A DNA stretch of 64,000 nt, taken from positions 62,001-126,000 of the IMG/VR virus record IMGVR_UViG_3300046808_001241; one strand, 5' to 3'. The translations under genes and the position numbers were made by a program. This document shows positions 1-64,000 of the stretch, in pieces. The notes below the pieces were generated by a model, which saw only the letters and a list, made by a program, of their open reading frames with translations, was not told where the DNA came from and did not search any database. Within the stretch, counting starts at the first letter, position 1; each line of letters starts with the position of its first letter.

Positions 1-1
1 C

Positions 2-877
2 AATCAAAACGTACACGTGTTTACTCATTCGGACTTAGATGGTGTTGTTAGCTATCTTGTTCTGTGTTGGGTTTACAATAAAAAATTGAGTGTTACTCCA
101 ACAACACCAATGAAACTAGACCAAGATTACAACAAATTTGTTCAATCCAACAAACAATATGACAAACTTTATTTTCTGGATTTAGACGTTTCAAAAATTG
201 GAGAAAACATTGATAACAAAAATACAGTTGTTTTAGATCACCATAAAACAAACCTTTATCCTTTTAAAAACGCAATTACTCGAATTTACAACGAAACTTC
301 TTGCGCAAAGCTAATTTATGATACGTTTTTTAAAACGTCAGAAAAAAAGCTTTCAGCTGCTCAGAAAACACTATTAGCTCTTGCAGACGATTGGGACTCA
401 GCTACGAAAGCAACTCCATTATCTGAGGGGTTAAACATTGTATACCATTCAATGTCCGACAAGTTCAATTCGTTCGTTGAAGATTATTATAACGGATTCG
501 AACAATTTGATAAGTTCAAACAAAATACAATTACTTTATACAAAAAGCACAGAAAAGAATATTTAGATACATTGACTCCGTTTTTTGGTAAAGTAGAATT
601 TGAAGGCCAAAAAGACATTAAAGTTGGAGCAGTGTTTTGTGATAAATTTGTTCAAGAGTGTTGTGATTGGATGTTTGCTATTCACAACGTAGACGTAGCA
701 ATTGCTGTTTTGATTGATCAAAAGCGAATAGCTGTAAGAAGAAACATTAATTGTGACAAAGTAGATGTTTCTAAATTTGTTCAACGGATTGCTTCTGGTG
801 GCGGACACGAAGCTGCAGCTGGTGGTAATTTAACAGACGAATTTGTAGAATTTACTAAAATGTTGAAACCATTGTAA
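2..877 (+). CDS. DHH/DHHA1 family phosphoesterase (5' partial; frame open from the window edge)
   Basis: THSDLDG, DLD, DHH and C-terminal GGGHEAAAG motifs. Confidence 0.85.
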   Translation, partial: NQNVHVFTHSDLDGVVSYLVLCWVYNKKLSVTPTTPMKLDQDYNKFVQSNKQYDKLYFLDLDVSKIGENIDNKNTVVLDHHKTNLYPFKNAITRIYNETSCAKLIYDTFFKTSEKKLSAAQKTLLALADDWDSATKATPLSEGLNIVYHSMSDKFNSFVEDYYNGFEQFDKFKQNTITLYKKHRKEYLDTLTPFFGKVEFEGQKDIKVGAVFCDKFVQECCDWMFAIHNVDVAIAVLIDQKRIAVRRNINCDKVDVSKFVQRIASGGGHEAAAGGNLTDEFVEFTKMLKPL

Positions 878-897
878 TACGGGCTAAGTAGCTCATA

Positions 898-1311
898 ATG
901 TTACAGCACATATTTGCAGAACTAGAAAGATCTAATTCAGCTCCTTCTGATCACATTAACTCAAGAGAATTTATAGAGGGAGTTTTAAAAGCTGGTTCGT
1001 TGATATCAATGCTCGAAAACAAAAAAATTAATACAACTATGCTTTTTTCATTGCTCTTAGAAAAGAGAGACTATCAAGAGTTTTTTACACATATTACGTC
1101 TTCAGATAATTTTAAAGAATCTATACTTTCGCTGTTGTATCTTCACCCATCACTTGTAAAGTCTAAAGTTACAAAATCTGTTATTAGAAAGCTGAATGCA
1201 AAACGATCTCACAAGTCTAGAAAAGTGCCTTTACAACAAGCATTTAATTGTTTCGAGGAGTCAGAAGAACAAACCTTTCAAGATAAAAAAGGACTTCGGG
1301 GACGTTGTTGA
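898..1311 (+). CDS. hypothetical protein
   Basis: 137-aa ORF, TAAGTA 7 nt before ATG; 3' end overlaps the next ORF by 116 nt. Confidence 0.55.
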   Translation: MLQHIFAELERSNSAPSDHINSREFIEGVLKAGSLISMLENKKINTTMLFSLLLEKRDYQEFFTHITSSDNFKESILSLLYLHPSLVKSKVTKSVIRKLNAKRSHKSRKVPLQQAFNCFEESEEQTFQDKKGLRGRC

Positions 1312-1876
1312 AACAGAAAAACACAAGTTTTTAAAACGTATTTCAACTCTTTTTACTAAGCATCCGGAAATTGATCCCGATAGCTTTTTTCGTGCTCCCT
1401 ATGTTTTATATCCAGATGTGGAATATTTTGGTTTGGATTACTTTTCTACCATGCGTGCCGTTAAATCTTACACCATGTATCGTAAGCATATGTTTCTTCG
1501 AGATCCAGACGAGCAATTAAAACAAGTACAAGATTCATTAAACTTTATAGCAAAGTTCTGTATTCAGGAAAAAATCCAATTTTATCAATATCCGTACCAC
1601 AGAACAGCTGATCTTTTTACATGGATGAAGCATTACAAGGAAAATAAGATCAATATATATTCTATGTTTGAATTTTCTAATATATGTTCGTCTGTTAAAG
1701 AACTAGCAGAAGATGTACAAAGGTTTTTTGTATCTGATTTTGTTGACCAATTTCAAAAATTATATTTAAATTACATGAATTCTATGCAAGTAAAGCCTTA
1801 TGTCAGAAAAGCCTTTCCGCTGCTTTCAAATTTTGTTGAAAAGCAGTTGAACCAATTCAAAAAGCCAGTAAACTAA
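1196..1876 (+). CDS. putative helicase loader (T4 gp59-like)
   Basis: 226-aa helical, aromatic/basic protein directly upstream of gp32, as in T4 synteny; no diagnostic motif confirmed. Confidence 0.45.
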   Translation: MQNDLTSLEKCLYNKHLIVSRSQKNKPFKIKKDFGDVVETEKHKFLKRISTLFTKHPEIDPDSFFRAPYVLYPDVEYFGLDYFSTMRAVKSYTMYRKHMFLRDPDEQLKQVQDSLNFIAKFCIQEKIQFYQYPYHRTADLFTWMKHYKENKINIYSMFEFSNICSSVKELAEDVQRFFVSDFVDQFQKLYLNYMNSMQVKPYVRKAFPLLSNFVEKQLNQFKKPVN

Positions 1877-1882
1877 AAAAGT

Positions 1883-2800
1883 ATGAGTAATATTAATATC
1901 AAATCCATGTTCGATCAAATTAAACAGTCGCTTTCTTCTTCTGACAAGAAAGAAGGAGGCAATGGTCTGTATAAAGAAATTCTTAAATTTTCTGCTGGCA
2001 ATACATATCAAGTCCGTCTTGTTCCTAATCCCACCTCTCCTAAAGAGACAATCTTCCACTACTACAATCACGGTTGGAATTCTAATGCTACAGGCAAATA
2101 TGTAACAGCATTGTGTCCAACCACCTTTGGAGAGAGCTGTCCGATTGATGCTTACTACCTTAAGACCTATCGTACCGGTACTGAATCAGAAAAAGAACAA
2201 GCTCGTGCTCTTTCGCGTAAAGAAGCTTGGATGGTCAACGTTTATGTTATTTCCGATCCAGAGAATCCAGAAAACGAAGGCAAAGTGAAGATTCTTCGTT
2301 ACGGCAAAGAGCTCGCTAAAATTATTGAGTCAGCCCTTGAAGGAGACGATGCTCAAGAGTTTGGCGTAGAAAAGGTTTTCGATGTCGCTAACGGTTCCAC
2401 GCTTCGCATTAAGTGCGAATCTCGTACAGGAAGCAATCGTGGAGCAAAGCAAATGGTTACATATGCCTCTTCGAAGTTCTTAGCTCCTTCGAAAGTTGAG
2501 TTGACGGATACACAACTCGAGGAAGTGCATAACTCAGTGCATGACCTGAAGGCTGTTAACAAGCAAACAACTCCTGCAGAGATGCAGCGTTTGCTTGACG
2601 AACACTTCTTTAATCTTACTACAGGTTCGCCAGTGGAAAAGGATGAGGACGAGTACTCTTCGATTCGCAATGAAGTTCCTACATCAGTTAAGAGAACAGA
2701 AACATCTATCGAAAAAACTTTTGAATCCTCGACAGATTCCGTTTCTGAGTCAGATGAGTCTACCGACGAAGCCTTGAAAAAACTTCTTGCTGATCTTTAA
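1883..2800 (+). CDS. gp32: single-stranded DNA-binding protein, T4 gp32-like
   Basis: VRLVP..HYYNHGW..CPTT.GE.CPI Zn site, NVYVISDPENPENEGKVKI, acidic tail ending LKKLLADL. Confidence 0.9.
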   Translation: MSNINIKSMFDQIKQSLSSSDKKEGGNGLYKEILKFSAGNTYQVRLVPNPTSPKETIFHYYNHGWNSNATGKYVTALCPTTFGESCPIDAYYLKTYRTGTESEKEQARALSRKEAWMVNVYVISDPENPENEGKVKILRYGKELAKIIESALEGDDAQEFGVEKVFDVANGSTLRIKCESRTGSNRGAKQMVTYASSKFLAPSKVELTDTQLEEVHNSVHDLKAVNKQTTPAEMQRLLDEHFFNLTTGSPVEKDEDEYSSIRNEVPTSVKRTETSIEKTFESSTDSVSESDESTDEALKKLLADL

Positions 2801-2828
2801 TTCTTGAGTCAATTTTACAATTATAAAT

Positions 2829-3476
2829 ATGGAACTACTTAAAAAAGCTAACGGTAATATCACTCGCACAGCGGAAGAAAAAGCTCAGATGATCGAGCGC
2901 GCTGCTGAATATTATGGAAAATTTTTGACAGCTTTGGGATTCGATTGGGCAGCAGATCCTCATTCAGCAAACACTCCTAAAAGAGTAGCTAAAGCTTGGG
3001 TTAATGATTTGATTTCCGGTTCAATTAGCCCAGAGCCTGAAGTTACAGCATTTCCTAATGATGAAGGTTATACGGGCCTGATTTGTCAAACACGTATTCC
3101 TGTTGTTAGTATGTGTGCTCATCACAATTTGACGTTTCACGGTGTGTGTCACGCGGCATATATTCCAGGCAAAAATAAGACAGACATGGTTATTGGGTTG
3201 AGCAAACTAAATCGTATCGTGGACTTCTATTCCAGACGACCAAACATTCAGGAAAGTCTAACAAAGCAAATTCACGATCATCTAGATAAACTGTGCGTAG
3301 GCAATCGTGGAGTGGCATGCATTATAGAAAGCCAACATTTTTGTGTAAAATGCAGAGGAGTCAAGAACGATAGTGTTATGAAAACTTCGCAATTATCGGG
3401 TTATTTCCACACCAACGAGGTCGGAAGCCGAGTAGAACTATTTAATCTTATAGACCAGAGTAGATTTGGATCGTGA
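2829..3476 (+). CDS. folE: GTP cyclohydrolase I
   Basis: TPKRVAK, SMCAHH, GLSKLNR, RRPNIQE, H.CVKCRGV motifs. Confidence 0.95.
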   Translation: MELLKKANGNITRTAEEKAQMIERAAEYYGKFLTALGFDWAADPHSANTPKRVAKAWVNDLISGSISPEPEVTAFPNDEGYTGLICQTRIPVVSMCAHHNLTFHGVCHAAYIPGKNKTDMVIGLSKLNRIVDFYSRRPNIQESLTKQIHDHLDKLCVGNRGVACIIESQHFCVKCRGVKNDSVMKTSQLSGYFHTNEVGSRVELFNLIDQSRFGS

Positions 3477-3517
3477 CATTGACCTTATTTAAAAAACTAA
3501 TAAACTTATTTAAAAAT

Positions 3518-3976
3518 ATGATTACAGAAGGAAATTTAGCAACCGCTCAATTAGCACAAATGTTTGGATCTGAACTTTTGAAAGTACAAAAGAGTTCACA
3601 AACCGATTCCGGATCAGTTCCAAATATCGTTAGATTGGATCCAAAGCAGTTTCTTTATAATGAAGCACATGTTTCAAACCAAAGGAGAGCTGAAGAACAA
3701 CGAATTATTCAAGCATTACAGAGGGAGGCAGAAGCTGCGTATCCTATTGTAGAAGCTCAGCTTCCACCACAAGAACAACCTCCCCAGTCACAAAGGCAAG
3801 AAGTTCCAATCCAGATCCAACCTTCCCCCACTCAGCAGGCAACGACCGCCAAACTTTCTTCAGCTAAAGGGGATGTTTGGGCATCAATTGCTGGTAGTTT
3901 GGAGCGTATCGCTAATAGTTTAGAGCGCGTTGATGTTTCTGTAAAAAAGAAGAGAATGAAACGAGCCACTAAATGA
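3518..3976 (+). CDS. hypothetical protein, Q/P-rich centre
   Basis: ORF fills the gap between folE and the clamp gene; ATG at 3518 preferred over GTG 3473. Confidence 0.55.
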   Translation: MITEGNLATAQLAQMFGSELLKVQKSSQTDSGSVPNIVRLDPKQFLYNEAHVSNQRRAEEQRIIQALQREAEAAYPIVEAQLPPQEQPPQSQRQEVPIQIQPSPTQQATTAKLSSAKGDVWASIAGSLERIANSLERVDVSVKKKRMKRATK

Positions 3977-4701
3977 AGCTCGTTATTAACAAATCTCAAT
4001 TCGTAGAAAGCATTCTTGCTCCAGTATCGAAGCTAGCTGACAACTTGCTTTTGGATTTTACTACTTCCGAAACGAATGGAATGTATGCAAAGACTTTTGT
4101 CAGCTCTGCAGACAATTCCATGATTTTAATGGCTAAAATTCCTTGCAAAGCTGACGATCATTACAAATGTGTTATTCCAGACTGTAAAACGTTTTTACGT
4201 TTGTTTTCCGGTGTAGAAAAAGAAAACATTGCTCTTGATATTGATACAAACGTTATCAAATACAAAGATAATTCGTTTTCCTTCAAATATCATCTTCTAG
4301 ACGAATCCTATATTGTTAATAAAAAGTCGATATCCGAAGAAAAGATTAATGGGCTAGAATTTGATACTACCTTTACTATAACAAAACAAAAGCTTTCTGA
4401 AATTATAAAATTTAATTCCATCGTACCAGATGCAGAAAAGCTTTATTTCTTGACTGACGGAAACAAAGTATTTGCGAAACTTGGAGACGAACAAAAATCA
4501 AATACGAATGAGATTGTTACAGAATTGGCTGAGTCTTTTCAAGGACAGTCTTTAATTGAATCGTTTCCTATCAATATTCAAAATATCTTGTTGTTTTCAT
4601 TTTGTTCTGATGAAATCGAAATTTCAGTAAATCAACAACTTAAAGTGTTTCAATTCAAGACTCCTAATCTCAAGTATATTGTGTCTGGACTTGTAAAATA
4701 A
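3973..4701 (+). CDS. gp45: DNA polymerase sliding clamp (gp45/PCNA-like)
   Basis: 242 aa, MKLVINK start, alternating beta/alpha two-domain pattern, F..Y.L.D.S segment, replication context. Confidence 0.6.
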   Translation: MKLVINKSQFVESILAPVSKLADNLLLDFTTSETNGMYAKTFVSSADNSMILMAKIPCKADDHYKCVIPDCKTFLRLFSGVEKENIALDIDTNVIKYKDNSFSFKYHLLDESYIVNKKSISEEKINGLEFDTTFTITKQKLSEIIKFNSIVPDAEKLYFLTDGNKVFAKLGDEQKSNTNEIVTELAESFQGQSLIESFPINIQNILLFSFCSDEIEISVNQQLKVFQFKTPNLKYIVSGLVK

Positions 4702-4719
4702 CACCCATAATTAGCTTTT

Positions 4720-5040
4720 ATGGCTAATAAACTAACTACTTTAGGATACACTCTAAAACGCTTTAGAGATTCTGGGTATATGGCAAATAAGCTTTTTGCT
4801 GAATACCATGAAGGAGATCCTCGTGCTTGGACAATTATGATAGATCCTGGAGTAGCTTCAGTTTTCTGCACTTGTTACATAAACGACCCATATATCGGAG
4901 AAAGCTTTTTTGAGCTATATGATGGAAATCAATATATTCCAGGTCGTTTAAAAATTAAAACATCGTCGTTTGAAATTCTTACGGAACAACTCGTTAGACA
5001 TGGAATTGTTGGGGATAGGGTTTATACTCAAGACAAATAA
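4720..5040 (+). CDS. hypothetical protein
   Basis: 106-aa ORF in a tightly packed operon. Confidence 0.6.
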   Translation: MANKLTTLGYTLKRFRDSGYMANKLFAEYHEGDPRAWTIMIDPGVASVFCTCYINDPYIGESFFELYDGNQYIPGRLKIKTSSFEILTEQLVRHGIVGDRVYTQDK

Positions 5041-5050
5041 ATTTAATTTT

Positions 5051-5386
5051 ATGTCAGCTCCAAAAAAGACAAAAACAACAAAAGCTTCACTTTCTGGAGC
5101 AAATGAGAATATTCCAAAAGCAGAAAAGGCAAACATCGAAAGTCTATTTTCTAAAGCGTTAACGAGACACAAAAACGAAATTTTAGCAGATCAAAAAGAT
5201 AAATACAAAGAACTCAGTCATTTAGCACTTATTGTAGAAGAGTATTTGTCTTGCTTTGCTTTGATTGGTTACTCTTTACAAGACGAAGAGGTGGTAATTT
5301 TTAATACTCCTACGTCCAAAGATGAAGCAGCTTTAGTTGACTTGTTAAGATCTACTTTTATTGATATAGCAAACAATCGTCCCTAA
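5051..5386 (+). CDS. hypothetical protein
   Basis: ATG at 5051 (MSAPKK), directly upstream of the terminase. Confidence 0.55.
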   Translation: MSAPKKTKTTKASLSGANENIPKAEKANIESLFSKALTRHKNEILADQKDKYKELSHLALIVEEYLSCFALIGYSLQDEEVVIFNTPTSKDEAALVDLLRSTFIDIANNRP

Positions 5387-5389
5387 ATA
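5384..5389 (+). promoter_or_regulatory. T4-type late promoter core TAAATA (representative copy)
   Basis: TAAATA-N5-ATG also at 10155, 31787, 33657, 49058, 50075, 51127, 52644, 60697 (+) and 17277, 28375, 31785, 56012 (-). Confidence 0.7.
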
Positions 5390-5394
5390 TCTTC

Positions 5395-7392
5395 ATGTCA
5401 GAAGAAAATTTAGAGCGGCCTCAAAAGAGAGGCAAGGGCCGTCCTCCCGGAGCAAAAAACAAACCCAAAAGAGGTCGTCCAAAAGGTTCTAAGACCAAAG
5501 CAACCCCTCCTCCCGCTCTTCCTAAAATTGAATTTGTAAAAAAAAGTAAACCTTCACGCTCTGAGGAGGAAGTTTTAAACTCACTTTTAAGCGAGGACAA
5601 CCTTTTAGATGCTGGGTACAATACCCATACAGACAAGATTATCAATCAAGAGCCTGTAGATGTTTCTTTTTATTATAGAGGATCAAAGCATGTACCAGTA
5701 GCAGGAGCTCAGTATGAGTTTACTGTTGACATGATTGAAGAGCTGCGTAGATGTAAAAACGATATTGTGTATTTTGCAGAAAACTTTTTTTATATCGTGA
5801 GTATAGATGAAGGCAAACAAAGAATACATTTGTATGAAGCTCAAAAGCAAATGCTTCTTAACATGGTTAACAATAGGTTTTCCGTAAATTTAGCTTCAAG
5901 ACAGAGCGGAAAATCTACATTGCTTACTATATTTGTTCTGTGGATGGCTTGTTTTAATGATGATCACAGAGCAGCAATTGTAGCTAATAAAGAATCGACA
6001 GCAATTAATATTTTCAAACGCGTAAGAATGGCGTACGAACAACTTCCTAATTACATCAAACCCGGCGTTAAAGATTATGGTAAGACCGGAATGACGTTAG
6101 GAAATGATTCAAGTATATTAGTATCTACTACTACAGCCACATCAATTAGAGGTGATAGTTTAAGCACGCTTGCAATTGACGAAGTGGCATTCATAGAATC
6201 TCACTTACTTGAAGAGTTTTGGTCATCCGTTATTCCTGCAGTATCTTCTGGAAAAAAATCCAAAGTATTATTAGTCAGCACACCGAATGGTGTTGGAAAC
6301 AAATTTTATGAAATATTTTCAGGAGCAGAAAGTGGTTCGTTACCTAGTTGGAAACCCTCTCGTATTGATTGGTGGGATAGGCCCGGAAGAGACGAGCAAT
6401 GGAAGCAAGATCAAATCCAACTACTGGGCTCTGAAGAAAAATTTTTACAAGAATTCGGCAATACTTTTTTAGACGATGCTGCTGGAGCAGTTGGAGCTCT
6501 TGTAATCGAACGTCTTAAAAACGAAAAGAAAGATCCAATTTGGACATCAGAAGATGGGGAATATACTGTTTTTGAATATCCAGAACAAAGAAATTTATAT
6601 GTAGTTGGAGTAGATGTCGGAGAAGGTATTGGCAGAGCAGCTTCTGTTGCTCAAATATTAGATGTTACGGATTTACAAAATATTAAACAAGTTGGTATAT
6701 ATGCTTCAAATAAAATTGAGCCATATCACTTTGCAAACAAGCTTTCGACTATCGGTCAATCATGGGGACTTCCTCCAATGTTGATTGAGAGAAATAATTG
6801 CGGAGCTCAAGTAATTGACGCTTTACATCATAAACACAATTACGAAAAAATTGTTTGTTACTCAAAAATCTCTGAACAAGACAAGTACAATAGAACTAGA
6901 AACATGGGAGTACTGTCACACACCAACATTAAATTTGATGGTATTCAAAACATGAGGTATTGGATCAATCATTTACAAACCGTTCATATAAACGACCCTC
7001 ATACAATTTCAGAGTTTGAGACATTTGTAAGATTTCCAAATGGAGTCTTTAGAAAGAGAAATGATAATTTCTTTGACGATCGTGTAATGGCTTTGGTGTG
7101 GGCTTTGTTTATTTTGGAATCGGATATATGTCAGCAATATTTTGAAATTGTTGATTATGATATGCAACACAAACCCCAAAAAATTAAGGATAATGGTTAT
7201 TGGGAGAAAATTGAGCAATTTTATGAATTAAAAGAACTTTCAAAACAATCTACGATTATTCCTAAAATCTTTCGCCCTGAAAACGAACTTGCATTTAAAT
7301 CATTAAATGTTACTCAAAAAGATACAGAGTTTGTAGATAAATATGATGAAGACTTAGAAGGCTTATTAGCTCAAGGCTACGAATTTTTATAA
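5395..7392 (+). CDS. gp17: terminase large subunit (T4 gp17-like) with a basic AT-hook-like N-terminal extension
   Basis: Walker A SRQSGKS, Walker B LAIDE, STPNG, RNaseH-like VGVDVGEG and DDRVMAL. Confidence 0.95.
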   Translation: MSEENLERPQKRGKGRPPGAKNKPKRGRPKGSKTKATPPPALPKIEFVKKSKPSRSEEEVLNSLLSEDNLLDAGYNTHTDKIINQEPVDVSFYYRGSKHVPVAGAQYEFTVDMIEELRRCKNDIVYFAENFFYIVSIDEGKQRIHLYEAQKQMLLNMVNNRFSVNLASRQSGKSTLLTIFVLWMACFNDDHRAAIVANKESTAINIFKRVRMAYEQLPNYIKPGVKDYGKTGMTLGNDSSILVSTTTATSIRGDSLSTLAIDEVAFIESHLLEEFWSSVIPAVSSGKKSKVLLVSTPNGVGNKFYEIFSGAESGSLPSWKPSRIDWWDRPGRDEQWKQDQIQLLGSEEKFLQEFGNTFLDDAAGAVGALVIERLKNEKKDPIWTSEDGEYTVFEYPEQRNLYVVGVDVGEGIGRAASVAQILDVTDLQNIKQVGIYASNKIEPYHFANKLSTIGQSWGLPPMLIERNNCGAQVIDALHHKHNYEKIVCYSKISEQDKYNRTRNMGVLSHTNIKFDGIQNMRYWINHLQTVHINDPHTISEFETFVRFPNGVFRKRNDNFFDDRVMALVWALFILESDICQQYFEIVDYDMQHKPQKIKDNGYWEKIEQFYELKELSKQSTIIPKIFRPENELAFKSLNVTQKDTEFVDKYDEDLEGLLAQGYEFL

Positions 7393-7393
7393 T

Positions 7394-8002
7394 ATGTCAG
7401 ATCAAATTTGCACTAATCCAACTATACAATCGTCTTTGAATCGAGCTTCAAAAGACAAATTTGTTATGGTTCTTAATTTGCCTTATATACTCAGAAAACG
7501 CTCAACGGAAGACATTAACTTGGATATTGATCCGTTGCAACTAAACGTATTTGGTACAATAGTGCCACAAATAAGCATTCCGAGCGTGGAATTGAGATAT
7601 GCAGGACAATCGATTAATGTTTCTTCGCACAATCGTCCTAACTATCCACCATTAACAGTAAACTTCGTTGTCGATAACGACTATAAAAATTATTACGTTT
7701 TATGGAAATGGTTGGAAGTTCTCAATACTCCTCAAGAAAGTCTATATGGAGGCACTCCTCTAGAGCAAATGACCTCTCAAGAATATTTAAACTCAGGAGC
7801 AGAAAATGAGTATCAAACAACTGTTTCTATTTTAGGTTTAAATGAATACAACGACAAAGCAATAGAGTTTGTGTACAAACATTGCTTCATAACAAGCCTA
7901 GGCTCAATAAACTACTCATACAAAGACAGTGAATTTATTGAAATAGCTGCCGAATTCCAATTTAATCAATTGGATATCATTAAACCTAGCCCTAAAAAAT
8001 AA
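7394..8002 (+). CDS. tail tube terminator/completion protein (gp3-like, tube fold)
   Basis: P.I.IPSVE..Y, Y.PLTVNF.VD..Y.NY..LW.W, F.Y..CF.TSL pattern; precedes sheath. Confidence 0.6.
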   Translation: MSDQICTNPTIQSSLNRASKDKFVMVLNLPYILRKRSTEDINLDIDPLQLNVFGTIVPQISIPSVELRYAGQSINVSSHNRPNYPPLTVNFVVDNDYKNYYVLWKWLEVLNTPQESLYGGTPLEQMTSQEYLNSGAENEYQTTVSILGLNEYNDKAIEFVYKHCFITSLGSINYSYKDSEFIEIAAEFQFNQLDIIKPSPKK

Positions 8003-8027
8003 TCCAAAAAACATTAAATAAATATAT

Positions 8028-10148
8028 ATGGCAAGAACTATTACATCACCCGGCGTACAGATTACCGAAAAGGATCTTTCTTTAAGAATTGAAACTCCTG
8101 CTGGAACAAACGTTATTGTTCCTGGGTTTGCTACTCAAGGTCCAATTTCTGAACCACTTTTCATTACAACAGCAAGCGAGCTTGAAGCAATTTACGGCAT
8201 TCCCACGACACCTGCAGAGCGTTACTTTTATTATTCTTGCAAAGAAGTTTTAAATTCACCTGCAGTACTTACAACGTTGCGTTTGCCATATGGTGCTGAT
8301 ACAGGTTCTGCTTATTCCAAATCTTATAGCGCTCTATTTTACCCAATGCTTTCTTCGAGCGCTAATCCTTCAGTTTCAGCTGAATGGGAAATCGGAGCTC
8401 CGACTCATGTTTCGTTAACTCCTTCGCAATATACAAAAATCGTAGAAGGAAACTTTATTTGGACTGGAACAGAAGATGCTTTAGTCAGCAATTTAAGTGC
8501 AGACGCAGAAGTTTCAGCAGGTTTTATTATTTTAAACGACCTTCAAACGACAGTTAATGAAGTTGCAGAAGGATATTACATAGGGTTTGCTGATAACAAA
8601 TCGGTGTCTACGTCATCGCCAAATTTTGAATCAATCTTAGCAGTAACCACTCTTTCGGGAGATAATAACTATTTAAATGTAGCTACATCCCGTTTCGATT
8701 TCGCTTTATCGGCAACGGTTGATGACTCAAACAGAGGACTTCTTTCAATTTCAGAAACCCTCGAAAAGGTTGGATTTATTGGATTTGAAACAACCGAATA
8801 TCAAGACCATCTTTCTTTAGGCGTCTTCCGCGTTCGTAGATCCACTGCCGATTCTTCCCTTCTTTCACTTGCTACTACAGAAAAATATCTCGGCTCATTT
8901 GATTCAAACAGAAAGCAAGTCAGTCCAACAGGAGGAATTTTAGCCTCTTCGTTTATTGAAGATAAAATCAACAGCGCTTCTCCAACAATTAAAATTGTAA
9001 TAAACCCAACTATTTCAAAAAACTTTGATTGGACAACTAACTCAACCCTTCCTACTTCACGTGTAACCGTTGCAGACGATGCAAAAGGACTTTTCCCGGT
9101 TGGCGTATACGTTCCAGATAGCAGAATGGTTGAAGCAACAAAGATCATCGGCAACGTTCCAGGAAAACTTAACAAATCCTTAAGAACGCTTGAAACATTA
9201 GAAGATTCGGTAGTTGACGTCTTAGTAGATGGCGGATTATCGACAATTTACTCAGTAACTGAGTACGCTACATCTTTGTCATTTAATGATGAAACTTTCG
9301 TAGATTCTCCAAGTTCTGTACAACTCAATTGGCAAGCAGTTGCCAACGAACTTGTGAATTTTTCGCAAAATACACGCAAAGATTGTATGACTATCGTGGA
9401 TCCCGCAAGATCGATCTTTATTTCAGGCAGAGATTCAAAGGTAATTGATGGTGAAGACAAAACATTTACACTAGACATTTACAATCATTTAAGATCTTCC
9501 GTTGGAACATTTGAATCCAACTACGCAGCTACATATGGTAACTGGGTAAAAGTTCCAGACCTCTTTACTGGACGTAATATGTGGATGCCATTTTCTGGTT
9601 ACGCAGCAGCAATTTATGCAAGAAGCGATGCAGCAGCAAATACATGGGCTGCTCCAGCTGGTTTGACAAGAGGAGTGTTCAATGTACTTGATATTGCGTT
9701 CAACCCAAATCAAAAACAACGCGATCGCTTATATGAAATTTCAGTCAACCCTGTAGTTTTCTTTACAAACGAAGGCTTTTCTGTAATGGGTCAAAAGACC
9801 CTTCAAACTCGCCCAACTGCATTCGATAGAATTAACGTACGCAGATTGTTTCTAACTTTGGAAAGAGCCGTGCAAAGAACGTTAAAGTACTTTGTATTCG
9901 AACCCAATACAGATTTTACTCGTAACAGACTCAAGAACACAATTACTCCAATTTTCGAGTACGCTAAAAACACTGAAGGTCTTTATGATTATTTGATTGT
10001 TTGTGATGAAAGAAACAACACTCCAGATACAATTGATAACAACGAATTAATTGTCGATATTTACTTGAAGCCTGTAAGAACAGCAGAATTCTTGCTGGTA
10101 AACTTTATTGCAACTCGCACAGGACAAAACTTCCAAGAACTAATTTAA
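8028..10148 (+). CDS. gp18: tail sheath protein
   Basis: SPGVQITEKDLS start, W.APAGLTRG, VNPV..F..EG..V.GQKTL, RINVRRLF. Confidence 0.95.
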   Translation: MARTITSPGVQITEKDLSLRIETPAGTNVIVPGFATQGPISEPLFITTASELEAIYGIPTTPAERYFYYSCKEVLNSPAVLTTLRLPYGADTGSAYSKSYSALFYPMLSSSANPSVSAEWEIGAPTHVSLTPSQYTKIVEGNFIWTGTEDALVSNLSADAEVSAGFIILNDLQTTVNEVAEGYYIGFADNKSVSTSSPNFESILAVTTLSGDNNYLNVATSRFDFALSATVDDSNRGLLSISETLEKVGFIGFETTEYQDHLSLGVFRVRRSTADSSLLSLATTEKYLGSFDSNRKQVSPTGGILASSFIEDKINSASPTIKIVINPTISKNFDWTTNSTLPTSRVTVADDAKGLFPVGVYVPDSRMVEATKIIGNVPGKLNKSLRTLETLEDSVVDVLVDGGLSTIYSVTEYATSLSFNDETFVDSPSSVQLNWQAVANELVNFSQNTRKDCMTIVDPARSIFISGRDSKVIDGEDKTFTLDIYNHLRSSVGTFESNYAATYGNWVKVPDLFTGRNMWMPFSGYAAAIYARSDAAANTWAAPAGLTRGVFNVLDIAFNPNQKQRDRLYEISVNPVVFFTNEGFSVMGQKTLQTRPTAFDRINVRRLFLTLERAVQRTLKYFVFEPNTDFTRNRLKNTITPIFEYAKNTEGLYDYLIVCDERNNTPDTIDNNELIVDIYLKPVRTAEFLLVNFIATRTGQNFQELI

Positions 10149-10165
10149 TTTAACTAAATAATATT

Positions 10166-10765
10166 ATGGCAAACGCACAAACAATCCAAAAATTTTATAC
10201 AACAGCAGCTCAACGAGACTTTGCTAGACTTTTTCAATTTAGATTAATTTCTTTTGGAAATGTTGATTTTGGAACAGAGCAGCTCACATACGTTGAAACA
10301 GCCTCTCTTCCTGGAAGAACCATTAACAATGTTCAAGTACCATATATGGGACTTCAATTCAATGTTCCTGGAACGGTTTCGTATCCTGGTTCAACGGGCT
10401 ATGCCGTAGCCTTCCGTTGTGATCAAAATTACGATCTTAGAGCAGCACTGGAAGCAGCAACATTCAACACATTCGATGAAGCTAATTCTACTGGTCAGTA
10501 TTCCCTTCCTGGCATTAATAACACTCTAACGATGGAGTTGTTGGATAAGCAAATGAAGCCAGTAAGATATTATACTCTATATGGTGTATATGTTCAAGGC
10601 CTTGCCGATACAGCATATGACATTAAAGATACAGGAACGGTGTCAACGATTAATGCTACACTTGCTTATCAATTTTGGAGGTCAGGAAAAGTTGGTTCAC
10701 CAGTCACTCCTAATTTTGGTTATAAATATGCACCAGAATCTTGGGCTGGTCCTTCAAGACGATAA
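10166..10765 (+). CDS. gp19: tail tube protein
   Basis: Follows sheath; ASLPG, V.VPYMG..F.VPG, Y.L.GVY, TLAYQFW. Confidence 0.85.
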   Translation: MANAQTIQKFYTTAAQRDFARLFQFRLISFGNVDFGTEQLTYVETASLPGRTINNVQVPYMGLQFNVPGTVSYPGSTGYAVAFRCDQNYDLRAALEAATFNTFDEANSTGQYSLPGINNTLTMELLDKQMKPVRYYTLYGVYVQGLADTAYDIKDTGTVSTINATLAYQFWRSGKVGSPVTPNFGYKYAPESWAGPSRR

Positions 10766-10768
10766 ACC

Positions 10769-11137
10769 GTGGATAAGATTATTTTAAATCTTCTTAAGTT
10801 AACTACACAGCTCCGCATATTTCACTGGCAAACTGAAAGTTATGCTAGACACAAAGCTTTCGGTTCCGCTTACGAAGATCTTAGCGACCTTATTGACGAG
10901 CTTGTTGAAGTACATCAAGGAAAGCACGGACGAATTTTGTATGAAGGATCTTCAAGCTTGGAGCTTTTAAACTTAAGTGATTTAGAACCTCAAGCTATTT
11001 TAGTAGAGGTAACTGATTATTTGTCACAAGAATTTATAAAAGCTGTAGACTCAGAGAAAGATACAGATTGTTTGAATATAAGAGATGAAATTCTTGCAGT
11101 ACTAAATAAACTCAAATATTTATTGACTTTAAAGTAA
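10769..11137 (+). CDS. ferritin/Dps-like four-helix protein (DUF5856-like)
   Basis: FHWQT.SYA.HKAF..AYE.L..LID.LVE, IRDEIL..LNKLKYLLTLK. Confidence 0.7.
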   Translation: MDKIILNLLKLTTQLRIFHWQTESYARHKAFGSAYEDLSDLIDELVEVHQGKHGRILYEGSSSLELLNLSDLEPQAILVEVTDYLSQEFIKAVDSEKDTDCLNIRDEILAVLNKLKYLLTLK

Positions 11138-11160
11138 TTCAATTATAATATATATTTGAT

Positions 11161-11388
11161 ATGTTTACTGCAACTTGGCCATCACTAAAGTCATCTCCTA
11201 TGATGCACGAAATTAGAGAACAACTAAAAGGTAAGTCCCAACCCGGACAACCAACAATGTCTCGAAAAGAATCAAATCGTGTTTGGAGAGAAGAAATTCT
11301 AGGAATTCGTTCTGAAGAACAAAAGAAAGCGGATAAAACAAAAAGACAGCAACGCAGCAACAAAAAGTTTTCTAAAGACGAGGAATAA
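11161..11388 (+). CDS. small basic hypothetical protein
   Basis: 75-aa K/R-rich ORF after an AT-rich TTGACT..TATAAT-like region. Confidence 0.45.
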   Translation: MFTATWPSLKSSPMMHEIREQLKGKSQPGQPTMSRKESNRVWREEILGIRSEEQKKADKTKRQQRSNKKFSKDEE

Positions 11389-11394
11389 TTTTCC

Positions 11395-11670
11395 ATGAAA
11401 AGCATTTTTTGTTGTGCTTTACTAGTTATTTGCACTAGCTGTTTTGCTGCAGATGTGCAAATAACTAAATTTAAAATGGATTCCGCGTATACCAAACAAC
11501 ATTCTCAGTCGCTTATAACCAAAATTAATCTCGAATATCAAGTAAATTTATATGAACCTCTGCATAAAAAGTGGGTTTTTTACTTGGGAGGAAAAATAAG
11601 TCCAGATTACGATCATTTTGGCAATGAAGTTAAAATGAACGCATTTACTACCTTTGGAATTGATTTTTAA
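11395..11670 (+). CDS. small exported beta-strand protein with signal peptide
   Basis: MKSIFCCALLVICTSCFA signal; alternating beta strands; ends FGIDF. Confidence 0.6.
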   Translation: MKSIFCCALLVICTSCFAADVQITKFKMDSAYTKQHSQSLITKINLEYQVNLYEPLHKKWVFYLGGKISPDYDHFGNEVKMNAFTTFGIDF

Positions 11671-11671
11671 T

Positions 11672-12043
11672 ATGAAAAAAGTTATTAAACCTGCAGCAAG
11701 AGAAGAATCAGTTTATTATTCAGATTTTTCTGGAAAGTGTTTTGGAGAGCTCTATCCTCCAGTAGAACTAACTATTAGTTGTTCGTATGGGTCGAAACAC
11801 GATGGAGCAGGCATAGAGTTGCACCTTGATGACGAGGAAATGGAACCTTTTCTCGAACTGATTAAAAAATCAATCTCCGAAGACTGTAAAATTAAACTTA
11901 AAAAGCAATTAGAATCGGCCGAAAATACTCACTATGATGCAATGCAAATGAGAGATTGGGAACATTGTGACATTGTGTCCAACAGCATTTGGTTTTGGAG
12001 AGAGCTTTTAGGGTTGACTAACGAAGAGGAGGAAGGAGAATAA
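11672..12043 (+). CDS. hypothetical protein
   Basis: ATG at 11672, operonic. Confidence 0.6.
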   Translation: MKKVIKPAAREESVYYSDFSGKCFGELYPPVELTISCSYGSKHDGAGIELHLDDEEMEPFLELIKKSISEDCKIKLKKQLESAENTHYDAMQMRDWEHCDIVSNSIWFWRELLGLTNEEEEGE

Positions 12044-12047
12044 ATTT

Positions 12048-12650
12048 ATGGGAATGTTTGATGAAATTTTTATAGAAAAAGAGCTTCCTCTTCCAGAAGA
12101 GCTCAAAAACTCAAATATCGACTGGAAAACTCATAATTTTCAGACTAAAGATTTTGAAAATTGCATGTTACAATATGTTATTAAAGAAGACGGAAGACTC
12201 TTTGAACATGTTGTTGAGCGCGAATACATTCCTTGGTCTGAAGAAGAAAAGAAAGCCAGAAAAATTTCCGTATGGAATTTTTGGAAAGAGGTTCTCGAGA
12301 AAGGAGAACATTACGATGAACTCAGCTATCACGGAATTATTACTTTTTATACTTATGAAAATTTCGACGACAAACAAGATTTTTGGCTAGAATACAAAGC
12401 ATATTTTGTATATGGAAAGCTAGATAAAATCGAACTTTCTGAGTTTAAGCTAGAGCAATCACTTAAACTCAGAAATGAAGAAATTAGTAAGAAGCGAAAA
12501 CAAGAACAATGCAAGCCCTGGAATGTGTTTAAACACTACGCTTCATATCTTGGCTGGAGATGGTTTTGGAGAAAAGCTTCCAGTGTGTGCTATAGACTGC
12601 ATGAAACGTTTGGTTCTGTGCAGATGTTTATTATTAGAAATATAGTATGA
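12048..12650 (+). CDS. conserved phage hypothetical protein
   Basis: MGMFD..FQTKD....YVI.EDGRL pattern recalled from phage hypotheticals. Confidence 0.6.
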   Translation: MGMFDEIFIEKELPLPEELKNSNIDWKTHNFQTKDFENCMLQYVIKEDGRLFEHVVEREYIPWSEEEKKARKISVWNFWKEVLEKGEHYDELSYHGIITFYTYENFDDKQDFWLEYKAYFVYGKLDKIELSEFKLEQSLKLRNEEISKKRKQEQCKPWNVFKHYASYLGWRWFWRKASSVCYRLHETFGSVQMFIIRNIV

Positions 12651-12865
12651 AGGCTGTATTAGAATTTAATTTACCAGAGGATCAAGACGATTTTGATATA
12701 GCTACTAATGGTTGGAAATACCGTTCTGTGCTTTGTGATATTGATAATTTTCTTCGTTCAAAGTTAAAATACGAAGAACTTCCTCCTGGAGAAGATAGTG
12801 CTTATGAAAAGGCCCGCACTGAGCTCTGGAATCTAATCAACGACCATAACATAGATATACATTAA
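12647..12865 (+). CDS. conserved small phage protein
   Basis: MKAVLEFNLPED motif; ATGA overlap with the previous gene. Confidence 0.65.
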   Translation: MKAVLEFNLPEDQDDFDIATNGWKYRSVLCDIDNFLRSKLKYEELPPGEDSAYEKARTELWNLINDHNIDIH

Positions 12866-12866
12866 T

Positions 12867-13145
12867 ATGATCACCAAAAAAGCACAAAGATCTGAAGAGC
12901 TTTACATTCAATTTACAGACGAAGAACTTAGAGCATTAAACATTAAAGCTGGGGATAAGTTTTCTTGGGAAGTTGAAGACAATTCTTTAGTTCTTAAAAA
13001 ATTTGCATCATTAGATGTAGATATTTCTGAATGGTCGCGAGAAGTTCTCGAAATGCTTATTGTAGAATCTATAGAAAAGGACGTTTCGGTAAACGAAGTA
13101 ATTTGTGATATCTTAGACAAATATTTACCCAAAGGAAATGTCTGA
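12867..13145 (+). CDS. AbrB/MazE-like DNA-binding protein
   Basis: YIQFTDEELRALNIKAGDKFSWEVEDNSLVLKK swapped-hairpin pattern. Confidence 0.6.
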   Translation: MITKKAQRSEELYIQFTDEELRALNIKAGDKFSWEVEDNSLVLKKFASLDVDISEWSREVLEMLIVESIEKDVSVNEVICDILDKYLPKGNV

Positions 13146-13575
13146 TAGAATTTCTTGGGAAGAATATGCTCTAAGAATTGCAGAAGTCGCATCTTACAGA
13201 TCAGAAGATCCTTATACCAAAGTTGGGGCTTGTGCTTTAGATTTGAGTAATAGAGTGATTGGCGTTGCATATAACGGTTTAGCACCAGGTATTAATGTCC
13301 ATGATCTATTCTGGTCAGATAGAGATAAACGCCGTCCATACATGATTCATGCTGAAATTAATTTACTTTCTTTATTCAAGCGAGGAGAGTGTAATTTATT
13401 AGCTTGTACTCTTTTACCTTGTTCATGTTGTGCAAATTCAATCGTTGCTCACGGTATTAAAAAAATTGTTTACAATCAAACATATTGCAGAGATACTCAA
13501 GCATTAGAAATATTCAAATTTAATGGAGTTGAGTGTAAACAAATCGATCTTCAAGAGGCTGGAAGAGATTGCTGA
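13138..13575 (+). CDS. dCMP deaminase
   Basis: SEDP.TKVGA, YNG, HAE, PC..C zinc motifs. Confidence 0.9.
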   Translation: MSDRISWEEYALRIAEVASYRSEDPYTKVGACALDLSNRVIGVAYNGLAPGINVHDLFWSDRDKRRPYMIHAEINLLSLFKRGECNLLACTLLPCSCCANSIVAHGIKKIVYNQTYCRDTQALEIFKFNGVECKQIDLQEAGRDC

Positions 13576-13963
13576 GTCTTTAATTGACTGGGACGACACT
13601 ATACGTTGTAGACATTTTTCGTTTATTTTGTATAAAAAACGCATCGTCGCCACAGGAGTTAACACTCAAAAAACTCATCCATTAAATTTAAAAAATAGAA
13701 AAGTCTCAGTTAGAACCGGAGAAGATTTTTCGGAGCAGAAGCATATTTGTAGCGAATTTAGTGCAATAGTTAAACTTAAGAGATTGACGAATATAAACAC
13801 AAAGAAGTGCACATTGATTAATATGCGATATGATAGAAACAAAAGACTTGCACTAGCAAAACCTTGTATGTCGTGCATTAGCTTGTTGAAATATCATGAG
13901 TTTAAAAATATTCTTTACACAAATAACCAAGGCGTTTACGAAGAGTTTGTAATTGATAAATAG
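13523..13963 (+). CDS. second zinc-dependent cytidine/dCMP deaminase-like protein
   Basis: H.S.I....IVATG.N..KTHP, CSE in place of HAE, AKPC.SC. Confidence 0.75.
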   Translation: MELSVNKSIFKRLEEIAESLIDWDDTIRCRHFSFILYKKRIVATGVNTQKTHPLNLKNRKVSVRTGEDFSEQKHICSEFSAIVKLKRLTNINTKKCTLINMRYDRNKRLALAKPCMSCISLLKYHEFKNILYTNNQGVYEEFVIDK

Positions 13964-14219
13964 AAGGATGGAAACTATTATCGAACAAATCGCTGGAAAA
14001 CTCGAACTTATCCAATTCAATACAATTGACAAAGAAGCTGAGCTTAAAGCATTGAACTTAGCAAATGAGGTTTTGTACCCTCTTAAAGAGTCCCAAGAAA
14101 TACAAGACTATACATTTTCTGCAAGCATTGTTGGAGATATATTGAATATTTCAATCTTTATTACAGAAAGCGGTTGTGCAGAGTCGGTTCAGTGGGATTT
14201 AACTATTACTAAAAAGTAA
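13953..14219 (+). CDS. hypothetical protein
   Basis: 88-aa operonic ORF. Confidence 0.5.
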   Translation: MINRRMETIIEQIAGKLELIQFNTIDKEAELKALNLANEVLYPLKESQEIQDYTFSASIVGDILNISIFITESGCAESVQWDLTITKK

Positions 14220-14259
14220 TTACTTGATCTGTCCTTTAGTTGAAAGGACTATATCATTA

Positions 14260-14946
14260 ATGAAAACTTTCGAACAAAAAGGTCTGTGTTTTATTGGCGA
14301 TATACATGGAGATTATTTTTTAATAGAGGACTTCTGCAAGCACAATAAAGATTACATTGTATGCCAGGTTGGAGACTTTGGTCTGGGGTTTGGCTATGCT
14401 AATTCAGAATTAGCTCGCTTAAATGCAATCAACAGCGTTTGTAAGGCAAACAACAATATCCTTTGCGTTATTAGAGGAAACCACGACAGCCCCAAACGCT
14501 TTGAGGAGTTCAGGAATAAACTTTCAAACGTGTATCTTCCGGAAGATTATGAGGTTTGTGAATGGCATGGCAAAAAAATTCAATTTATTGGCGGAGCAAT
14601 TTCTATTGACAGAACAGCACGGGTTGATGGTAGTTCCTATTGGAGAGACGAAGGAGTGGTGTTCGATCGAACAAAATGCCAAAAGGTAGACATCCTAGTA
14701 ACGCATACAGCTCCTTCGCATTGCTTTCCTCAACAATTTAACGAAATGGTGCATGGTTGGGCTAAAGAAGACGATTCTTTGTTAAATGATTTAACATCAG
14801 AGAGGGCTGTGATGGATGAAATTTTTAAATTGTGCAGACCCTCGTATCATGTATATGGACACTTCCACGCTTCGCATACAGAAGAGATAAATGGTTGTAA
14901 GCACAATCTTTTGGATATTGATGAAATCAAAGAATATAGAAACTGA
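14260..14946 (+). CDS. calcineurin-like metallophosphoesterase
   Basis: GDIHG, GDFG, GNHD, THTAP, GHFH motifs; ATG at 14260. Confidence 0.9.
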   Translation: MKTFEQKGLCFIGDIHGDYFLIEDFCKHNKDYIVCQVGDFGLGFGYANSELARLNAINSVCKANNNILCVIRGNHDSPKRFEEFRNKLSNVYLPEDYEVCEWHGKKIQFIGGAISIDRTARVDGSSYWRDEGVVFDRTKCQKVDILVTHTAPSHCFPQQFNEMVHGWAKEDDSLLNDLTSERAVMDEIFKLCRPSYHVYGHFHASHTEEINGCKHNLLDIDEIKEYRN

Positions 14947-15277
14947 GTGCGAAGAAGTTAGAGATGCGCTGATCGCCCTCTACATTAACAGAGGAATGCC
15001 TTCTTTTAAGCAATTTAAGGAGTTTGTCGACGAATCGTTGCCCAACATAAGCGAGCTTTGCCTTACTCAAATTATCGAGGCTTGGGAAAAAGCAAGACAA
15101 CACATTGAAAAGGTCAATGAATTTGTTCATGAAATTCGCAACTTTCCGTCTCGTAAGGATATAGCAGAAGCAATTATTCGCAACCGCAAACAAGATTCAG
15201 CTATTGCCTTTTCACTATTAGATGAGAAACTTATAACAGAAAAACAATACTTTGATCTAATCAAACAAAACATATGA
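14891..15277 (+). CDS. hypothetical protein
   Basis: Operonic ORF, start uncertain. Confidence 0.5.
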   Translation: MVVSTIFWILMKSKNIETECEEVRDALIALYINRGMPSFKQFKEFVDESLPNISELCLTQIIEAWEKARQHIEKVNEFVHEIRNFPSRKDIAEAIIRNRKQDSAIAFSLLDEKLITEKQYFDLIKQNI

Positions 15278-15756
15278 AATCAGAACTTGAACTAGAACTT
15301 GTAAAAAAGTATCCTAAAATCCTCAGAGATTATAAAGGCGACCCAATGCAAACCTGTATGGCTTGTGGCGTGGAACATGACGACGGCTGGTACAAGCTTC
15401 TTGATAACTGTATGGAGAAACTTCAATATTTCTGCGATCTCTGTTCTAAAGACGGAGAAGAAGTACAAGTTGTTGCTAACCAAATTAAAGAAAAGTTTGG
15501 AACTCTGTCCTTCTACACAAGTGTTTATGGTGCAGATAATATTCAAAGCGATATTATTGATGATATTATTTCAGAAGCAGAAAGAAAATCTGCATATACT
15601 TGCGAAGTAACTGGGGAGCACGGAGAGGCCTGTAAACGAGGAGGTTGGTACAGAACATTATGTTATGAACAAGCTAGAAAAGATGATTATGTAGCTTGTA
15701 GTGAATCAACTGAATCTTATTGGAAAGAAAAAGATGAAAGAAAAGTTAACTCTTGA
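15274..15756 (+). CDS. conserved phage hypothetical protein with Cys pair
   Basis: GW..L, QIKEKFGTL.FY, CEVTG..G, WYRTLC pattern. Confidence 0.7.
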   Translation: MKSELELELVKKYPKILRDYKGDPMQTCMACGVEHDDGWYKLLDNCMEKLQYFCDLCSKDGEEVQVVANQIKEKFGTLSFYTSVYGADNIQSDIIDDIISEAERKSAYTCEVTGEHGEACKRGGWYRTLCYEQARKDDYVACSESTESYWKEKDERKVNS

Positions 15757-15904
15757 GGATTGGGAAGATTACGCTTTTTATGAAAGCGGTCTTTCTGCAC
15801 ATAGTTGTTTAGAAAAACTAGATGATTATACTAGGAAGGCCATCACAAGATATGGTAGAATTCTTTTAAAGAAACAACCTGAACTTAATGATAAACAAAA
15901 TTAA
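15734..15904 (+). CDS. small hypothetical protein
   Basis: ATG at 15734, operonic. Confidence 0.45.
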   Translation: MKEKLTLEDWEDYAFYESGLSAHSCLEKLDDYTRKAITRYGRILLKKQPELNDKQN

Positions 15905-16457
15905 AATTACAAATCTTTCAGACGCTGAAGGTTATTCGTACGGACCTCGTAATGACTTCGATATATGGGTTTCTACCGTCGATCTAGCAGATAAGCGTAA
16001 GATTAATCGCATGAAAGAAAATTTTAGCAAAAAAGGAATTAAATCTTTTGCACAATTTTTCTATGATTGGTCGGAGGAAGATGGTCACACATGGTCACAT
16101 CTTGCCTCAGAGGGACCAGAAAGGCGTCATATTCAAAATATCATTACTTTTTTAACTCCTTTTGTAAACGACGATGTTGTGCATAATCTAGGCATTAATT
16201 GTTTTGCAGGAATTTCACGTTCTTCTGCAGTAGCAATCATTGCATTAGTAATGTCTGGTAATACGGTACATGAAGCGCTTACTCATGTTTTAAAAATCCG
16301 CTCAGAAGCTTGGCCGAATCTTCGGATACTTGGTTTTGCTTCTGAAATTTTTGGTCAGGATATCAAAACGCCTGTTGCTGATTGGAAGAAAAACTGTCTC
16401 GATTGCTCAGACATCTTTATCATGCCTAATAGAAAACAACCTCAAAATGACGAATAA
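15888..16457 (+). CDS. protein tyrosine/dual-specificity phosphatase
   Basis: CX5R loop NCFAGISRS; C-terminal PN.R.L. Confidence 0.85.
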   Translation: MINKIKITNLSDAEGYSYGPRNDFDIWVSTVDLADKRKINRMKENFSKKGIKSFAQFFYDWSEEDGHTWSHLASEGPERRHIQNIITFLTPFVNDDVVHNLGINCFAGISRSSAVAIIALVMSGNTVHEALTHVLKIRSEAWPNLRILGFASEIFGQDIKTPVADWKKNCLDCSDIFIMPNRKQPQNDE

Positions 16458-16827
16458 GCACATTGATTTGGAGCGTGCTGTAAAGCTAGTAAATAAGCGC
16501 AGCACTACTGTCGACGACTTGTGTAAGTTCATATATGAGGATATAAAAACGTATCAAGAAGAACAGGAGTTATACTATTTAGAACAACTTAGATTTGAGT
16601 TCGAGGGTTCTGAAAGAGTAATTGAAGAAGATTGTGCTTCAAAGCAAGCGGAGGAAATAGGAAGAAAGATAGAAAGAGATACTAAGTTATTTTCGATTGC
16701 TTATGCTAAAAATTCCGTAGACGTTGTTCTAGACGCAATAAACCAAGAGCAATTCAAAACTAAATTGGGACCGCAAAATTTGCTTATTTTATTAACAACT
16801 CTTCAAGAGATTAATGAAGAGATCTAG
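16447..16827 (+). CDS. hypothetical protein
   Basis: ATG at 16447, last gene of the + strand run. Confidence 0.5.
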   Translation: MTNKHIDLERAVKLVNKRSTTVDDLCKFIYEDIKTYQEEQELYYLEQLRFEFEGSERVIEEDCASKQAEEIGRKIERDTKLFSIAYAKNSVDVVLDAINQEQFKTKLGPQNLLILLTTLQEINEEI

Positions 16828-17266
16828 CAATACCTGCCAAGTTATCCATAGCAATTGCTAGCTTTTGATGAGCCCAAGCTTCTAAGCGACTTCCGGAAGC
16901 ACAGTGAGAAGCAATTTTCATAATTGATTCCCTAATTGAATTTAAATTGTCAAGAGCCATTTCGTGAGCTTCTTCACAATCGCACTCCTCAGATCCACAA
17001 CCACAACCGTAATGCTCGTCTCCCATTTCTGCTGAAGTCATTGCAACAGGAATTCCGGTTGTATCTTTGTCTTCTGGCTCGACGTCTTCAACTTCAGAGT
17101 TGATCATATCCATGCTAACTCCAGGAGCAGGCTCGTCCATAGGCCCAGCACTTACAACCTCATTTGGTTCAGTTATGACTGTTTCTTTATCAGAAGGAAC
17201 AGAGGGAGTTTTTTTAGAGATAGAAAGATAAGCTTCCTCGAGAAGTTGTGAGTCTTTTTTAAGCAT
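16811..17266 (-). CDS. acidic hypothetical virion/head protein
   Basis: TAAATA-N5-ATG; CGCGSEECDC cluster; EMA..L...LEAW..QKL motif. Confidence 0.6.
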   Translation of the reverse strand: MLKKDSQLLEEAYLSISKKTPSVPSDKETVITEPNEVVSAGPMDEPAPGVSMDMINSEVEDVEPEDKDTTGIPVAMTSAEMGDEHYGCGCGSEECDCEEAHEMALDNLNSIRESIMKIASHCASGSRLEAWAHQKLAIAMDNLAGIARSLH

Positions 17267-17287
17267 ATATTTATTTATCAAATTCTG

Positions 17288-20200
17288 TTAAATTAAAACA
17301 TACAATGTCCCAACTTCTTGCACTAAAGGTAGAGCAGAAACAGCAACGAGTTTTGTGATAGCACTAAGTCCTGGAGTAGCATTAGTAGTGTCGGTTTGTA
17401 CAAAGCTCGAAGAGGCGTTAGTAAACGTCGTGTAAGTAGATTCCCAGTTGGATGAAAGAGCTTTTAAGTCTGTTCCTTGGTAATTCCAAACCGTTGCTGA
17501 GTTTGTTTGAACCGTAGAATAAACAGAGTTCCAATCTGCAGAAGCGTTTTGCACTATTGTATTGACTTCTAAATTATCCGTATTTGTTAAACCAGAACCG
17601 TCTCCATAAAAAATTCCTGTGGCACTTACGTTTCCTGCAACCGTTAAAGCTTCGTTTGGAATTTCCGTATTAATGCCAACTGAGTTCGTCGCTCCGACGA
17701 AAAGTACAGACGTTCCAACTCCCGTTCCAGCATTAAATCCACCACTTACACTCAAAGTGTCAAGTATGGTTAAAGAAGACAATAAAACGTTGTTTGTCGA
17801 CAGGTAGTTTGTAACACTAGGAATTATTTCTGCAGTTTCTTCCCACGATGTACTCAAAGCATTAACAGTGTTAAAGGTGGACTGCCAATTAGCAGACAAG
17901 TCCTTAAGGTCCGTTCCTTGATAGCTCCATACTGTTGCTGAGTTTACTTGAACCGTGGTGTATACGTCATTCCAACTAGCAGATGTGCTTTGAACTATAG
18001 TATTGACGTTTAGGTCATCTGTATTTGTTAAACCAGAACCATCTCCATAAAAAACAGATGTAGCAGAAACAGAGCCAACAACAGTCAATGCCTCATTTGG
18101 AGTGTCTGTATTAATACCAATTTTTCCGCCATCTACAAACATGCTAACGCTTGTTCCGCCACCAACTTCCAATCCGCTCAAGGCAATGATAGATTCAAAG
18201 GCAGTTATGCTACCTACTACAGTCACATCTCCAGTAAGATTTCCTCCGGTTAATGGTAAAAAGCTTGAACGTACAAATGTGTGTATGTCTCCAAATTGCG
18301 TTTCTGTATAAGCAGACACTTGATCTAACTCAGTATTTACAGCCAAAAACTGAACATCAGAATAAGATGAAAGTCCATTGATTTTGACGTTGATACTAGA
18401 TAGTTGTTCTGCAGCAAAAGCAGATACTCCATCTAATTCTGTATTAACAGCTAAAAATTGAACATCGGAATAGGACGAAAGTCCGTCAATCTTGACATTA
18501 AGACTCGAGAGCTGAAATGCAGCAAAAGCAGATACTCCATCTAATTCTGTATTGATGTTTGTAAATTGATACTCTGCATATGAAGAGAGTTCATCGACTT
18601 TAGTATCAAGACTTGAGAGTTGAAATGCAGCAAAAGCAGATACTCCATCTAATTCTGTATTAACCTCTGAAAATTGATACTCTGCATATGAAGATACTGA
18701 ATCTAATTCGGTATTAATGTTTGTAAATTGACTTTCAGCATATGCTGATACAGATGTTAGAGAGTTTGTAAGAGCGCTTTCTACATTGTCTAAATTTGTT
18801 TGAAGAGTTGCTGATAAGGAGTCAGCATAACTCTTTGTGACAACGTCTTGAGCTGAAATTGGATTTAAAGCATTAACGATGAGATTGTTGCTCATGTTAA
18901 GCTGGTTGAGAATTACAGCTCCGTTAGAAGTAATTTCCTCAACAAATGTTCCATTTAAAGCATATAAACTTTCAGTGGAAGAAATTTGTCCAACCACTGT
19001 AAGCTTTTTGTTTGGATTAGATGTTCCAATGCCTACGTTAGTTCCGTCAGAATAAACATTGCTATCAATTACTGAACTATCAGTATCAAATTTTGGCAGA
19101 TAGTTTTGAGTTAGAGCTCCGCTTAAAAAGTTCGCAGTAGTATCCCAAATTTTAGAATTAATTGTTCTGGTTTGAAGAATGTTGTTAATATCATGTATTA
19201 CAACTGTATTAGTCGAGCCATTAGAAAGAGTTCCTATGATGGCTGATCCAGCAACATATAAATTTTCTGAAGCAGAAATTTCACCATTAACGGTAAAGTC
19301 TACGTTAGGAGTGCTTGTCTTTACGCCAACATTTGGATTATCACTATTGATTCCTCCGACGTGAAGAACCTCGACTCCCGCATCAATGTCATAAAAAGAA
19401 GCAATGTCTCCAGTTCCATCGTTTCCAATCCATGCAGCAGGACCTGACCCAATATGAACCACGCTTAAAGAACTAGTGGTTGCAAATACTGTGTTTGCAA
19501 AAGTAGATGTGCCAGTTGCAGTAAGATCTCCAAAAATTGTAACATTGCCAAAGAATTTTGAGCTTCCGTGCACAGTGAATGTATCTGTTGGACTGCTTGT
19601 ATTAATTCCAACAAAAACACCATCGTCATATATAATGCTGTTAACTAACGAACTATTAGAATCAAACTTCGGCAAATAATTTTGAGTTAGAGCTCCACTT
19701 AAAAAGTTAGCACTGGTATCCCAAACTCTTGAATTAATTTCTCGAGTTTTTAAAGTATTATTTGCATCCTTAATAATAACATCATTCGTTGTATCAGAAG
19801 GAATACTACCAAACGTAGCTGTTCCAGAAGAACTAATATTTTCACTAAGAGTTAAGCTACCTGTAACAAATTCTGCTCCTTCAATATACAAATCTCCAGT
19901 CGAGCTCAAGTTACCGACTATAGTCAAAGCCTCATTTGGAGTGGAAGTATTAATTCCGACGTTTGTCCCGTCAGAGTAAACGTTGCTATCAACCAATGTG
20001 CTGTCATTGTCAAATTTTGATAGATAATTTTGAGTCAGAGCTCCGGTCAATAGATTAGAAGTAGTGTCCCAAACTCTTGGATTGATTTCCCTAGTTTCTA
20101 AAGTGTTGTTGTCATCTTTTGTAATAACACTGTTTGTTAATCCTGTAAAAAGACTACTAATACTAACCGTGCCAGTAGAACTAACATTTTCAACAACGGT

Positions 20201-21274
20201 TAAATTTTGCTGAATGTATACACTTGAATCTACATGCACGTCTCCACTCGAACTTATATTTCCAACAACCGTTAGTGCTTCATTTGGACTTCCAGTAGCA
20301 ATGCCTACTCGACCAGCAGAATCAACAACAAAAGGCGTTTGAGCCGAGCTTGTAACAAAAACACTGTTCCCTGTACCCTCTTGAAAAACAGTTAAAGCTG
20401 CATCTTCTTTGTTGCTAATTACAGACAGAGAGCCATTTATAGTGGCAGTGTTTAGTGAAGACAAACTTCCGAGAACCGTATCAGAGTCAATTGTTAAATT
20501 TCCTGTAGCACTTGCACTGCCTACAATAGTTAGTTCTACATTTGGAGTATTAGTGTTAATGCCTACTAAATTGTTGGTAACATCAGCAAATAATACATCA
20601 GTATCAACCTCTAGATTGCCTTCAATTATATTACTTCCTGTAACATATACACTACCTGTAACAATTAAGTCTCCTACAGAGCTAATATTTCCAACAACAG
20701 TAAACTTTTCGTTCGGAGAATCAGTACCTAAACCAACATAGCCATTGTCTTGAAAAATAATATCATCTCCATTAATATCAATAAAATGAGCAATAGGCTC
20801 GTTGCCATATTGATTAACGGTTAAAGCAGGCCCAGTACCGTAATTTGTAATAGTCAATGCAGATCCAGCTACAACTGTGGTATCTAATTCAACTGCAGAT
20901 CCCAGTACAGTCAAATTCCCGTTTAAAATTAAATTTCCATCAACTGTGCTATTACCAGCAACACTTAAATTTTGTTGTACGGTTAAATTGCTGTTTAAAA
21001 AACTATTGCCGGCAACAGTTAAAGTTCCTGCAATCTGTGCATTGTTTTGTACAGATAGATCATTTGTAATTGATGCGTTTTCTGAAAAAATGCCTTTTTG
21101 AGCTGAAAGATTTTCAGTGGTTAGAATGTCTCCTTCAGAAAAAAATTCTCCTTGAAAAGGTTCCTCAAAAGAAGCTATTGGATCATAACTAGAATCATTG
21201 AACGAGTTATTTTTTGTCGTTCTTTTGCTATGATGGTTTTGTCTATGAAATTTATTGTGAAACCGGTTCGACAT
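17288..21274 (-). CDS. long tail fibre/adhesin-like protein (1328 aa)
   Basis: Many VGI.T.TPNEALTV.GNISS.G beta-repeats, duplicated modules, central coiled-coil repeats. Confidence 0.8.
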   Translation of the reverse strand: MSNRFHNKFHRQNHHSKRTTKNNSFNDSSYDPIASFEEPFQGEFFSEGDILTTENLSAQKGIFSENASITNDLSVQNNAQIAGTLTVAGNSFLNSNLTVQQNLSVAGNSTVDGNLILNGNLTVLGSAVELDTTVVAGSALTITNYGTGPALTVNQYGNEPIAHFIDINGDDIIFQDNGYVGLGTDSPNEKFTVVGNISSVGDLIVTGSVYVTGSNIIEGNLEVDTDVLFADVTNNLVGINTNTPNVELTIVGSASATGNLTIDSDTVLGSLSSLNTATINGSLSVISNKEDAALTVFQEGTGNSVFVTSSAQTPFVVDSAGRVGIATGSPNEALTVVGNISSSGDVHVDSSVYIQQNLTVVENVSSTGTVSISSLFTGLTNSVITKDDNNTLETREINPRVWDTTSNLLTGALTQNYLSKFDNDSTLVDSNVYSDGTNVGINTSTPNEALTIVGNLSSTGDLYIEGAEFVTGSLTLSENISSSGTATFGSIPSDTTNDVIIKDANNTLKTREINSRVWDTSANFLSGALTQNYLPKFDSNSSLVNSIIYDDGVFVGINTSSPTDTFTVHGSSKFFGNVTIFGDLTATGTSTFANTVFATTSSLSVVHIGSGPAAWIGNDGTGDIASFYDIDAGVEVLHVGGINSDNPNVGVKTSTPNVDFTVNGEISASENLYVAGSAIIGTLSNGSTNTVVIHDINNILQTRTINSKIWDTTANFLSGALTQNYLPKFDTDSSVIDSNVYSDGTNVGIGTSNPNKKLTVVGQISSTESLYALNGTFVEEITSNGAVILNQLNMSNNLIVNALNPISAQDVVTKSYADSLSATLQTNLDNVESALTNSLTSVSAYAESQFTNINTELDSVSSYAEYQFSEVNTELDGVSAFAAFQLSSLDTKVDELSSYAEYQFTNINTELDGVSAFAAFQLSSLNVKIDGLSSYSDVQFLAVNTELDGVSAFAAEQLSSINVKINGLSSYSDVQFLAVNTELDQVSAYTETQFGDIHTFVRSSFLPLTGGNLTGDVTVVGSITAFESIIALSGLEVGGGTSVSMFVDGGKIGINTDTPNEALTVVGSVSATSVFYGDGSGLTNTDDLNVNTIVQSTSASWNDVYTTVQVNSATVWSYQGTDLKDLSANWQSTFNTVNALSTSWEETAEIIPSVTNYLSTNNVLLSSLTILDTLSVSGGFNAGTGVGTSVLFVGATNSVGINTEIPNEALTVAGNVSATGIFYGDGSGLTNTDNLEVNTIVQNASADWNSVYSTVQTNSATVWNYQGTDLKALSSNWESTYTTFTNASSSFVQTDTTNATPGLSAITKLVAVSALPLVQEVGTLYVLI
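18295..18752 (-). repeat. about 8-9 tandem 54-nt (18-aa) intragenic repeats
   Basis: VSA(F/Y)A..Q(F/L)..(I/V)NTELD(G/S) units; DNA such as gcagcaaaagcagatactccatctaattctgtatt recurs. Confidence 0.8.
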
Positions 21275-21282
21275 GGATAAAG

Positions 21283-21462
21283 TTATTTATCAAAATAAGC
21301 TTTGAAAACCTTTGGATCGAGTTCTTCCAACTTTTCAATTAATAATTCTAAAGCTACTTCGCATTCCTTTTTAGAAGACAGAGTATCTGCAAATAATTCT
21401 AAAATTGTATTTTCGATTAAATCTTCCACAATTGCTTCAATTTCATTCTGTTTGCTGTACAT
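21283..21462 (-). CDS. small acidic hypothetical protein (59 aa, missing from the ORF track)
   Basis: Manual translation MYSKQNEIEAIVEDLIENTILELFADTLSSKKECEVALELLIEKLEELDPKVFKAYFDK; fills the gap. Confidence 0.55.
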   Translation of the reverse strand: MYSKQNEIEAIVEDLIENTILELFADTLSSKKECEVALELLIEKLEELDPKVFKAYFDK

Positions 21463-21516
21463 AGAGTGCTCGTAATTATCTAATATGTAACTTAAATAAA
21501 GGACAGATGAAAGGAT

Positions 21517-23163
21517 TTGTTAAAAATGGCTACATTTAATGCTAAATCAGAAAGCGAAGCTATAGCAAGCGGAGAGCTTAAACCATACATTCAAAAATAT
21601 GGAAAAGAAGGAGCATATGACGTATATGCCGCAGAACAATTTGCAAAACAAGAATTTGCAACAAAAGGAGAAAAGGAAGCAGCTTCTAATACAAGTGCAT
21701 TGGTAGCTAAACAAGCTCTAAGAAATGCAATAGCCTCCAGTCAAGGCAAGAGAAAAGAATGGTATATAAAACTTCTACAATCTTTAGATAATACAGCCTC
21801 AGCAACCGGAGACGCATTTGAGGGATTGGACAAATATACTATCAATGCTATTAAAAATTTACATTCCGTTCATACATTTATACAGGATGGAATAACATCT
21901 ACTACGTCCGGAATAGCCGGTAGCATTAATAATGCTACTAGAGGGTTACAACAATTTGAAGAGGAGGCAATTCATGACATCCAGGGTTGGGGAGCTGGTG
22001 TTAAAAAAGCATTAGAACCAGTTGGATTGTGTTCTGCAATAGGAGATTTAACTGACGTTGCTAAAAACCCTCTTGGCGCTCCTCAATTTTTAGCAAATTC
22101 GCTTACGTCATTGGTTGGCAAAATTAGTCCGTCTTTCGTTCAAAAGATGGACGATAGTTTTACTTCATTAAAGTTGGAAGGCTTAGCACATCTTCCTAGC
22201 AAAATGATGGGAAGTATTAGAAGTTTAGCAACAGCTGCAGACGCAATATTGTCAGTGCCATTCGAAATCATGTCAGATGTTTATAATGGACTAATGGATA
22301 TTCTTGAAGCAATTGCTGATTTAATCGACGGTCTTGTAACATTAGTGATGAATTTAGCAATGTCTGTTGTTAAAGCTTTAGTCGATGCGATTATTCCCGT
22401 CGAGGAGCTTTTAGAATTCTTTTCTGCGGTAGGAGATCTAGCTTCATTTGTAGGAGACATAGCAGGAATGGTCGGAGGTTTCAGTGCAGTAACAAACATA
22501 ACAAGCCAAGTTACAGACATTGCTTCTAGCGCAACTTCACTAATCAACAATCCGTTACAACTTATACCAGGAGCAAATCAAGCAATTGGCCAAGTTACTG
22601 GATCGGTGGGTCAAATAACAGGAGCTCTAAGGAACCCCGAACAGTTCTTGCCTCCAGAAATCAGTCAACAAATGCAAAAAATTTCACAAATTCCTGGACT
22701 AGGGTTTGTTGGAAACTTGGGGTATAGTGTCGGAGATGCTCTAGACACTTTATCAGATGGTGTGTTTGAAGCAGCTCTTGGCAAATATGCTGACAAATCT
22801 CCAATGATCAAATCATTTTTTAATAAACCTCAAGACGAACCTCCAGCAGTAGATACACAAGAAGCTTATTCTGATGATTATGATCCACCAAAAGCAGGCA
22901 TTCATTCGCTTGACGGCGCTGGCAATCCTGCTATTGTTGATACAAGTTCTTATAAGATATTTAAGGAAGATGCTTCTCAACAAAACACAGACTCTGTATC
23001 AGCTTTTGGATTTACGGAACGCAAAAGAAATCCATCAGACCCAGTCGTTATAGAAGCATACGGAGCAAGAGAAGAACGTTTTTCTGATGGTTCTTCGGTG
23101 ATTACTGCTCCAAACGGACAACGTGTCAGAAGATTTCCGGATGGACGAGAAGTTGCTATCTAA
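21517..23163 (+). CDS. Ala/Gly-rich helical virion protein (baseplate hub or tape-measure-like)
   Basis: Amphipathic A/G/I/V-rich helices; upstream of the gp5-like gene. Confidence 0.5.
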   Translation: MLKMATFNAKSESEAIASGELKPYIQKYGKEGAYDVYAAEQFAKQEFATKGEKEAASNTSALVAKQALRNAIASSQGKRKEWYIKLLQSLDNTASATGDAFEGLDKYTINAIKNLHSVHTFIQDGITSTTSGIAGSINNATRGLQQFEEEAIHDIQGWGAGVKKALEPVGLCSAIGDLTDVAKNPLGAPQFLANSLTSLVGKISPSFVQKMDDSFTSLKLEGLAHLPSKMMGSIRSLATAADAILSVPFEIMSDVYNGLMDILEAIADLIDGLVTLVMNLAMSVVKALVDAIIPVEELLEFFSAVGDLASFVGDIAGMVGGFSAVTNITSQVTDIASSATSLINNPLQLIPGANQAIGQVTGSVGQITGALRNPEQFLPPEISQQMQKISQIPGLGFVGNLGYSVGDALDTLSDGVFEAALGKYADKSPMIKSFFNKPQDEPPAVDTQEAYSDDYDPPKAGIHSLDGAGNPAIVDTSSYKIFKEDASQQNTDSVSAFGFTERKRNPSDPVVIEAYGAREERFSDGSSVITAPNGQRVRRFPDGREVAI

Positions 23164-23225
23164 AAGACAAATCAGTAATTATTTTTTTAAAAGATGCATA
23201 ACCCAAACGAAAGAGCATTACGAAA

Positions 23226-25421
23226 ATGAAAACTTACTATGGCAATTACCTAGGATTAGTCGTGAATTCTAGTGATCCTGAATATAGAGGAAGAGTTCAA
23301 ATTTTTATTCCGCACGTTATGCCAGCTCTTTATGATGGGTGGAATAAAGAGGGAACAGACATTCAAATTTCGTGTGTTGGCTCAAATATTCCTGAAGGGC
23401 TAACACCAGAAATTCATCAGAGACTAGTTCAAATTCTTCCTTGGGCTGAAGCTGCTTCTCCAATTATTGGAGGCTCTGCTCCGGGTAATTTGTTTTCGAG
23501 TATGGTTGCTGGTGCAGCAGCTGGAGCTTCTACTGGAGGAGTAATTGGTGCAGTCACTGGAGCAGTTGCAGCAGGAGTAAATCATATTTTTAATCAAGGG
23601 CCTACCTCTCAGCCAATTCCAGTTCAAGGAGGAGATGCTCAAGGCCTTGTTAATAGAGCTAAGCAAATTTCCGGGTTGGCGTTTGATGGAAAGAAGTGGG
23701 GCAAGTGCGCTCGAGGAACGACAGCTTTAGACAAAGCAGCGGGATTAATAGATAATAACGGGCCTTCTGCTGGCTTTTATGCTGCTAGCGACTTAGCTGC
23801 TGGAGGTACTAATAGAACGGGATACAATCCATACACAACAGGAACGGGAGCCAAATACTTTCGACAACCGTTTACAACAGACCCAGCTTTATATAAGCCT
23901 CAAATAGGAGATTCTGTTTTTGCTGGAGGAGGCGGCGGAGAAAATCACGGACATGCTCAGAAGTGCATAGGACTCGACAAACAAGGCAATGCTATATGGG
24001 CTAGTGATAATATACAGTCTAAGTTTTTTACATCAAATAAGACAGCTGATTACACTAACTTTACTGTATATAGATTAAATGATGTAGGAGTGGCAAGATA
24101 TGCTCAAGCAATTGGAGCGGACGTAACAAATCTGCAACCACCTACAACATTAGAGTCTGAGCCTACAGCAGCATCAGCAGCCTCAGCTCCCCCAAACCCT
24201 CAAGCTAAACCAGAGGGACTTCAGGAGGGAGATACTGCTCCGACCCCTCAAACAACAATGACTGCAAGCGGACCAGGAACAGGAGCACCAGCAGGGACAG
24301 TAAGCGGAGGAGGGACAGCAACTAACTCAGGAGTTCACAAAGGAAAAACTATAGTTTCAGCTACTGGAGTAAATGGGTCTGGTTTAACTACTGTAACATA
24401 CAGCGACGGCACAACCGCGACGCTAAATCAACCTAGACCAATAAGGAATAATAACCCAGGAAACTTAGAATATGGTTCATTTGCAAAAAAAATGGGAGCT
24501 GTTGGATCAGATGGAAGATATGCAGTTTTCCCCACAGCTGAAGCAGGAGCGAGCGCAAAGGTAGCTTTGCTTAAAACATCAACGTATCAAAATTTGAGTA
24601 TACGAGATGCTTTTAATAGATATGCTCCTCCAAGCGAAAATCCAAATTATCTAAGAGACTTACAATCAGGTACTGGGTTTGATATGAGTAGAAAAATGAG
24701 TTCTTTATCCGTTGAAGAATTCAACAAACTCACTTCAACTGTAGCAAAAATAGAAGGGTTCGACAGTCCATTACCTTCTGGTTCTGAACTTCCTCCCTCG
24801 TTTTCAACTCCCAATGTCGTTAACAACACAGATAGTAATGGTAGAACTCCTGTAGTAAATACAAACGATATGGCTAGTGGTTTATTTGCTTATCCCAATC
24901 CTGGAGCAATGGTTTGGGTATTCTTTAGAGAAGGCAATCCTCTATATCCTGTATATTTTGCTGCTAGTTATAGTTCAGCAGAATGGAGTAGCGCTTATAG
25001 AGGATCAAGTCCATCAGAATCGTACACAAATGACGGCCAAATAATTGGAACGGGAACTGTAATGCACTTTGGTCCAGAGGGAGGAATTAAAACTCAAAAC
25101 AGAGCCAACATAAACGATCCTCTAGACAACAATTCTTCTTTAACGTTGTTCCATCAACACGGCTCAGGAATCACTATGAAGAACGGCTGTGACTTCTATC
25201 GTTCTGCTGCAAACAAAAGAGACGAAGTAGACAATGACAGACATACCATTACAAGAGGATACAAAGAAGAATGGACTCAAGGAGATGAGAGCACAAACGT
25301 CAGAGGAGATACTTTTATAAAAGTGGGAAACATAAGCCAAGAAGCAATTGATGCTATGAATGAACTTTCTGAGATGTCATACAAATTAAATCAACAGCTA
25401 ATGGAAAAACCAAAAAGCTAA
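23226..25421 (+). CDS. gp5: gp5/VgrG-like baseplate hub with two inserted peptidoglycan hydrolase domains
   Basis: G.VV...DPE.RGRVQ and LPWA, then P.PG..VWVFF..G.P.YPVYF about 470 aa later; Cys/His amidase-like and RNNNPGN lysozyme-like domains in between. Confidence 0.8.
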   Translation: MKTYYGNYLGLVVNSSDPEYRGRVQIFIPHVMPALYDGWNKEGTDIQISCVGSNIPEGLTPEIHQRLVQILPWAEAASPIIGGSAPGNLFSSMVAGAAAGASTGGVIGAVTGAVAAGVNHIFNQGPTSQPIPVQGGDAQGLVNRAKQISGLAFDGKKWGKCARGTTALDKAAGLIDNNGPSAGFYAASDLAAGGTNRTGYNPYTTGTGAKYFRQPFTTDPALYKPQIGDSVFAGGGGGENHGHAQKCIGLDKQGNAIWASDNIQSKFFTSNKTADYTNFTVYRLNDVGVARYAQAIGADVTNLQPPTTLESEPTAASAASAPPNPQAKPEGLQEGDTAPTPQTTMTASGPGTGAPAGTVSGGGTATNSGVHKGKTIVSATGVNGSGLTTVTYSDGTTATLNQPRPIRNNNPGNLEYGSFAKKMGAVGSDGRYAVFPTAEAGASAKVALLKTSTYQNLSIRDAFNRYAPPSENPNYLRDLQSGTGFDMSRKMSSLSVEEFNKLTSTVAKIEGFDSPLPSGSELPPSFSTPNVVNNTDSNGRTPVVNTNDMASGLFAYPNPGAMVWVFFREGNPLYPVYFAASYSSAEWSSAYRGSSPSESYTNDGQIIGTGTVMHFGPEGGIKTQNRANINDPLDNNSSLTLFHQHGSGITMKNGCDFYRSAANKRDEVDNDRHTITRGYKEEWTQGDESTNVRGDTFIKVGNISQEAIDAMNELSEMSYKLNQQLMEKPKS

Positions 25422-25458
25422 TTTGATTAACTCTTGTTAAACTTTAAGTACAAATAAC

Positions 25459-26925
25459 ATGGCAATTTCCAACAACGAACAAAAGACTGTCAATCAACAA
25501 AAAGAGCAAGTTGCTAAAGAACAAGCCACTCAAACTCCGTCTTCACGTTCTTCAAATCAACGAGAGATTCAATGTCCTTTTTGTGCGCCACATGTTAAGA
25601 AAAAAGACGTAACCGGAGGAAGATCAGAAATTGTTATTCCGTTTTTTGACCCTCCGTTAAGAATTCCAATTCCTCCTTTTTTGACAAAAACCATCAAACC
25701 GGACCCTCAAAAATGCACTTGTGAAGGTAAACAAAAATTTAAAGATGTGTCTGACGATGTAGCTAAATATAATCAAGTAAAACAGCAAGCTCAAGCAAAT
25801 ATTGAAAAGTCGATTGAGCTCGAAGCTAAAATGGGCACGGGAGGAAACCGAACGACAGTCATTGAAAAAAGCGATACTCTAGTTGTAGGTTTAGGCTTCA
25901 ATAAAAATGTTTCTTATGAAACTATTCCTGAAGGACATTTTGCCCCTTCAAAATTAAATACTACAGATCCGGAAAATCTTGGTTTTGCTACAGGAGGAAA
26001 ATACAATGCAGTAGTTGGAAAACAAACTTCTGTCGGTTGGCCGAGCGCGGTCGGAAATTACAAAATAACTTGTGCCAACTCTTTTAATGTTACAGCTGGA
26101 GCAGGCGGTATAACATTAGACACAAAAGGACCTCTTACTTTTAATTCTGGTATTTTAAATTTAACCGGGCCTCAAGTAAACATTGGTAGTGCTAGTGGTC
26201 CTTTGACTCTTGAAGGAGATACGGTGAGCATCGGGGGCAAAACGATTACATTGACTCCGACTGATGCAAACGTTTTTGTTAAAGGAACGGTTAGCACTAC
26301 CGGAAACATTGTCGTAGGAGGGCAACTGCATGCTGAAACACTTTCTTTTTCCAAAGCTTCGTGTCCAGCAAAAGACAAAAGAACATCCACAAATGCTGGT
26401 AATCCAGACACAACCCAAACATCTCCAGCTGTTTGGGGAGGACCTCAAGTAAAGGCAATCACTTCCAGTGTGCTAGACATACAAATATATTTTCAAAATA
26501 TAATGACCAATTTTGAGACAGCTGCTATAAGCGTATTGTCTCCTTCTCAAATGACAAATTTAATGAATCGCATTGGAAACTTGGCAAAAAGCACCATTGT
26601 AATAGACTCCGCGATGATTACAGGCATCTGCATTACCCCAGCTGGTCCGGGCATTGTAATGAACTTTCCGCATGTGCACGGACTGCCTTCTTTGGTTCAT
26701 GATCACGGCATTAGGGTTCCTGATATTGATTGCGATAACTACTCCTCGCCTCAATCTTTAAGAGCAGCTGTTGTAAACGAAGCGCTTACTTCTAATGCTC
26801 CAGCCAAAAAGAAAACGACCACGCAAGAGCTCTTGAAATTTACAATGGCTATTCCCGGCAGTGTCAGTTCTTTTGCTGTAAACGCTCAGAAAAAGATATC
26901 TTGGGTTTTAAGTCACTTAAGTTAA
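25459..26925 (+). CDS. baseplate central spike, gp5 C-terminal beta-helix-like
   Basis: GGITL...G.L..., L.L.G..V beta-helix repeats; CPFC..CTC and HVH..HDH metal motifs. Confidence 0.6.
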   Translation: MAISNNEQKTVNQQKEQVAKEQATQTPSSRSSNQREIQCPFCAPHVKKKDVTGGRSEIVIPFFDPPLRIPIPPFLTKTIKPDPQKCTCEGKQKFKDVSDDVAKYNQVKQQAQANIEKSIELEAKMGTGGNRTTVIEKSDTLVVGLGFNKNVSYETIPEGHFAPSKLNTTDPENLGFATGGKYNAVVGKQTSVGWPSAVGNYKITCANSFNVTAGAGGITLDTKGPLTFNSGILNLTGPQVNIGSASGPLTLEGDTVSIGGKTITLTPTDANVFVKGTVSTTGNIVVGGQLHAETLSFSKASCPAKDKRTSTNAGNPDTTQTSPAVWGGPQVKAITSSVLDIQIYFQNIMTNFETAAISVLSPSQMTNLMNRIGNLAKSTIVIDSAMITGICITPAGPGIVMNFPHVHGLPSLVHDHGIRVPDIDCDNYSSPQSLRAAVVNEALTSNAPAKKKTTTQELLKFTMAIPGSVSSFAVNAQKKISWVLSHLS

Positions 26926-26930
26926 TTGAA

Positions 26931-27842
26931 TCAGTTTCGTAGAGAGTAATCAATACTTTCGAAAAATTTTACAAAATCAAAAGCATTGTCTGGTCCGTTT
27001 AGCTGCTGATAATTGCTAAATAACTGCTTTGTAACTTCCAAAGGATTTGCAGACACTTCTTGCATCGTAAAAGATGGTACAGCAATCTCATCTTGGATTT
27101 GGATCTCCTGAGATGGTTTATGAATTCTTACAAATTCAGAAAGCATTTTCTTTGCTACTTCTAGTGGATTTTTAAAAATATATTCTTTTGGAATAGATTT
27201 AACCATTTCCATAAATTCCAAATGGTTCTTTAATTTAATTTCGTTTACTACAAATTGTTTTTTGCCGTCTAGATCGTTGATTGGCTCAGCGAAAGCATTG
27301 TTGAGATTTTCTGTAACAAACGTTCCATTAAACAGTGGATTTGCTGCTTCTGCAGACAAAACAGCCATTTGAGCTAGTTGTAACTGCTGATTAGCTTCTG
27401 CAATTGCTCTTAAATCTTTTATGCAAGAAAACGGATTAAAATTATTCGGAATAGAGTACTCCTCTATAGAGCTTGGTTTATGATTTGGTCCTAAATATTC
27501 ATATATTAATTTTTCGTACGGATGGACAGGAACTGAAGTTATAGCAGTAGTAATAGTAGACGTTACGTGCTTAGCAGAAGAAACGAGACTATCAATCATT
27601 AGTTTTGCTTTTTCTTTATCTTTTTGAAGCAACGTAGTAAAATTTTGTACGTTTTCTATAGCTGCAATATCTTGCTCGGCTTCTTGCAACAAAATATCTT
27701 GATTGATAGATTGCTGTTGAATTTTTGTTAAAACGTCTTGATAAGAAGGAACGGGGAATTTTTTCACAGTTTGAGTTAATGACTCAGATTGTTCAGTTAA
27801 TTTTTCCTGATCGTCTATGTTAATTAACGCCCTGTTTTGCAT
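26931..27842 (-). CDS. hypothetical protein
   Basis: 303-aa Q-rich helical ORF. Confidence 0.6.
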   Translation of the reverse strand: MQNRALINIDDQEKLTEQSESLTQTVKKFPVPSYQDVLTKIQQQSINQDILLQEAEQDIAAIENVQNFTTLLQKDKEKAKLMIDSLVSSAKHVTSTITTAITSVPVHPYEKLIYEYLGPNHKPSSIEEYSIPNNFNPFSCIKDLRAIAEANQQLQLAQMAVLSAEAANPLFNGTFVTENLNNAFAEPINDLDGKKQFVVNEIKLKNHLEFMEMVKSIPKEYIFKNPLEVAKKMLSEFVRIHKPSQEIQIQDEIAVPSFTMQEVSANPLEVTKQLFSNYQQLNGPDNAFDFVKFFESIDYSLRN

Positions 27843-27872
27843 GCCTTAACTTACTGAAAAAACTACAAAAAA

Positions 27873-28364
27873 TCAAACTAATACTTCCCCAAGAAATGCT
27901 TCCCATTGTTCGTGATGAGCTGCAATGTCTTGTTGATCAAATGTTTTATAAACGCTTTTGGAAAGTTGTCTATAAAAGTCTGGCTTTGGAGCTCCGTGAT
28001 ACTTCCAACGCTTTTCAAGAGCTTGAGGATGGAAAGAAAGAGCGATTAAACTTTTGCTAGCAAAAACCAATCCCATATCTGAAGCAATTGAAGGCATCAT
28101 TTCATTTGTCTTGTCATGATACTGGTAAATTGTAATAGCAACACGATTGCACTCGTCTTCAGAATCTGCAAATTTAGCAGACAAACAAATCATAAACAAT
28201 GCGTCAATAGCATGAGAAACAATAATTTTTGTATTGTCTGATATTAACTTCGAACCAATTGCTTGCTTTATAGAAGGTCTTGAAGTTATATCAGTCTCAT
28301 AAAGATTTTTTAAAGCCTCAGAATTTTTGAGATCGTATATTTGATCGATGAGACTTCTTGACAT
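27873..28364 (-). CDS. hypothetical protein
   Basis: 163-aa ORF with TAAATA-N5-ATG. Confidence 0.6.
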   Translation of the reverse strand: MSRSLIDQIYDLKNSEALKNLYETDITSRPSIKQAIGSKLISDNTKIIVSHAIDALFMICLSAKFADSEDECNRVAITIYQYHDKTNEMMPSIASDMGLVFASKSLIALSFHPQALEKRWKYHGAPKPDFYRQLSKSVYKTFDQQDIAAHHEQWEAFLGEVLV

Positions 28365-28368
28365 ACTA

Positions 28369-29127
28369 CTATTTATTTTTATTAGCGTTATATTTTTCTA
28401 CTTTATCGATAATAAACTTCAATATTTCAGAACGCATAATATCGTCCTTGGTAAACTCCACACAATGGATTCCTTGTTGTTTTGACTCTTCATCATTAAA
28501 CAAATCAAACATTGCTTTAAAGCCAGATTGTTCTTTGTGTTTCAAGTCCGTTTGCATAGGATCTCCAAGAATGAAATATTTTGTAAATTTACCGATTCTT
28601 GTTAAAGAAGTAAGCAATTCCGAGAAATTTGCATTCTGAGCTTCATCTACAATTACTACTTTTGCATTATACGATGCTCCTCTAAGATAATTTACTGGCA
28701 TTCCTTTAACTCTTTCGTCAGCATGCAGGCGCTTTATATCCCCTGTTGGTAACAATTCTTCGAGCTTGTCATTTAGTACGGACACAAAAAATTGTAATTT
28801 TTGGTCGGCATCGCCCGGAAGCGTACCCATAGAATGAGCAGCGCTTTCTATAATCGTTCTTACATAAATTATATCACTCACTCGCTTTTGATTTAAAAGT
28901 TCGAGAGCTGAATAAACCGCTAAAATGGACTTTGAAGTTCCAGCAGGACCAGAAAGAAAAATAATTTTAGTATCTTTATTAGTCGACAGCTCAATAAAGG
29001 CTTTTTGTTTTTCCGTCCATTCAAGCCCTCTTAAATTTAACGTATAATCAATTTTTTCCCTTTGATGTACTTTTGGAGAAGTGTCTTTTATTTGAGGTTT
29101 CGGTGTAATTTTTTTAGCTTTTTTCAT
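28369..29127 (-). CDS. phoH: PhoH-like ATPase
   Basis: GPAGTSKS Walker A variant, YLRG, VDEAQN, GDP.Q.DL. Confidence 0.92.
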   Translation of the reverse strand: MKKAKKITPKPQIKDTSPKVHQREKIDYTLNLRGLEWTEKQKAFIELSTNKDTKIIFLSGPAGTSKSILAVYSALELLNQKRVSDIIYVRTIIESAAHSMGTLPGDADQKLQFFVSVLNDKLEELLPTGDIKRLHADERVKGMPVNYLRGASYNAKVVIVDEAQNANFSELLTSLTRIGKFTKYFILGDPMQTDLKHKEQSGFKAMFDLFNDEESKQQGIHCVEFTKDDIMRSEILKFIIDKVEKYNANKNK

Positions 29128-29242
29128 AATTTAAATAAAAAAGAAGCCGGCGCTTGCTGCTTCTTTGTTCCCTTTTTAAAATGTTCTGACAGTATTACTG
29201 ACATCGTAGTTACTTATCTGCAATTTGAATAAATAGTAATAT

Positions 29243-29503
29243 ATGCGTCTGCCATTTAACCTACCAGATACAAAACTAGAAGAAGATTCGAGAGTAAAAT
29301 TTATTTACACCTCGCCTGAACTTCATCAAAACATCGAGCTTTCTTTAGATGGAGACGACACTTCTGTGGAAACTTTACTCAATGCTTTTGAAAGATTTTT
29401 GGGAGCACTGGGAATTTGCTTACCTCCAAATGTTATTTTAGGGTTTGTTGAACTGGAAGAAGACGGAGATTCAGAAGAAGATTCAGAAGAAGATAAAGAT
29501 TAA
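29243..29503 (+). CDS. small acidic hypothetical protein
   Basis: TAAATA 7 nt before ATG, divergent from phoH. Confidence 0.55.
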   Translation: MRLPFNLPDTKLEEDSRVKFIYTSPELHQNIELSLDGDDTSVETLLNAFERFLGALGICLPPNVILGFVELEEDGDSEEDSEEDKD

Positions 29504-29512
29504 TTAAATCAA

Positions 29513-31093
29513 ATGGATTACCGCTTAAAATCTTTGTATGAGCAGATGCTTAGAGGAGAGACTGTTAAACAAAACTCTAAAGGGCAACCTAAAAATTTAA
29601 CAGAGGCCTATAAAAAAACAGTCTTAACAGAAAGAACAGCATTTTATGCAAAAGATATAGCTGCTGGAGAAGAAATTCCAAATATACAAGGGTTGGAAAA
29701 TTTAGGAGCAGTTGAAGAGCCTTTAAAAATAAAGCACACCATTGCCTCTCAATCCGTATTGCCTACTCTAGAAAAAGCAATGTCAAAAGAAATATCTGGG
29801 TGGGGAGCAATCAAAGGAGTTGATGTTGATCGCCTTGCAAAAGATTTCATTGTAGCTAAAGTGTCTGGTTCGGATTTGGAAAAAATTACCGCTCACAAAA
29901 AGGAATTGACAGCATTTGAGGAAGCAGTTACAAAACCAGTACCGTTCAATTTAGTAACCGTCATAACAACAGACATCAAAACAAAAACTGATGTAGAAGC
30001 AACTCCCGAAAGTTTGGGTATGATTTTTAAACGGTTGTTTGAAGAGGAGGGAACTATTTCAGGGACTGCAGTAGGAAAGGGAGAGTTGGCTATTTCGTTA
30101 TTTACAAATTGTTCTAAAGGAAAAACTGGAGACTTGCTGCTTCCTTCTGGAAGAACTATTGAAGTTAAAGGCAAAGGCGGAAGACTCGGCCCTGCTGAAC
30201 ATTCTCAGTCAAATACGGCTAGAGATTTAGCTCAATTTTTGCAAACAAAAAAATCTGATCAAAAACTCAATGTAGAAATGGTTCGGTTAAAAACTTCCAT
30301 TCGCAAATTTGCTAACGAATTAGAAAAAGAAGAATTATATTCACAAGTTTTTAATGACTCTTTAAAAGAAACGTTAAATCAAATTGCTGACAGCATAGAC
30401 AATCCAAAAATTTCCGAGTTTCTTCAGCAAAAAGGTTTTAAGGAAATTTACAGAGGGGGTTCAGCTTCTTCTGAGAAGATATACAACGATTTTACTAAAT
30501 TGGGATATTTGAAACCAAAGCCTCAAGACGTACCTACAGCTCCAATAGAAAAAGATTTTATAAAAACAATACAAGCAAAAATACGAAAATTTTTAACAGA
30601 TAAAGTATTTTTTAAAGGAAACGTTGAAAGAATTACAAGCAAGACCGTTGAACCTCAAGCTATAGCACAACAAACGTTTACCGTAGCTGTACAAAACTTT
30701 TTTCTAAACAATCTCGGATTAACCCCAGAAGAAGCAGCTGAAGCATTTTTATATACAAAATCCTATAATAAAGACGTTTCTCGATATTTGCCTGAAATTA
30801 AAGAATACTTTAGTAAGCATTACGCTTCAATGACGGAAGGAGACTCGACTTATTTAAAAGCAGCTATTTTTGCATTCCAACTAACTCTTTACGCTCATGC
30901 AGGAGAAGCAGGACAACATTTTGATTATTTTATGATTATGAATAATTCCTCTATGAACGCTCTTTCGTTGGATGTTAATAGAGAAAATTTATTTACATAT
31001 CTTGCTGCTGTTTATTTAAATAATACCGACAAAATTGAAATGTCGATTAGAGCTGATGGTAGACAGGGAGCATCTGCTGTTACTTTAAAATAG
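29513..31093 (+). CDS. large hypothetical protein with a PD-(D/E)xK-like motif
   Basis: VGKGELAI, GDL......IEVK motif. Confidence 0.55.
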   Translation: MDYRLKSLYEQMLRGETVKQNSKGQPKNLTEAYKKTVLTERTAFYAKDIAAGEEIPNIQGLENLGAVEEPLKIKHTIASQSVLPTLEKAMSKEISGWGAIKGVDVDRLAKDFIVAKVSGSDLEKITAHKKELTAFEEAVTKPVPFNLVTVITTDIKTKTDVEATPESLGMIFKRLFEEEGTISGTAVGKGELAISLFTNCSKGKTGDLLLPSGRTIEVKGKGGRLGPAEHSQSNTARDLAQFLQTKKSDQKLNVEMVRLKTSIRKFANELEKEELYSQVFNDSLKETLNQIADSIDNPKISEFLQQKGFKEIYRGGSASSEKIYNDFTKLGYLKPKPQDVPTAPIEKDFIKTIQAKIRKFLTDKVFFKGNVERITSKTVEPQAIAQQTFTVAVQNFFLNNLGLTPEEAAEAFLYTKSYNKDVSRYLPEIKEYFSKHYASMTEGDSTYLKAAIFAFQLTLYAHAGEAGQHFDYFMIMNNSSMNALSLDVNRENLFTYLAAVYLNNTDKIEMSIRADGRQGASAVTLK

Positions 31094-31096
31094 TAG

Positions 31097-31125
31097 TTGT
31101 CTAGTCCTCGCAAGTCTCGTAGCAT
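31097..31125 (+). promoter_or_regulatory. sigma70-type promoter for the denV-like gene
   Basis: TTGTCT-17-TAGCAT, 6 nt before GTG. Confidence 0.55.
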
Positions 31126-31131
31126 TGGTTT

Positions 31132-31659
31132 GTGAACATTTTTTGCACAAACACAGACCCAGTCATTTCCGCTCAAGAACTTTGTGATCAGCATTGCCGT
31201 TCTAAAATGCAAATTGAGTCAGCTATTCTTTTGCAGCATTGTTTTTCGAACGAAACTCTAAAGTCTGCTCCTCCTACCAAAAAAGGCACTCCTCGCAAAT
31301 CTGGGAAAGGTTACTTTAATCATCCTTGCTCGGTTTGGACGCGGGAATCTAAGGCAAATTTCGAGTGGTTAGTGGAGCATGCACTAGAAATGTTTAATGA
31401 GCGAGACTATCGCTGGCCAAGTTCCTCTGCACACTTTACAAAAACGTTTATCGAATGGTGCAGAGACAATATTGACAAAACTGATCACTGCAAAGGAACT
31501 AAGCTAACTCCTTTTGCTATTGCAATTAATCCTGAGTCTAAATGTAAGCAGATTAAAGGTTTTGACCAACTTCCAACAGTAGACAAATACAAACTATATA
31601 TTCAGCACGATAAGTCTTTCGCTACATGGTCAAAGCGTTCTAAGCCTTCTTGGTATTAG
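31132..31659 (+). CDS. denV: pyrimidine-dimer DNA glycosylase/endonuclease V-like protein
   Basis: MNIF.....P...A...CD.H..KM.IE...LL, HPC..W.R.S..NF.WL motifs. Confidence 0.7.
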   Translation: MNIFCTNTDPVISAQELCDQHCRSKMQIESAILLQHCFSNETLKSAPPTKKGTPRKSGKGYFNHPCSVWTRESKANFEWLVEHALEMFNERDYRWPSSSAHFTKTFIEWCRDNIDKTDHCKGTKLTPFAIAINPESKCKQIKGFDQLPTVDKYKLYIQHDKSFATWSKRSKPSWY

Positions 31660-31774
31660 ACTTTTTCTTTACGCAATTAGGAACTATTTTCTTGCCTTTT
31701 TTCTTTGTTCCCTTTTGCTCATACCCCTTCCAGCACTTTTCTAGTAACATATTCACGAGATTGTTAAACTTCAT
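31640..31774 (-). CDS. small basic protein with a CWKGY..VPNCV motif (44 aa, missing from the ORF track)
   Basis: MKFNNLVNMLLEKCWKGYEQKGTKKKGKKIVPNCVKKKSNTKKA; TAAATA-N5-ATG. Confidence 0.7.
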   Translation of the reverse strand: MKFNNLVNMLLEKCWKGYEQKGTKKKGKKIVPNCVKKKSNTKKA

Positions 31775-31779
31775 ACGCT

Positions 31780-31792
31780 TATTTAATAAATA
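31780..31792. promoter_or_regulatory. back-to-back late promoter motifs (tatttaataaata)
   Basis: TAAATA on each strand, each exactly 5 nt from a divergent ATG (31774 on -, 31798 on +). Confidence 0.7.
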
Positions 31793-31797
31793 AGAAT

Positions 31798-33051
31798 ATG
31801 ATAGAAACTTCATTTAGAAGCTTTTTTGGACAAGCTTCTGAACAAATTATTTTAAAAGAACAAGCTGAGGGAGTATTAAAGCATCTTACTCACTTAGAAG
31901 AGCTCGTGTTGACATCTAAGAAGCAAGGGTTGGGAATTGCTATTCAATTTTTAAAAGAATTGTATGATGTGTTGAAGGGAAAGACGGACTCTACAACTTT
32001 CGTAACTGTCAAGTGGGATGGAGCTCCAAGCGCGATTGTGGGAATCAATCCAGAAAACAATCAATTTTTCGTATCAACAAAGAGTCTAGCCAACGTTAGT
32101 CCAAAAATTAACTACACAGAAGAAGATATTAACAAAAATCACGGACACGCTCCAGGCCTAGCAGAAAAATTAAAAATGGCTTTGAAGTATCTTCCTGCAG
32201 TTATTAAAGACGGAATTTATCAAGGAGACTTTTTATTTGATAAAAGAGACCTTAAACAACAAAATATTGACGGAGAAGACCTTATTTTATTCAAACCAAA
32301 CACGATTACATATGCTATTGATCAACACAGTGCTTTAGGACAAAGAATATCAAACGCTCAAATAGGAATTATTTTTCATACAAAATATACCGGAACCAGT
32401 TTACAGAATTTGAAAAAGGGTTCGGATGTTAGTGCATCCGAATTCAATCAAACGCAAGATGTTTTTGTTGATGATGCTAAATTCAAAGACATTTCCGGAT
32501 TAGCAACGTTTACAAAAGATGAGTCAGAGAAGTTTGAAACTCTTATTGATTCTTGTGAAACAGCCGGTAATAGAATTGGCTGGGAAGAAATTCCAGAAAA
32601 CGTTTATACAAATCTCAATACTTTTATTAATAGTTTGATTCGTCAAGGTAGATTTGTTCAAAAGCCTCAAGATGAGTTTAATAACTTTATTAAATGGATT
32701 AAAGAAAAGGGACAAAAAGCGGTTGATCTACTTAAAACAGAAAAAGGAAAACAAAAGAAGCAAGAAGCAGTTGACCAATTTGTTCAAATCATAGAACAAA
32801 GCCAAAACGACATCATAAACTTGTTTAATCTATCAAAAAAGCTCGAACAAGCAAAGATGTTGTTCATTAACAAATACAATTCTGCTGTTAAAACAAAACA
32901 ATTTTTAACTCAACCTGACGGATCTTTAAAAGTGACAGCTCCAGAAGGATATGTTGCTGTTGATCACTTAGGCAATATGGTAAAATTTGTATCCAGATTA
33001 GATTTTTCAGCAGCCAATTTTTCAGTTTCTAAAGGAGAAAAGTTTAAATGA
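31798..33051 (+). CDS. DUF6267-like protein with a ligase/nucleotidyltransferase motif I (KWDG)
   Basis: HLTHLEE, TVKWDGAP, FFVSTKS, QGDFLF, F.PNTITY, PEGYVA..K. Confidence 0.7.
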   Translation: MIETSFRSFFGQASEQIILKEQAEGVLKHLTHLEELVLTSKKQGLGIAIQFLKELYDVLKGKTDSTTFVTVKWDGAPSAIVGINPENNQFFVSTKSLANVSPKINYTEEDINKNHGHAPGLAEKLKMALKYLPAVIKDGIYQGDFLFDKRDLKQQNIDGEDLILFKPNTITYAIDQHSALGQRISNAQIGIIFHTKYTGTSLQNLKKGSDVSASEFNQTQDVFVDDAKFKDISGLATFTKDESEKFETLIDSCETAGNRIGWEEIPENVYTNLNTFINSLIRQGRFVQKPQDEFNNFIKWIKEKGQKAVDLLKTEKGKQKKQEAVDQFVQIIEQSQNDIINLFNLSKKLEQAKMLFINKYNSAVKTKQFLTQPDGSLKVTAPEGYVAVDHLGNMVKFVSRLDFSAANFSVSKGEKFK

Positions 33052-33656
33052 AAACCTTTCGCCAATTCTTTTTAGAGTCCATAAAAGATACAGTAGTGTT
33101 CGCATATGGTCGTTACAATCCTCCAACTGTTGGTCATATGAAGTTAATTGAAGCAGTCGTGAACGCTGCAAAGAAAAATAATTCTGATTATTTGATTGTG
33201 CCTTCCCACTCAACAAAACCATTAGATAAAAACCCTTTAACTGTAGATCAGAAGATCGAAATTCTGAAACACATGGTTCCCGACTCTGCAAAAGTATCTG
33301 CTTTTGGGTCGACATATATTAATACTCTTCAAAAGCTTCAAGAAATGGGCTTTCAAAACGTTATTCAGGTCTGTGGATCTGACAGAGAGCCAGAGTTTAA
33401 AAGACTGGTAGATATGTATAACGGAAAACCAGATAAAACGGGAAAAGTTCCATTTAATTTTCAATCATTTACTTTTATTTCTTCTGGAGACAGAGATCCA
33501 GATTCGGAAGGAGTAGAAGGAATGAGTGCTTCTAAACTGAGAAAATTAGCTATAGAAGGAAATGTGGACGAATTTAAACGTGGAATGGCTGATTCAGTTC
33601 CTGATGAGATTAAAACCAGCACTTATAATATTCTTAGAAAAATTCTTGCAAAATAA
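33048..33656 (+). CDS. HIGH-superfamily (cytidylyltransferase-like) nucleotidyltransferase
   Basis: GRYNPPTVGH, GSDR, RDPD.EG.EGMSASKLR. Confidence 0.85.
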   Translation: MKTFRQFFLESIKDTVVFAYGRYNPPTVGHMKLIEAVVNAAKKNNSDYLIVPSHSTKPLDKNPLTVDQKIEILKHMVPDSAKVSAFGSTYINTLQKLQEMGFQNVIQVCGSDREPEFKRLVDMYNGKPDKTGKVPFNFQSFTFISSGDRDPDSEGVEGMSASKLRKLAIEGNVDEFKRGMADSVPDEIKTSTYNILRKILAK

Positions 33657-33667
33657 TAAATAAACGT

Positions 33668-34522
33668 ATGACAAAAGAGTTTGATACATTATTAGAACAA
33701 ATGCTCAGTGAAATGATGCCTGCTGATATCGAAGGCATGGGCGGACTCGGAGGAGCTGTAAAGCAAGTTAAAGCTGGAGTTCCCGAAGGAGAACCAAAGG
33801 GCCATTGGGCTCCTCTTCAAAAATTAAGCCCTGAAGACAGAGACAAGGTTCTTGAGGAAATTTTTAAAGAAGTTTTTTCTGAAAAAGAAAATACATACGC
33901 TCCAACAGTAGATAATCCCGAAGATCTTCATGGAGCAATTCAATCAGCAATTCAATCCGTTTCCGGTAAGACTGGTTTAAAGGCTTCTGGAAAATGGGCA
34001 GCAAAGTTCTTAGCCGATCGTTTGATGACTCTTTTGAAAAACAACGTCAAATACACTACTTCGAGTGGTGTTGAGTCCCTTCAAAAAGAAATGACTCAAA
34101 AAGAATTCAAGCAAGCTCTCAAACAAGCTTTAGAAGAAGCTCCTGAAGCAGAGACTGCTACGGAAGAACCAGCAGCTGAACAAGCTCCAAAATCAAATGC
34201 AGAGATGGTTTACATGAAATCCGCTGATCTTAATTCAGATGATGCAGATCTCCAAAAAGCTTTTAACAAACTTCCAGCAGACAAAGAGATGTCATGGGAA
34301 GAGGTTTTAAAATCAGTCGGAATGACAAAAGGCCTTGCTTTAATCGACGCAGGCGGACTTACAGAAACAGAAAAAGAAGTTGAAGCTGGAGAAGAAGAGT
34401 ATGGTTCTGAGCAGAAAGAATTAGAACTAGACGACGAAGACGATGCCGACTTGTCTAAGTTCGATCGACTTATTGATCCGTACTTTAGAACAACTAAAGG
34501 TAGTTACGAGCTCCCAGATTGA
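33668..34522 (+). CDS. acidic hypothetical protein, probably virion
   Basis: TAAATA-N5-ATG; N-terminus FDTLLEQMLSE. Confidence 0.6.
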   Translation: MTKEFDTLLEQMLSEMMPADIEGMGGLGGAVKQVKAGVPEGEPKGHWAPLQKLSPEDRDKVLEEIFKEVFSEKENTYAPTVDNPEDLHGAIQSAIQSVSGKTGLKASGKWAAKFLADRLMTLLKNNVKYTTSSGVESLQKEMTQKEFKQALKQALEEAPEAETATEEPAAEQAPKSNAEMVYMKSADLNSDDADLQKAFNKLPADKEMSWEEVLKSVGMTKGLALIDAGGLTETEKEVEAGEEEYGSEQKELELDDEDDADLSKFDRLIDPYFRTTKGSYELPD

Positions 34523-34529
34523 TAAATAG

Positions 34530-35825
34530 TTGCAGGATCCTGCAATGATTAAATATACTTACGACTGGGAGATTCTTACTATGACGAACATGCTGCTAAA
34601 TAGCATGTCAGACATCGTAGTTAAAAGATTCAATGTACATAAAGAACCGAGAGATCGAATCAAGGTTCGCATTGTATATGCTCCCAAGCAAAGAGTTTTA
34701 GCTGATTTGCTTGATAGAGATCAGAACTTACAATTGCCTGTAATGGCTGTAAATATTGGAGGGATAACAAGAGATACTTCCCGCGTATACAATAAAATTC
34801 TCGGTTCGTTTCAAAGCTCTACAGGCTCTACAGTCAGTTACAATGAACGGTCTCCTCTTCCCATAGATATTACATACAATGTATCAATAATGACGAGATA
34901 TCAGGAAGATATGGATCAGATTTTATCACATTTGCTTCCATACGTTAATCCTTATTTTACAATTTCGTGGAGAACTCCTCTAAGACCAGAACATGAAATT
35001 AGATCAAACGTGTTTTGGAACGGCAATGTCAATGTTCAATATCCAAATGATACAACCGCAACACAAGTAGCAAGAGTTGTTGCTGATCTTTCCTTTGTAT
35101 TTAAAGGATGGATGTTCCAAGCTAAACCAGATGATCCAATCGGAAACATTCACGTTATACACTCAACTTATACTGATAATACGAGAGGTATTTCTGAAGA
35201 ATATTTACTTGAAACCGCTGTAAGAGAATCTACTGATATATCCGATTACATTAGACATGATGGAGTTCCTCCTCAACCCAAGATCGTCGATCCTTATTAC
35301 GTTTCTGTTGGAGAAACAAAACAATTTAATCTTGTAGGAAACGCGTTTACGGTGCTAAACAATGTATATCTTTCCGGACATCCTCTTGAGTATCTTTCTA
35401 CTACTCACGCTCCTTTTTCCAATTCCCCTGAATTATCAGCTGATTATCCTCCTTTCACTGCTGTCAAGTTGTTAACGTCTGATTGGTTCTACAATAAAGA
35501 AACGCTTTGTTCATTTATCATGCCTCCTCCACACTGTGTAGGCCGGGTTGATGTAATTTTAGAAGGACCAGTTGGATACGGTAAACTCACAGAATATGTT
35601 AGAATTAATACGTTTAATCCTTTTGTTAGCGGAACTTCTCAATATAATGCTTTCGTTCCTTATCAATTTCCGTTCTTGTCAGGTATTGAAGTTAGACAAG
35701 CTGATGGAACAACGTTTGATTTTGTGTCTTTAAGTGGATCTATTTTATTAGACGGAAGCGTTGGATTCCTGCTTCAAGAAGATGGCTCAAAATTAAATCT
35801 CAATCAAACATTAAGTACTTGTTAA
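34530..35825 (+). CDS. gp15: tail completion/sheath stabilizer gp15-like with C-terminal extension
   Basis: VRIVYAPKQR, LP.M.V...GI.RD, P.DI.Y.VSIMTRYQEDMDQIL..LLPY..PY; ATG at 34545 is an alternative start. Confidence 0.8.
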   Translation: MQDPAMIKYTYDWEILTMTNMLLNSMSDIVVKRFNVHKEPRDRIKVRIVYAPKQRVLADLLDRDQNLQLPVMAVNIGGITRDTSRVYNKILGSFQSSTGSTVSYNERSPLPIDITYNVSIMTRYQEDMDQILSHLLPYVNPYFTISWRTPLRPEHEIRSNVFWNGNVNVQYPNDTTATQVARVVADLSFVFKGWMFQAKPDDPIGNIHVIHSTYTDNTRGISEEYLLETAVRESTDISDYIRHDGVPPQPKIVDPYYVSVGETKQFNLVGNAFTVLNNVYLSGHPLEYLSTTHAPFSNSPELSADYPPFTAVKLLTSDWFYNKETLCSFIMPPPHCVGRVDVILEGPVGYGKLTEYVRINTFNPFVSGTSQYNAFVPYQFPFLSGIEVRQADGTTFDFVSLSGSILLDGSVGFLLQEDGSKLNLNQTLSTC

Positions 35826-35829
35826 TATT

Positions 35830-36723
35830 ATGGCAGATCTTAAAATATCAGAACTTACCTTAGCTACAACTGTTTCTGGAACAGATGTTGTAGCGATTGT
35901 TAATCAAGGAATTACTAAAAAAGCAACTCTTGATACGCTTTTCAACGCCTCAAGTGCTTCTTATGCTCCATATATCCAGCAAGTAGTACAACCTGTTTCG
36001 ACTTTAGTTCAAACAAATTCTGCAGCATGGAATTATGCATATGTTCAAGTAAACACAAATGCAGCAGAATGGACTGATCACGTTATTTCAAACGAAAACG
36101 TAGCAATTGGGCCATTGAATATGGAACTAATTACTACAGGACATAAAAATACATCAGTTGGAGTAAAAGCTCTTTCTGCGATAACAGTAGGTTCAGGAAA
36201 CGTAGCTGTTGGTTATCAATCTTTATTTTCAACAACATCGGGAAGTGGAAATACAGCAGTTGGTTATAATGCTGGTTATGCAAATGTGGTTGGAGTTAAC
36301 AATACATACATTGGCAATCAAGCAACTGGTAATTGTCCTGATGAGTCAAATGTTATTACTTTAGGAAACTCATCCATTAAAACGCTTCGCTGCCAAGCTG
36401 CAACCATTACTAGCATTTCAGATGCAAGAGATAAAAAAGATATTGTTCCTTTAGAAGTTGGTTTAGATTTTATTAACTCATTGCATCCTGTTGAGTTTAC
36501 ATGGAATATGAGAGATGGAGGTAAAACCAAAACCAAAGACATCGGCTTTATAGCTCAACAATTACTTCAAGCTCAAGAAGAAACGACTCACACTATTCCT
36601 GGTCTCGTTAACGATGCAAATACAGAACATTTGGAAGCTTCTTATGGAAAATTAATTCCTGTGTTAGTCAAAGCAATTCAAGAACTTGCACAAGAAGTCA
36701 AAGAGCTTAAAAAAGTTCGATAG
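35830..36723 (+). CDS. tail fibre/spike with a C-terminal intramolecular chaperone (peptidase S74-like)
   Basis: MADLKISEL start, N.AVG...L..NT.G repeats, SDARDKKDI..L.P.EF.W..GFIAQ. Confidence 0.85.
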   Translation: MADLKISELTLATTVSGTDVVAIVNQGITKKATLDTLFNASSASYAPYIQQVVQPVSTLVQTNSAAWNYAYVQVNTNAAEWTDHVISNENVAIGPLNMELITTGHKNTSVGVKALSAITVGSGNVAVGYQSLFSTTSGSGNTAVGYNAGYANVVGVNNTYIGNQATGNCPDESNVITLGNSSIKTLRCQAATITSISDARDKKDIVPLEVGLDFINSLHPVEFTWNMRDGGKTKTKDIGFIAQQLLQAQEETTHTIPGLVNDANTEHLEASYGKLIPVLVKAIQELAQEVKELKKVR

Positions 36724-36754
36724 TTGACATTAAAACAATGTATTGGATTATAAA
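36724..36754 (+). promoter_or_regulatory. sigma70-type promoter
   Basis: TTGACA-19-TATAAA, 6 nt before ATG 36761. Confidence 0.5.
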
Positions 36755-36760
36755 AGTCCA

Positions 36761-36982
36761 ATGAACACATACATTAAACCAATCGAACACATCACTGGAC
36801 GCAAAACCCAACTCGACTCTGGACTTACAGTTGCTCGTAAGATCAAGATGATTAGTCGTCACTTGAATCCCTCGAAGTACGAGTTTCTCGGCTTCCTTGA
36901 TCGTACCAATGAGGCCATTCTTCGTCCTCGTTACCACAACGTCCGCAACTCCCTCGGTCAGTTTGCGCCAGTTGCAGAGTAA
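36761..36982 (+). CDS. small basic hypothetical protein in its own transcription unit
   Basis: Flanked by a promoter and a terminator; C-ending codon bias. Confidence 0.6.
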   Translation: MNTYIKPIEHITGRKTQLDSGLTVARKIKMISRHLNPSKYEFLGFLDRTNEAILRPRYHNVRNSLGQFAPVAE

Positions 36983-36999
36983 TAGAAAATAAACCTAAA

Positions 37000-37040
37000 A
37001 AAAAAGACCCTTTGCTGTTGCATTGGGTCTTTTTTCTTTT
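37000..37040 (+). terminator. intrinsic terminator (probably bidirectional)
   Basis: aaaaaagaccc / gggtctttttt inverted repeat with T and A tracts. Confidence 0.7.
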
Positions 37041-37052
37041 ATACTAGAAGAG

Positions 37053-37397
37053 ATGACTACAAACATTATCGTAAAATTGCAGTACGAAGCCCTTCATAAT
37101 TGGCCAGGAGTCGTTAATGTATTGCCTGACAAGCCTTGGATTCACATGCTTAAAGACAAGCATCGACATATATTTCATATTACTTTGGAAAAACAAGTAA
37201 CTCACTCCGATAGAGATGTTGAAATTATTTTGTTTAAACAGGAAGTGCTTCGCAAGCTTGAAGTATTTTTTGGAAGACCAGGAGATTTAGGTGCAATGTC
37301 CTGTGAAATGCTTGCAGAGCAGCTTCTGAAAGAATATGATTGCAATTCAGTAGAAGTGCTTGAAGATAACGAAAACGGAGCTAAAGTCTATAAATGA
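37053..37397 (+). CDS. queD: QueD/PTPS-like T-fold protein
   Basis: LHNWP, HRHIFH Zn-histidines, SCE.LAE, VEV.ED.ENGA; ATG at 37053. Confidence 0.65.
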   Translation: MTTNIIVKLQYEALHNWPGVVNVLPDKPWIHMLKDKHRHIFHITLEKQVTHSDRDVEIILFKQEVLRKLEVFFGRPGDLGAMSCEMLAEQLLKEYDCNSVEVLEDNENGAKVYK

Positions 37398-37810
37398 TTT
37401 CATTCGTCTGTGGTCAGCTTTGTTCTGGTAAAACTCTTTATTCTAGAGCTCTTGCGCATACGTCATCAGCTCATTATGTAGAAGTCGGAGATGTGGTGAG
37501 AATGATAAAAATTAGTCAAGATCGCAAGGTACTTCAAAACTCAAAAGAGCTATCCGGAGCAATTGTAAATTGGATTAAGAAAAGTTGTAATGAACACACG
37601 GAGCTTGTTGTATCTGGTGTACGTCAAAAAGAAATTTTGGAAAATTTTCCAAATTCTACTTTACTTTGGATCGAATGTCCGATTAATACTAGAAAAGAGC
37701 GATATCAAAAGCGTGCTCGTGTTGGAGATACGCAAACGTTTGAAGAAGCGGAACAAGGAGATATCAATCTTGGAATAATTGACGTCAGAAATTATATTTT
37801 TAGTAAATGA
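37394..37810 (+). CDS. P-loop nucleotide kinase (adenylate/dephospho-CoA kinase-like)
   Basis: GQLCSGKT, GD.VR, SGVR, R..R lid. Confidence 0.75.
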   Translation: MISFVCGQLCSGKTLYSRALAHTSSAHYVEVGDVVRMIKISQDRKVLQNSKELSGAIVNWIKKSCNEHTELVVSGVRQKEILENFPNSTLLWIECPINTRKERYQKRARVGDTQTFEEAEQGDINLGIIDVRNYIFSK

Positions 37811-38598
37811 AATTCTATTGCATACCACCTAATAACCACTTAGATTTGATGGATCAGTCAGAAAGATATTTTGGTCTTGCTCATCTATATCATCAAAACG
37901 AAAAATACAAGAGACATTTTTTAGCACTTCGTAACAGAAGTCCGAAAGTATGGATAACCATGGATTGCGGAAGTGCAGAACATAGTCTTGTTACAGAAGA
38001 TGTTTTGCTAAATATTGTTGCAGAACTCAAGCCAGACGAAGTAATTGCTCCAGATGTTTTGTTTAATAAAGACGAAACACTGAAGAACTTTAAATCGTTT
38101 GTACAAAAAATGTATAACAAAGGTCTTTTGTCGCACACCTCGATATTTGCTTGTCCTCAAGGTTCTAATAAAGAAGAATGGCTGGAGTGTTATTATCAAA
38201 TGGTTGTTAGTCCTTTCGTAAAATGCATTGGTCTTAGTAAAATTGCAGTCCCAAAATGCTGGAATGATGCAGAAGGAGATATAATGATTGGAGTGTCTAG
38301 AAACCAATGTGTAAAGGAACTAATCGACAAACAATGGCTCATTAAACCTCTACATCTTCTTGGAATGGGAGAACATGATGAATTTGAATACTATTTGAAA
38401 AACAGAGTTCCAAACATTCGTAGTTCTGATAGTTGTTACACAGTTCTTGCTGCGATGAACGGTATTGATTTTGAGAGTGGAGATACTTCAAGAGTGCCTA
38501 CAACGAATGCTTACTTTGATGCAACTCTTACAGAAGAACAAGTAAAAATTGCTAAAAAGAACTTTAACTATCTAAAAAACAAATACAAAGACGTATGA
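37807..38598 (+). CDS. TGT/DpdA-like TIM-barrel transglycosylase
   Basis: MDCG (compare DSG), PDV, PQG, LHLLGMG, SSDS motifs in TGT order; adjacent to QueD-like gene. Confidence 0.6.
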   Translation: MKFYCIPPNNHLDLMDQSERYFGLAHLYHQNEKYKRHFLALRNRSPKVWITMDCGSAEHSLVTEDVLLNIVAELKPDEVIAPDVLFNKDETLKNFKSFVQKMYNKGLLSHTSIFACPQGSNKEEWLECYYQMVVSPFVKCIGLSKIAVPKCWNDAEGDIMIGVSRNQCVKELIDKQWLIKPLHLLGMGEHDEFEYYLKNRVPNIRSSDSCYTVLAAMNGIDFESGDTSRVPTTNAYFDATLTEEQVKIAKKNFNYLKNKYKDV

Positions 38599-39269
38599 GT
38601 AAACTGTTAATTGTCACTTGCACACAAGCAAAAACCGATAAAGAATTTGAAGTTAGACCGATTTTTCATAGTCTAAGAAAACAGTTTGAATCAAATAAAC
38701 AAGTAGAGTTTCACATCTTTAAAGACAATCAAAGGGGTCTTTCTCAATGTTACAATGAGATTTTAAAAGATCCTGATCACATCGACAAAACTGCTTTGTT
38801 TGTGCATGATGATGTAGTGTTAGAAGATTTGTTCTTATACGAAAAACTTATTAATAGTCCGTATTCTATTACCGGCCTTGCTGGCGCTAAAACCTTCAAT
38901 AAAGCGAATGACAAGCTAGCCTGGCACCTTGCTGCAGATCGTTCAAGTTATGTGGGAGAGGTTTGTCATGTAACTAAAGACAGAGGTGTTTGGACAACAT
39001 GTTTTGGGCCAACAAATTCAAGAGCCCTTACACTAGACGGCTTGTTCATTTCTTGTAAAGTTAAAGATCTTGTGGAAAAGGAATTGTATTTTGATGAGAG
39101 CTTTGCTTTTCACTTCTATGATTTGTCTTTTTGTATGAGAGCTCATGAAAAGAAAGTTACATGCGGCGTATTGTCTATTCGAGCAGTTCATAGTGGTCTT
39201 GGAGATTCTATGTTGACGCCAGAATGGGAAAAACAAAATATATTGTTTAAAGAAAAATACTGCAAATGA
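38595..39269 (+). CDS. GT-A fold glycosyltransferase
   Basis: GLSQCYN, FVHDD, GLAG, LDGLFI, FDE.F.FHFYD.SFC, H.G. Confidence 0.8.
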   Translation: MSKLLIVTCTQAKTDKEFEVRPIFHSLRKQFESNKQVEFHIFKDNQRGLSQCYNEILKDPDHIDKTALFVHDDVVLEDLFLYEKLINSPYSITGLAGAKTFNKANDKLAWHLAADRSSYVGEVCHVTKDRGVWTTCFGPTNSRALTLDGLFISCKVKDLVEKELYFDESFAFHFYDLSFCMRAHEKKVTCGVLSIRAVHSGLGDSMLTPEWEKQNILFKEKYCK

Positions 39270-39796
39270 TTTTAACCAACAAACAAATAACAGCTATTAC
39301 TAACGAAGGTGCTTATGAATGCCTTTTTTCAAAACAAAGGTTTTCGACTGCTTTTTTTGAAGATCCTTCACCGCTGGGAAGCATTATCGTATTTGAGACT
39401 CCTGTAAAAATTGGTCCTGTGAGTTTTGAACGCTCGTTAGTTATTTGTGGAGAGCTTCCAAATACTAATATATTTGGTGGAGTTTGCTTTCAAAGACTTT
39501 ATTCAGCGCAACTTGGTTCAATTCTTTCGAATTTCTTAGAAAAGCAATGCTATGTTAACGAAAATTGTTTGTTTGTTGAACAAGAACAAACATCGATTAC
39601 GGTAGTCAATCAATTAAAATCTAGTATTATGTTTCATATTTTCCTTCCAATCGTTGTTAGTAAAGAAGGAACTAAAGGACTCTATGAAATTAAATTAGAA
39701 GAAGATAGCATGCAAGAGTTTAAAGAACATTGTGTAAATTCTTTTCATCACCTAACAAAAAGTTTGTTTCTAGAAACTCAGCGTGACAACATTTGA
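39266..39796 (+). CDS. divergent DUF366-like (BPL/LplA-fold) protein
   Basis: F....F...P.G.I..F..P, E.P.....GG..FQRL pattern; recalled similarity only. Confidence 0.45.
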   Translation: MILTNKQITAITNEGAYECLFSKQRFSTAFFEDPSPLGSIIVFETPVKIGPVSFERSLVICGELPNTNIFGGVCFQRLYSAQLGSILSNFLEKQCYVNENCLFVEQEQTSITVVNQLKSSIMFHIFLPIVVSKEGTKGLYEIKLEEDSMQEFKEHCVNSFHHLTKSLFLETQRDNI

Positions 39797-40133
39797 TTAT
39801 ATCAAAGACATCATCATAACCAAACGAGGAGACTTGCCTTTAGATGGGTATGCACCATTTTTAATAAATCGATTTTTATCGTTTATTAATCCTCAAGTTT
39901 GTGAAGCAGTTAATCAACTAAATACCAAAATACTATTAGAAGACAAATTGCTGCACTATAAGCTAATGCTGTCATTGTTTCCAAAGATGAGTTCTGTACC
40001 TTATATTAAATACGTTAAAAAGGTCCAAGAAGAGAAAGATGAGAATCAAGAACTAAAAACTAAAATAAAAGTTCTTGCTCAAAACATGGAACTTTCGGAA
40101 AGAGAAGTTACTACTTTGCTTTCTTCTTTTTAG
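39783..40133 (+). CDS. gp62: clamp loader small subunit (gp62-like)
   Basis: FDYI..I, Y.PFLINRFLS, N.LN, H/Q-Y..L..L.PK..Y.K. Confidence 0.7.
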   Translation: MTTFDYIKDIIITKRGDLPLDGYAPFLINRFLSFINPQVCEAVNQLNTKILLEDKLLHYKLMLSLFPKMSSVPYIKYVKKVQEEKDENQELKTKIKVLAQNMELSEREVTTLLSSF

Positions 40134-40668
40134 CTTCTTCTTTTTCTTTGCGCATTTTTTCTAATTTTTCGCGATCCTTTTTCAGTTGAGGATTGCGTTC
40201 GCTTTCGTCATGAAACGCACCCTTCATGTCATATTCTTTTTTCTTTTCGGAAATAACTCTGCTGAAAAGATCTTTAAAAGTCAAACCTTCTTTCTTTAAG
40301 AAATCAGGTTTCTTTTTAGATTTATCTGCAACAGCCTTTTTCATTGACTCCTTTTTATTGCCATCTTTATCAACATCCATGTAATCTGGTTTGGCTTTCT
40401 TTTTAGCCTCTTCGATGGTTTCTTGATTGTCTTTGCATTCTTCGCAGCCAGTACAATCACAGCCCTTTGCAGCATGTTTGCAATGCAATTCCTTTGCTCC
40501 TTTGTTAGTAATTACGTTGTATGCTTCAGCAAGCATGTCTTGGTCTTTTGATAATGCAGTGTTACTAAGAATAGGAGCTTGTTCGATCAATTGATCTTTA
40601 GAAGGTTCAACTTTTTTAGTAATGCCTTCGTAAAGTCCAGAAAGAGTTTGAGTGTCTTTAAATACCAT
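40111..40668 (-). CDS. basic hypothetical head-associated protein
   Basis: PDYMDVDKDGNKKESMKKA motif, CKH..GCDC.GC..C cluster; TAAATA-N6-ATG. Confidence 0.6.
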   Translation of the reverse strand: MVFKDTQTLSGLYEGITKKVEPSKDQLIEQAPILSNTALSKDQDMLAEAYNVITNKGAKELHCKHAAKGCDCTGCEECKDNQETIEEAKKKAKPDYMDVDKDGNKKESMKKAVADKSKKKPDFLKKEGLTFKDLFSRVISEKKKEYDMKGAFHDESERNPQLKKDREKLEKMRKEKEEAKKKKAK

Positions 40669-40718
40669 ATATCTTATTTATCAGTTGAACGGTTATTTTC
40701 TTGGCCTAAATACTGTAT

Positions 40719-41090
40719 ATGCAACAACCACTAGCTCGCGAAAACAACGGTCTTGCTGACCTCGATCCCTATCAAAACTGCCCACTTCCAGAGGATTTTG
40801 AAATTACAGAACTTCTCGGCGATGTAATTCAGGTAGTTTATGCTGATACAGCAGAAGACGGCAGAAGCCTTGTACGCAACGGAATAATTCTTCCAGCAGA
40901 AGTTGTTGACAGCAAAGCCTGGAGAATCGGTAAAGTTATTATGGCTGGTCCAAACACAAAACAAGTAAAAGCTGGACAATACGTCATCTTTCCAGGAGAT
41001 AAAGGAATTAAAGGCATTCAAAAGAACGGAAAAATGAATATCTTCTTAAACGAAGAGAGGATTTTTGGTATTTGCGCTCCAGCTAACTAA
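40719..41090 (+). CDS. groES: GroES-like co-chaperonin
   Basis: LLGD.I.V, GIILP, GKV..AGP...VK.G..V.F, FLNE..I.G. Confidence 0.85.
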   Translation: MQQPLARENNGLADLDPYQNCPLPEDFEITELLGDVIQVVYADTAEDGRSLVRNGIILPAEVVDSKAWRIGKVIMAGPNTKQVKAGQYVIFPGDKGIKGIQKNGKMNIFLNEERIFGICAPAN

Positions 41091-41476
41091 TGCGTCTTGG
41101 AAGAACAGCTCTGTGGATGTTATTGCAGACAAACGCTGCAGAGCTGAGATTCCATCGCCGAATTGATAAACCAGGATATAACGATTATAGAAGAATGCTC
41201 TGTACAAACGATCAAAAGCTTCTGCAGTCTGCTCCTGGAAAAACAATCTTTCATTATAGACCACCAACTTCATCATTAAGATATGATCCGGCTGCTAAAA
41301 ATCTTGTAGTAGCTTTTGATATATTTCTTCAAGACTGGCGTATGGTTAATTGCAACGATGTAGAAGTTATTGCTGTGATTAAAACCTCTCCAGATCCTCA
41401 ACCATTTTGGAAGTATTTTTACGAAAGATTAGTCGATATGTCTGCTTCCCAAAAAGCTAGATTCATGAATACATAA
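41090..41476 (+). CDS. SH3-like (WYL/DUF2693-like) protein
   Basis: R.MLCT, LVV.FD....DWR.V pattern. Confidence 0.45.
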   Translation: MRLGRTALWMLLQTNAAELRFHRRIDKPGYNDYRRMLCTNDQKLLQSAPGKTIFHYRPPTSSLRYDPAAKNLVVAFDIFLQDWRMVNCNDVEVIAVIKTSPDPQPFWKYFYERLVDMSASQKARFMNT

Positions 41477-41477
41477 T

Positions 41478-41828
41478 ATGGTTATTTCATCAACAATTCA
41501 CTTAGATCAAGTTCCTGGAGAACCTTTTTTAGTTTCTTGTCTGCAGAAGAACTTAAATTTTTCAATCAATGGAAAGTTAATCAAAAAAGGAAAACTAATC
41601 CTTTTCAGAAGAATACATTATTATGTACAAATTGCTCTAATCACAGACAGAAACGTTAGAGAAAATTTTGAAATACCAATCCCCTTCAAAGTGGAGAATT
41701 ACCTGGAAGAAGGATTGTTGTATTTTGATTACAGATTAAAATCGTTAGAAACAGAGTGTTTACCAATAATACCAGAAAAAGTGCCTTCTATGTATTTTAA
41801 CAAAATTCTTGAAATACAAGCAAGTTAG
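41478..41828 (+). CDS. hypothetical protein
   Basis: 116-aa operonic ORF. Confidence 0.55.
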   Translation: MVISSTIHLDQVPGEPFLVSCLQKNLNFSINGKLIKKGKLILFRRIHYYVQIALITDRNVRENFEIPIPFKVENYLEEGLLYFDYRLKSLETECLPIIPEKVPSMYFNKILEIQAS

Positions 41829-42376
41829 TTGTATATTCTTAATTTGTAGTTATAGAATTCGTTAGTGTTTCCCCAAAACCTATCTACGTCATCTATATCA
41901 ATTTCTTCGCTTCCGTTAACAGCCTTTATTGTTTTATTTCTTGCTGTCGCTTCTTTAATTAGACGCTTCCAAAAGTTTTCACCTTGTAGAGTGTGCTTTG
42001 AATCAGAGGTGATAGATTTAACATTTGGTAGGTAGTACTCAAAGAACAAATAGAAAGCCATGCCTTTTGAAGACTTTCTGTTCCAAACTCCTGTCATTTG
42101 CATGTCTCCATCTATCAATTTGTAAATAAAATAACAGGAAATGAGGGGAGTTTTGTTAACAAAATAGTCTACTGTTGATTCAAATTCGGTTCTATACAAC
42201 GTTAAATCGACAGTATCTTTGAGCTTAATCTGTTCAACAATATTGCCATCTCGAATTAATTCCAAAGCTTCTTGCTGATTTAAAGCCTCATTATCCAATA
42301 CATCATCATAACTCATCCCCAAACGCATCGGAGATTCTTTAAGAACGACCTTTTGAAAATATTCTTTAAATTTCAT
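41825..42376 (-). CDS. hypothetical protein, possible GNAT-like fold
   Basis: MKFKEYF...LKE leader; I.SD..HT.QGE.FWK.L motif. Confidence 0.5.
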   Translation of the reverse strand: MKFKEYFQKVVLKESPMRLGMSYDDVLDNEALNQQEALELIRDGNIVEQIKLKDTVDLTLYRTEFESTVDYFVNKTPLISCYFIYKLIDGDMQMTGVWNRKSSKGMAFYLFFEYYLPNVKSITSDSKHTLQGENFWKRLIKEATARNKTIKAVNGSEEIDIDDVDRFWGNTNEFYNYKLRIYN

Positions 42377-42522
42377 TAATATTTGTAAGTGGTCTTACCC
42401 TTCTTTAACGTTCCTTGTTTGGTAGAAGGCTTGTTCCATTCAATATTATCAAAGTTTTTATCAAATTGCTTTTTGTCTACAGAACGAGGTTTGTCTCCTT
42501 TACCAGCCTGATTGTTACTCAT
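42376..42522 (-). CDS. small protein with a GKGDKPR motif (48 aa, missing from the ORF track)
   Basis: MSNNQAGKGDKPRSVDKKQFDKNFDNIEW...; stop overlaps the next start (TAATG). Confidence 0.65.
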   Translation of the reverse strand: MSNNQAGKGDKPRSVDKKQFDKNFDNIEWNKPSTKQGTLKKGKTTYKY

Positions 42523-42559
42523 ACATTGTTATTTTACTCGTCAATAAGAAAACATCAAC

Positions 42560-43993
42560 TCAGTAAAAAGTCATTTGAAATTTATGATGACCACAATCCC
42601 AAAGTCTTGAATATCCAAGCTCTTTCATAATCTGAGTTTCTGTAAAGTTTTTATCAAATTGAGGATGTTTAGCTAATAACATATGCTTTTGAAAGTTTGC
42701 TCTATGTAATCGTTTCGGAGATTTTCCTACATACCAATAATTTGGTTTTGAAGTATGTATGTATTGAAAACCTGCTGTGGCATATACGCTTTTTTGTGAA
42801 TCTGGAGTCCATCTCTTATCGCAATAGGATATTAATAACTTTGGTTTATGTTCAGATACAAACCTTTTCAAAAGTTTTTGAAATCCTCCTCGTACGTTAA
42901 ACCCATACATAGAGACAAAACGAGAAAGTTCCCAGCTGTTTTCTTGCGAACTACTGCCTAGTACTTTTCTTAATTTGCAAAATGTCATAACACAAACTAA
43001 GCGGTTTTTATAAAACAAACCGTATTTTATACTTGATTTATCAGCTCCTTGTGTGTGATATTTGTTCAAAAACTTTGCACACACATTTGTTGAGATTTGT
43101 TCGATGTAACATTGCCTACCGTTAAGTCTTTTGTTCAATCCAAGTATTGCTTTTAATCTTCCAAAACACGCTTTTGGATTTAAATTAATTTCATCAGAAA
43201 ATATTTGAATTAACTTAACGCCTTTTTCAAGACAAAGGTTTGTTTTATTATTATGATAATTCTTGTCAGGAAAAAATCTTTCAGTATGATAAAATAATCC
43301 ATTTGTTTCTATAGCTACTTGAAGCTCAGGAATAAAAAAATCTACTTCATGGTGTTTTATTATTTTTCGGTAGTGAAATCTTGTTTGAAATTGTGTTGTC
43401 TGTAAGAAAAATTTAATTTTGTCTTCAATATCCGTAAAACAACCATCACATTTTGGACATTTAGGCCATCGTTGCAAATACGGAACAAACAGCTTTTTAA
43501 AAGGTACATTGCAGCGTACACAGTGCCAATCATATTCTGTTTTGCTACATTTTCCTTCAAAAGTATTTACATCAAACGATGGTACAACCTTTGTTGCAAA
43601 TCTACTGAAATCATCATACATTTGTTTGAATGTATTTTTCTGACGAGCAGAACGATCCTTTGTTAAAACATTAATAGTTCCGTATTTTTCTAAATTTGTT
43701 CCTCTTCGCTTATCGATGGTGCTTTTACAATTAGCAGAACATTTTGCAGAGCAATATGTTCGATATGAGCAGGAAGGAGAATGGAACGTCAGAGTCTTAT
43801 TGCATGCTTTACAAACAGGTACTTGATCTAAGTTATTACGAAGCAAATACAATTTTGCTCCAGTAACAAGCTGGCTAATATCAATTCCTTTTAAGATTAA
43901 CTCTTGATTAATGTCTTGTTTTTGTTTTTTCGTCAAGTTTGATGCATTTATATTCCAATTATTCATACGACTGTGTAAATAATTATACTCCAA
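42560..43993 (-). mobile_element. free-standing homing endonuclease (Vsr/PD-(D/E)xK, Hef-like)
   Basis: Zn knuckles, T.LEKYG repeats, EVDFFIP....IE.NG.FYH, FLNKYH.QG, ELSRF, SYCD.RW. Confidence 0.8.
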
Positions 43994-44023
43994 TGATATG
44001 ATCTACAACTGAATAATATACTT

Positions 44024-44060
44024 TTAAACAAAGAGAAACCCGGCCTTGCGACCGGGTTTC
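44024..44060 (-). terminator. intrinsic terminator after the major capsid gene
   Basis: GAAACCCGGUC-GCAA-GGCCGGGUUUC 11-bp stem with GNRA loop, followed by UCUUUGUUU. Confidence 0.85.
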
Positions 44061-44091
44061 AAATTTCGCTGTTTGAGAGCTAATATCTGTA

Positions 44092-45537
44092 TTAGAGATA
44101 TGTAGCAGCTTGACCAGGTACGAACGATTGACCGAGGCCTGTGCAAATGACGAGGTGGTAGTATAATGATGCACCGAAAATGTGATCAACTACACCATAT
44201 CTTGTCAAGAGACCGACACGTGGGCTGAAGTCGTTAGGTCCAATTGTACGCTGAACCATGACAGGGATGTACGGGCAGTACACGATTCCTGAGTCATAAT
44301 ATTCTGAACCCTTGTATCCAAGGAGAGCGTAATCTACGGGCTTCGTACGAGTTGAGCTATAACCACCACCAGCATTGGTTGCAGTGTAACCAGCGTTAAT
44401 CTGGGCTTCTGTACGAGTGTCACGATAGATTTGGAAACGACCACCGACCGAACCGACCTTGGCAATACCAACAGGCTGGGTGTTTACGTTACCATTGACT
44501 GGCATCCATGTGAAGTTTGGAAGGGTCTCGAGAATTGCGCAAATGCGAGGAGTTGCAATAATGAAATTAGCAGCACCACGGCGGTTGCGAATTGCGACAC
44601 GGTTGGCTTCAACAACGATTCTGTTGTAGAAGTCACGTGCACGCTCACCAGACCAGCGACCATCAGCAGAGATGGCAGACCAGGTAGAGTAACCAACACC
44701 AGCACCAGCGTTGAGACAGACTTGGATCATACGCGCGATCATTTCGCGGTCGATTTCAGCCTGGATTTCATACGACATAGCGTTGGTAAGCTCAGCATCG
44801 ATATCGATACCGTTCATATTCTTGAGATCTTGCTCGAGCTCAACCGACCATTTAGCAGCCAATCTACGAGTGAGTGCTTCAACGGCGGTCTTTTCAAACG
44901 AAACAGTGATCTGAGGAATTTTCGAGGAAAGCTCGAATTGCGAGATTAAAGCACCGACACCTGCGTCTTCAGCGATGTTATCCCATTCAGCATTGCCTGA
45001 GAGAGCAGCTGAGGAAGCACCTGTGAAGGCTGTGTTGAGGTAGTTGTAACCAAGCTCTTTATTGTCAGAAAGGGCTGTGTTGCCACCTGTGCCAGCACCA
45101 CCGAGCGAACCGTCGCCGCCTTGAGCTGAATAGCCAAGAGCGTCTGATTCGTATTTGTAGCGCATTGCAAAGGCAAGACCAACAGGTCCAGTCATTGGTT
45201 GTACACCGACGATCTCATTTGTGATGAGCTCGGGGAAGGTACGACGAATCATTGGAATGAGGACTTTTGGCAAGCGGGCGTCTCCAGAAGCGTAGTTGTC
45301 ACCAGAGAATGTTGTTGCAGTACCTTGATGGGTACCGAAAACACCACCAGTAGCAGCGCTATTGGAACCCTCGCGTAAGCACCACTTTTCTTGGTTTTCC
45401 AAGAGGATAGCAGTGTTTAAACGTGTTGTTTCGTTAGTAATCTCAGCAACTTTGTCTGATTTGAAATCCAATACTGGAGTCCATTTTTCGACGAGTTGCT
45501 CAGCGTAATCTTTATTGATATGCATTAAGTTAGCCAT
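44092..45537 (-). CDS. gp23: major capsid protein
   Basis: LVEKWTPVL, ILLENQ, VGVQPMTGPVGLAFAMR, EI.AEI.RE, Y.PY.P, PR.G..TRYG. Confidence 0.97.
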   Translation of the reverse strand: MANLMHINKDYAEQLVEKWTPVLDFKSDKVAEITNETTRLNTAILLENQEKWCLREGSNSAATGGVFGTHQGTATTFSGDNYASGDARLPKVLIPMIRRTFPELITNEIVGVQPMTGPVGLAFAMRYKYESDALGYSAQGGDGSLGGAGTGGNTALSDNKELGYNYLNTAFTGASSAALSGNAEWDNIAEDAGVGALISQFELSSKIPQITVSFEKTAVEALTRRLAAKWSVELEQDLKNMNGIDIDAELTNAMSYEIQAEIDREMIARMIQVCLNAGAGVGYSTWSAISADGRWSGERARDFYNRIVVEANRVAIRNRRGAANFIIATPRICAILETLPNFTWMPVNGNVNTQPVGIAKVGSVGGRFQIYRDTRTEAQINAGYTATNAGGGYSSTRTKPVDYALLGYKGSEYYDSGIVYCPYIPVMVQRTIGPNDFSPRVGLLTRYGVVDHIFGASLYYHLVICTGLGQSFVPGQAATYL

Positions 45538-45581
45538 AATATTTTGTTTTTTGGTTGTTTTTCCTTTTTATTGTGAGTGAA

Positions 45582-46547
45582 TTACTTAGCAAATCTGTTA
45601 AGTTTCTTCATCTCGTTCAGATAGCCGCTAACGCCTTCACTTGAAGAGCTGTCGCGATCAATCTCATTGTTGAATTGTTTTTGCTCTTCGATGATCTGGG
45701 GACGATCAACTTTTGGAGCTTTGATGAATTGGTTTTTGACGGATTCTTTAATTTCGTCAACTTCTTCTTGAGTTTCTTTTTCAAACATCTCAACGACATA
45801 TTGGAAGTTTTCTTCGATGTATTGAGGAGCTTTGTTTCCAAGAAGCTTTGTGACAAATTGCTTTTTAGCAGATGGCATGTCAGATGTCTTTTGTTCAAGA
45901 ATGTTTGTTGCTTCTGCTTTGTTGGCTCTTTGATTAAGCTCAGCGTTTTCTTTGAGAGCTTCGTTGAGTTCAGCGCGAAGAGAATCAATTGTCTTTTTGC
46001 CATCAACGAGTGCTTCTTTGACTTCTGCATCAACAAACTCTTCCGAGATGCCAATGATTTGACGAATTTGGTTGAGTTGCTTTACAGCTTTAATGTTTGC
46101 AACTGCTTCAGAAATTTGTTCAGTAGGAACAGTCTTGTCGATATAAAGGTCGAGGTAGTTAGAAACCTCTTCTACCAAACGCTCTTGGAAGCCTTTTGCT
46201 TCTTCAATCATTTGTCCTTCATACTTTTCAACAACTTGTTCAAGCATCTTTGTATGCTTTTGATCAATTCCTTTAACGAGCTTTTGAAGTTTGACTGCAT
46301 GGTCAGTATCAATTGCTTCAACGAGCTTTTTGAGCTTCGCTGTATGATCTGTATCGATCTTTTCAACTAATTGTTCGAGCTTGGCTGTATAATTTTCATC
46401 AAGCTTTTGTTTGAGATTTTCAGATTCGAGTTGAATCTTTTCTTGTGATTTTTCTTCAACAGCCTGATTGAAGGCCTCTTCGATAGTGGAGAGGGTTTCG
46501 TCTGTGATCAGGTCTTTGAACTGTTCGCTAAGGATATTCTTGATCAT
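45582..46547 (-). CDS. gp22: prohead core scaffold protein
   Basis: Acidic coiled coil upstream of gp23; YLD.Y, Y.EENF.YV, YL..M. Confidence 0.85.
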   Translation of the reverse strand: MIKNILSEQFKDLITDETLSTIEEAFNQAVEEKSQEKIQLESENLKQKLDENYTAKLEQLVEKIDTDHTAKLKKLVEAIDTDHAVKLQKLVKGIDQKHTKMLEQVVEKYEGQMIEEAKGFQERLVEEVSNYLDLYIDKTVPTEQISEAVANIKAVKQLNQIRQIIGISEEFVDAEVKEALVDGKKTIDSLRAELNEALKENAELNQRANKAEATNILEQKTSDMPSAKKQFVTKLLGNKAPQYIEENFQYVVEMFEKETQEEVDEIKESVKNQFIKAPKVDRPQIIEEQKQFNNEIDRDSSSSEGVSGYLNEMKKLNRFAK

Positions 46548-46565
46548 GGTTGTAATTTTATTTAT

Positions 46566-46712
46566 CTAACTTTGTTTAATTTTTTGGGTTAAAGAATGTT
46601 TAATGCGATTTTTTAATTTTACTTCAATCATCTTCTGCAAAGAAGCATTCGCATTACTATAATTTTTATCAGCAATATTCACGATAAATTGTTTGATGTC
46701 TTTTGTTTCCAT
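46566..46712 (-). CDS. small prohead core protein (gp67/68-like position; 48 aa, missing from the ORF track)
   Basis: METKDIKQFIVNIADKNYSNANASLQKMIEVKLKNRI...; TAAATA-N6-ATG. Confidence 0.6.
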   Translation of the reverse strand: METKDIKQFIVNIADKNYSNANASLQKMIEVKLKNRIKHSLTQKIKQS

Positions 46713-46717
46713 AAAAA

Positions 46718-47395
46718 TTATTTAGCAGATTTAAGAGAATTAATGAACACCATTAATTGTTCTTTTAAGAAAATATCAGCTTCATGCTTTGGAAGACTTG
46801 CAAGAGATCCTTTAAGGGCACCAAAGGCTCTTTCGGAGACTTCAATGATTCTTCCATCATTACCAATCATCCATTCTTTTGACTCCAGCACGGATTCAAG
46901 CATTGCGTTTTGAACCGATGGTTGGTGAACAACGTCGAGGCAAATAAGATGGAAGTTAGAAACTGTTTTTCCACTAGCTGACTCAGAAAGATTTCCAAGA
47001 CCACGAGTTGAAATGCCCATTTGAATTTTGTCACGGACGAGGGACTTTAAAAGTTGTCCCATGGGAGTGTCAAGAATTAAAGATTTGCCCATGAAGTAAT
47101 TGCCGTTTTGTCTGAGTTCTGTAACAAGGTGGCAAGCATTAACTGGATTTACTTCGGTTGATTGTGGATGGTTCATTTCACCAATTGCACGACGAGTTTT
47201 AATCATCTCACTTGAATAACGCTCGACTTCATTCTTCATTTCATCGAGTTTGTAGATACGGCCATTTTGGTTTCTTTCGTTTGCGAGACAATACGGACCA
47301 GTGATGTAATATTTCTGAGGCTCTTGGGTATTTTTTTCTTCAATAAGAAAGTCGAGCTCCTCGTGTAATTCAGTAGTTAAAAACTTTAATCCCAT
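46718..47395 (-). CDS. gp21: prohead protease
   Basis: N.NGRIY, GE..HP, GISTRGLG, D.V..PS. Confidence 0.92.
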   Translation of the reverse strand: MGLKFLTTELHEELDFLIEEKNTQEPQKYYITGPYCLANERNQNGRIYKLDEMKNEVERYSSEMIKTRRAIGEMNHPQSTEVNPVNACHLVTELRQNGNYFMGKSLILDTPMGQLLKSLVRDKIQMGISTRGLGNLSESASGKTVSNFHLICLDVVHQPSVQNAMLESVLESKEWMIGNDGRIIEVSERAFGALKGSLASLPKHEADIFLKEQLMVFINSLKSAK

Positions 47396-47444
47396 AGTAT
47401 TTCTGATTTTATTTATCTACATATAAATATTTTTCTTTGTTTGT

Positions 47445-48275
47445 TTGCAAATAAATACAATTTGTATGGAAAAAATTTGTATAAAATGTAACAAACAAAA
47501 GCTGTATACAGAGTTTTATAAAGAAAAAGCCAACAAAGATGGTTATCAAAGATATTGTAAAAGTTGCTCAAAACAAACAAACTCTAAATGGTACAAAGCA
47601 GTAAACAACAATGTTCCTGCAGTACTTGCAAAAACATGTTCGTGTTGCAAAGAACAAAAACCCGCTATTTTATTTTATAAACAAAAGAACTCAAAAGACG
47701 GCTTGCAAAATATGTGCAAGCAATGCTCTACAAATTACGGAAAGACTAATTTAGCTAGGACACGTAATTTAGCAAAAGTTCGTTACTCAAACCTCAGTCA
47801 GGAAGAAAAAGACAGATATTCTATTAGAAGAAAAGCATGGAGACAAAATAATTTAGAAAAATGCAAAGAGACCAGTAAAAAGTGGAGACTTCTCAACAAA
47901 GAAAAGTGTTATGAAAATAACAAAAAAAGTAGAAAACACCAATATCACAACAACATAGCTGTTAGAATTAAAATGTCTTTGCGTACTCGTTTATATCAAG
48001 CATTAAAAGGAATGGTTAAACATGAGTCTGCAATAGAGCTTTTAGGATGCTCGATAGAAGAGTTTAAACGCTATATACAAAAAATGTTTATCGAAGGTAT
48101 GTCTTGGGAAAATCATGGAGAGTGGCATTTAGATCATATAAAGCCATGTGCAAGTTTCGATTTATTGAATGAAAATGACAGAAAAGCATGCTTCCATTAT
48201 ACAAATTTTCAACCTTTATGGGCTATGGAAAACATACTTAAATCTGACAATTTGAACTGGGTTAGAACTTATTAA
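47445..48275 (+). mobile_element. free-standing HNH homing endonuclease with repeated Zn-finger units
   Basis: C..C...K...EF...DG....CK.C twice; W.LDHI.P.....FHYTN.QPLW..N..K. Confidence 0.85.
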
Positions 48276-48304
48276 AGAAGTTTAATAATTAAATATGTTT
48301 AATA

Positions 48305-49060
48305 ATGTCTTGCTTAATCAAAAACATTCCAAATAGTGCTAAAGTTCTTTATGGAACTGGTAACAAAGGTTTGTTCTTTCCTTTAGTTCCTATTTGCGAG
48401 ACTATTGATCAGCCGGAAGCTCCTCCTCCAGAAGAATGTTATCTTGCAGTAGAGTTGGGAAATCTGACATCAAATGCTTCTGATCCTTGTTATGGAACAC
48501 ACGAGAGAGTTTGGAACTGGGAATCAAATGTATGTGGCCATTCTTCAGACGTAGTTACTTGGGAGAATACTAATAACAATCAGTCTTTAGCAAAACAATG
48601 GATTGACTGCTTTGGAGATTATAACTTAGATTGGTCATGGAAGGAAAGAAAGTGTGCTTCCCTTGTACAAACAAAATGGAAAGATACAAAATGTTCTGCT
48701 TCTTATGCTAAAACATGGAAAGAAAGACCATTAATTTGTTTTGAAAAACATAATCTAGAGTGGCAATGGAAAGCAAGAGAGTGTACAGACAATTCAACAA
48801 CAATGGTTAAATGGAAGGATGCAGAGTGCTCTGGAACATATAACAAAAAATGGAAGTATGAAGCTCCAGACCCTGTAGAAGAATTGACAGACGACGAAAT
48901 TCTTTTAGAATTATTAAATCCAGTTACTGATAATGATTACAGAATTCAAGCTCCTTGCGTTGAAATTGATTTCTGTTATATTGCTTTAGAAGAAGATGGA
49001 GTAACATCAATTGATCAACAAGAAACAAATGATGTTTTCTTAACCGACTGCCTTGCATAA
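48305..49060 (+). CDS. Trp/Cys-repeat hypothetical virion protein
   Basis: Three W.W....C......W....C.....K.W units. Confidence 0.55.
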   Translation: MSCLIKNIPNSAKVLYGTGNKGLFFPLVPICETIDQPEAPPPEECYLAVELGNLTSNASDPCYGTHERVWNWESNVCGHSSDVVTWENTNNNQSLAKQWIDCFGDYNLDWSWKERKCASLVQTKWKDTKCSASYAKTWKERPLICFEKHNLEWQWKARECTDNSTTMVKWKDAECSGTYNKKWKYEAPDPVEELTDDEILLELLNPVTDNDYRIQAPCVEIDFCYIALEEDGVTSIDQQETNDVFLTDCLA

Positions 49061-49068
49061 ATAAAACT

Positions 49069-49722
49069 ATGTCCTGTGTTGATCTAGCATATATTTCAAA
49101 TGAAGAGTGTATAGGTAATTCTTTATCTTCGATTAATGGAAACTTTGCAGCTCTTTCTGCAGCTGTTTGTGACCTTAGTGGAGGACCATCATCTTCTGAT
49201 TTGCTTACTCTTATCAACACACTAAGTACAAATATGCAAAACATTGGAAATTATCCTTATTTGGAGTATGCTTGGGTGACTGCTCCTAATGCTGCTGGTC
49301 AAACTATTACAGCAAACACCAGTGCTGTATTAACACTAAATACAGAAGTAGCTGACTCTGGAAACTTTGGATCTTTAGCTTCTAGTCAAATTACTCTTTC
49401 TGCAGGAACATATCAGTACGACATCGACACGAACATAGTAGCAGTATTAAATTCAATTAATCCAGGAGTAATAATCGGTATTTGGAACAACAATTCATCT
49501 AATTGGATAACACGTAGAGGCAGGTCAATTTATTCAGGTTTGGATGGTCCGATTTTCGGATTAAAAGGGCAATTTACTATTGCAGCTGAATCGATCATAG
49601 ACCTTAGATTAATTCCCACAACAAGCATCATAATTCATTCTTGTGGATACCAGGCCAGTTTTACAAACTCGACAGCAAATGCTGACCAACGAACAACAAT
49701 CAAACTCTGGAAAGTAGGTTAA
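49069..49722 (+). CDS. short fibre/adhesin-like protein
   Basis: ECIGNSL..INGNF..L N-terminus; C1q/jelly-roll-like LSAGTY C-terminus; followed by a chaperone gene. Confidence 0.6.
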   Translation: MSCVDLAYISNEECIGNSLSSINGNFAALSAAVCDLSGGPSSSDLLTLINTLSTNMQNIGNYPYLEYAWVTAPNAAGQTITANTSAVLTLNTEVADSGNFGSLASSQITLSAGTYQYDIDTNIVAVLNSINPGVIIGIWNNNSSNWITRRGRSIYSGLDGPIFGLKGQFTIAAESIIDLRLIPTTSIIIHSCGYQASFTNSTANADQRTTIKLWKVG

Positions 49723-49723
49723 T

Positions 49724-50077
49724 ATGATCACACAAGCTCATATCGAAACAATTTTAGGAGCAGCCTTATCAAATCTCGGTCATCCAATCGGAAACGCTGC
49801 TTTCTGGCAAGAACATATCAAAGGAACAAATGTTACTGAAAAGCAAATATTTGAGGAATGTGAAAGACTCTTAAAAGAACAACAAGGAATTTCTACTACG
49901 ATGGATTCTGTTAGACAAAAAAGAGATGCTCTTCTTAAAGAATCTGATTGGGTTGGCCTTACCGATGCTGTTGTTAAGACCAAAGAAGCTTGGTTAAGTT
50001 ATCGTCAAGCTCTTAGAGATCTTCCAAGTACTTTTAAAACTCCTGAAGAAGTAGTTTGGCCAAATAAACCTCAGTAA
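49724..50077 (+). CDS. tail fibre assembly chaperone
   Basis: R.KRD.LL..SDW...W..YRQALRDLP..WP motif. Confidence 0.85.
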   Translation: MITQAHIETILGAALSNLGHPIGNAAFWQEHIKGTNVTEKQIFEECERLLKEQQGISTTMDSVRQKRDALLKESDWVGLTDAVVKTKEAWLSYRQALRDLPSTFKTPEEVVWPNKPQ

Positions 50078-50085
50078 ATAACTTT

Positions 50086-50295
50086 ATGTCTTGTGTTGAT
50101 TTAAAATTCATTTCCAGCAAAGAGTGCATGGGAAATTCTTTGTCCTCTATCAATGGAAACTTTGCAGCTCTTTCAAGTGCTGTTTGTAACTTTAATGTAA
50201 TTGATAGCTCTTCAGTAGATCTTACCTTTGATTCTATGACAAGAACACTAAGTGCAGATGTTGACACTATTACAGATGCAATAATTTTTGGATAA
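50086..50295 (+). CDS. short paralogue of the 49069 fibre N-terminus
   Basis: MSCVDL.FIS..EC.GNSLSSINGNFAALS.AVC fused to one DLTFD..TRTLSADV unit. Confidence 0.6.
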   Translation: MSCVDLKFISSKECMGNSLSSINGNFAALSSAVCNFNVIDSSSVDLTFDSMTRTLSADVDTITDAIIFG

Positions 50296-50303
50296 ATTAA
50301 TAT

Positions 50304-50939
50304 ATGAAATCTATACTTTCTACAAACCCAACTTTCACACCAGGTGCTGCAAACGTCGGAACTCTTAACTTTTCAGCTATTAACGGATTTCAAATCAATG
50401 GCCTTTTAGCAGTATTGAATCAGACCAGAGGAACCCTTCTTTATGCTACCGGAAAACAACCAACTGGATATTTTAGTTGGAACAGTGGAACAAAAGTAAT
50501 GACTTTAAAGGTAGACACCTCTGCTCATTCTTCTGGGGATCAATTGCAATGTATTTATGATTCCCCCTCACTGGCAGCAAGTAACGATACTCTTCTAATT
50601 CATAGAGCATTTACAACAGCCTCCACGAATGCAACTGTTGTTACTGCATCTCCTGCATATATCAAGTCCGTGTATTTACAAAAAAGTATTGCATCATCAG
50701 AAAACACATATTTAAAAATATACAACAAAAGTAGCTTGCCGGTTCCGTCGGTCGATACTCCAATTCTGACCCACTACCAATATACTATTTACGAAAATTC
50801 AGCTTATATCTTACCTGCCAATGGATTTTTAGCATCAAACGGAATTGGGTATGTGGTAACTAAAGGAATAGCCGATACAAACACAACAGCAACTGTAGCA
50901 AACGAAGCAATTATTACAATCCTTTATACACTAGCTTAA
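50304..50939 (+). CDS. hypothetical virion protein
   Basis: 211-aa beta-rich, T/S/A-rich ORF within the fibre array. Confidence 0.55.
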   Translation: MKSILSTNPTFTPGAANVGTLNFSAINGFQINGLLAVLNQTRGTLLYATGKQPTGYFSWNSGTKVMTLKVDTSAHSSGDQLQCIYDSPSLAASNDTLLIHRAFTTASTNATVVTASPAYIKSVYLQKSIASSENTYLKIYNKSSLPVPSVDTPILTHYQYTIYENSAYILPANGFLASNGIGYVVTKGIADTNTTATVANEAIITILYTLA

Positions 50940-50940
50940 T

Positions 50941-51129
50941 ATGAAACTTATTATCAAAAAAACAAACGATGAGCGTTGGGATTTTGTAGCCGATGCTCTT
51001 AAAGGCGAAACTGGTGTTATCACAGCAACTGAGATTAGAAACGGCATTGTCCACTACAACGCAAACTTTCCAGTATATGGTGGATTGTTTGTAGGAATTC
51101 CTGCTTCTGTTGTAGAAGTGGTTGAATAA
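50941..51129 (+). CDS. small hypothetical protein
   Basis: 62-aa operonic ORF. Confidence 0.5.
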   Translation: MKLIIKKTNDERWDFVADALKGETGVITATEIRNGIVHYNANFPVYGGLFVGIPASVVEVVE

Positions 51130-51137
51130 ATAACATC

Positions 51138-52313
51138 ATGGCTGGACCTACAAGAATTTCAGAACTAAGTGACGGATCACCCGTTCAACCAACAGATCAA
51201 GTTCCTGTTGCAAGAGGATCTGGTGCAACTGGCTATACATATAAAGTAAATGCTGGAAGAATTGTTTCGGATCTTTTTAATGTAGGAAACAGTTCAACGG
51301 TTGATTTGACTTTTGATACTTCTACAAGGACTTTGTGCGCTGCTGCTAATATTCCTGAAGCTTCTGTGAATGTAGTTGATAGTCCTACTATTGATTTAGA
51401 TTGGAATGCTTCTACTAGGACTCTTTCTGCAGATGTTTCTACAGCTGTTAGAAATGCTTCTGCTTTTAATGTAGTAGGTAGTCCAACTATTGATTTAGAT
51501 TGGAATGCTTCTACAAGGACTCTGAGTGCAGAAGTAATTGGTTCTTTTTGTTTTAGAAACAAACTTATCAACGCTCAAGGTCTTATTAATCAAAGAGGCT
51601 ACATCTCTGGAACAGCCACTACTCAAGCAAATCAATATACAGTAGATCGTTGGAGAGTAGTTACCTCTGGCCAGAATTTAGTATTTTCTACATCCCAGAA
51701 CATAGTTACTTTTACAGCTCCTGCAGGAGGAGTAGAGCAGGTAGTAGAAGGATTGAATGTAGAAAGTGGAACTTATGTTTTAAACTGGACTGGAACAGCT
51801 ACTGCTGCAGTAAATGGAACAGCAAGAACAAAAGGAGCAACGTTTTCTTTAACAGGAGGATCAAACGTTACTGTAAGATTTTCTAGCGGAACTTTTTCAT
51901 TGCCTCAGCTTGAAAAAGGAAACGTTTCTACTGCTTTTGAATACAGACCAATTGGAACAGAGTTGGCTTTGTGTCAGAGGTATTATTCTAAAAGTTATCC
52001 TTTAGAAGTGCCCGTTGGGGCTATTAGTAGCGATGGTATTGTAAATTGGAGGTCCACATACAATGCAGCAAACGGGGATTTTAATTCTGTCGAATTCAAA
52101 GTTACCATGAGGGCTAAGCCTCAAGTTTCTTTGTATTCCCCTCACGCACTTAACGTCATAAACAGATGGTACGATTACACGTTAGGCGATGGCTCGACAA
52201 CACGAGACGTGCTAGCCCAACATATTGGCTCTAATGGCTTTATGGCAAGAATGAATAATGTTCCTGTTAACCATTCTGTAGGCGGGAACTGGACAGCAGA
52301 TGCAGAACTCTAA
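51138..52313 (+). CDS. tail fibre protein
   Basis: ISEL.DG..PVARG start, 33-aa repeats, RN.LIN....INQRG..YT.DRW, QLE.G..T.FEYRP...EL.LCQRYY. Confidence 0.85.
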   Translation: MAGPTRISELSDGSPVQPTDQVPVARGSGATGYTYKVNAGRIVSDLFNVGNSSTVDLTFDTSTRTLCAAANIPEASVNVVDSPTIDLDWNASTRTLSADVSTAVRNASAFNVVGSPTIDLDWNASTRTLSAEVIGSFCFRNKLINAQGLINQRGYISGTATTQANQYTVDRWRVVTSGQNLVFSTSQNIVTFTAPAGGVEQVVEGLNVESGTYVLNWTGTATAAVNGTARTKGATFSLTGGSNVTVRFSSGTFSLPQLEKGNVSTAFEYRPIGTELALCQRYYSKSYPLEVPVGAISSDGIVNWRSTYNAANGDFNSVEFKVTMRAKPQVSLYSPHALNVINRWYDYTLGDGSTTRDVLAQHIGSNGFMARMNNVPVNHSVGGNWTADAEL

Positions 52314-53046
52314 TCTTATGAAAACTTATATTGATCACGATTCTACAATTCATTTTGAAGGTCTTTGGATTCCAAAAGATCCCTCTAACAGACACTATGC
52401 TCAATTCCTGCAAGAAGTAACAGAAGGAAATGCTAAATTAATTCCTTATGTTCCTCCTGCTCCTACTTGGGAACAGATTAGAGCAAAAAGAGATGGTTTA
52501 TTAAAAGACTCTGATTGGGCTGTTGCAGGAGATGCTAATCCAAAGCCTTCCAAAGAAGCATGGCTAGCTTATCGTCAGACTCTAAGAGACATTCCTAGCA
52601 CTTTTAAAACTCCTGAAGAAGTAGTCTGGCCAAAGGTTCCTAATAAATAACATCATGGCTGGAGTAAAAATTTCCCAATTACAAGACGGAGGAGCTCTTC
52701 AACCAACAGATGCTTTTCCAGTAGCTCGTGGATCATTTACAAGAAAGATTGCTGGATCAGAGCTTTTAACTCCCACAAACTTTAATGTAGCAGATAGTCC
52801 AACAATAAATTTAAATTGGGATAGCACTACTAGGACTCTTTCTGCAGATGTTTCTACAGCTGTTAAAGAAGCTTCTGCTTTTAATGTAGTGGATAGCTCT
52901 ACTATTGACTTGAATTGGAATGCTTCTACAAGAACTCTTTCTGCTGATGTTTCTACAGCTGTTAAAGAAGCTTCTGCTTTTAATGTTGTAGATAGCTCTA
53001 CTATTGATTTAGACTGGAATGCTTCTACGAGGACTTTAAGTGCAGG
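51320..53046 (+). repeat. 99-nt (33-aa) repeats shared by two fibre genes (about 51320-51540 and 52780-53046)
   Basis: VVDS(S/P)TIDL(D/N)WNASTRTLSADVSTAV(K/R)(E/N)ASAFN; near-identical DNA. Confidence 0.85.
52318..52650 (+). CDS. tail fibre assembly chaperone
   Basis: IP.DP.N.HY, KRD.LL..SDW, AYRQ.LRDIP. Confidence 0.85.
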   Translation: MKTYIDHDSTIHFEGLWIPKDPSNRHYAQFLQEVTEGNAKLIPYVPPAPTWEQIRAKRDGLLKDSDWAVAGDANPKPSKEAWLAYRQTLRDIPSTFKTPEEVVWPKVPNK

Positions 53047-53500
53047 AATTCAAAATGGTTTTATTTTTGTTCCTGTATTTGATCCCGTAACTACTACTAA
53101 CTGCGGAGTAGATGGTATAAATGTAATTAACTATTCGGTTACTGGACCAACTAATAGTACGGACTTTACAGGTGCAACACAGACAGCTACTTTGACGCCT
53201 CCGTCTAATGCCTACGTGGCTTTAATTAAAGTTGAAATAAACTGCAACACAAACGATAGTTCAACCACTGGAGGTGTCAATTTGTATTTTAGAAAAAATA
53301 GTTCAGATCCTTGGAGACTTGGACTTTCAACAGAAACTCTAACATATACCATAGAAGCAAATGAAACAGCAGTATTTCCTATAATCTTTAATTACAGCAC
53401 AAAAACTTTTCAAGCTTACTTATATCACAATAAAAACTCAACCGCTTCCTCACCGAAGTACACATTCAGTGTAGGGGTGTTAGGTTATTTTATAAAATAA
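52655..53500 (+). CDS. tail fibre protein (paralogue of 51138 with a different C-terminus)
   Basis: Shared N-terminus and repeats; distinct beta-sandwich tip. Confidence 0.75.
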   Translation: MAGVKISQLQDGGALQPTDAFPVARGSFTRKIAGSELLTPTNFNVADSPTINLNWDSTTRTLSADVSTAVKEASAFNVVDSSTIDLNWNASTRTLSADVSTAVKEASAFNVVDSSTIDLDWNASTRTLSAGIQNGFIFVPVFDPVTTTNCGVDGINVINYSVTGPTNSTDFTGATQTATLTPPSNAYVALIKVEINCNTNDSSTTGGVNLYFRKNSSDPWRLGLSTETLTYTIEANETAVFPIIFNYSTKTFQAYLYHNKNSTASSPKYTFSVGVLGYFIK

Positions 53501-53829
53501 TGAAAACTTATTACGACATAAATGAATATAAAATAAAGTTAGGCAAAAGATGTATTCCTAAAAAAACAGATCATTGGGATTATATCCAATTCCTCCAAGA
53601 ACTTGAAAAAGGAGAAGCAGAACTCGTTCCTTATGTTGCTCCTGCTCCTACTTGGGAACAAATTAGATCTCAAAGAGATGCTCTTCTAAAAGACTCCGAT
53701 TGGTCTGTAGCAGGAGACGCTACTCCAAAGCCTTCTAAAGAAGCTTGGCTAACCTACAGACAAGCTCTAAGAGACATTCCAACTACTTTTAAAACTCCGG
53801 AAGAAGTAGTTTGGCCAAAAAAGCCCTAA
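53500..53829 (+). CDS. tail fibre assembly chaperone
   Basis: QRDALL.DSDW..W..YRQALRDIP..WP. Confidence 0.85.
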   Translation: MKTYYDINEYKIKLGKRCIPKKTDHWDYIQFLQELEKGEAELVPYVAPAPTWEQIRSQRDALLKDSDWSVAGDATPKPSKEAWLTYRQALRDIPTTFKTPEEVVWPKKP

Positions 53830-53848
53830 CTGCTTAATTGCTTTTCTG

Positions 53849-54775
53849 TTAAATAAAAAGGTTTTTAAATTCTAAAAAGTTGTTATCAACTACTCTGATG
53901 TATTGATACCCGTGTTGTAAACAAGCCTGTTTTTTATTTTCTGTTTGTTTATCTTGCTGTTCGGTATACCCGGATTTAATTTCAACTATCAAATTTAATT
54001 TTGGAACATAAAAATCTGGATAATATTTTCTGTTGGACCCGCTTTCGTCTTTATAATCAATTGCAAACGGTTCATGCAAAATTTCATTTTCTTCTAATAA
54101 ATTTTCCTTAAAAACAAAATCCAAAAACTGAGGTTCATATCCTTGAATTAGTATTATTTTTCCTGAAGGTAATGTATAACTTTTTGTAGAAGACAAAGAA
54201 GCTTTTTGATTTTTTAAAAAAGGTTGATGTTGAAGAGCATGTTTTACACCATATTTGTCTAGCATTGTAGCAGAAAATTTTTCTCGAAATTCAGATGTTT
54301 TTGAGTATACATCTACTCCATAACGCTCTTTGCATGTTTTCTTTGTTTTTTGTTCTCTTTGCTTTAATTCCTCTTCTGTGATTGAAGACCAGTAATCATG
54401 TAATTTGTCCTTTGCGTGTTCAGACATACAAACATACTCAGTACCGTATTTTTCCAAACAAGTATTTTTTCTTTTTTCTGGTGATATATTAGTTATGTTT
54501 GTAACTCCGTACTTCTTTTCAATTCCTTTTATTTGACACTTTTTACAGCAATAAGAAAGATATTTCCCTTTTGGAGGACTCCAATAAGAAGGTCCTGAAC
54601 AAGATAGACAAATACCGTCTGTACTTTTTTTATAAAAAGCATCATAATATTCTTTAGCTAACATTTTATGACTGCTTCTTACATGTTTTATAAGAGATCT
54701 GTTATTTTTGCAAATTCTATTGCATACTTTGCAATCCATCGTATAATACTGATAGCCCATAACAACGTTAGACAC
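53849..54775 (-). mobile_element. free-standing homing endonuclease (PD-(D/E)xK with KYG repeats)
   Basis: C2H2 finger, TC.EKYG repeats, QGYE, YYPDFY......EIKS. Confidence 0.8.
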
Positions 54776-54796
54776 TCCCTTCTTGATTATTTAGGA

Positions 54797-54968
54797 TTAC
54801 AATTTTGCTAAAGATATATTTTATTAAAATTTGGTTTTGCTTTAGAAAAGCCCGTAGATATTTTGTAGAAGAGATCATTGTTAGATTGTAAATATATTTT
54901 ATAGAGGACAGCCAGGTTTTTAGATTGACTGGTTTCTTTAAAGCGCCAACTTTAAAGATTACTCTATA
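54797..54968 (-). ncRNA. candidate structured RNA between gp4 and the homing endonuclease gene
   Basis: Own TAAATA motif at 54972-54977; nested inverted repeats (7-bp closing stem, 9-bp hairpin, CCAG/CUGG stem); no convincing ORF. Confidence 0.35.
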
Positions 54969-55003
54969 CTTTATTTATCTAAATTAATAAAAAATCGACA
55001 AGT

Positions 55004-55453
55004 CTACAAAAAAAGCGACTTTTCAGTCAAAATTACAAACTGGCAATTATGTTTTTTGCTCCAGCTTTCTGCTGCTTGCCATTTTGCTTGATTCTTAACG
55101 TACTCTGCTTGCTGATAAATTAAACTTTTGGTCTTTCTGTTCTTTTGAACTGGAGGAAGAGTTTGAGAATGAGGTTTAATTTCAATAAGAAATTTTTTAA
55201 ACTCCCCTTGTTTGTCTTTCATCTTCGCATAAAAATCAACGAAGTATCTTGAAATTCTTCCAGTCAATGGATTTTGATATGGAATAATTATTTCTTCTGA
55301 AGACCATTCTAAGACGTTAGGATTAAGATCGAAAAAGCGCATTGCTTTAAGCTCCCAACCACTTCTGTACGTTACATTGCGGTTGTTTCCTTTATATTTT
55401 TCAGGATTGATGAGCGTGTAAATTCCTTGTCTGTATTTTGAATTCTTTTTCAA
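55004..55453 (-). CDS. gp4: head completion nuclease (T4 gp4-like)
   Basis: YRS.WE...F.D.NP..LEWSSEE..IPY, YF.DF, IEIKP, N.AKW.AA. Confidence 0.9.
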   Translation of the reverse strand: MKKNSKYRQGIYTLINPEKYKGNNRNVTYRSGWELKAMRFFDLNPNVLEWSSEEIIIPYQNPLTGRISRYFVDFYAKMKDKQGEFKKFLIEIKPHSQTLPPVQKNRKTKSLIYQQAEYVKNQAKWQAAESWSKKHNCQFVILTEKSLFL

Positions 55454-56001
55454 GATTCAATAATTTTTGCAAATAATGCTTCGAACTGAAAAGACTCTTC
55501 GTAAGGTTCTTTTAAAGAAGGTTTAGCAGACAAGTGTTGGTGAATTTGCTCATAAGCATCTTGACCAGCCATTTCAACGTCTTCGGAAGTCAAATCATGA
55601 ATAGCAAGCATTTTAGCAGTGTCTTCTGCAGAAGGATTTTCAAACTTCTTAGGACGGCCTCTAACATCATGTCTATCAACAATTGCCCCGTATTGATAAT
55701 CTGTATCTTCGGATGATTCCCCAAGAGAAAAAACAAGTACCAAATCAACTCCAGGATCGGATTTAACTTTATAAAATACAGAAGCTTCAGTCTTATCCAT
55801 TGTTGGAATAACTGATTTAAATTCGAGATTTGAACTAACTTCAGATTCATTCAAAGATTCATTAGCAGCTTCAGAAGCATAAAGAGCTTTTTGTTGAGCC
55901 TTTGCTTTAGCTTTTGTTAAGGGTTTTTTAGAAAAAGATTTAGAAGAACCTTTTTTGAAAACTTTATAACCAGATCCAGATTTGTGTACAACGTATGGCA
56001 T
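55450..56001 (-). CDS. hypothetical protein with a basic N-terminal motif
   Basis: MPYVVHK..YKV..T..KA..Q.KAL; TAAATA-N5-ATG at 56001. Confidence 0.6.
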   Translation of the reverse strand: MPYVVHKSGSGYKVFKKGSSKSFSKKPLTKAKAKAQQKALYASEAANESLNESEVSSNLEFKSVIPTMDKTEASVFYKVKSDPGVDLVLVFSLGESSEDTDYQYGAIVDRHDVRGRPKKFENPSAEDTAKMLAIHDLTSEDVEMAGQDAYEQIHQHLSAKPSLKEPYEESFQFEALFAKIIES

Positions 56002-56012
56002 AGTATTATTTA

Positions 56013-56291
56013 TCATCTCCAGTCAGCACAAGCAGCTGCGCGAGGACTACCCGGCTTTGCAGTAGAACAACCATGCCTTTTTTTAAACGCCTTCTTGCGT
56101 TTTGTATTACCAGATTTTCCTGTTACTCTTACTCCTTTTTGACCCCAGTGAATTCTTTTGTAAGAACCATCAGGTTGTCTGGCACATTTTGACCATTTTT
56201 TGCCCTTCCGAGTAGAAGCAGCTTTTTTCGTAGGACCTGTGCATTTGCCTGCTTCTTCTAAAATTTCTTCGACGATTAGTTGGAAGTTCAT
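56013..56291 (-). CDS. small basic Cys-containing protein (DUF6321-like)
   Basis: KKW..C, IHWGQ.G, K.RK.F..RH.C, C..W. Confidence 0.6.
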   Translation of the reverse strand: MNFQLIVEEILEEAGKCTGPTKKAASTRKGKKWSKCARQPDGSYKRIHWGQKGVRVTGKSGNTKRKKAFKKRHGCSTAKPGSPRAAACADWR

Positions 56292-56299
56292 AAGAGTAA

Positions 56300-57328
56300 T
56301 TAACAAAAAACGTTTAATAAATTTTGAGCAAATAAGAATGCTGGAACAGCCAATGCAGTCAAAACTCCTATGAAGAACTGAGCTGGCAGGTTGTCCTGAT
56401 ACGAATTCATCAGCTCTTGTTCAAGAAGTTCTTTTTCTTTAAGACCTTGCTGATAGAAATCTGCATAGTTGATTGTGCCTCCACCAAACATGTTGGTACC
56501 AACAAATTTACCTCTAACCGACCCAATTGCAATCTTTGTCAAAGCTAAAGCATATTTCTGAACCCAACGTTCGCGGATTAAATCTTTAATTGGCCGTTCA
56601 ACATAGCACCCGACAACTCCAAGATATGTATGAGTGTCGCGAGGCTCAGGAATAATTCTAAGTAACTGAGTTCTTGGATCAAATCTAAACTGATCCTGCA
56701 TTGCAAGAACTTTATTTCTTGTGTCAATAAATCCTTTTAAAACTTCCCAAGTAATTAGATCAAAACCAAAGTTCCCGATCATATAGCTAGAATATATTTG
56801 ACTTGCCATTGCTTGCTCTAAAGTAAACAAAGTATTAATACCTGTATCTTCTCCTTTGGAAAATTCAAAACAATCCATGACCTTACGAAAAGAAGCCATG
56901 TCATAATCGTAATCTAGATCATCTTTTGCTGTACATTCAGCAGACAACGTAGGATTGGAAGCATCCCACTCAGCACTTAAAGCTGGAGTAGGGCATTCAC
57001 ATCCTGAAACAGTAGCTGTTGAGCTAGCTAGTGACTTTTGTTTTGAAATTAATTGATCCGATTTATTGAACAAATCATCTACTTTAATTCCAACTCCAGG
57101 GACATAGAGTCTAGAATCAAAAATGAGATATTCTTCGGTATAACCAGCCCATTTAGTAAAGTATTCTATAGCATCAGTTATGTTGTCGTAGATTTGCTCA
57201 TCAGAGATTTCCAGATTAACTAATGGGGCTCCAAGTTGTCGTTGAATACGAACAGAAAGATCCTCATATGAAGTAACTTGAGGATTTAATGTAGTTCCTC
57301 CTCTATAGCCTGGTGGTAATACTGACAT
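56300..57328 (-). CDS. gp13: neck protein
   Basis: RQLGAP.V.LEI...QI.D.I..A.EYF, W...YAL.L.K..G..RGKF....GG..IN, P..FFIG. Confidence 0.85.
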   Translation of the reverse strand: MSVLPPGYRGGTTLNPQVTSYEDLSVRIQRQLGAPLVNLEISDEQIYDNITDAIEYFTKWAGYTEEYLIFDSRLYVPGVGIKVDDLFNKSDQLISKQKSLASSTATVSGCECPTPALSAEWDASNPTLSAECTAKDDLDYDYDMASFRKVMDCFEFSKGEDTGINTLFTLEQAMASQIYSSYMIGNFGFDLITWEVLKGFIDTRNKVLAMQDQFRFDPRTQLLRIIPEPRDTHTYLGVVGCYVERPIKDLIRERWVQKYALALTKIAIGSVRGKFVGTNMFGGGTINYADFYQQGLKEKELLEQELMNSYQDNLPAQFFIGVLTALAVPAFLFAQNLLNVFC

Positions 57329-57342
57329 ATAGATTATTTAAT

Positions 57343-59241
57343 TTAAACGGCAGGGGTTTCAGGAGCTGTTGTTGGAGTTGTTGGAGCTCCTCCTGCTCCT
57401 TCTCCAGCTGGAGTTTCAGGAGTTACTGGAGCCTCTTCTGCTCCACCTGCCTCTGGAGTTCCTCCTGCTGAGCCAAATTCTGGGATGCCTTCTGTTCCTG
57501 CAGTTCCTCCGCCGCCCCCTCCAGCTCCCAACATACCTTCAGCACCTTCTCCACTTTCTGGAGCAGCTCCTGTAGCAAGAGCCATTGCTTCCCTGAAATT
57601 TGGACCCATTTCAGTGATCTTAGCAATTTCCCAAGTTAAAGCTGCATCTTTTCTAAGCCACTCCCTGTTTTCCTTCATGGTTTCAGCAGACATATCAAGA
57701 TAATATTTCTGAGCAAATGATTTAGAAATTGCTTCTGACTGGGTTGCTGTATTATAATTGTCAAACCGCATTTGAAGCAATTGCTGATTACGCATTGCCA
57801 TGAACGAAGTTGGTTCATTAAATTTAACATAAAGAGCTTGTTCGCGAAGTTTGCATTCTTTCCAGAGACCTTTGAGTTTTAAGTGAGTAATAAAAGTTTC
57901 TTTGACTCCAATTGCAAATTGAGACTGCAATCGCATAATAAATCTTGCGAATCTTAATTCATCTCGAGTAATTTCAGCTCCATCTTTAAATGGATCACCA
58001 GGAGTTAAAAACCTTGATGTGGGAACTTTCAGGCTTTTATATAATTTAGAAAGGAAGTAGTCCAGATCTTTTATTTCTCCAAGATTACCAGCTGAAGCTA
58101 GAGTGGAAACATCCGTTCCTTTTCCTTGAGCATCAACAGGAAACCAATACGAATCCAACATCGATTGAGGATCATAAACATTAGACACTCTAGACTCCAT
58201 GCTGTTATAAGTCTTTTTAGACCAATACTTCATCATGAGCCCTTTAATATATGATTCAGCCTTTGGAGGAGGCATATTGCCTGTATAAACCTTGAAGACG
58301 AGTCTTTCTGGAGCTCTAACTAAACGATAGATAACTACAGAATCTTCAATAAGAGAAAGTTGTCTATATGCTCGCTTTGCGTTTTCAATGAAAGGTAATC
58401 TAAATGTTTTAAATTCATTCCACATTCCAGAGTGAATGTAAGACACTTGAGCTTTTTGTAAGAACATCAATTCTTGTTGATCTTCAGTATTAATTGAATT
58501 GGTTGGTCCAACAATTGGCTTTTGAAGCAAGAAGCCTTTTAGTAATTCGTTTTGTACATTATGAAAAACAGGATTAATGAGCTCGGAAGGAATGGACATT
58601 AAGCCAAGCACCCCTAAATCTTCTTTTCCTTCTTTAATAAGATTTTCAAAAAACAATTCCCCTTCAACAAGCATTTGACGAAACTTTTCCCAACCTGTAT
58701 TTTCTAGATCATAAATTTCAATAAATTTTTTGAACTCTTTTTTAATTTCATCTTGAACGGTTTTGGAATAATTTCCCTTTAAGTCAAAATCCACGATGTT
58801 TCCATCATCGTCTTTAACAATACATTCGTCACAAATTTCATCTAAACAATCAGCAAGCTCTGCATAAGCTGCCATCCGACGATAGTCCATCATTCGTCTG
58901 CCTTTGTCTTTATCTAACGAAGCATAAACAAAGGCTTGATAATCTTTATTAATACCAAACGATCCAGGGGTGCCGGTTGAATAATTGTCAACGTTTGGCT
59001 GAGCAAGAAACACGCTCTGATCTTGCAACATCTGATCTTTTAAAGAAGCTTGATCCTTGAAAGTATAAAACTTAGGATTGCTTCTGACCATAGCGTCAAT
59101 GATCTGATAAGCAAAAGGAAGTCTTGAAACAAACGAACTAAGGAGAGGGCTTTGAGGAACACCAGCTCCTTGTTTAGCTCCAGAAACGTTTCCGGAAGGT
59201 GGCACGCCGCCATTATTGGTATATGCGCGATGAATTGACAT
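57343..59241 (-). CDS. gp20: portal protein
   Basis: YR.MA...E...CLDEI, EDS.VIYRL.RAPER.VF...GNMP..KAE.Y, SML..YW.P, YK.LKVP.SR, RDE..F..FI.RLQ. Confidence 0.97.
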   Translation of the reverse strand: MSIHRAYTNNGGVPPSGNVSGAKQGAGVPQSPLLSSFVSRLPFAYQIIDAMVRSNPKFYTFKDQASLKDQMLQDQSVFLAQPNVDNYSTGTPGSFGINKDYQAFVYASLDKDKGRRMMDYRRMAAYAELADCLDEICDECIVKDDDGNIVDFDLKGNYSKTVQDEIKKEFKKFIEIYDLENTGWEKFRQMLVEGELFFENLIKEGKEDLGVLGLMSIPSELINPVFHNVQNELLKGFLLQKPIVGPTNSINTEDQQELMFLQKAQVSYIHSGMWNEFKTFRLPFIENAKRAYRQLSLIEDSVVIYRLVRAPERLVFKVYTGNMPPPKAESYIKGLMMKYWSKKTYNSMESRVSNVYDPQSMLDSYWFPVDAQGKGTDVSTLASAGNLGEIKDLDYFLSKLYKSLKVPTSRFLTPGDPFKDGAEITRDELRFARFIMRLQSQFAIGVKETFITHLKLKGLWKECKLREQALYVKFNEPTSFMAMRNQQLLQMRFDNYNTATQSEAISKSFAQKYYLDMSAETMKENREWLRKDAALTWEIAKITEMGPNFREAMALATGAAPESGEGAEGMLGAGGGGGGTAGTEGIPEFGSAGGTPEAGGAEEAPVTPETPAGEGAGGAPTTPTTAPETPAV

Positions 59242-59302
59242 TTGTATTAATTATCGAAAATCTTCCACTTGATAAACTATAAATTTTTTCTAAGTTATTT
59301 AA

Positions 59303-59593
59303 GTGTTCAAAAAGAAAAAAACTAATTTAAACCTTCAACCTCCACCAAGAGCAATCTTTGCGTGGACAAGTCTCAGATGTGGTGACTTCATTATTTTTAA
59401 AGAATCACATAAAGACTATTATGAATTTGTTTATGTTCCTGGAGGAGATTTGTTTCGTCTAACAATAGAAGACTTTACAAAGTCTGTTAAGTCCGGAATG
59501 TTGGAATTTGTGGAGCAACTTCCGGAAGATGTTTATAATGAATCGTTGGAACTTTCTACAAATAAATGTTGTGCTGTCCAACCAACAAATTGA
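59303..59593 (+). CDS. hypothetical protein
   Basis: 96-aa ORF divergent from the portal gene. Confidence 0.5.
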   Translation: MFKKKKTNLNLQPPPRAIFAWTSLRCGDFIIFKESHKDYYEFVYVPGGDLFRLTIEDFTKSVKSGMLEFVEQLPEDVYNESLELSTNKCCAVQPTN

Positions 59594-59606
59594 TATTATA
59601 GGAAGT

Positions 59607-59855
59607 ATGACAAAACGAAAAAACAAACAGAACCAATATCCAAAAACTACAATTACTCTTGACGGCATTTCCGTGTATACTTTGTGTCGATGGGCTTCCC
59701 TCAAAGATGCTGTAGATATTGTTGCTGAAAAGTGCGAAGAGAAGAAGATTGATTTTAATGACTTCGATCTAAAGCCTTTGGATCTTCTTAAATATGTTGA
59801 TTGTATGACAGATCAGCTTTACAATAAAGTTACAGAACAAGAAATCAATGCTTAA
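59607..59855 (+). CDS. hypothetical protein
   Basis: ATG at 59607 (MTKRK). Confidence 0.5.
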   Translation: MTKRKNKQNQYPKTTITLDGISVYTLCRWASLKDAVDIVAEKCEEKKIDFNDFDLKPLDLLKYVDCMTDQLYNKVTEQEINA

Positions 59856-60285
59856 ACAAACATCAATCATAATAGGAATTTCATTAGGATTAACTGCCTT
59901 ATTTTCAACCTTATTTGGATTTGCGGGAAGTGCTATTGCTGGTACATTCTGGGGATGGTTTTGGGTTACAATGCTCCTCCAGATTATTGGATTCATTGCT
60001 GTCAATTCCCATCTACTTCAACGAGATAATATTCAATTGCAACAAGCTGAGGCTGAAGCACTCGAACAATTGTCTAAATTTACCATAAAAGTATCATGTG
60101 CATATTGCCAGCAGTATAATACAACTCCAGTGCAACTAAATCAGCGTAACACCTTCAAATGTGAGAGCTGCAATCAAGTTAATGGAATTTCGATGCAGTT
60201 CATGGCTACAACGTTGACCAGTCCAATCGAATCAGTGAAGATTCCTATAGAGAATTCAGGATCGGTCGAGTTCAAAGTAACATAA
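59848..60285 (+). CDS. two-TM membrane protein with a Zn ribbon
   Basis: Hydrophobic N-terminal half; CAYC...CESC. Confidence 0.65.
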   Translation: MLKQTSIIIGISLGLTALFSTLFGFAGSAIAGTFWGWFWVTMLLQIIGFIAVNSHLLQRDNIQLQQAEAEALEQLSKFTIKVSCAYCQQYNTTPVQLNQRNTFKCESCNQVNGISMQFMATTLTSPIESVKIPIENSGSVEFKVT

Positions 60286-60286
60286 A

Positions 60287-60508
60287 ATGAAAAATCAAAA
60301 AATTACTGCAACATTAAGTCTGGTCAAAAAACAACAAGAACCGGTACTGTATTACGAAGATCTTCTTAAACAAAAAGAATTTAGCTTAGATGACTGGCGT
60401 AAAGCTAAGCGGAAACATCCTATCCGTACCTGGTTTCGTTCTCAGTATGTAACCATTTGCGATGCTTTAAGAGAAGCCAAATATGCTTTTACACGTTGGT
60501 GTTCGTGA
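60287..60508 (+). CDS. small hypothetical protein
   Basis: Operonic ORF. Confidence 0.45.
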   Translation: MKNQKITATLSLVKKQQEPVLYYEDLLKQKEFSLDDWRKAKRKHPIRTWFRSQYVTICDALREAKYAFTRWCS

Positions 60509-60703
60509 TTGATAATCTTCATAATGGAACCCAATTCAACAAAAACTCCACAGTACACAAACGAAGAACTCGAAATGTTCGTAAGCACAAAAAACTATAA
60601 AACAATGAAGTCTTCATTTTTGATACATTGGGCTAGCGCTAAATTACAAATTCGTTTGTGGAGAGCAGCCTTGATTGGTTTATTTGGCGCGAAAGATAAA
60701 TAA
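60509..60703 (+). CDS. small hypothetical protein
   Basis: Operonic ORF, start uncertain. Confidence 0.4.
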   Translation: MIIFIMEPNSTKTPQYTNEELEMFVSTKNYKTMKSSFLIHWASAKLQIRLWRAALIGLFGAKDK

Positions 60704-60707
60704 CTAC

Positions 60708-61169
60708 ATGTCGGACATTGACTTTATTTCATTATGTGAATCGGTTATAGAAGAAACGTTGCTCTTTGAAGCAAGAACAGAATATTATAAAGAGATTGCT
60801 GATGAGGCTAATCGAGCAAGAAAAATTAGGCAAACGACTAAAGATACACAAGAAAAAGAACAAGCTCAAACTGACCTTAAAGGACTACAAACTCGATTTT
60901 TAGGAGAACTAAATTATGGCACGAGACCAGAAAATGCGTTGAGAACAAATGATGAGCTTGAAGCAGTTATTCACGAAATTGCTCTTCAAGGGCCTGTAAA
61001 TCTTTCAGGACTTAACAATCTAAAGCCGTCTGTTCTTGGAGATGTCGATGCATTGGTACCTCGAACTGAAAACAATGCGTTATTTGCTATCTTTAGAACT
61101 TTGAAAGAAAAAGGCAAGAACATTTATCAAATTTTGGCAAACAAACAAAAAACCGGAAAATACGAATGA
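60708..61169 (+). CDS. hypothetical protein, possibly virion
   Basis: TAAATA-N5-ATG; DFISLCE..LLFE leader. Confidence 0.55.
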   Translation: MSDIDFISLCESVIEETLLFEARTEYYKEIADEANRARKIRQTTKDTQEKEQAQTDLKGLQTRFLGELNYGTRPENALRTNDELEAVIHEIALQGPVNLSGLNNLKPSVLGDVDALVPRTENNALFAIFRTLKEKGKNIYQILANKQKTGKYE

Positions 61170-61453
61170 AATCAATAAAGGATTATACAATTTTCAATTC
61201 GGTAAATCCTGATGCCTTGACTCCAAAGGCTCAGATGCCAATGCCTTTTCCTCTTGAAAATTTTGATCAAGAAATTGCAGTATCTTATGACAAACTTGAT
61301 TTAATTCTTAAAAAGCTTGAAGCTGCTGAACGAAATCCTATTAATAATACTCCAGCAAGAAAAAGACGTTTGAAGTCACTGAAGTATAAGATCAAGACCG
61401 CATTGCAGCTTGTCAGAGAAGTTTCTGTTTCTTGTTCAGAACTTTGGTATTGA
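61166..61453 (+). CDS. hypothetical protein
   Basis: ATGA overlap with the previous gene. Confidence 0.55.
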   Translation: MKSIKDYTIFNSVNPDALTPKAQMPMPFPLENFDQEIAVSYDKLDLILKKLEAAERNPINNTPARKRRLKSLKYKIKTALQLVREVSVSCSELWY

Positions 61454-61484
61454 TTTATTCAAAATTTATTGTAAGATAATTGAT

Positions 61485-61751
61485 ATGAGTCAACCTATCA
61501 TCTATCAGGTCAAGCCAGAACAAGTAGGAAAAGGAGATCTACAAGACTTCCTTCGTCGTGCAATTCAAAAGCAATTTGAAGGAAAAGAGTATTATGTTTC
61601 AAAGGAACTAATTGAAGAAAAGGTTACTCATTATTCTTCTACTCCAAGAAAGCTGAGAGGATTTTTAATCAATGAAGCAAATAACACAGGACACGCAATT
61701 TGGTTTGATGTAACAGAATGTTCCCAAGGAGTTAACTGGCTGGCCCGATGA
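61485..61751 (+). CDS. hypothetical protein
   Basis: TTGATT-16-TAAGAT-7-ATG. Confidence 0.55.
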   Translation: MSQPIIYQVKPEQVGKGDLQDFLRRAIQKQFEGKEYYVSKELIEEKVTHYSSTPRKLRGFLINEANNTGHAIWFDVTECSQGVNWLAR

Positions 61752-62044
61752 CAAACGAATTTATTAATCACGCAACCAACACAATCAAAGAGGTTGCAAA
61801 GACCATGCAAGAGCGTGGTTCGCAGTATGCTGACACTTGGGGAAAAGACGGATGTTGGCATTTGACGAAGGCTATCGTTCAGAAGTATACGGACAAACAA
61901 TTAGACGAAAATGCCTTAAAAGCAATTGCCTTGGCTTCGTTTTGCGATCAAAAGTATTCAAGATTTGCTGGAGGCTACAAGAAAGACACTGCTGTAGATT
62001 TGATTCCTTACATTGGAGCCCTTGCTGATATAGTAGGAGAATAA
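61748..62044 (+). CDS. small helical protein, DUF6378/nucleotide-modification-associated-like
   Basis: ERG.QY.D.W, K..R, D...D...Y pattern. Confidence 0.45.
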   Translation: MTNEFINHATNTIKEVAKTMQERGSQYADTWGKDGCWHLTKAIVQKYTDKQLDENALKAIALASFCDQKYSRFAGGYKKDTAVDLIPYIGALADIVGE

Positions 62045-62067
62045 ACAAATTCTATAAGTATTGAAGT

Positions 62068-62898
62068 ATGATTTTTACTTTAATCCTTGGTTTTTGTGCT
62101 CTTTTTGTTGCAGGCTGTGCTGCGTACTTTTCTGTATTGGGCATTGCAATGCTTTTTTCAGGAAGCTTTTTACAAGTAGCAATAATGGCTAGCTCTTTGG
62201 AATTAGGAAAGCTTGTTGCTACTTCATACCTTTACCGTTATTGGAACAATACCACGTGGTGGCTTAAAGCATATTTGTGTATTGCTGTATTGATTTTAAT
62301 GGGAATAACATCAATTGGTGTATTTGGTTATCTTTCTTCAGCTTATCAAGTAAACTCTGGAAAGTTCGAACAAATTGATACAAAAATGCAATTAATCGAA
62401 ACACAGAAAGCAGCTTTAGATACGGAGATAGAACAATTAAACAAACGCACTGAAACTCTTAATGAAATTAGAATAACACAAGAACAAAGAGTTCAACAAG
62501 CCGGAAACTATAAAGCTCCAAGAGAACAAGCATATGCTGCAATTGAAAAAGCAAACGAAGAAGTCAAAACAATATCTGACAAACTACAAAATCTAAGAGA
62601 ACAAAGATTTCAAAAAGATAATGAAGTAATTTTATTAAAACAAGAAGTGAGTAAAGCAAAAGATATCGGAACGTTCATGTTTGTAGCAAGTGCTCTTAAT
62701 AAACCTGTAGACACGATTGTAATGGTGTTTATAGCAATATTAATTTGTGTATTCGATCCTTTAGCCGTTTCTTTGGTTTTAGCATTCAATGTAGCTACAA
62801 AAGGTTCTATATTAAAAGAAGAGATACAAGAACCATCAGAAGAAACTGATCCAAAATCTATAAAGATTTCTACAAAAGGAAGATTGAAGGCTCGTTAG
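62068..62898 (+). CDS. membrane-anchored coiled-coil protein
   Basis: Three N-terminal TMs (FS..G.A.LF, LE.GKLV), long coiled coil, C-terminal TM FDPLA. Confidence 0.75.
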   Translation: MIFTLILGFCALFVAGCAAYFSVLGIAMLFSGSFLQVAIMASSLELGKLVATSYLYRYWNNTTWWLKAYLCIAVLILMGITSIGVFGYLSSAYQVNSGKFEQIDTKMQLIETQKAALDTEIEQLNKRTETLNEIRITQEQRVQQAGNYKAPREQAYAAIEKANEEVKTISDKLQNLREQRFQKDNEVILLKQEVSKAKDIGTFMFVASALNKPVDTIVMVFIAILICVFDPLAVSLVLAFNVATKGSILKEEIQEPSEETDPKSIKISTKGRLKAR

Positions 62899-64000
62899 AA
62901 AAAATCAGCAACGATAGCATTATTGCCACCAGCTTGATTGTTTTTTACTCCAACAAATCTGTTATTAGCAACAGTCACGTCGCTGATTGCTACAGTAGTA
63001 GGTACGTTTGCGAAAGCGACCCAGCTTATTCCATCTTTTGACATTGCTTGATAGTTTACATCTATAGCGACAAAATATCCATTGTTATACGTAACTGAAT
63101 TCCAATTGCGCTTTAGATTAGGGGAAGTATAAGAAACGCCATACCAACCAATTCCGTCATTAGAGTAAGCAAATTGAAATGTTGATGTTGAACCTGAACC
63201 ACAAACAGCAACATATCTGCCACTTAACGGCAAGTTGACACTTCCGTCATAACCGTAAGCAACTTGTGTCCATGCATGACCAGTTTGCAAATTTTGACCA
63301 AGAGGAGAATTACCTACTGCATAATTGCCTCTATTCCACAAACTTCCTCCATCGTTTGAATATCCAAACTTATGATCTCCTGCCGATCCACAAGCAACTA
63401 ATCTATGATTAGGCATTTGAGAACCTTCAGCGAGATTGCCTGTATATCCTTGATTATTTGAGTTAGGAACACTGTTTACCAAAAACCCAGCAGATAGCCA
63501 ATTAACGCCGTCAGCGGAGTACATACCACACAACTGATTTGTATATCTTCCATTTTTTGAACCAATGGCTATATATCTTCCGTGATATGAACTGTATTGA
63601 CAATCGCTTGTTTCTAAGGAAGTAACAGCGGGACTAATAGTGCCTACTGTCCATCCTGTTAAAATATCAACAGAAGTATAATAATTTATAGTGCCAGATA
63701 TTGAAGCAAATTGAGTTTCAAGCATAACCCATATGTTGTTACCCCATGCTATAGCATTGTAAAATTCTGAACCTACTGCTGGATTTATCGGATTTATAGG
63801 AGTCGCCCAAGTATTTCCGTTGTCAGTTGAGTAACTGTATCTGTTAAATCCAGCTACTACAAGAGTATTCGTTGGTCCATAAACGACTTCGCTCCAAGGC
63901 CCGGTTGCTAAGTTTTTTTCAATCCAACCATACGAGGATAGCTTCCAAACAAGCGTTCCATTAAGCCAGGCTTCTTTTGCTGGCGTTCCTCCATAGCTTA
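62895..64000 (-). CDS. beta-propeller/BNR-repeat virion protein (5' partial)
   Basis: Frame stays open upstream of 63725 to the window end; S.D.G..W repeats. Confidence 0.7.
   Translation of the reverse strand, partial: SYGGTPAKEAWLNGTLVWKLSSYGWIEKNLATGPWSEVVYGPTNTLVVAGFNRYSYSTDNGNTWATPINPINPAVGSEFYNAIAWGNNIWVMLETQFASISGTINYYTSVDILTGWTVGTISPAVTSLETSDCQYSSYHGRYIAIGSKNGRYTNQLCGMYSADGVNWLSAGFLVNSVPNSNNQGYTGNLAEGSQMPNHRLVACGSAGDHKFGYSNDGGSLWNRGNYAVGNSPLGQNLQTGHAWTQVAYGYDGSVNLPLSGRYVAVCGSGSTSTFQFAYSNDGIGWYGVSYTSPNLKRNWNSVTYNNGYFVAIDVNYQAMSKDGISWVAFANVPTTVAISDVTVANNRFVGVKNNQAGGNNAIVADFF

What the first reader, a model, noticed from the sequence alone, without database searches (positions are those of the whole stretch)
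5384..60710. Window-wide TAAATA-N5-ATG rule implies leaderless late mRNAs
Seen: 13 genes have TAAATA exactly 5 nt before ATG (starts 5395, 10166, 31798, 33668, 49069, 50086, 51138, 52655, 60708 on +; 17266, 28364, 31774, 56001 on -), several more at 6-7 nt, and no Shine-Dalgarno motif at these starts. Established (recalled): the T4 late element TATAAATA spans about -13 to -6, so a 5-nt spacer puts the A of ATG at +1. Inference: late genes are largely individually promoted and translated leaderless, unlike T4, and this may point to a host with weak SD use.
Basis: partly seen in the sequence, partly recalled or inferred. Interest (0 to 1): 0.6.

Follow-up and report, generated by a model that had tools for sequence, protein, structure and literature searches.

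The report
Late promoters butted against start codons
In this uncultured freshwater T4-like phage a short late-promoter box (TAAATA) sits 5-14 bases before about a quarter of all start codons, most often exactly 5, and no ribosome-binding (Shine-Dalgarno) sites are used, so many of its messages probably begin at or just before the AUG; this is unlike T4, but no transcript starts were mapped.

Summary
All 13 listed TAAATA-N5-ATG sites exist, plus a 14th at 13968. Shuffles of the window give 1.17 on average. The 217-kb phage genome has 32 such sites against 1 in a reversed-pattern control.

The spacer histogram is not flat. N0-4 is almost empty, N5 is the mode, there is a tail to about N14, and nothing lies beyond. 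The same bounds hold in 79 related IMG/VR loci. The box is conserved upstream of sheath and tube orthologues.

T4 and Syn9 have no such peak. The cultured Pelagibacter phage HTVC008M has a smaller one.

The genome encodes a gp55-like late sigma factor. The T4 register (TATAAATA at -13 to -6) puts +1 on the A of ATG for N5. Shine-Dalgarno motifs are absent genome-wide.

A second promoter class, sigma70-like and early, also abuts ATGs.

The best reading is gp55-type late promoters giving leaderless or near-leaderless mRNAs, with downstream genes translated by coupling.

Two limits apply. No transcript 5' ends could be mapped, because only contigs were available. Only about a third of the window's genes carry the box, so "largely individually promoted" is overstated. 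The host is unknown.

The parts
5384..5397 (+). TAAATA-N5-ATG, large terminase start (5395)
   Evidence: The TAA of the box is the upstream gene's stop. Relatives have TAATTA or TGAGTA here, so this is the weakest of the listed sites.
10155..10168 (+). TAAATA-N5-ATG, tail tube start (10166)
   Evidence: The box is conserved upstream of tube orthologues in 65 of 75 relatives, with N5 in 22.
13957..13970 (+).
17264..17277 (-). TAAATA-N5-ATG, 151-aa ORF start (17266)
28362..28375 (-). TAAATA-N5-ATG, 163-aa ORF start (28364)
31772..31785 (-). TAAATA-N5-ATG, 44-aa ORF (31774); one arm of a palindromic divergent pair
   Evidence: Only 23 nt separate it from the divergent ATG at 31798.
31787..31800 (+). 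TAAATA-N5-ATG, DUF6267 protein start (31798)
33657..33670 (+). TAAATA-N5-ATG, 284-aa ORF start (33668)
49058..49071 (+). TAAATA-N5-ATG, 217-aa ORF start (49069)
50075..50088 (+). TAAATA-N5-ATG, 69-aa ORF start (50086)
51127..51140 (+). TAAATA-N5-ATG, tail-fibre-like protein start (51138)
   Evidence: The same 30-nt junction is repeated at G000 180489(-).
52644..52657 (+). TAAATA-N5-ATG, 281-aa ORF start (52655)
55999..56012 (-). TAAATA-N5-ATG, 183-aa ORF start (56001; second ATG of the frame)
60697..60710 (+). TAAATA-N5-ATG, 153-aa ORF start (60708)
40666..40680 (-). TAAATA-N6-ATG, 185-aa ORF (40668); divergent pair with 40719
   Evidence: The 50-nt intergenic region holds both boxes.
40707..40721 (+). 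TAAATA-N6-ATG, GroES-like protein (40719)
46710..46724 (-). TAAATA-N6-ATG, 48-aa ORF (46712)
57326..57340 (-). TAAATA-N6-ATG, head-tail adaptor-like protein (57328)
8015..8030 (+). TAAATA-N7-ATG, tail sheath (8028)
   Evidence: Orthologues keep ATAA[A/G]TA here with spacers of 6-14 nt.
29230..29245 (+). TAAATA-N7-ATG, 86-aa ORF (29243)
885..900 (+). TAAGTA-N7-ATG (variant box), 137-aa ORF (898)
62055..62070 (+). TAAGTA-N7-ATG (variant box), 276-aa ORF (62068)
25445..25461 (+). TAAGTA-N8-ATG (variant box), 488-aa ORF (25459)
47452..47468 (+). TAAATA-N8-ATG, endonuclease VII-like protein (47466)
21272..21289 (-). TAAATA-N9-ATG, 1328-aa protein (21274)
48290..48307 (+). TAAATA-N9-ATG, 251-aa ORF (48305)
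46545..46564 (-). TAAATA-N11-ATG, scaffold-like protein (46547)
35812..35832 (+). TAAGTA-N12-ATG (variant box), 297-aa ORF (35830)
47393..47415 (-). GATAAATA-N14-ATG, prohead protease (47395)
   Evidence: A metatranscriptome contig runs into Illumina adapter at 47393/47394, which suggests an RNA 5' end within a few nt of this ATG.
14224..14262 (+). The one early-type promoter in the window: TTGATCTGTCC, 17-nt spacer, GACTAT, N7, ATG (14260)
   Evidence: It belongs to an array of about 28 such promoters at G000 185-27000.

Best explanation
The element [A/G]-A-TAA[A/G]TA is the late promoter of this T4-superfamily phage, read by host RNA polymerase carrying the phage's gp55-like sigma factor.

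In this lineage the box lies 5-14 nt upstream of start codons. With the T4 register (box at -13 to -6) transcription then begins at the A of the AUG for N5. It probably does so for N6 as well, where the base before ATG is usually a pyrimidine. For longer spacers it begins no more than about 9 nt upstream.

First cistrons of late units would therefore be translated as leaderless or near-leaderless mRNAs without Shine-Dalgarno pairing. The roughly two thirds of genes that lack a box follow the preceding gene with overlap or a gap of at most 3 nt, and are probably translated by termination-reinitiation coupling.

Early genes use a sigma70-like promoter (TTGACCTGTCC, 17-nt spacer, [G/T]AnnAT) that is likewise fused to the ATG.

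Shown: the motif, its spacing statistics, its conservation, the gp55 homologue and the absence of SD.
Inferred: that the box is a promoter, where +1 lies, and the mode of translation.
For: 1. Position-specific enrichment.
- Window: 14 N5 sites against 1.17 in shuffles.
- Genome: 32 against 1 in the reversed control.

2. Spacers at first-ATG gene starts.
- This genome: N0-4=3, N5=30, N6=9, N7=6, N8=7, N9=10, N10-16=9, almost none beyond.
- 79 related loci (605 kb): N0-4=7, N5=74, N6=52, N7=37, tail to N14=14, then almost none.
- A mode that sits on a hard lower bound is what a transcript that must contain the whole AUG predicts. It is not what a ribosome-binding spacer optimum predicts.

3. T4 register -13..-6 (PMC2988020).

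4. gp55 homologue.
- phrog_234, E=1.8e-19 and 1.1e-17.
- The only PDB hit is T4 gp55, 7D7C_F, E=0.002.
- The equivalents of pocket residues Y97 and T99, which hold A-12 and A-8, are kept (with PMC7892883).

5. Conservation.
- The box persists upstream of sheath and tube orthologues at 46-88% protein identity while the flanks diverge.
- The coupled gene at 7394 lacks it in 40 of 52 relatives.

6. Only 75 of 293 genes carry it. Their median gap to the upstream gene is 17 nt. For the other 201 genes the median gap is 1 nt.

7. Divergent pairs 23-54 nt apart carry one box per side: 31774/31798, 40668/40719 and G000 37952/38007.

8. Genes with a box and a known function are late: terminase, sheath, tube, tail fibre, adaptor, protease, scaffold.

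9. No SD anywhere. Sigma70-like promoters are depleted in the late region, 39 against 56.5 expected.

10. An independent early promoter class has -35, a 17-nt spacer and -10, followed by N6/N7 (15 sites) or N10 (12 sites) before ATG.

11. A -10-type box about 10 nt before the start codon is the accepted signature of leaderless genes (PMC3160421; PMC12340547).

12. An RNA contig ends in sequencing adapter at 47393/4, beside the ATG of the protease gene.
Against: - No 5'-end mapping. Logan contigs cannot show starts.
- One 100%-identical RNA-library contig begins at 50299, 5 nt upstream of the ATG at 50304 (TAAATT-N5). That needs read-through, DNA carry-over or an earlier start.
- gp33 and a gp45-type clamp were not found. 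The gp55-like protein lacks an obvious C-terminal clamp-binding motif. The T4 spacing rule is therefore carried over to a diverged system.
- The most strongly transcribed late gene (major capsid) has no nearby box. RNA contigs run at least 103 nt upstream of its ATG.
- In 19 of 75 cases the box contains the upstream stop codon.
- The TerL site is not conserved as TAAATA.
- How leaders of 4-9 nt without SD would be translated is unexplained.
Confidence: 0.6

Rival explanations
1. The box is a translation-initiation element: a non-SD, A/U-rich ribosome or S1 binding site at a preferred distance from AUG in an SD-independent host. Transcripts would start further upstream from unrecognised promoters.
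For: The host evidently does not use SD. Upstream regions of all genes are A/T-rich and G-poor. The box lies where an RBS would lie. One RNA-library contig extends 5 nt upstream of an N5-type ATG.
Against: - Only about a quarter of genes have the box. Operon-internal genes lack it, and so does the conserved coupled gene at 7394 in 40 of 52 relatives.
- It matches the T4-family late consensus, and a gp55 homologue is present.
- The spacing has a hard lower bound at N5 with the mode on that bound.
- Divergent pairs only 23-54 nt apart leave no other room for promoters.
- HTVC008M uses SD at 55% of its genes, yet has TAAATA-N5 at 9 annotated, mostly late CDS starts.
- This reading is not exclusive of the promoter reading.
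Confidence: 0.12
2. The box is a late promoter, but the start site differs from the T4 rule. The N5/N6 messages would then have either a few extra 5' nucleotides or a start inside the annotated ATG, with true start codons lying downstream.
For: The gp55-like protein is only about 30% identical to T4 gp55, and the clamp and gp33 were not found. The contig start at 50299 lies immediately after a TAAATT box.
Against: The empty N0-4 classes and the sharp N5 mode in two independent data sets fit +1 at the 6th or 7th nt after the box. N-termini of tube and sheath orthologues align from residue 1 at these ATGs.
Confidence: 0.2
3. The pattern is a by-product of AT-rich gene junctions: a TAA stop codon plus an AT-rich spacer before the next ATG.
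For: In 11 of 75 cases the TAA of the box is the upstream stop, and in 8 more the stop is the TAA of TAAATAA. Examples are 5395, 49069, 50086 and 51138.
Against: - 56 of 75 sites do not involve the stop codon, and 25 have no same-strand upstream gene end within 60 nt.
- Dinucleotide-preserving shuffles give 1.17 against 14 observed.
- T4, at 35% GC, shows no N5 peak.
- The box is conserved across orthologues whose stop positions differ.
Confidence: 0.03

Closest known systems
T4 late promoters (TATAAATA, gp55/gp33/gp45-dependent)
   Same: The core is the same: A-TAAATA with A at -12 and A at -9/-8. There is no -35 conservation. The density is similar (75 boxes in 217 kb, against about 50 in 169 kb for T4). 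A gp55 homologue with conserved base-pocket residues is present, and the box sits in front of structural genes.
   Different: In T4 the box lies 12-29 nt from the ATG and an SD lies between them. Here it lies 5-14 nt away with no SD. Position -13 is A/G rather than T, and TAAGTA is tolerated. gp33 and gp45 were not detectable.
Leaderless transcriptomes of Thermus phages phiYS40 and Lalka27a
   Same: Most middle and late (phiYS40) or most (Lalka27a) transcripts start with the A or G of the start codon, driven by a -10-type element just upstream (PMC3594737; bioRxiv 10.64898/2026.04.20.719267).
   Different: Those phages are unrelated to this one. Their hosts (Deinococcus-Thermus) are known to use leaderless mRNAs, and their 5' ends were mapped experimentally. 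Here the promoter type is gp55-like, the host is unknown, and nothing is mapped.
Leaderless gene signature in bacteria (TANNNT about 10 nt before the start codon; Actinobacteria, Deinococcus-Thermus)
   Same: A promoter -10 box at a fixed short distance from the start codon, with a minimum workable distance (PMC3160421; PMC12340547). The early promoters here fit it directly, with the -10 hexamer 6-7 nt before ATG.
   Different: That signature describes host genomes and sigma70-family housekeeping promoters, not a phage-encoded late sigma.
Pelagibacter phage HTVC008M (cultured, Kyanoviridae)
   Same: It has 12 gene starts with TAAATA-N5-ATG. Nine coincide with annotated CDS starts, mostly late functions, including a divergent pair 26 nt apart. 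Of the three reference genomes compared, it is marginally the nearest to this phage.
   Different: Its other genes do use SD (55%) and it has no N6-N14 tail. Protein identity to this phage is only about 30%.
Poxvirus late promoters (TAAATG initiator overlapping the start codon); from my own knowledge, not tested here
   Same: A late-promoter core is fused to the ATG, so that late messages have almost no templated leader.
   Different: A eukaryotic virus with its own RNA polymerase and poly(A) heads. This is an analogy only.

Membership tests
T4-type (gp55-dependent) late transcription system | 8-bp TATAAATA-like box as the only conserved promoter element, with no -35 | tested here: met
   Aligned boxes give A/G (42/28%) at -13, A (61%) at -12, then TAA[A 76%/G 24%]TA, then A (64%). 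Nothing is conserved further upstream. The box is conserved in orthologous positions in relatives.
T4-type (gp55-dependent) late transcription system | gp55 late sigma factor | tested here: met
   G000 44849-45382 matches phrog_234 at E=1.8e-19 and 1.1e-17. The only PDB hit is gp55, 7D7C_F, E=0.002. The NPxxYxT motif with the Y97 and T99 equivalents is kept.
T4-type (gp55-dependent) late transcription system | gp33 co-activator | tested here: inconclusive
   The Syn9 gp33-like protein found nothing in the genome. gp33 is small and fast-evolving, so a blank says little.
T4-type (gp55-dependent) late transcription system | gp45 sliding clamp as activator, and a clamp-binding C-terminus on gp55 | tested here: inconclusive
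   phrog_223, PF02916 and PF09116 gave no match above threshold. The gp44 clamp loader is present. The gp55-like C-terminus shows no SLDFL-type motif.
T4-type (gp55-dependent) late transcription system | Transcription start 6 nt after the box (box at -13..-6) | not testable with these tools
   The register comes from PMC2988020. Only contigs were available. The hard N5 lower bound is indirect support.
T4-type (gp55-dependent) late transcription system | Late mRNAs with an SD-containing leader (as in T4) | tested here: not met
   T4 spacers are 12-29 nt and 64% of its genes have SD. Here spacers are 5-14 nt and SD is at 13%, no higher than the 17% in-gene control.
Leaderless mRNA genes | Promoter -10-type box at a fixed short distance upstream of the start codon | tested here: met
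   Late box at N5/N6 in 39 gene starts. Early -10 hexamer at N6/N7 in 15 sites.
Leaderless mRNA genes | mRNA 5' end at the first base of the start codon | tested here: inconclusive
   RNA-library contigs give an adapter junction at 47393/4, next to ATG 47395 (an N14 gene), and a contig start at 50299, 5 nt before ATG 50304. Contigs cannot map starts.
Leaderless mRNA genes | No SD; AUG start codon | tested here: met
   A 5-6 nt spacer leaves no room for SD, and SD is absent genome-wide. ATG is part of the search pattern. One possible TAAATA-N6-GTG start was seen at G000 182095.
Sigma70-type early promoters | -35 TTGACA-like, 17 +/- 1 nt spacer, -10 TAnnnT-like | tested here: met
   About 28 copies of TTGACCTGTCC, with 12 further bases completing a 17-nt spacer, then [G/T]AnnAT, on the + strand of G000 185-27000, plus window 14224. 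Activity was not tested.

The most novel reading that the evidence does not exclude
A whole, widespread lineage of uncultured aquatic T4-superfamily phages expresses its genes without Shine-Dalgarno sites. At least 591 related sheath loci are in IMG/VR, and the cultured Pelagibacter phage HTVC008M shows a partial version.

Both the host-sigma early promoters and the gp55-type late promoters are fused in register to the AUG, so that the promoter also defines the translation start. Downstream cistrons rely on coupling.

This would imply that an abundant but unidentified freshwater host translates 5'-terminal AUGs efficiently.
Probability: 0.45. Interest if true: 0.7.

Novelty: new variant of a known kind. 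Interest (0 to 1): 0.58.

Why it matters
If late (and early) messages of this phage group really start at the AUG, T4-type late transcription has been re-wired into a leaderless expression system. To my knowledge that has been mapped so far only in Thermus phages.

It would have several consequences:
- The box would give an exact rule for calling start codons and transcription units in hundreds of uncultured phage contigs.
- It would flag the unknown host as SD-independent and competent for leaderless translation.
- It would offer a cultured test system in HTVC008M and Pelagibacter.
- It would show that promoter-to-ATG spacing histograms can reveal translation mode from sequence alone.

Tried and rejected
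- RNA evidence. Four metatranscriptome runs hold parts of the region, but only as contigs, so no starts can be read. The depths (capsid about 1000x, neighbours 4-20x) show transcription but not 5' ends. The low-depth contigs may even be DNA carry-over.
- Host identification.
  - The 32-nt 3' end of the phage tmRNA matched 11 genomes from six phyla, and only in the tRNA-like ends.
  - The tmRNA against the phage database gave only short terminal matches.
  - There is no psbA.
  - The nearest cultured phages share only 30-38% protein identity.
  - Canonical -35/-10 early promoters argue against Bacteroidota, and SD use in HTVC008M argues against a SAR11-like host. Neither is proof.
- An IMG/VR scan for the early promoter word gave 118 single chance matches and no relatives. 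Two longer related contigs hold only a few early-type promoters.
- gp45 and gp33 searches were blank.
- The two genes upstream of gp44, checked as clamp candidates, have no Pfam or PHROG match. In the protein atlas they gave only weak ADP-ribosyltransferase-like leads, below 0.9.
- A generic TANNNT peak upstream of the 201 genes without a box is absent.
- Melnitz (OM43 phage), P-SSM2, Syn9 and T4 show no N5 enrichment.
- PHROG annotation of 20 box-bearing genes left most of them as unknown function.
- The large protein searches and structure prediction were not used.

Full report
**What the window is.** The window is bases 62001-126000 of a 217,182-bp IMG/VR virus record. The record has 127-bp exact terminal repeats, is estimated complete, and has 36.5% G+C. 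Near-identical DNA is found in freshwater and lake metagenomes.

It is a myovirus of the T4 superfamily. The window encodes large terminase (5395-7392), tail sheath (8028-10148), tail tube (10166), major capsid protein (44092-45537, minus strand), prohead protease (46718-47395, minus) and portal (57343-59241, minus). The nearest cultured phages are cyanophages, Pelagibacter phage HTVC008M and Agrobacterium phage OLIVR5, which share only 30-38% protein identity.

**The observation.** Every one of the 13 listed sites is present as described. A 14th N5 site lies at 13957-13970. The window has 14 matches to TAAATA-N5-ATG, against 1.17 +/- 1.14 in dinucleotide-preserving shuffles. The genome has 32, against 1 for the reversed control pattern.

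The hexamer itself is not over-represented: 220 observed against about 250-284 expected. The signal lies in where the hexamer sits. The spacer histogram to any ATG reads N5=32, N6=14, and 0-9 elsewhere.

I then restricted the count to first ATGs of ORFs of at least 60 aa and allowed the variant TAAGTA. The spacers are N0-4=3, N5=30, N6=9, N7=6, N8=7, N9=10, N10-16=9, and practically nothing beyond. The refutation condition 'flat distribution' is therefore not met.

**It is not a stop-codon artefact.** In 19 of 75 box-bearing starts the upstream stop codon lies inside the box. In the other 56 it does not, and 25 have no same-strand upstream gene end within 60 nt. T4, with similar G+C, shows no N5 peak.

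**It is a conserved cis-element.** The sheath protein finds at least 591 related stretches in IMG/VR. In the 79 non-identical loci among the 80 kept (605 kb, sheath identity 46-88%) the spacer distribution has the same shape: N0-4=7, N5=74, N6=52, N7=37, a tail to N14=14, then almost nothing.

The box ATAA[A/G]TA is retained upstream of the sheath and tube orthologues while the flanking sequence changes. The spacer differs by clade, from 5-7 nt in the closest relatives to 10-14 nt in distant ones. The gene between terminase and sheath (7394) overlaps the terminase stop, and it lacks the box in 40 of 52 relatives. The box therefore marks particular genes. It is not a general translation signal.

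**Why it is most likely the late promoter.**
- Its core equals the T4-family late consensus.
- The review of T4 late transcription places TATAAATA at -13 to -6 and notes no -35 conservation (PMC2988020). Here too, nothing upstream of the box is conserved.
- The genome encodes a gp55 homologue at G000 44849-45382 (phrog_234, E=1.8e-19 and 1.1e-17). Its only PDB match is T4 gp55.
- In the alignment it keeps the equivalents of Y97 and T99. In the cryo-EM structure these residues hold the flipped A-12 and A-8 (PMC7892883).
- Box-bearing genes of known function are late genes: terminase, sheath, tube, tail fibre, adaptor, protease and scaffold.
- Sigma70-like promoters are depleted in the late region, 39 against 56.5 expected.
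- Divergent gene pairs only 23-54 nt apart carry one box on each side.

**Why leaderless is the best reading.**
- With the T4 register, N5 puts +1 on the A of ATG.
- At N6 the base before ATG is mostly T or C. A purine start on the A, 7 nt after the box, is therefore plausible.
- The mode of the spacer distribution sits exactly on a hard lower bound. This is what is expected if the transcript must include the whole AUG. The Deinococcus work likewise reports that moving the -10 box too close to the start codon gives aberrant expression (PMC12340547).
- A -10-type box about 10 nt upstream of start codons is the accepted computational hallmark of leaderless genes (PMC3160421).
- The phage uses no SD. 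SD-like 4-mers occur upstream of 13% of genes, below the in-gene control of 17%. The same measure gives 64% in T4, 55% in HTVC008M and 37% in Syn9.

**Independent support from the early region.** About 28 copies of a sigma70-like promoter lie on the + strand of G000 185-27000, and one lies in the window at 14224. Each is TTGACCTGTCC, an exact 17-nt spacer, and a [G/T]AnnAT hexamer. Each is followed by ATG after 6-7 nt (15 sites) or 9-10 nt (12 sites, with a conserved ACTGTT). By the usual rule that +1 is the 7th nt after the hexamer, these messages would start at the ATG or 1-4 nt before it.

The genome thus shows three gene classes:
- 75 genes with late boxes, median gap to the upstream gene 17 nt.
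- At least 17 genes with early promoters.
- 201 genes with neither. Their median gap to the upstream gene is 1 nt, and 103 of 179 overlap it or lie within 3 nt, which fits translational coupling.

**What is not shown.** No 5' ends were mapped. Four metatranscriptomes hold parts of 45301-51300, but only as assembled contigs.
- They show strong transcription of the capsid gene, about 1000x against 4-20x for its neighbours.
- One 100%-identical contig runs into Illumina adapter at 47393/4, next to the ATG (47395) of the protease gene. That gene's box is N14, which predicts +1 at about 47404. The contig fits an RNA end close to the ATG, but it does not resolve a 0-nt from a 9-nt leader.
- Another contig starts at 50299, 5 nt before ATG 50304 (TAAATT-N5). 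That is compatible only with read-through, DNA carry-over or an earlier start.
- The capsid gene has no box near its ATG. It sits behind a 44-nt A-rich intergenic region, with a TAAGTA 45 nt upstream. RNA contigs extend at least 103 nt upstream of its ATG, so not all late genes are leaderless.
- gp33 and a gp45-type clamp were not detected. The T4 start-site rule is therefore applied to a diverged system.

'Largely individually promoted' is too strong: 27 of 85 genes in the window carry a box within 5-14 nt, 20 of them within 5-7 nt. The TerL site is probably the least reliable, since relatives have TAATTA or TGAGTA there. The 'unlike T4' statement is verified. The 'weak-SD host' idea is supported by the phage's own SD-free genome.

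The host was not identified. The canonical -35/-10 early promoters argue against Bacteroidota.

**Comparison with what is known.** Leaderless late transcripts are documented for Thermus phage phiYS40 and for Lalka27a. No held paper combines TATAAATA with 'leaderless'.

Among reference T4-like genomes, T4, Syn9, P-SSM2 and Melnitz show no N5 enrichment. The cultured Pelagibacter phage HTVC008M does: it has 12 gene starts at N5. Nine of them coincide with annotated CDS starts, mostly late functions. These include a divergent pair 26 nt apart that mirrors 31774/31798 here.

I therefore rate this as a new variant of a known kind: a gp55-type late promoter fused to the start codon, within an SD-free genome plan.

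**Verdict.**
- Confidence that the box is the late promoter is about 0.85.
- Confidence that the N5/N6 class yields leaderless mRNAs is about 0.6.

Noticed in passing
G000:C1:185-27000 (+), outside the window; one copy in the window at 14224-14262: An array of about 28 early-type promoters. Each is TTGACCTGTCC, a 17-nt spacer and [G/T]AnnAT, placed directly in front of a small ORF with ATG 35/36 or 39 nt from the TTGAC. The 11-nt -35 word is far more conserved than a normal -35 and may also be a regulator site.
   Followed up: partly
G000:C1:24603-25036 (+) and 25054-27047: A full-length phage-encoded tmRNA (Rfam RF00023, 125.7 bits, E=1.7e-48) with an unusually long predicted 33-aa tag ending in YELAA. 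It is followed by a cluster of about 11 tRNA genes. tmRNAs are rare in phages but are reported for Melnitz and Mosig (PMC9004378).
   Followed up: partly
NC_020484 (HTVC008M) 6269, 7551, 11961, 16005(-), 18914(-), 18932, 19445, 75548, 75819: In the cultured Pelagibacter phage, TAAATA-N5-ATG coincides with nine annotated CDS starts. They include the tape measure, DNA end protector, head closure, tube cap and tail completion genes. The spacer is usually GTAnT.
   Followed up: partly
window 49069-53829 (+) and G000:C1:174335-181616 (-): Paralogous tail-fibre-like cassettes. The 30-nt junction GTAGAAGTGGTTGAATAAATAACATCATG is identical at window 51138 and G000 180489. RNA contigs break at this repeat.
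   Followed up: no
window 44035-44060 (-) and 45538-45605: A strong hairpin terminator (11-bp stem, 7 GC pairs, T-run) lies right after the capsid gene. In a related phage seen in run X20, 66 nt of the capsid-upstream intergenic region are missing (joint 45538 to 45605).
   Followed up: no
G000:C1:184240-185756 (+): Two adjacent genes of similar size (245 and 260 aa) and similar start context lie just upstream of the gp44 clamp loader. They have no Pfam or PHROG match. Their nearest named atlas clusters are ADP-ribosyltransferases (scores 0.88-0.89), which is a lead only. This is reminiscent of T4 ModA/ModB.
   Followed up: partly
window 40719-41090 (+); G000:C1:170446-170940 (+): A GroES-like co-chaperonin (phrog_3188) and an Hsp20-like protein (phrog_432). 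The Hsp20-like gene is one of the few genes with an AGGAG-like upstream word.
   Followed up: no
G000:C1:19632-19706: ARAGORN calls a tRNA with a four-base anticodon (gacg). Rfam does not confirm it, so it is probably a false call.
   Followed up: partly
window 47466-48275 (+): An endonuclease VII / HNH / Lar-like composite protein sits between the head genes and carries its own late box (N8).
   Followed up: no

What the first reader, a model, noticed from the sequence alone, without database searches (positions are those of the whole stretch)
23226..25421. gp5 OB-fold split by about 470 aa carrying two different cell-wall hydrolases and a glycine-zipper helix
Seen: the first half of the OB-fold (GRVQ..LPWA) is separated from its second half (PNPG..VWVFF..GNP.YPVYF, about 24894-24960). 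The insert holds a GAAAG..GGVIGAVTGAVAAG zipper, a Cys/His amidase-like domain (KCARG about 23706, HGHAQ about 23946, WASD) and an RNNNPGN..YAP..EN lysozyme-like domain (about 24444-24765). Established: in T4 gp5 a single lysozyme follows the intact OB-fold. Inference: a dual-activity puncturing hub with enzymes looped out of the OB domain, perhaps for an unusual envelope.
Basis: partly seen in the sequence, partly recalled or inferred. Interest (0 to 1): 0.65.

Follow-up and report, generated by a model that had tools for sequence, protein, structure and literature searches.

The report
Phage tail spike with swappable wall-cutting enzymes
A giant freshwater phage carries its cell-wall-cutting enzymes inside a loop of the small barrel domain of its tail spike, and near-identical phages in other lakes have swapped one of these enzymes for a different one at exactly the same spot.

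Summary
- a Gly/Ala-rich helix;
- a Tae3/CHAP-like papain-fold amidase with invariant C161, H243 and D261;
- a Pro/Thr-rich linker;
- an Enc34-type (PHA02564) lysozyme-like glycosidase.

The architecture defines a large, unannotated metagenomic family. In 202 proteins the same N and C blocks flank inserts of 60-781 aa, which carry at least ten Pfam families of peptidoglycan hydrolases. A 98%-identical scaffold (P0002) carries an unrelated NlpC/P60 cassette with sharp DNA breakpoints at 23497/24165, and two other lake studies show the same breakpoints.

Enzyme activity, trimer geometry and any membrane role of the "zipper" are inferred, not shown. I rate it a new variant of a known kind: a spike with a nested, exchangeable lysin cassette site.

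The parts
23226..25421 (+). Central spike gene (731 aa, P0001), gp5/gpV/VgrG type, with nested enzyme cassettes
   Evidence: ORF. Pfam PF04717. Foldseek and VIA matches to the PVC, AFP, eCIS, R2 pyocin, P1, T4 and VgrG spikes.
23226..23480 (+). First half of the OB-fold (aa 1-85): strands 1-2 (aa 8-28), a roughly 40-aa minor insertion (aa 30-68), and strand 3 with LPWAE (aa 69-78)
   Evidence: PF04717 positions 1-32 match aa 8-39. DSSP strands 8-14, 23-27 and 73-78 with pLDDT 79-88. Invariant L71, P72, W73 and P79.
23496..23579 (+). Gly/Ala-rich small-xxx-small ('glycine zipper') helix, aa 91-118
   Evidence: Eleven overlapping small-xxx-small-xxx-small motifs and a KD maximum of 1.39. Modelled as two short helices at pLDDT about 51. 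Similar small-residue helices reach KD 1.0 in 43 of 202 family members.
23498..24164 (+). Exchangeable cassette 1 at DNA level (helix plus amidase plus the start of the linker). A near-identical phage has unrelated sequence here.
   Evidence: blastn of L010 against the window matches 22741-23497 (89.6%) and 24165-26661 (96.7%), with nothing between. Contigs of lake runs X3 and X4 stop matching at 23497 and resume at 24165.
23637..24080 (+). Papain-fold NlpC/P60-CHAP-like peptidoglycan amidase/endopeptidase domain (aa 138-285); putative triad C161, H243, D261
24123..24341 (+). Pro/Thr/Ala/Gly-rich low-complexity linker (aa 300-372)
   Evidence: The composition is visible in the sequence. pLDDT is below 50 for aa 304-311 and 344-372.
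24342..24785 (+). Three-stranded beta mini-domain (aa 376-401) plus Enc34-type (PHA02564) lysozyme-fold glycosidase (aa 402-520); near-invariant RNNNPGN, AP..E (E471) and E510-G511
24858..24980 (+). Second half of the OB-fold (aa 545-585): strands 4-5 with PNPG, VWVFF and YPVYF
   Evidence: PF04717 positions 43-75 match aa 550-582. Strands 552-555, 562-567 and 575-577 have pLDDT 85-90. The residues are invariant. This is the most widely conserved DNA island across lake contigs, 24901-24987.
24981..25418 (+). Spike shaft (aa 586-704, beta-strands and extended segments typical of an intertwined triple beta-helix) and C-terminal alpha-helix (aa 705-726)
   Evidence: pLDDT 88-95. VIA alignments to the VgrG, PVC and AFP spikes extend to model residues 655-706. 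There is a weak profile hit to the Klebsiella phage central spike 9f4a_BB (E 0.09). The trimer was not modelled.
21517..23163 (+). Upstream gene: tape-measure / gp29-like tail-length protein (548 aa)
   Evidence: PHROG tape-measure families, E 1e-8 to 1e-6, and weak baseplate-hub PHROGs.
25459..26925 (+). Downstream gene (488 aa), unassigned; possibly a beta-helical spike or tip partner. It is syntenic in the related contig L010.
   Evidence: Only weak leads: Pfam beta-helical trimerisation domain at E 0.067, and an Atlas feature hit at 0.89 to a cluster where 10% of members carry Gp5_C. Synteny.

Best explanation
This gene encodes the central membrane-piercing spike of a T4-like freshwater jumbo myophage. 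It is built like gpV or gp5: an OB-fold, then a short triple beta-helix. The loop between OB strands 3 and 4 has been turned into a docking site for peptidoglycan-hydrolase cassettes. That is the position where classical OB-folds carry their capping helix.

In this phage the loop carries four parts in order: a Gly/Ala-rich helix, a Tae3/CHAP-like cysteine amidase or endopeptidase, a flexible Pro/Thr linker, and an Enc34-type lysozyme-fold glycosidase. The two OB halves still fold into one barrel, so each subunit of the trimer presents two tethered enzymes at the side of the spike.

Inferred mechanism: on sheath contraction the spike crosses the outer membrane. The enzymes then cut both the peptide stems or cross-links and the glycan strands locally, opening the wall for the tail tube. 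The phage has a separate M15-type candidate endolysin, which fits the spike enzymes serving entry rather than lysis.

The site behaves as an exchangeable cassette position. Related phages carry different hydrolases there, and near-identical phages differ only in the first cassette.

Shown here: the sequence architecture, the family-wide pattern, the folds in models and the DNA-level swap. Inferred: catalysis, bond specificity, placement in the virion and the role at entry.
For: Context:
- The record is a 217-kb virus with direct terminal repeats.
- Terminase, sheath, tube and gp15-like genes lie in the window.
- A tape-measure-like gene lies directly upstream.
- TerL is about 34% identical to T4-like cyanophages and Agrobacterium phages.

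Split OB:
- The two Pfam halves match in the right order.
- The invariant residues lie in the two halves.

Enzymes:
- Amidase fold and triad.
- Enc34-type domain. Muralytic activity of the Enc34 domain was shown experimentally in PMC8943055.

Family:
- 202 proteins have both blocks, with inserts of 60-781 aa.
- The inserts hit VanY, NlpC/P60, SLT, DUF2272, Phage_lysozyme2, Phage_lysozyme, Glucosaminidase, Amidase_2, M23 and CHAP.

Cassette exchange:
- P0002 is about 96-99% identical outside aa 92-311 and unrelated inside.
- The DNA breakpoints are 23497 and 24165.
- The same breakpoints appear in contigs of two other lake studies, and the window's own cassette appears in a metatranscriptome library of a further study.
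- Modules combine independently among scaffolds that are 65-79% identical.

Separate candidate endolysin: a Peptidase_M15_4 ORF at G000:C1:30613-30807.
Against: - No experiment. All structural statements rest on AF2 monomer models. The full-length model has mean pLDDT 72.8, with the loop linkers and, in that model, the lysozyme-like domain poorly defined.
- The two-chain test of N half against C half gave no verdict (0.31 against a mark of 0.32).
- P0001's amidase domain does not reach any Pfam model. Its assignment rests on fold and conserved residues.
- The equivalence of E510 to the Enc34 catalytic Glu131 is inferred from conservation and alignment extent. It was not seen residue by residue.
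- No gp27-like hub partner was identified in the window.
- The host is unknown.
Confidence: 0.8

Rival explanations
1. The N block and the C block are not two halves of one barrel within a chain. In the trimer the barrel is completed by a neighbouring subunit (a domain swap), or the N block is a separate domain and the OB is incomplete.
For: The two-chain complex test did not reach its mark (formally no evidence either way). No trimer was modelled. A predicted aligned error map was not available for the monomer model.
Against: The monomer model places both halves in one barrel that superposes at 2.3-3.8 Å on three unrelated solved spikes over 76-88 residues, covering essentially the whole reference OB. 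The Pfam halves appear in the correct order and are complementary, positions 1-32 and 43-75. pLDDT is 79-90 in both halves.
Confidence: 0.08
2. The looped-out domains are not entry enzymes. They are degenerate wall-binding modules, or they are released to act as the lysis enzyme late in infection.
For: P0001's amidase domain misses all Pfam thresholds. Related phages carry an 80%-identical free-standing copy of the Enc34-type module away from the tail genes, and this genome has only the spike copy.
Against: Catalytic-type residues are invariant or nearly so: C161, H243 and D261, and E471 and E510. The genome has a separate M15_4 peptidase as an endolysin candidate. From established knowledge, tail-borne active lysins are the rule in comparable positions (T4 gp5, phi29 gp13). 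Inserts across the family are bona fide hydrolase families above Pfam thresholds.
Confidence: 0.1
3. The apparent cassette polymorphism and the long insert are artefacts of metagenome assembly, that is, chimeric contigs joined at conserved OB islands.
For: The OB islands are conserved at DNA level in many co-occurring phages. Such islands could mislead assemblers.
Against: The window variant sits on a 12-kb and a 53-kb contig with 0 differences. The P0002 variant was assembled independently in two ENA samples. It appears with identical breakpoints in two further studies. The breakpoints at 23497/24165 lie outside the OB islands (23286-23333 and 24901-24987). Reading frames are intact in all 202 members.
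Confidence: 0.02

Closest known systems
Bacteriophage T4 gp5 tail-associated lysozyme (PDB 1k28, 1wth)
   Different: In T4 one GH24 lysozyme follows a contiguous OB (chain residues 6..98). Here two enzymes of other families sit inside the OB, between strands 3 and 4. There is no match to Gp5_OB, Phage_lysozyme or Gp5_C at Pfam E of 1 or less. There is no GH24 anywhere in the genome.
gpV-type spikes without enzymes: P1 baseplate spike (9vzk_q), P2 gpV, R2 pyocin spike (4s37), eCIS/PVC/AFP and T6SS VgrG OB-plus-helix modules; Pfam PF04717
   Same: This is the best structural and sequence match for the scaffold: P1 aligns over 76 aa at rmsd 2.3 with 33% identity. Both Pfam PF04717 halves match. 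The overall plan is an OB plus an intertwined beta-helix.
   Different: Those OBs are contiguous, with a short strand 3-4 loop, and carry no enzyme. The cultured relatives checked also have intact OBs: S-RIM50 gp5 and the IG49 310-aa ORF matching PF04717 positions 2-73.
T6SS peptidoglycan amidase effectors Tae3 (4hzb), Tse1/Tae1 and Tae4, and phage CHAP lysins (LysK, LysGH15)
   Different: The Tae proteins are free effectors loaded on Hcp or VgrG. Here the domain is covalently nested in the spike. The domain reaches no Pfam NlpC/P60 or CHAP threshold, and its bond specificity is unknown.
Hafnia phage Enc34 endolysin catalytic domain (PHA02564 family, PDB 7q47; PMC8943055), and the N-terminal domain of Gp29 in 9vvp
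   Same: Sequence and fold homology. The shared RNNNPGN and aromatic-APP motifs are visible in the alignments. A conserved Glu lies on the last core helix.
   Different: Enc34 is a free endolysin with a C-terminal membrane domain. Here the domain is internal to a spike and preceded by a small beta mini-domain. The paper proposes N-acetylglucosaminidase activity by analogy with GH73, so 'lysozyme' in the strict muramidase sense is not established.
Other bifunctional or embedded virion lysins (from my own knowledge): phi29 gp13 (lysozyme plus M23 peptidase on the tail knob), staphylococcal tail lysins with CHAP plus LYZ2, and tape-measure proteins with embedded lytic motifs (mycobacteriophage TM4, T5 Pb2)
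   Same: Two wall-cleaving activities sit on one tail protein, or lytic modules are embedded inside a structural tail protein.
   Different: None of them, to my knowledge, places the enzymes inside the OB-fold of the central spike. None has been described as a multi-family exchangeable site. My literature searches found no description, but the library is incomplete.

Membership tests
gpV/gp5/VgrG central-spike OB domain (Pfam PF04717 Phage_base_V) | Sequence match to the family model above its curated cut-off | tested here: met
   The C half scores 24.0 bits against a cut-off of 23.8 (E 5e-5), positions 43-75. The N half adds 14.6 bits, positions 1-32. The match passes only narrowly because the domain is split.
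gpV/gp5/VgrG central-spike OB domain (Pfam PF04717 Phage_base_V) | Five-stranded OB barrel superposable on solved spikes | tested here: met
gpV/gp5/VgrG central-spike OB domain (Pfam PF04717 Phage_base_V) | Trimeric intertwined beta-helix after the OB | tested here: inconclusive
   The monomer model has strands in aa 600-659 and high-confidence extended segments in aa 660-704. It aligns to the VgrG, PVC and AFP shafts at high rmsd of 7-10 Å.
gpV/gp5/VgrG central-spike OB domain (Pfam PF04717 Phage_base_V) | Encoded within the tail/baseplate module of a contractile-tailed phage | tested here: met
   Sheath, tube and gp15-like genes are in the window. A tape-measure-like gene lies immediately upstream.
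T4 gp5-type tail lysozyme | Contiguous OB followed by a GH24 lysozyme domain and Gp5_C repeats | tested here: not met
   The OB is interrupted by about 460 aa. There is no PF06714, PF00959 or PF06715 hit at E of 1 or less. PF00959 is absent from the whole genome.
NlpC/P60-CHAP papain-like peptidoglycan amidases | Papain-like alpha+beta fold | tested here: met
NlpC/P60-CHAP papain-like peptidoglycan amidases | Conserved catalytic Cys (at a helix N-terminus) and His, plus a polar third residue | tested here: met
   C161, H243 and D261 are invariant in 18 homologous domains. Helix 161-171 starts at C161 and H243 starts strand 243-250. Which residue is the third member of the triad is inferred.
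NlpC/P60-CHAP papain-like peptidoglycan amidases | Match to Pfam PF00877 or PF05257 | tested here: not met
   P0001 has no hit. The alternative cassette in P0002 does hit PF00877, weakly.
NlpC/P60-CHAP papain-like peptidoglycan amidases | Hydrolysis of peptidoglycan stem peptides or cross-links | not testable with these tools
   This needs zymograms and muropeptide LC-MS.
PHA02564 / Enc34-type endolysin catalytic domain | Sequence homology to the family | tested here: met
   phmmer against 7q47, E 1.7e-4. Profile A3 against 7q47, E 1.2e-18 over chain residues 5-136, and against 9vvp_L, E 2.7e-25. PHROG endolysin and tape-measure lytic modules, E 1e-12 to 1e-13.
PHA02564 / Enc34-type endolysin catalytic domain | All-helical lysozyme alpha-lobe-like fold | tested here: met
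PHA02564 / Enc34-type endolysin catalytic domain | Catalytic Glu (Enc34 Glu131) and the aromatic residues Trp79 and Tyr95 (PMC8943055) | tested here: inconclusive
   E510-G511 and E471 are at least 90% conserved in 81 sequences. Y466 aligns with the Trp of the Enc34 W-A-P-P motif. The profile alignment reaches chain residue 136, but the residue-by-residue pairing at Glu131 was not printed.
Transmembrane glycine zipper | Repeated small-xxx-small motif on one helix face | tested here: met
   There are 11 overlapping [GAS]xxx[GAS]xxx[GAS] matches in aa 86-155.
Transmembrane glycine zipper | Hydrophobicity sufficient for a membrane span | tested here: not met
   The KD maximum over 19 aa is 1.39, against the usual threshold of about 1.6. 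Only 9 of 202 family members reach 1.5. The segment is modelled at pLDDT about 51.

The most novel reading that the evidence does not exclude
The strand 3-4 loop of the spike OB-fold is a dedicated 'warhead socket'. Lake jumbo phages shuffle wall-degrading cassettes through it by recombination, at the pace of strain-level variation, much as T6SS systems diversify evolved VgrG effectors. In addition, the Gly/Ala zipper helices that open each cassette come together from the three subunits. They form a membrane-active element, an anchor or a pore, once the spike reaches the periplasm. The spike would then be a three-function device: puncture, double wall digestion and inner-membrane engagement.
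Probability: 0.15. Interest if true: 0.8.

Novelty: new variant of a known kind. Interest (0 to 1): 0.62.

Why it matters
Tail-borne lysins are known, but in the textbook case (T4 gp5) the enzyme follows an intact OB-fold. Three things make this case worth attention.

1. It shows a second, topologically different way to arm a spike: nesting the enzymes in an OB loop that tolerates 60 to about 780 residues.
2. The site is a natural cassette position used by at least ten hydrolase families. That makes the family a ready-sorted catalogue of entry lysins from uncultured freshwater phages, useful for enzybiotic mining and for spike engineering.
3. The clean swap between near-identical phages found in several lakes makes a concrete question testable: does the peptidoglycan chemistry of the host, or host inhibitors of lysins, drive strain-level diversification of phage entry enzymes?

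The family has no detectable member among 50,697 deposited phage genomes, and its members are labelled 'hypothetical'.

Tried and rejected
- **Two-chain complex test.** Complex prediction on aa 1-90 against aa 540-600 gave no verdict (0.31 and 0.28 against a mark of 0.32). It is not used as evidence either way.
- **Insert-less family members.** None was found. The 20 proteins with only a C block are gene fragments or truncated calls whose N-termini are other cassette sequence. The shortest true inserts are 60-65 aa.
- **Sequence alignment to a contiguous OB.** hhalign of the family profile against the cyanophage S-RIM50 gp5 OB aligned only 22 residues (probability 2.7%). A cheap-gap Smith-Waterman bridged the insert but was not significant (z 1.1 against shuffles). 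The equivalence therefore rests on Pfam and structure.
- **Cultured phages.** tblastn of the C block against 50,697 phage records gave no match even at E of 1 or less. The whole protein hit only through the Enc34-type module.
- **Solved structures.** The family profile gave only a weak hit to the spike 9f4a (E 0.09).
- **Source annotation.** Cluster look-up gave 'hypothetical protein' for nine of the ten proteins checked. One was called 'lysozyme family protein'.
- **HxH motif.** The motif at aa 642-644 could have meant an iron-binding apex, as in P2 gpV (PMC12407873). I rejected this because the position is not conserved in the family consensus and it lies 90 aa from the C-terminus.
- **Downstream 488-aa ORF.** The Atlas search gave only sub-threshold leads.
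- **'Unusual envelope' idea.** No evidence was found for it.
- **Literature.** The searches found no description of an OB-nested lysin. One search failed on a term format.
Full report
**1. What is at the coordinates**

The finding coincides with one ORF, 23226-25421 on the + strand, 731 aa (P0001). The window is bases 62001-126000 of a 217,182-bp IMG/VR virus record with direct terminal repeats.

- The window encodes a large terminase, a tail sheath, a tail tube and a gp15-like sheath stabiliser.
- The terminase is about 34% identical to those of T4-like cyanophages and Agrobacterium/Rhizobium phages.
- The gene directly upstream (21517-23163) matches tape-measure PHROGs.
- The DNA occurs in freshwater and lake metagenomes.

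So the gene sits where a T4-like jumbo myophage would encode its central spike.

**2.

All motifs are at the stated places.

- Pfam finds only the second half of the 75-position Phage_base_V OB model in the full protein: positions 43-75 at aa 550-582, 24.0 bits against a cut-off of 23.8.
- Scanned alone, the N-terminal 90 residues match positions 1-32 at aa 8-39. The same half-match recurs in 7 of 10 family members (best E 7e-5).
- Among 150 aligned homologues the invariant residues cluster in the two halves: L71, P72, W73, P79 and G552, G560, F566, G570, P575-F578.
- There is also a smaller insertion of about 40 aa (aa 30-68) between strands 2 and 3.

**3. Do the halves fold together?**

|---|---|---|---|---|
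| P1 spike 9vzk_q | 3..79 | 76 aa, 33% identity | 2.3 Å | 8.2 |
| Algoriphagus eCIS VgrG 7aef_q | 371..449 | 79 aa | 3.0 Å | 7.0 |
| T4 gp5 1k28_A | 6..98 | 88 aa | 3.8 Å | 6.4 |

In the model the two segments therefore make one barrel. The insert lies between strands 3 and 4, where classical OB-folds carry their capping helix (established knowledge of the fold).

A separate two-chain test of the halves fell just under the tool's mark and gives no verdict. No trimer could be modelled within the size limits.

**4. What the loop carries**

- **aa 91-118, Gly/Ala-rich helix.** It has many small-xxx-small repeats but only modest hydrophobicity (KD maximum 1.39) and low model confidence.
- **aa 300-372, Pro/Thr-rich linker.**
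- **aa 373-520, beta mini-domain plus Enc34-type catalytic domain.**
  - Sequence: phmmer E 1.7e-4. A family profile gives E 1.2e-18 to 7q47 and 2.7e-25 to the N-terminus of a 1295-aa virion protein, Gp29 of 9vvp.
  - Function in the relative: the Enc34 domain is experimentally muralytic. Its authors propose a GH73-like N-acetylglucosaminidase mechanism with Glu131, Trp79 and Tyr95 (PMC8943055).
  - Conservation here: RNNNPGN, AP..E (E471) and E510-G511 are at least 90% conserved.

**5. The wider pattern**

An exhaustive profile-free search found 167 cluster representatives at E below 1e-30. Of 237 collected proteins, 202 have both the N block and the C block. The stretch between the blocks runs from 60 to 781 aa.

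Pfam on 108 non-redundant inserts found VanY (12), NlpC/P60 (6), SLT (5), DUF2272 (4), Phage_lysozyme2 (4), Phage_lysozyme (3), Glucosaminidase (2), Amidase_2, M23 and CHAP (one each). No member lacks the loop; the apparent ones are fragments.

Cultured relatives have contiguous OBs:
- S-RIM50 gp5;
- a 310-aa ORF of phage IG49 matching PF04717 positions 2-73.

No deposited phage genome matches the C block even at E of 1 or less. Nine of ten members whose source names I checked are labelled 'hypothetical protein', and one is labelled 'lysozyme family protein'.

**6. Cassette exchange caught in the act**

- P0002 is about 96-99% identical to P0001 over aa 1-91 and 312-731. Residues 92-311 are replaced by an unrelated segment that hits NlpC/P60.
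- At DNA level, its contig matches window 22741-23497 (89.6%) and 24165-26661 (96.7%), with nothing between.
- Contigs from two other lake studies stop matching at exactly 23497 and resume at 24165. Their loose ends read the start and end of the P0002-type segment.
- A metatranscriptome library of yet another study holds a 272-nt contig identical to the window's own cassette. An RNA library can contain DNA, so this shows presence, not transcription.
- Many contigs match only the two OB islands (23286-23333 and 24901-24987). One in the source sample has 1850 nt between them instead of 1589.
- Among scaffolds 65-79% identical to P0001, the helix, amidase and Enc34-type modules occur in different combinations.
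- Related phages also carry the Enc34-type module as a free-standing 209-aa gene, 80% identical and away from the tail genes. This genome has only the spike copy.

**7. How it most likely works**

Shown: the architecture, the model folds, the conserved catalytic-type residues, the family-wide cassette site and the DNA-level swap.

Inferred: the spike is a trimer. Each subunit presents two tethered enzymes beside the OB ring. After sheath contraction drives the spike through the outer membrane, they cut peptide and glycan bonds locally.

A separate Peptidase_M15_4 ORF elsewhere in the genome is a candidate endolysin. GH24, SLT, Amidase_2, M15_3, VanY and NlpC/P60 models find nothing else. This fits an entry role for the spike enzymes.

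The Gly/Ala helix is most simply a flexible, closely packing linker. A membrane role is not excluded but is unsupported.

**8. Comparison and novelty**

It works like T4 gp5 but fails that family's defining layout: a contiguous OB, then GH24, then Gp5_C repeats. It is a member of the gpV/VgrG OB-spike superfamily with a nested insert.

Dual-activity tail lysins and lysins embedded in structural tail proteins are known (my own knowledge: phi29 gp13, tape-measure motifs). Nesting in the spike OB, and a multi-family exchangeable site, were not found in the literature I could search. That library is incomplete.

I rate it a new variant of a known kind, interest 0.62.

**9. Limits**

- There are no experiments.
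- All structures are monomer models, and the linkers are poorly modelled.
- The pairing of E510 with Enc34 Glu131 is inferred.
- The hub partner and the host are unknown.
- The downstream 488-aa gene remains unassigned.

Noticed in passing
window 25459-26925 (+): A 488-aa ORF lies directly after the spike. Its N-terminus is Cys-rich (CPFC ... CTC). It has only weak beta-helix and Gp5_C-like leads. It is syntenic in the related contig L010. It could be a spike extension or tip partner that binds the spike's C-terminal helix.
   Followed up: partly
window 21517-23163 (+): A 548-aa ORF upstream matches several tape-measure PHROGs and, weakly, baseplate-hub PHROGs. It is probably the gp29-like tail-length determinator. 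No gp27-like hub gene was recognised in the window.
   Followed up: partly
window 17288-21274 (-): A 1328-aa ORF has many copies of a roughly 60-80-aa unit ending in a motif like GINT..PNEALTV.GN.S, plus a run of short heptad-like repeats near aa 790-900. It is probably a long fibre. It has only weak PHROG hits of unknown function.
   Followed up: no
G000:C1:30613-30807 (outside the window): A 159-aa ORF matches Peptidase_M15_4 above the cut-off (E 2e-9). It is the only other wall hydrolase found with nine family searches and is a candidate endolysin.
   Followed up: partly
L003 770-1399, and a 124-kb JGI contig: Related phages carry a free-standing 209-aa protein (P0238) that is 80% identical to the spike's Enc34-type module. 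It lies among non-tail genes (PhoH, PTPS and GTP cyclohydrolase are nearby). This suggests traffic of the module between a stand-alone gene and the spike socket.
   Followed up: partly
window 23313-23429 (aa 30-68): A second, smaller insertion of about 40 aa containing a helix (aa 61-70) sits between OB strands 2 and 3. It is conserved across the family (W39, N40, D45, G52, N54, L59, L67).
   Followed up: no
window 25149-25157 (aa 642-644): An H-x-H motif (HQH) lies in the spike shaft and recalls the iron-binding apex motif of P2 gpV. It is not conserved in the family and is far from the C-terminus.
   Followed up: partly
window 24801-24857 (aa 526-544): A strongly conserved motif, VNNTD..G.T...N.N.MA.G.F, lies just before the second OB half and marks the 3' border of every insert. 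It may be a structural clasp or a processing site.
   Followed up: no
window 28369-29127 (-), 31798-33656 (+): A PhoH-like gene, a DUF6267 gene (E 3e-97) and an adjacent cytidylyltransferase-like gene sit among the structural genes. The same DUF6267 and PhoH neighbourhood occurs in the related 124-kb contig.
   Followed up: no
run X1, record 2 (19.8-kb contig), laid on window 23286-23311 and 24901-24970: A co-occurring relative in the probable source sample shares only the two OB islands. It has 1850 nt between them instead of 1589, so several socket variants coexist in one lake sample.
   Followed up: no

What the first reader, a model, noticed from the sequence alone, without database searches (positions are those of the whole stretch)
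29513..42376. T4 capsid-targeting-like N-termini on enzymes: a putative packaged and injected enzyme payload
Seen: leaders MKTFRQFFLE (nucleotidyltransferase), MIETSFRSFF..ILKE (DUF6267-like), MKFKEYF..VLKE (41825), MTKEFDTLLE (33668), MDYRLKSLYE (29513), MKFNNLVNMLLE (31774), plus MNFQLIVEEILEE (56291) and MSDIDFISLCE (60708). Several of these (31774, 31798, 33668, 60708) have TAAATA 5 nt before the ATG. Established: T4 internal proteins carry the capsid targeting sequence MKT(Y/F)(Q/K)EF..E, which gp21 cleaves after Glu. Inference: these late-expressed enzymes are loaded into the head and delivered with the DNA to act before phage gene expression, for example against host defence.
Basis: partly seen in the sequence, partly recalled or inferred. 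Interest (0 to 1): 0.75.

Follow-up and report, generated by a model that had tools for sequence, protein, structure and literature searches.

The report
T4-type capsid-targeting leaders on phage enzymes
In this T4-like phage, several late proteins, including an NMNAT-like enzyme, a ligase-like enzyme and two tiny basic proteins, start with a short conserved leader very like the signal T4 uses to load proteins into its head. This would explain why such enzymes keep turning up inside cyanophage particles.

Summary
All eight quoted N-termini are in the sequence, and TAAATA lies 5 nt before the four ATGs named.

The window belongs to a 217-kb T4-like myophage. It encodes a gp21-type S77 prohead protease, a gp22-like scaffold and a gp23 capsid protein.

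The nucleotidyltransferase leader MKTFRQFFLE closely matches the T4 leaders (IPII/III MKTYQEFIAE, IPI MKTFKEF...ITE).
- It is conserved in about 100 distinct metagenomic homologues: F4, F/Y7, F/L/I8, a free position 9, and E10 in 90 of 101.
- It keeps its amino acids through synonymous codon changes.
- It precedes the Rossmann core as a low-confidence helix.
- The same leader type heads unrelated proteins in relatives.

The DUF6267 protein looks like a ligase-type nucleotidyltransferase. It, a 284-aa acidic protein and two small, very basic proteins have conserved leaders ending in L/I-x-E.

Two listed cases are weak (29513) or untestable (60708). A loose motif is only about 1.8-fold enriched genome-wide.

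Cleavage, injection and an anti-defence role remain inferred.

Verdict: a new member of the known T4 capsid-targeting system, carrying new cargo.

The parts
33048..33656 (+). HxGH nucleotidyltransferase (NMNAT/NadD/PPAT fold), 202 aa. The leader is residues 1-10, MKTFRQFFLE (33048-33077). Its start overlaps the stop of the upstream DUF6267 gene, so the two are probably co-transcribed.
   Evidence: Pfam PF01467, 30.3 bits. Foldseek matches NadD/NMNAT/PPAT at E 3e-6 to 1e-4. Leader conserved in homologues, E10 in 90 of 101 distinct leaders. AF2 gives residues 1-10 pLDDT 59, against above 86 for the core.
31798..33051 (+). DUF6267 protein, 417 aa, a ligase-superfamily-like nucleotidyltransferase. 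The leader is residues 1-21, MIETSFRSFFGQASEQIILKE (31798-31860).
   Evidence: PF19782, E 2.9e-97, starting at residue 28. K72-x-D74-G75, E383-G384 and K396 are invariant in A3. The best structural matches are RNA/DNA ligase adenylyltransferase domains, Z 8.2 to 6. The model shows a leader helix at 6-13 and a disordered segment at 19-26. The leader module and a hydrophobic-x-E site are found in 92 distinct homologue N-termini.
33668..34522 (+). Acidic 284-aa protein of unknown fold (60 D/E, 33 K/R). Leader MTKEFDTLLE|QMLSE| with two candidate sites, E10 and E15 (33668-33712).
   Evidence: TAAATA 5 nt upstream. Of 28 diverse representatives starting MT.xF[DN], E10 is present in 22 and an L/I-x-E at about 13-15 in all 28. 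The same leader is present in 10 syntenic contigs.
31640..31774 (-). Small basic protein, 44 aa. Leader MKFNNLVNMLLE (31739-31774), then a 32-aa part with 14 K/R and a CWKGY...VPNC motif.
   Evidence: TAAATA 5 nt upstream on the minus strand. Conserved with leader and promoter in L010, L006 and L007. Composition.
56013..56291 (-). Small basic protein, 92 aa. Leader MNFQLIVEEILEE (56253-56291), then a 79-aa part holding all 24 K/R of the protein.
   Evidence: Of 28 distinct N-termini recovered from IMG/VR relatives, nearly all read F..LV..[IL]LxE followed by [AGS]..KCTGP, with P3 L/I, a free P2 and P1 Glu. It lies in a late operon behind the head-tail adaptor gene.
41825..42376 (-). 183-aa protein of a four-member paralogue family. 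Leader MKFKEYFQKVVLKE|SPMRLG (42335-42376).
   Evidence: The paralogues at genome positions 13782, 61397 and 12139 have leaders of different length before a conserved E|SP junction. Ten orthologues keep the leader. It has no TAAATA of its own and lies downstream of the capsid operon. A GNAT-like fold is only an Atlas lead.
29513..31093 (+). 526-aa protein with no family. A weak candidate leader, MDYRLKSLYE.
   Evidence: Orthologues read DY[RK]L..LY[EK]; the Glu is Lys in L010 and P3 is Ala in L013. Probably transcribed from the TAAATA promoter of the upstream 86-aa gene at 29243.
60708..61169 (+). 153-aa protein. Candidate leader MSDIDFISLCE, unverified.
   Evidence: TAAATA at 60697-60702, 5 nt before the ATG. 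No relatives were found in the viral contig scan, so conservation could not be tested.
46718..47395 (-). Prohead protease, a gp21 homologue (Peptidase_S77). It is the presumed enzyme that removes the leaders.
   Evidence: PF03420, E 4e-25. phrog_207 head maturation protease, E 2.7e-54. TAAATA upstream.
45582..46547 (-). gp22-like scaffolding protein, the presumed docking partner of the leaders.
   Evidence: phrog_237 (E 6e-4) and PF25623 T4_CASP (E 5e-4, below the Pfam cut-off). Its position between protease and capsid gene matches T4.
44092..45537 (-). gp23 major capsid protein. The predicted maturation site is L54-R55-E56|G.
   Evidence: phrog_138, E 1.5e-87. In alignment A1 the T4 gp23 site LTE|A falls near WCLRE|GS, which is conserved in L008 and L010.
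31780..31792 (.). Back-to-back divergent late promoters TATTTA-A-TAAATA. They serve the small basic protein gene (minus strand) and the DUF6267 gene (plus strand).
   Evidence: Sequence read directly. The same arrangement is present in L010.

Best explanation
Several late proteins of this T4-like phage carry an N-terminal capsid-targeting propeptide of the T4 type. It is a short amphipathic helix with an aromatic residue near position 4 and hydrophobic residues 3-4 positions later. It ends in hydrophobic-x-Glu.

The proposed steps are these.
1. The genes are transcribed from TAAATA late promoters while proheads assemble.
2. The leader docks the protein on the gp22-like scaffolding core.
3. The gp21-type S77 protease cuts after the Glu and frees the mature protein inside the head.
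4. The protein stays with the packaged DNA and leaves with it at infection.

The cargo is:
- two small, very basic proteins, analogous to T4 internal proteins;
- an NMNAT/PPAT-fold nucleotidyltransferase;
- a ligase-superfamily-like DUF6267 protein;
- an acidic 284-aa protein;
- probably a 183-aa protein family.

Shown: the leaders, their conservation, their presence on unrelated proteins, the protease and scaffold genes, the promoters, and (from the literature) virion association of NMNAT-like homologues.

Inferred: docking on the scaffold, cleavage, ejection, and what the enzymes do in the host. My guess is nucleotide-cofactor or nucleic-acid-end chemistry that counters early host defence.
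For: 1. Likeness to T4. MKTFRQFFLE compares with MKTYQEFIAE and MKTFKEF...ITE taken from the T4 record. T4 genetics puts targeting at residues 4 and 7 and processing at residues 8 and 10 (PMC9026906).
2. Conservation. In 101 distinct leaders of nucleotidyltransferase homologues (47-89% identical overall), P4 is F/Y, P3 is F75/L9/I4, P2 is free and E10 is present in 90. Synonymous codon changes show the selection acts on the protein.
3. Portability. MKTF-type leaders head unrelated proteins in relatives:
   - in L014, the DUF6267 orthologue and a 146-aa Zn_protease-like protein;
   - in L015, 361-aa and 145-aa proteins;
   - in L016, 313-aa and 229-aa proteins;
   - in P-SSM4, a 196-aa protein.
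   The strict pattern occurs 14 times in 516 ORFs, against 0.57 expected.
4. Leader and domain are separable. DUF6267 homologues have spacer indels between the SF..FF module and the [IL][ILV]xE site. Cyanophage orthologues lack the leader. The AF2 models give a low-confidence helix plus a disordered linker.
5. Machinery. An S77 protease, a scaffold, and an MCP with an L-R-E site are present. TAAATA is depleted genome-wide but sits 5-6 nt before 52 gene starts, including structural genes and the leader genes.
6. Basic cargo. Both small proteins have hydrophobic/acidic leaders and very basic mature parts. The 56291 family keeps L/I-x-E in nearly all of its 28 variants. In L065 two CWxGY modules are each preceded by LEE.
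7. Virion proteomics. The S-CREM2 cytidylyltransferase ORF154 and the S-SCSM1 NMNAT ORF91 were detected in purified virions, along with several neighbouring genes (PMC10665884, PMC9602691). They begin MKNFSSFLTE|A and MKSFLQFLKE|A.
Against: - No direct evidence of cleavage or ejection exists for any of these proteins.
- The proteomics papers themselves allow carry-over of abundant proteins through CsCl purification.
- The nucleotidyltransferase has Phe at P3, where T4 gp21 prefers Leu/Ile.
- HTVC008M and one metagenomic homologue lack Glu at position 10.
- In the 33668 and 41825 families, conservation runs on past the proposed site, so the boundary between leader and domain is not sharp.
- The loose motif is only weakly enriched genome-wide, and not significantly among genes with their own TAAATA.
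- A PSSM built from the nucleotidyltransferase leaders picks out only the DUF6267 leader in this genome.
- The complex prediction of protease with leader gave no answer.
Confidence: 0.7

Rival explanations
1. The leaders do target proteins to the prohead, but the proteins are assembly or core components, like T4 gp67 and gp68. After cleavage they are degraded or expelled, or they act only inside the head. They are not an injected enzyme payload.
For: T4 uses the same protease and motif on core proteins that mostly leave the head (PMC9026906). The acidic 284-aa protein looks more like a core or scaffold accessory than an enzyme. A 48-aa ORF between protease and scaffold also ends a candidate leader with M-I-E before a basic tail.
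Against: NMNAT-like homologues are detected in mature, CsCl-purified virions (PMC10665884, PMC9602691). Intact catalytic motifs are kept across the two enzyme families. That is hard to explain for a purely structural role.
Confidence: 0.15
2. The N-terminal segments are ordinary parts of each protein, for example a helix used for oligomerisation or membrane contact. Their likeness to the T4 signal is convergence of short amphipathic helices.
For: The loose motif is common: 4.5% of internal windows meet it. In the 33668 and 41825 families conservation continues beyond the proposed site. The models place a helix there.
Against: The same leader occurs on proteins with unrelated folds. It is absent from the DUF6267 orthologues of P-SSM4 and Syn9. 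It lies ahead of the Pfam domain boundary. It is joined by a variable-length or disordered spacer. Seven of its first seven residues match T4 IPI identically or conservatively.
Confidence: 0.1
3. The conserved starts reflect selection on the mRNA (an A/T-rich, unstructured translation start), not on a peptide signal.
For: The leaders begin ATG AAA ACN TTT, which is A/T-rich. Lys as the second codon is common in this genome.
Against: Amino acids are kept through synonymous changes: ACC/ACG/ACA, CGC/AGA/CGA, TTC/TTT, GAG/GAA. The constraint extends to codon 10, with a specific Glu. Position 9 is free at the amino-acid level.
Confidence: 0.03

Closest known systems
T4 internal proteins IPI, IPII and IPIII with their capsid targeting sequence (Mullaney and Black 1996; reviewed in PMC9026906, PMC3012670)
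   Same: - An N-terminal 10-19-residue leader starting MKT[FY], with an aromatic at 4 and Phe at 7.
- It ends in hydrophobic-x-Glu.
- The genes are late.
- A gp21-type protease and a gp22-type scaffold are encoded nearby.
- The leader is the only part shared between otherwise unrelated cargo.
- Two of the cargo proteins here are small and very basic, like the IPs.
   Different: - The phage is only distantly related to T-even phages. Its capsid protein is about 33% identical to T4 gp23 and about 34% to its best matches in the phage collection, all marine cyanophages.
- Most cargo here is enzyme-like and conserved across many phages, not a hypervariable anti-restriction inhibitor.
- P3 is often Phe.
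- Several leader classes coexist: MKTF-type, MTKxFD-type and F..LVE..L.E-type.
T4 Alt, the ADP-ribosyltransferase packaged in the head, processed by gp21 and injected (PMC9026906, PMC5694885)
   Same: An enzyme, not a structural protein, that is loaded into the prohead through a cleaved propeptide and delivered with the DNA to act at the start of infection.
   Different: The chemistry differs: NMNAT/PPAT-fold and ligase-like nucleotidyltransferases instead of an ADP-ribosyltransferase. Alt is also cut at its C-terminus; C-terminal processing was not examined here.
Virion-associated NMNAT-like or cytidylyltransferase proteins of T4-like cyanophages (S-SCSM1 ORF91, S-CREM2 ORF154, S-CBWM1; PMC9602691, PMC10665884)
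   Same: Homologous proteins (tblastn 30-41% identity to the listed cyanophage homologues). They have the same kind of leader, MK[SNK]F..FL.E|A. In S-SCSM1 and P-SSM4 the same DUF6267-like neighbour is present.
   Different: The cyanophage proteins carry a 30-80-residue spacer between leader and catalytic domain, and extra C-terminal domains. The two virion-proteome papers read here propose no loading mechanism. Searches of the held library found no paper linking the capsid targeting sequence to these phages.
Ejection proteins of giant phages phiKZ and SPN3US with long propeptides cut at S/A-x-E (PMC5694885)
   Same: A gp21-related protease cuts after Glu. The propeptides are thought to target cargo, including enzymes such as the virion RNA polymerase, into the head.
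   Different: In those phages the propeptides are mostly over 100 residues and P3 is Ser/Ala. Here the leaders are 10-21 residues with Leu/Ile/Phe at P3, as in T4.

Membership tests
T4-type capsid targeting sequence (CTS) cargo | N-terminal propeptide of about 10-19 residues with aromatic or hydrophobic residues at positions 4 and 7, the targeting determinants in T4 | tested here: met
   33048 has F4 and F7. Its homologues have F4 in nearly all and F/Y7 in 88 of 90. DUF6267 has the module SF..FF shifted by two residues. The T4 reference leaders were read from the T4 record.
T4-type capsid targeting sequence (CTS) cargo | The propeptide ends in the gp21 cleavage motif Leu/Ile-x-Glu | tested here: inconclusive
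   Met for DUF6267 (P3 I/L/V), the 56291 family (P3 L/I), the 33668 family (L-x-E at about residue 15 in 28 of 28), 31774 and 41825. The nucleotidyltransferase has Phe at P3 in 75 of 90 leaders and Leu/Ile in 13. Whether this protease accepts Phe is unknown.
T4-type capsid targeting sequence (CTS) cargo | The phage encodes a gp21-type prohead protease and a gp22-type scaffolding core | tested here: met
   Peptidase_S77, E 4e-25. Scaffold hits to phrog_237 and T4_CASP are weak, but the gene sits in the T4 gene order.
T4-type capsid targeting sequence (CTS) cargo | The leader is shared by otherwise unrelated proteins (a portable signal) | tested here: met
   Unrelated carriers are found in L014, L015, L016, L005 and P-SSM4. 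The strict pattern occurs 14 times, against 0.57 expected. Within this genome alone, the strict MKTF type is seen only on two adjacent genes.
T4-type capsid targeting sequence (CTS) cargo | Late expression | tested here: inconclusive
   TAAATA lies 5 nt upstream of 31798, 33668, 31774(-) and 60708. It also precedes known structural genes. This is promoter prediction only; no transcript data were examined.
T4-type capsid targeting sequence (CTS) cargo | The protein is present in purified virions with the propeptide removed | not testable with these tools
   Homologues were detected in S-CREM2 and S-SCSM1 virions by mass spectrometry (PMC10665884, PMC9602691). The passages read give 3 unique peptides and 11.2% coverage for the S-CREM2 protein and report no N-terminal processing.
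T4-type capsid targeting sequence (CTS) cargo | Ejection into the host with the DNA | not testable with these tools
   No data.
Covalent nucleotidyltransferases (ATP-dependent RNA/DNA ligase superfamily), considered for DUF6267 | Motif I, Lys-x-Asp-Gly, with the catalytic lysine | tested here: met
   K72, D74 and G75 are invariant in 43 sequences. E383-G384 and K396 are also invariant and could be motifs IV and V.
Covalent nucleotidyltransferases (ATP-dependent RNA/DNA ligase superfamily), considered for DUF6267 | Adenylyltransferase-domain fold | tested here: inconclusive
   The top VIA-align matches are ligases: 5cot Z 8.2, T4 Rnl2 7.3, Trl1 7.0, REL1 6.8, T4 Rnl1 6.6 and DNA ligases about 6. 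Z values this size are common by the tool's own note. Foldseek probabilities are low. A profile search of PDB sequences found nothing.
HxGH nucleotidyltransferases (NMNAT/NadD/PPAT, Pfam CTP_transf_like), considered for 33048 | Rossmann-type fold with the (T/H)xGH motif and the C-terminal SxxSxxR-type motif | tested here: met
   PF01467 scores 30.3 bits against a cut-off of 21. H30 of PTVGH and S160-A161-S162-K163-x-R165 are invariant or nearly so. Foldseek E 3e-6 to NadD, NMNAT and PPAT. The substrate is not determined.

The most novel reading that the evidence does not exclude
A large clade of aquatic T4-like phages (this phage, its metagenomic relatives and cyanomyophages; pelagiphage HTVC008M has the genes but not the Glu-10 leader) uses a portable T4-type leader to load a conserved enzyme set into the capsid. 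The set is a ligase-like nucleotidyltransferase, an NMNAT/PPAT-like adenylyltransferase and accessory proteins. These are injected to repair or pre-empt damage by host defence systems in the first seconds of infection, for example NAD depletion or RNA or DNA end cleavage. The leader could then be used to read the injected proteome of any such phage directly from its genome.
Probability: 0.3. Interest if true: 0.8.

Novelty: new member of a known kind. Interest (0 to 1): 0.6.

Why it matters
NMNAT-like proteins have been found repeatedly in cyanophage virions. The two proteome papers read here could not say whether they are loaded on purpose or are contaminants. A conserved T4-type targeting leader with a protease site supplies a concrete, testable loading mechanism.

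It also widens T4's internal-protein idea. Loading would extend from a few variable inhibitors in enteric phages to a conserved enzyme cargo in abundant aquatic phages.

Finally, it gives a sequence signature for predicting injected proteins from metagenomes. It points to two enzyme families, DUF6267 and the phage "cytidyltransferase", as candidates for very early host takeover or counter-defence.

Tried and rejected
- **PSSM of the nucleotidyltransferase leader scanned over all N-termini of the genome.** Only DUF6267 stood out, so the other leaders are not the same sequence class.
- **All-against-all comparison of N-terminal 14-mers versus internal 14-mers.** No global excess, because paralogous tail-fibre genes dominate both sets. 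It was useful only for spotting leader-only clusters.
- **Loose T4-derived rule.** Modest enrichment. Not significant for genes with their own TAAATA.
- **Megablast of the region against the phage collection.** No match.
- **Viral contig scans for 41825-42376 and 60708.** No relatives found.
- **Sequence searches of PDB for DUF6267 and the nucleotidyltransferase.** Nothing usable.
- **Foldseek of the DUF6267 model.** Only weak hits. The ligase reading rests on VIA-align plus invariant motifs.
- **Complex prediction of protease with residues 1-30 of the nucleotidyltransferase.** No answer; not evidence either way.
- **Pfam at E up to 5 for the 526-, 284-, 183- and 44-aa proteins.** Nothing. The Atlas gave only a GNAT-like lead for the 183-aa family and no family for the 526-aa protein.
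- **First structure job.** It was re-run without them.
- **Literature searches for cytitidyltransferase, DUF6267, and CTS with cyanophage.** No paper in the held library describes these leaders.
- **Sec-type signal peptide.** Considered and rejected, because the leaders are amphipathic and acidic, not hydrophobic.

Full report
**What the window is.** The window is bases 62001-126000 of a single 217,182-bp contig with 36.7% G+C. It is a T4-like myophage.
- It encodes a gp15 tail sheath stabiliser.
- It has a head module on the minus strand: Peptidase_S77 prohead protease at 46718-47395, a gp22-like scaffold at 45582-46547, and the gp23 capsid protein at 44092-45537.
- It has many tail-fibre genes.
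- The capsid protein is only about 34% identical to its best matches in the phage collection, which are marine cyanophages, and 33% to T4 gp23. No phage record matches the DNA.
- Close relatives exist only as metagenomic contigs.

**The observation.** TAAATA lies exactly 5 nt before the ATGs at 31774(-), 31798, 33668 and 60708.

TAAATA behaves as the late promoter.
- It is about half as frequent as base composition predicts: 116 and 104 copies on the two strands, against roughly 233 and 205.
- Yet it sits within 20 nt of 52 gene starts, mostly at 5-6 nt.
- Those genes include sheath, tube, scaffold, protease and fibre genes.

The T4 reference leaders were read from the T4 record. IPII and IPIII begin MKTYQEFIAE|A, and IPI begins MKTFKEFTSTTTPVSTITE|A. 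According to the review PMC9026906, residues 4 and 7 of the T4 signal govern targeting and residues 8 and 10 govern processing. The gp21 motif is L/I-x-E.

**Is it more than chance?** A loose rule is met by 26 of 327 N-termini, against 4.5% of internal windows. The rule asks for an aromatic at residues 3-7, a hydrophobic residue three later, then hydrophobic-x-E by residue 25. The binomial p is 0.0035. Genes with their own TAAATA are not significantly enriched, p = 0.098. So the list cannot stand on motif-spotting alone. The evidence that counts is comparative.

**The nucleotidyltransferase (33048-33656).** A search of 5.8 billion proteins returned homologues of 47-89% identity. Nearly all begin MK[TS]F[KR]Q[FY][FLI]xE.
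- Among 101 distinct leaders, 90 have Glu at position 10.
- P4 is F or Y in 88 of those 90, and P3 is F75/L9/I4.
- P2 takes at least eight different residues.
- The amino acids persist through synonymous codon changes. This rules out a purely nucleotide-level signal.

The AF2 model is confident overall (pLDDT 90.5). The exception is residues 1-10 (mean 59), which form a short helix ahead of the first Rossmann strand. The fold matches NadD, NMNAT and PPAT. The HxGH and SxxSxxR-type motifs are invariant.

**Portability.** This is the hallmark of a targeting signal. In related contigs the same leader type sits on proteins unrelated to the nucleotidyltransferase:
- L014: the DUF6267 orthologue (MKTFKQHYQLMLE) and a 146-aa Zn_protease-like protein (MKTFRKFFE).
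- L015: a 361-aa protein (MITFKSYLSNILLNE) and a 145-aa protein (MKNFKHFFE).
- L016: a 313-aa protein (MISFKKYYGHVIKE) and a 229-aa protein.
- P-SSM4: a 196-aa protein beginning MLSFKAYLAE.

The strict pattern ^M..F..[FY][FLIY] occurs 14 times among 516 ORFs of the genome plus related loci, against 0.57 expected. Nine of the 14 are orthologues of the nucleotidyltransferase. About five independent carriers remain.

**DUF6267 (31798-33051).** About 95 distinct homologue N-termini share M[LF][ED]xSFxx[FY][FY]. A spacer of variable length follows, then [ILV][ILVT]xE, then the start of the domain at HLTHLEEL.
- The site was located with a rule that requires hydrophobic-x-E. The informative number is therefore that 92 leaders have such a site in that short stretch.
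- The Pfam domain starts at residue 28.
- The AF2 model (pLDDT 84) shows a helix at 6-13 and a disordered stretch at 19-26. That is where I-L-K-E21 lies.
- Cyanophage orthologues (P-SSM4, Syn9) start directly at the domain without a leader. So leader and domain are separable.

What the protein is: K72-x-D74-G75, E383-G384 and K396 are invariant. The best structural matches are all RNA or DNA ligase adenylyltransferase domains: Naegleria RNA ligase Z 8.2, T4 Rnl2 7.3, Trl1 7.0, REL1 6.8 and T4 Rnl1 6.6. The Z values are modest and Foldseek is weak. I read it as a probable ligase-superfamily nucleotidyltransferase with a large helical insert, not a proven one.

**The two small basic proteins.** The minus-strand ORF from 31774 is a real gene. 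It is conserved with leader and TAAATA in L010, L006 and L007. After MKFNNLVNMLLE comes a 32-residue part with 14 Lys/Arg.

The 92-aa protein from 56291(-) has many relatives in viral contigs. I recovered 28 distinct N-termini. Nearly all read F..LV..[IL]LxE followed by [AGS]..KCTGP, with L/I at P3, a free P2 and Glu at P1. Its mature part holds all 24 Lys/Arg of the protein.

In L065 a larger ORF carries two CWxGY modules, each preceded by L-E-E. A hydrophobic, acidic leader on a small basic protein is the pattern of the T4 internal proteins.

**The other candidates.**
- **33668 family.** It keeps MT[KSN]xF[DN]. Glu is at position 10 in 22 of 28 diverse representatives, and an L/I-x-E lies at about 13-15 in all 28. 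It always has TAAATA upstream in the contigs I read. Conservation continues past the site.
- **41825-42376.** It belongs to a four-member paralogue family. The leaders differ in length before a conserved E|SP junction. It has no promoter of its own.
- **29513.** Weak. The Glu is Lys in one of four orthologues and P3 is Ala in another.
- **60708.** No relatives, so it cannot be tested.

**Machinery and the capsid protein.** In alignment A1 the T4 gp23 cleavage site falls near W-C-L-R-E|G in this phage. That stretch is conserved in two relatives. T4 gp24's propeptide is MAKINELLRE|S. This fits an L-x-E specificity for the S77 protease here, but it is a prediction.

**Independent support from the literature.** Mass spectrometry of purified virions detected the S-CREM2 cytidylyltransferase ORF154 and neighbours ORF155, 156 and 160 (PMC10665884). 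It also detected the S-SCSM1 NMNAT ORF91 and neighbours ORF89, 90, 92 and 93 (PMC9602691). The latter paper also cites an NMNAT in S-CBWM1 virions.

[quoted passage not shown] Both leave open whether it is carry-over, and neither proposes a loading signal.

I read the N-termini of these proteins from the records:
- S-CREM2: MKNFSSFLTE|A
- S-SCSM1: MKSFLQFLKE|A
- Syn9 gp184: MKKFSAFLSE|A
- P-SSM4: MKKFSAFLKE|A

. These are homologues of the window's enzyme (tblastn 30-41% identity for the listed cyanophage homologues). They carry the same kind of leader, here followed by a long spacer.

**Best explanation.** The leaders are T4-type capsid-targeting propeptides. Late transcription is followed by docking on the scaffold core, cleavage after Glu by the S77 protease, retention with the DNA, and release at infection.
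- Shown: the sequence features, their conservation and portability, the machinery genes, the promoters, and virion association of homologues.
- Inferred: docking, cleavage, ejection and function.

The Phe at P3 of the nucleotidyltransferase is the main mismatch with T4. That protein may be targeted without being cut, or this protease may accept Phe.

The cargo suggests nucleotide-cofactor chemistry and nucleic-acid-end chemistry at the very start of infection. A counter-defence role is a reasonable guess with no direct evidence.

**Rivals.**
- Core or assembly components that are not injected: plausible for the acidic 284-aa protein, less so for enzymes with intact catalytic motifs found in mature virions.
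- Ordinary structural helices: contradicted by portability and by orthologues without leaders.
- An mRNA-level signal: contradicted by synonymous variation.

[quoted passage not shown] It differs in phage lineage, in cargo (conserved enzymes rather than variable inhibitors), in having several leader classes, and in Phe at P3. I found no paper in the held library that links the capsid targeting sequence to cyanophages or other aquatic T4-like phages. The library lacks most subscription journals, so prior description cannot be excluded. I rate it a new member of a known kind with new cargo. Interest is 0.6.

Noticed in passing
window 16811-17266(-), 40111-40668(-); genome 14378(+), 206456(+); L016 7155-7433(-), L014 10608-11078, L015 10611-11075, L008 16331-16648(-), L010 15702-16178(-): A second recurrent N-terminal module, M..KDQQLLEEAY, heads several otherwise different small proteins. 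Most have TAAATA upstream, in this genome and in relatives. In 40111-40668 it occurs internally as KDQDMLAEAY, after a 40-residue extension. It may be another leader class containing L-x-E, or a separate domain.
   Followed up: partly
genome 42322-42546(-), outside the window: A 75-aa late protein starts MEFQKIVEEVLVE, like the 56291 leader. Its residues 11-46 are 58% identical to capsid protein residues 54-88, the stretch around the predicted maturation site.
   Followed up: no
window 31780-31792: Two late promoters sit back to back as TATTTA-A-TAAATA, driving divergent genes. The same arrangement is in L010.
   Followed up: yes
window 44092-45537(-) versus 33048-33656; L008: The capsid protein of the 209-kb contig behind L008 is 97% identical to the window's, while its nucleotidyltransferase is only 53% identical. 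This implies strong mosaicism between the head shell genes and the cargo genes.
   Followed up: no
window 42560-43993(-): A 477-aa HNH or homing endonuclease gene lies directly downstream of the capsid gene. T4 has segD in the same position. It is absent at this position in L008 and L010.
   Followed up: no
window 46566-46712(-): A 48-aa late ORF lies between protease and scaffold, where T4 has gp67 and gp68. It reads METKDIKQFIV...KMIE followed by a basic tail, so it is a possible cleaved core peptide.
   Followed up: no
L103 36627-36836 (S-SCSM1 ORF93): This 69-aa virion-detected protein ends with RTFKEFLEYIE. The sequence resembles the targeting leader but sits at the C-terminus.
   Followed up: no
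window 31132-31659(+): The phrog_624 'DNA binding protein' gene appears to start at GTG (VNIFCTN...). The same N-terminus is conserved in L013, L016 and L014, while the gene call in L010 starts later at an internal Met.
   Followed up: no
window 40719-41090(+): A Cpn10-like protein with TAAATA upstream, probably the gp31-type co-chaperonin for capsid protein folding.
   Followed up: no
L002 (HTVC008M) 4342-5004 and 5001-6791: In pelagiphage HTVC008M a P-loop protein (GGPGSGKT) sits between the DUF6267-like gene and a 596-aa nucleotidyltransferase fusion. That fusion's leader lacks Glu at position 10. The profile of phrog_455 joins DUF6267 and the nucleotidyltransferase in one family.
   Followed up: partly
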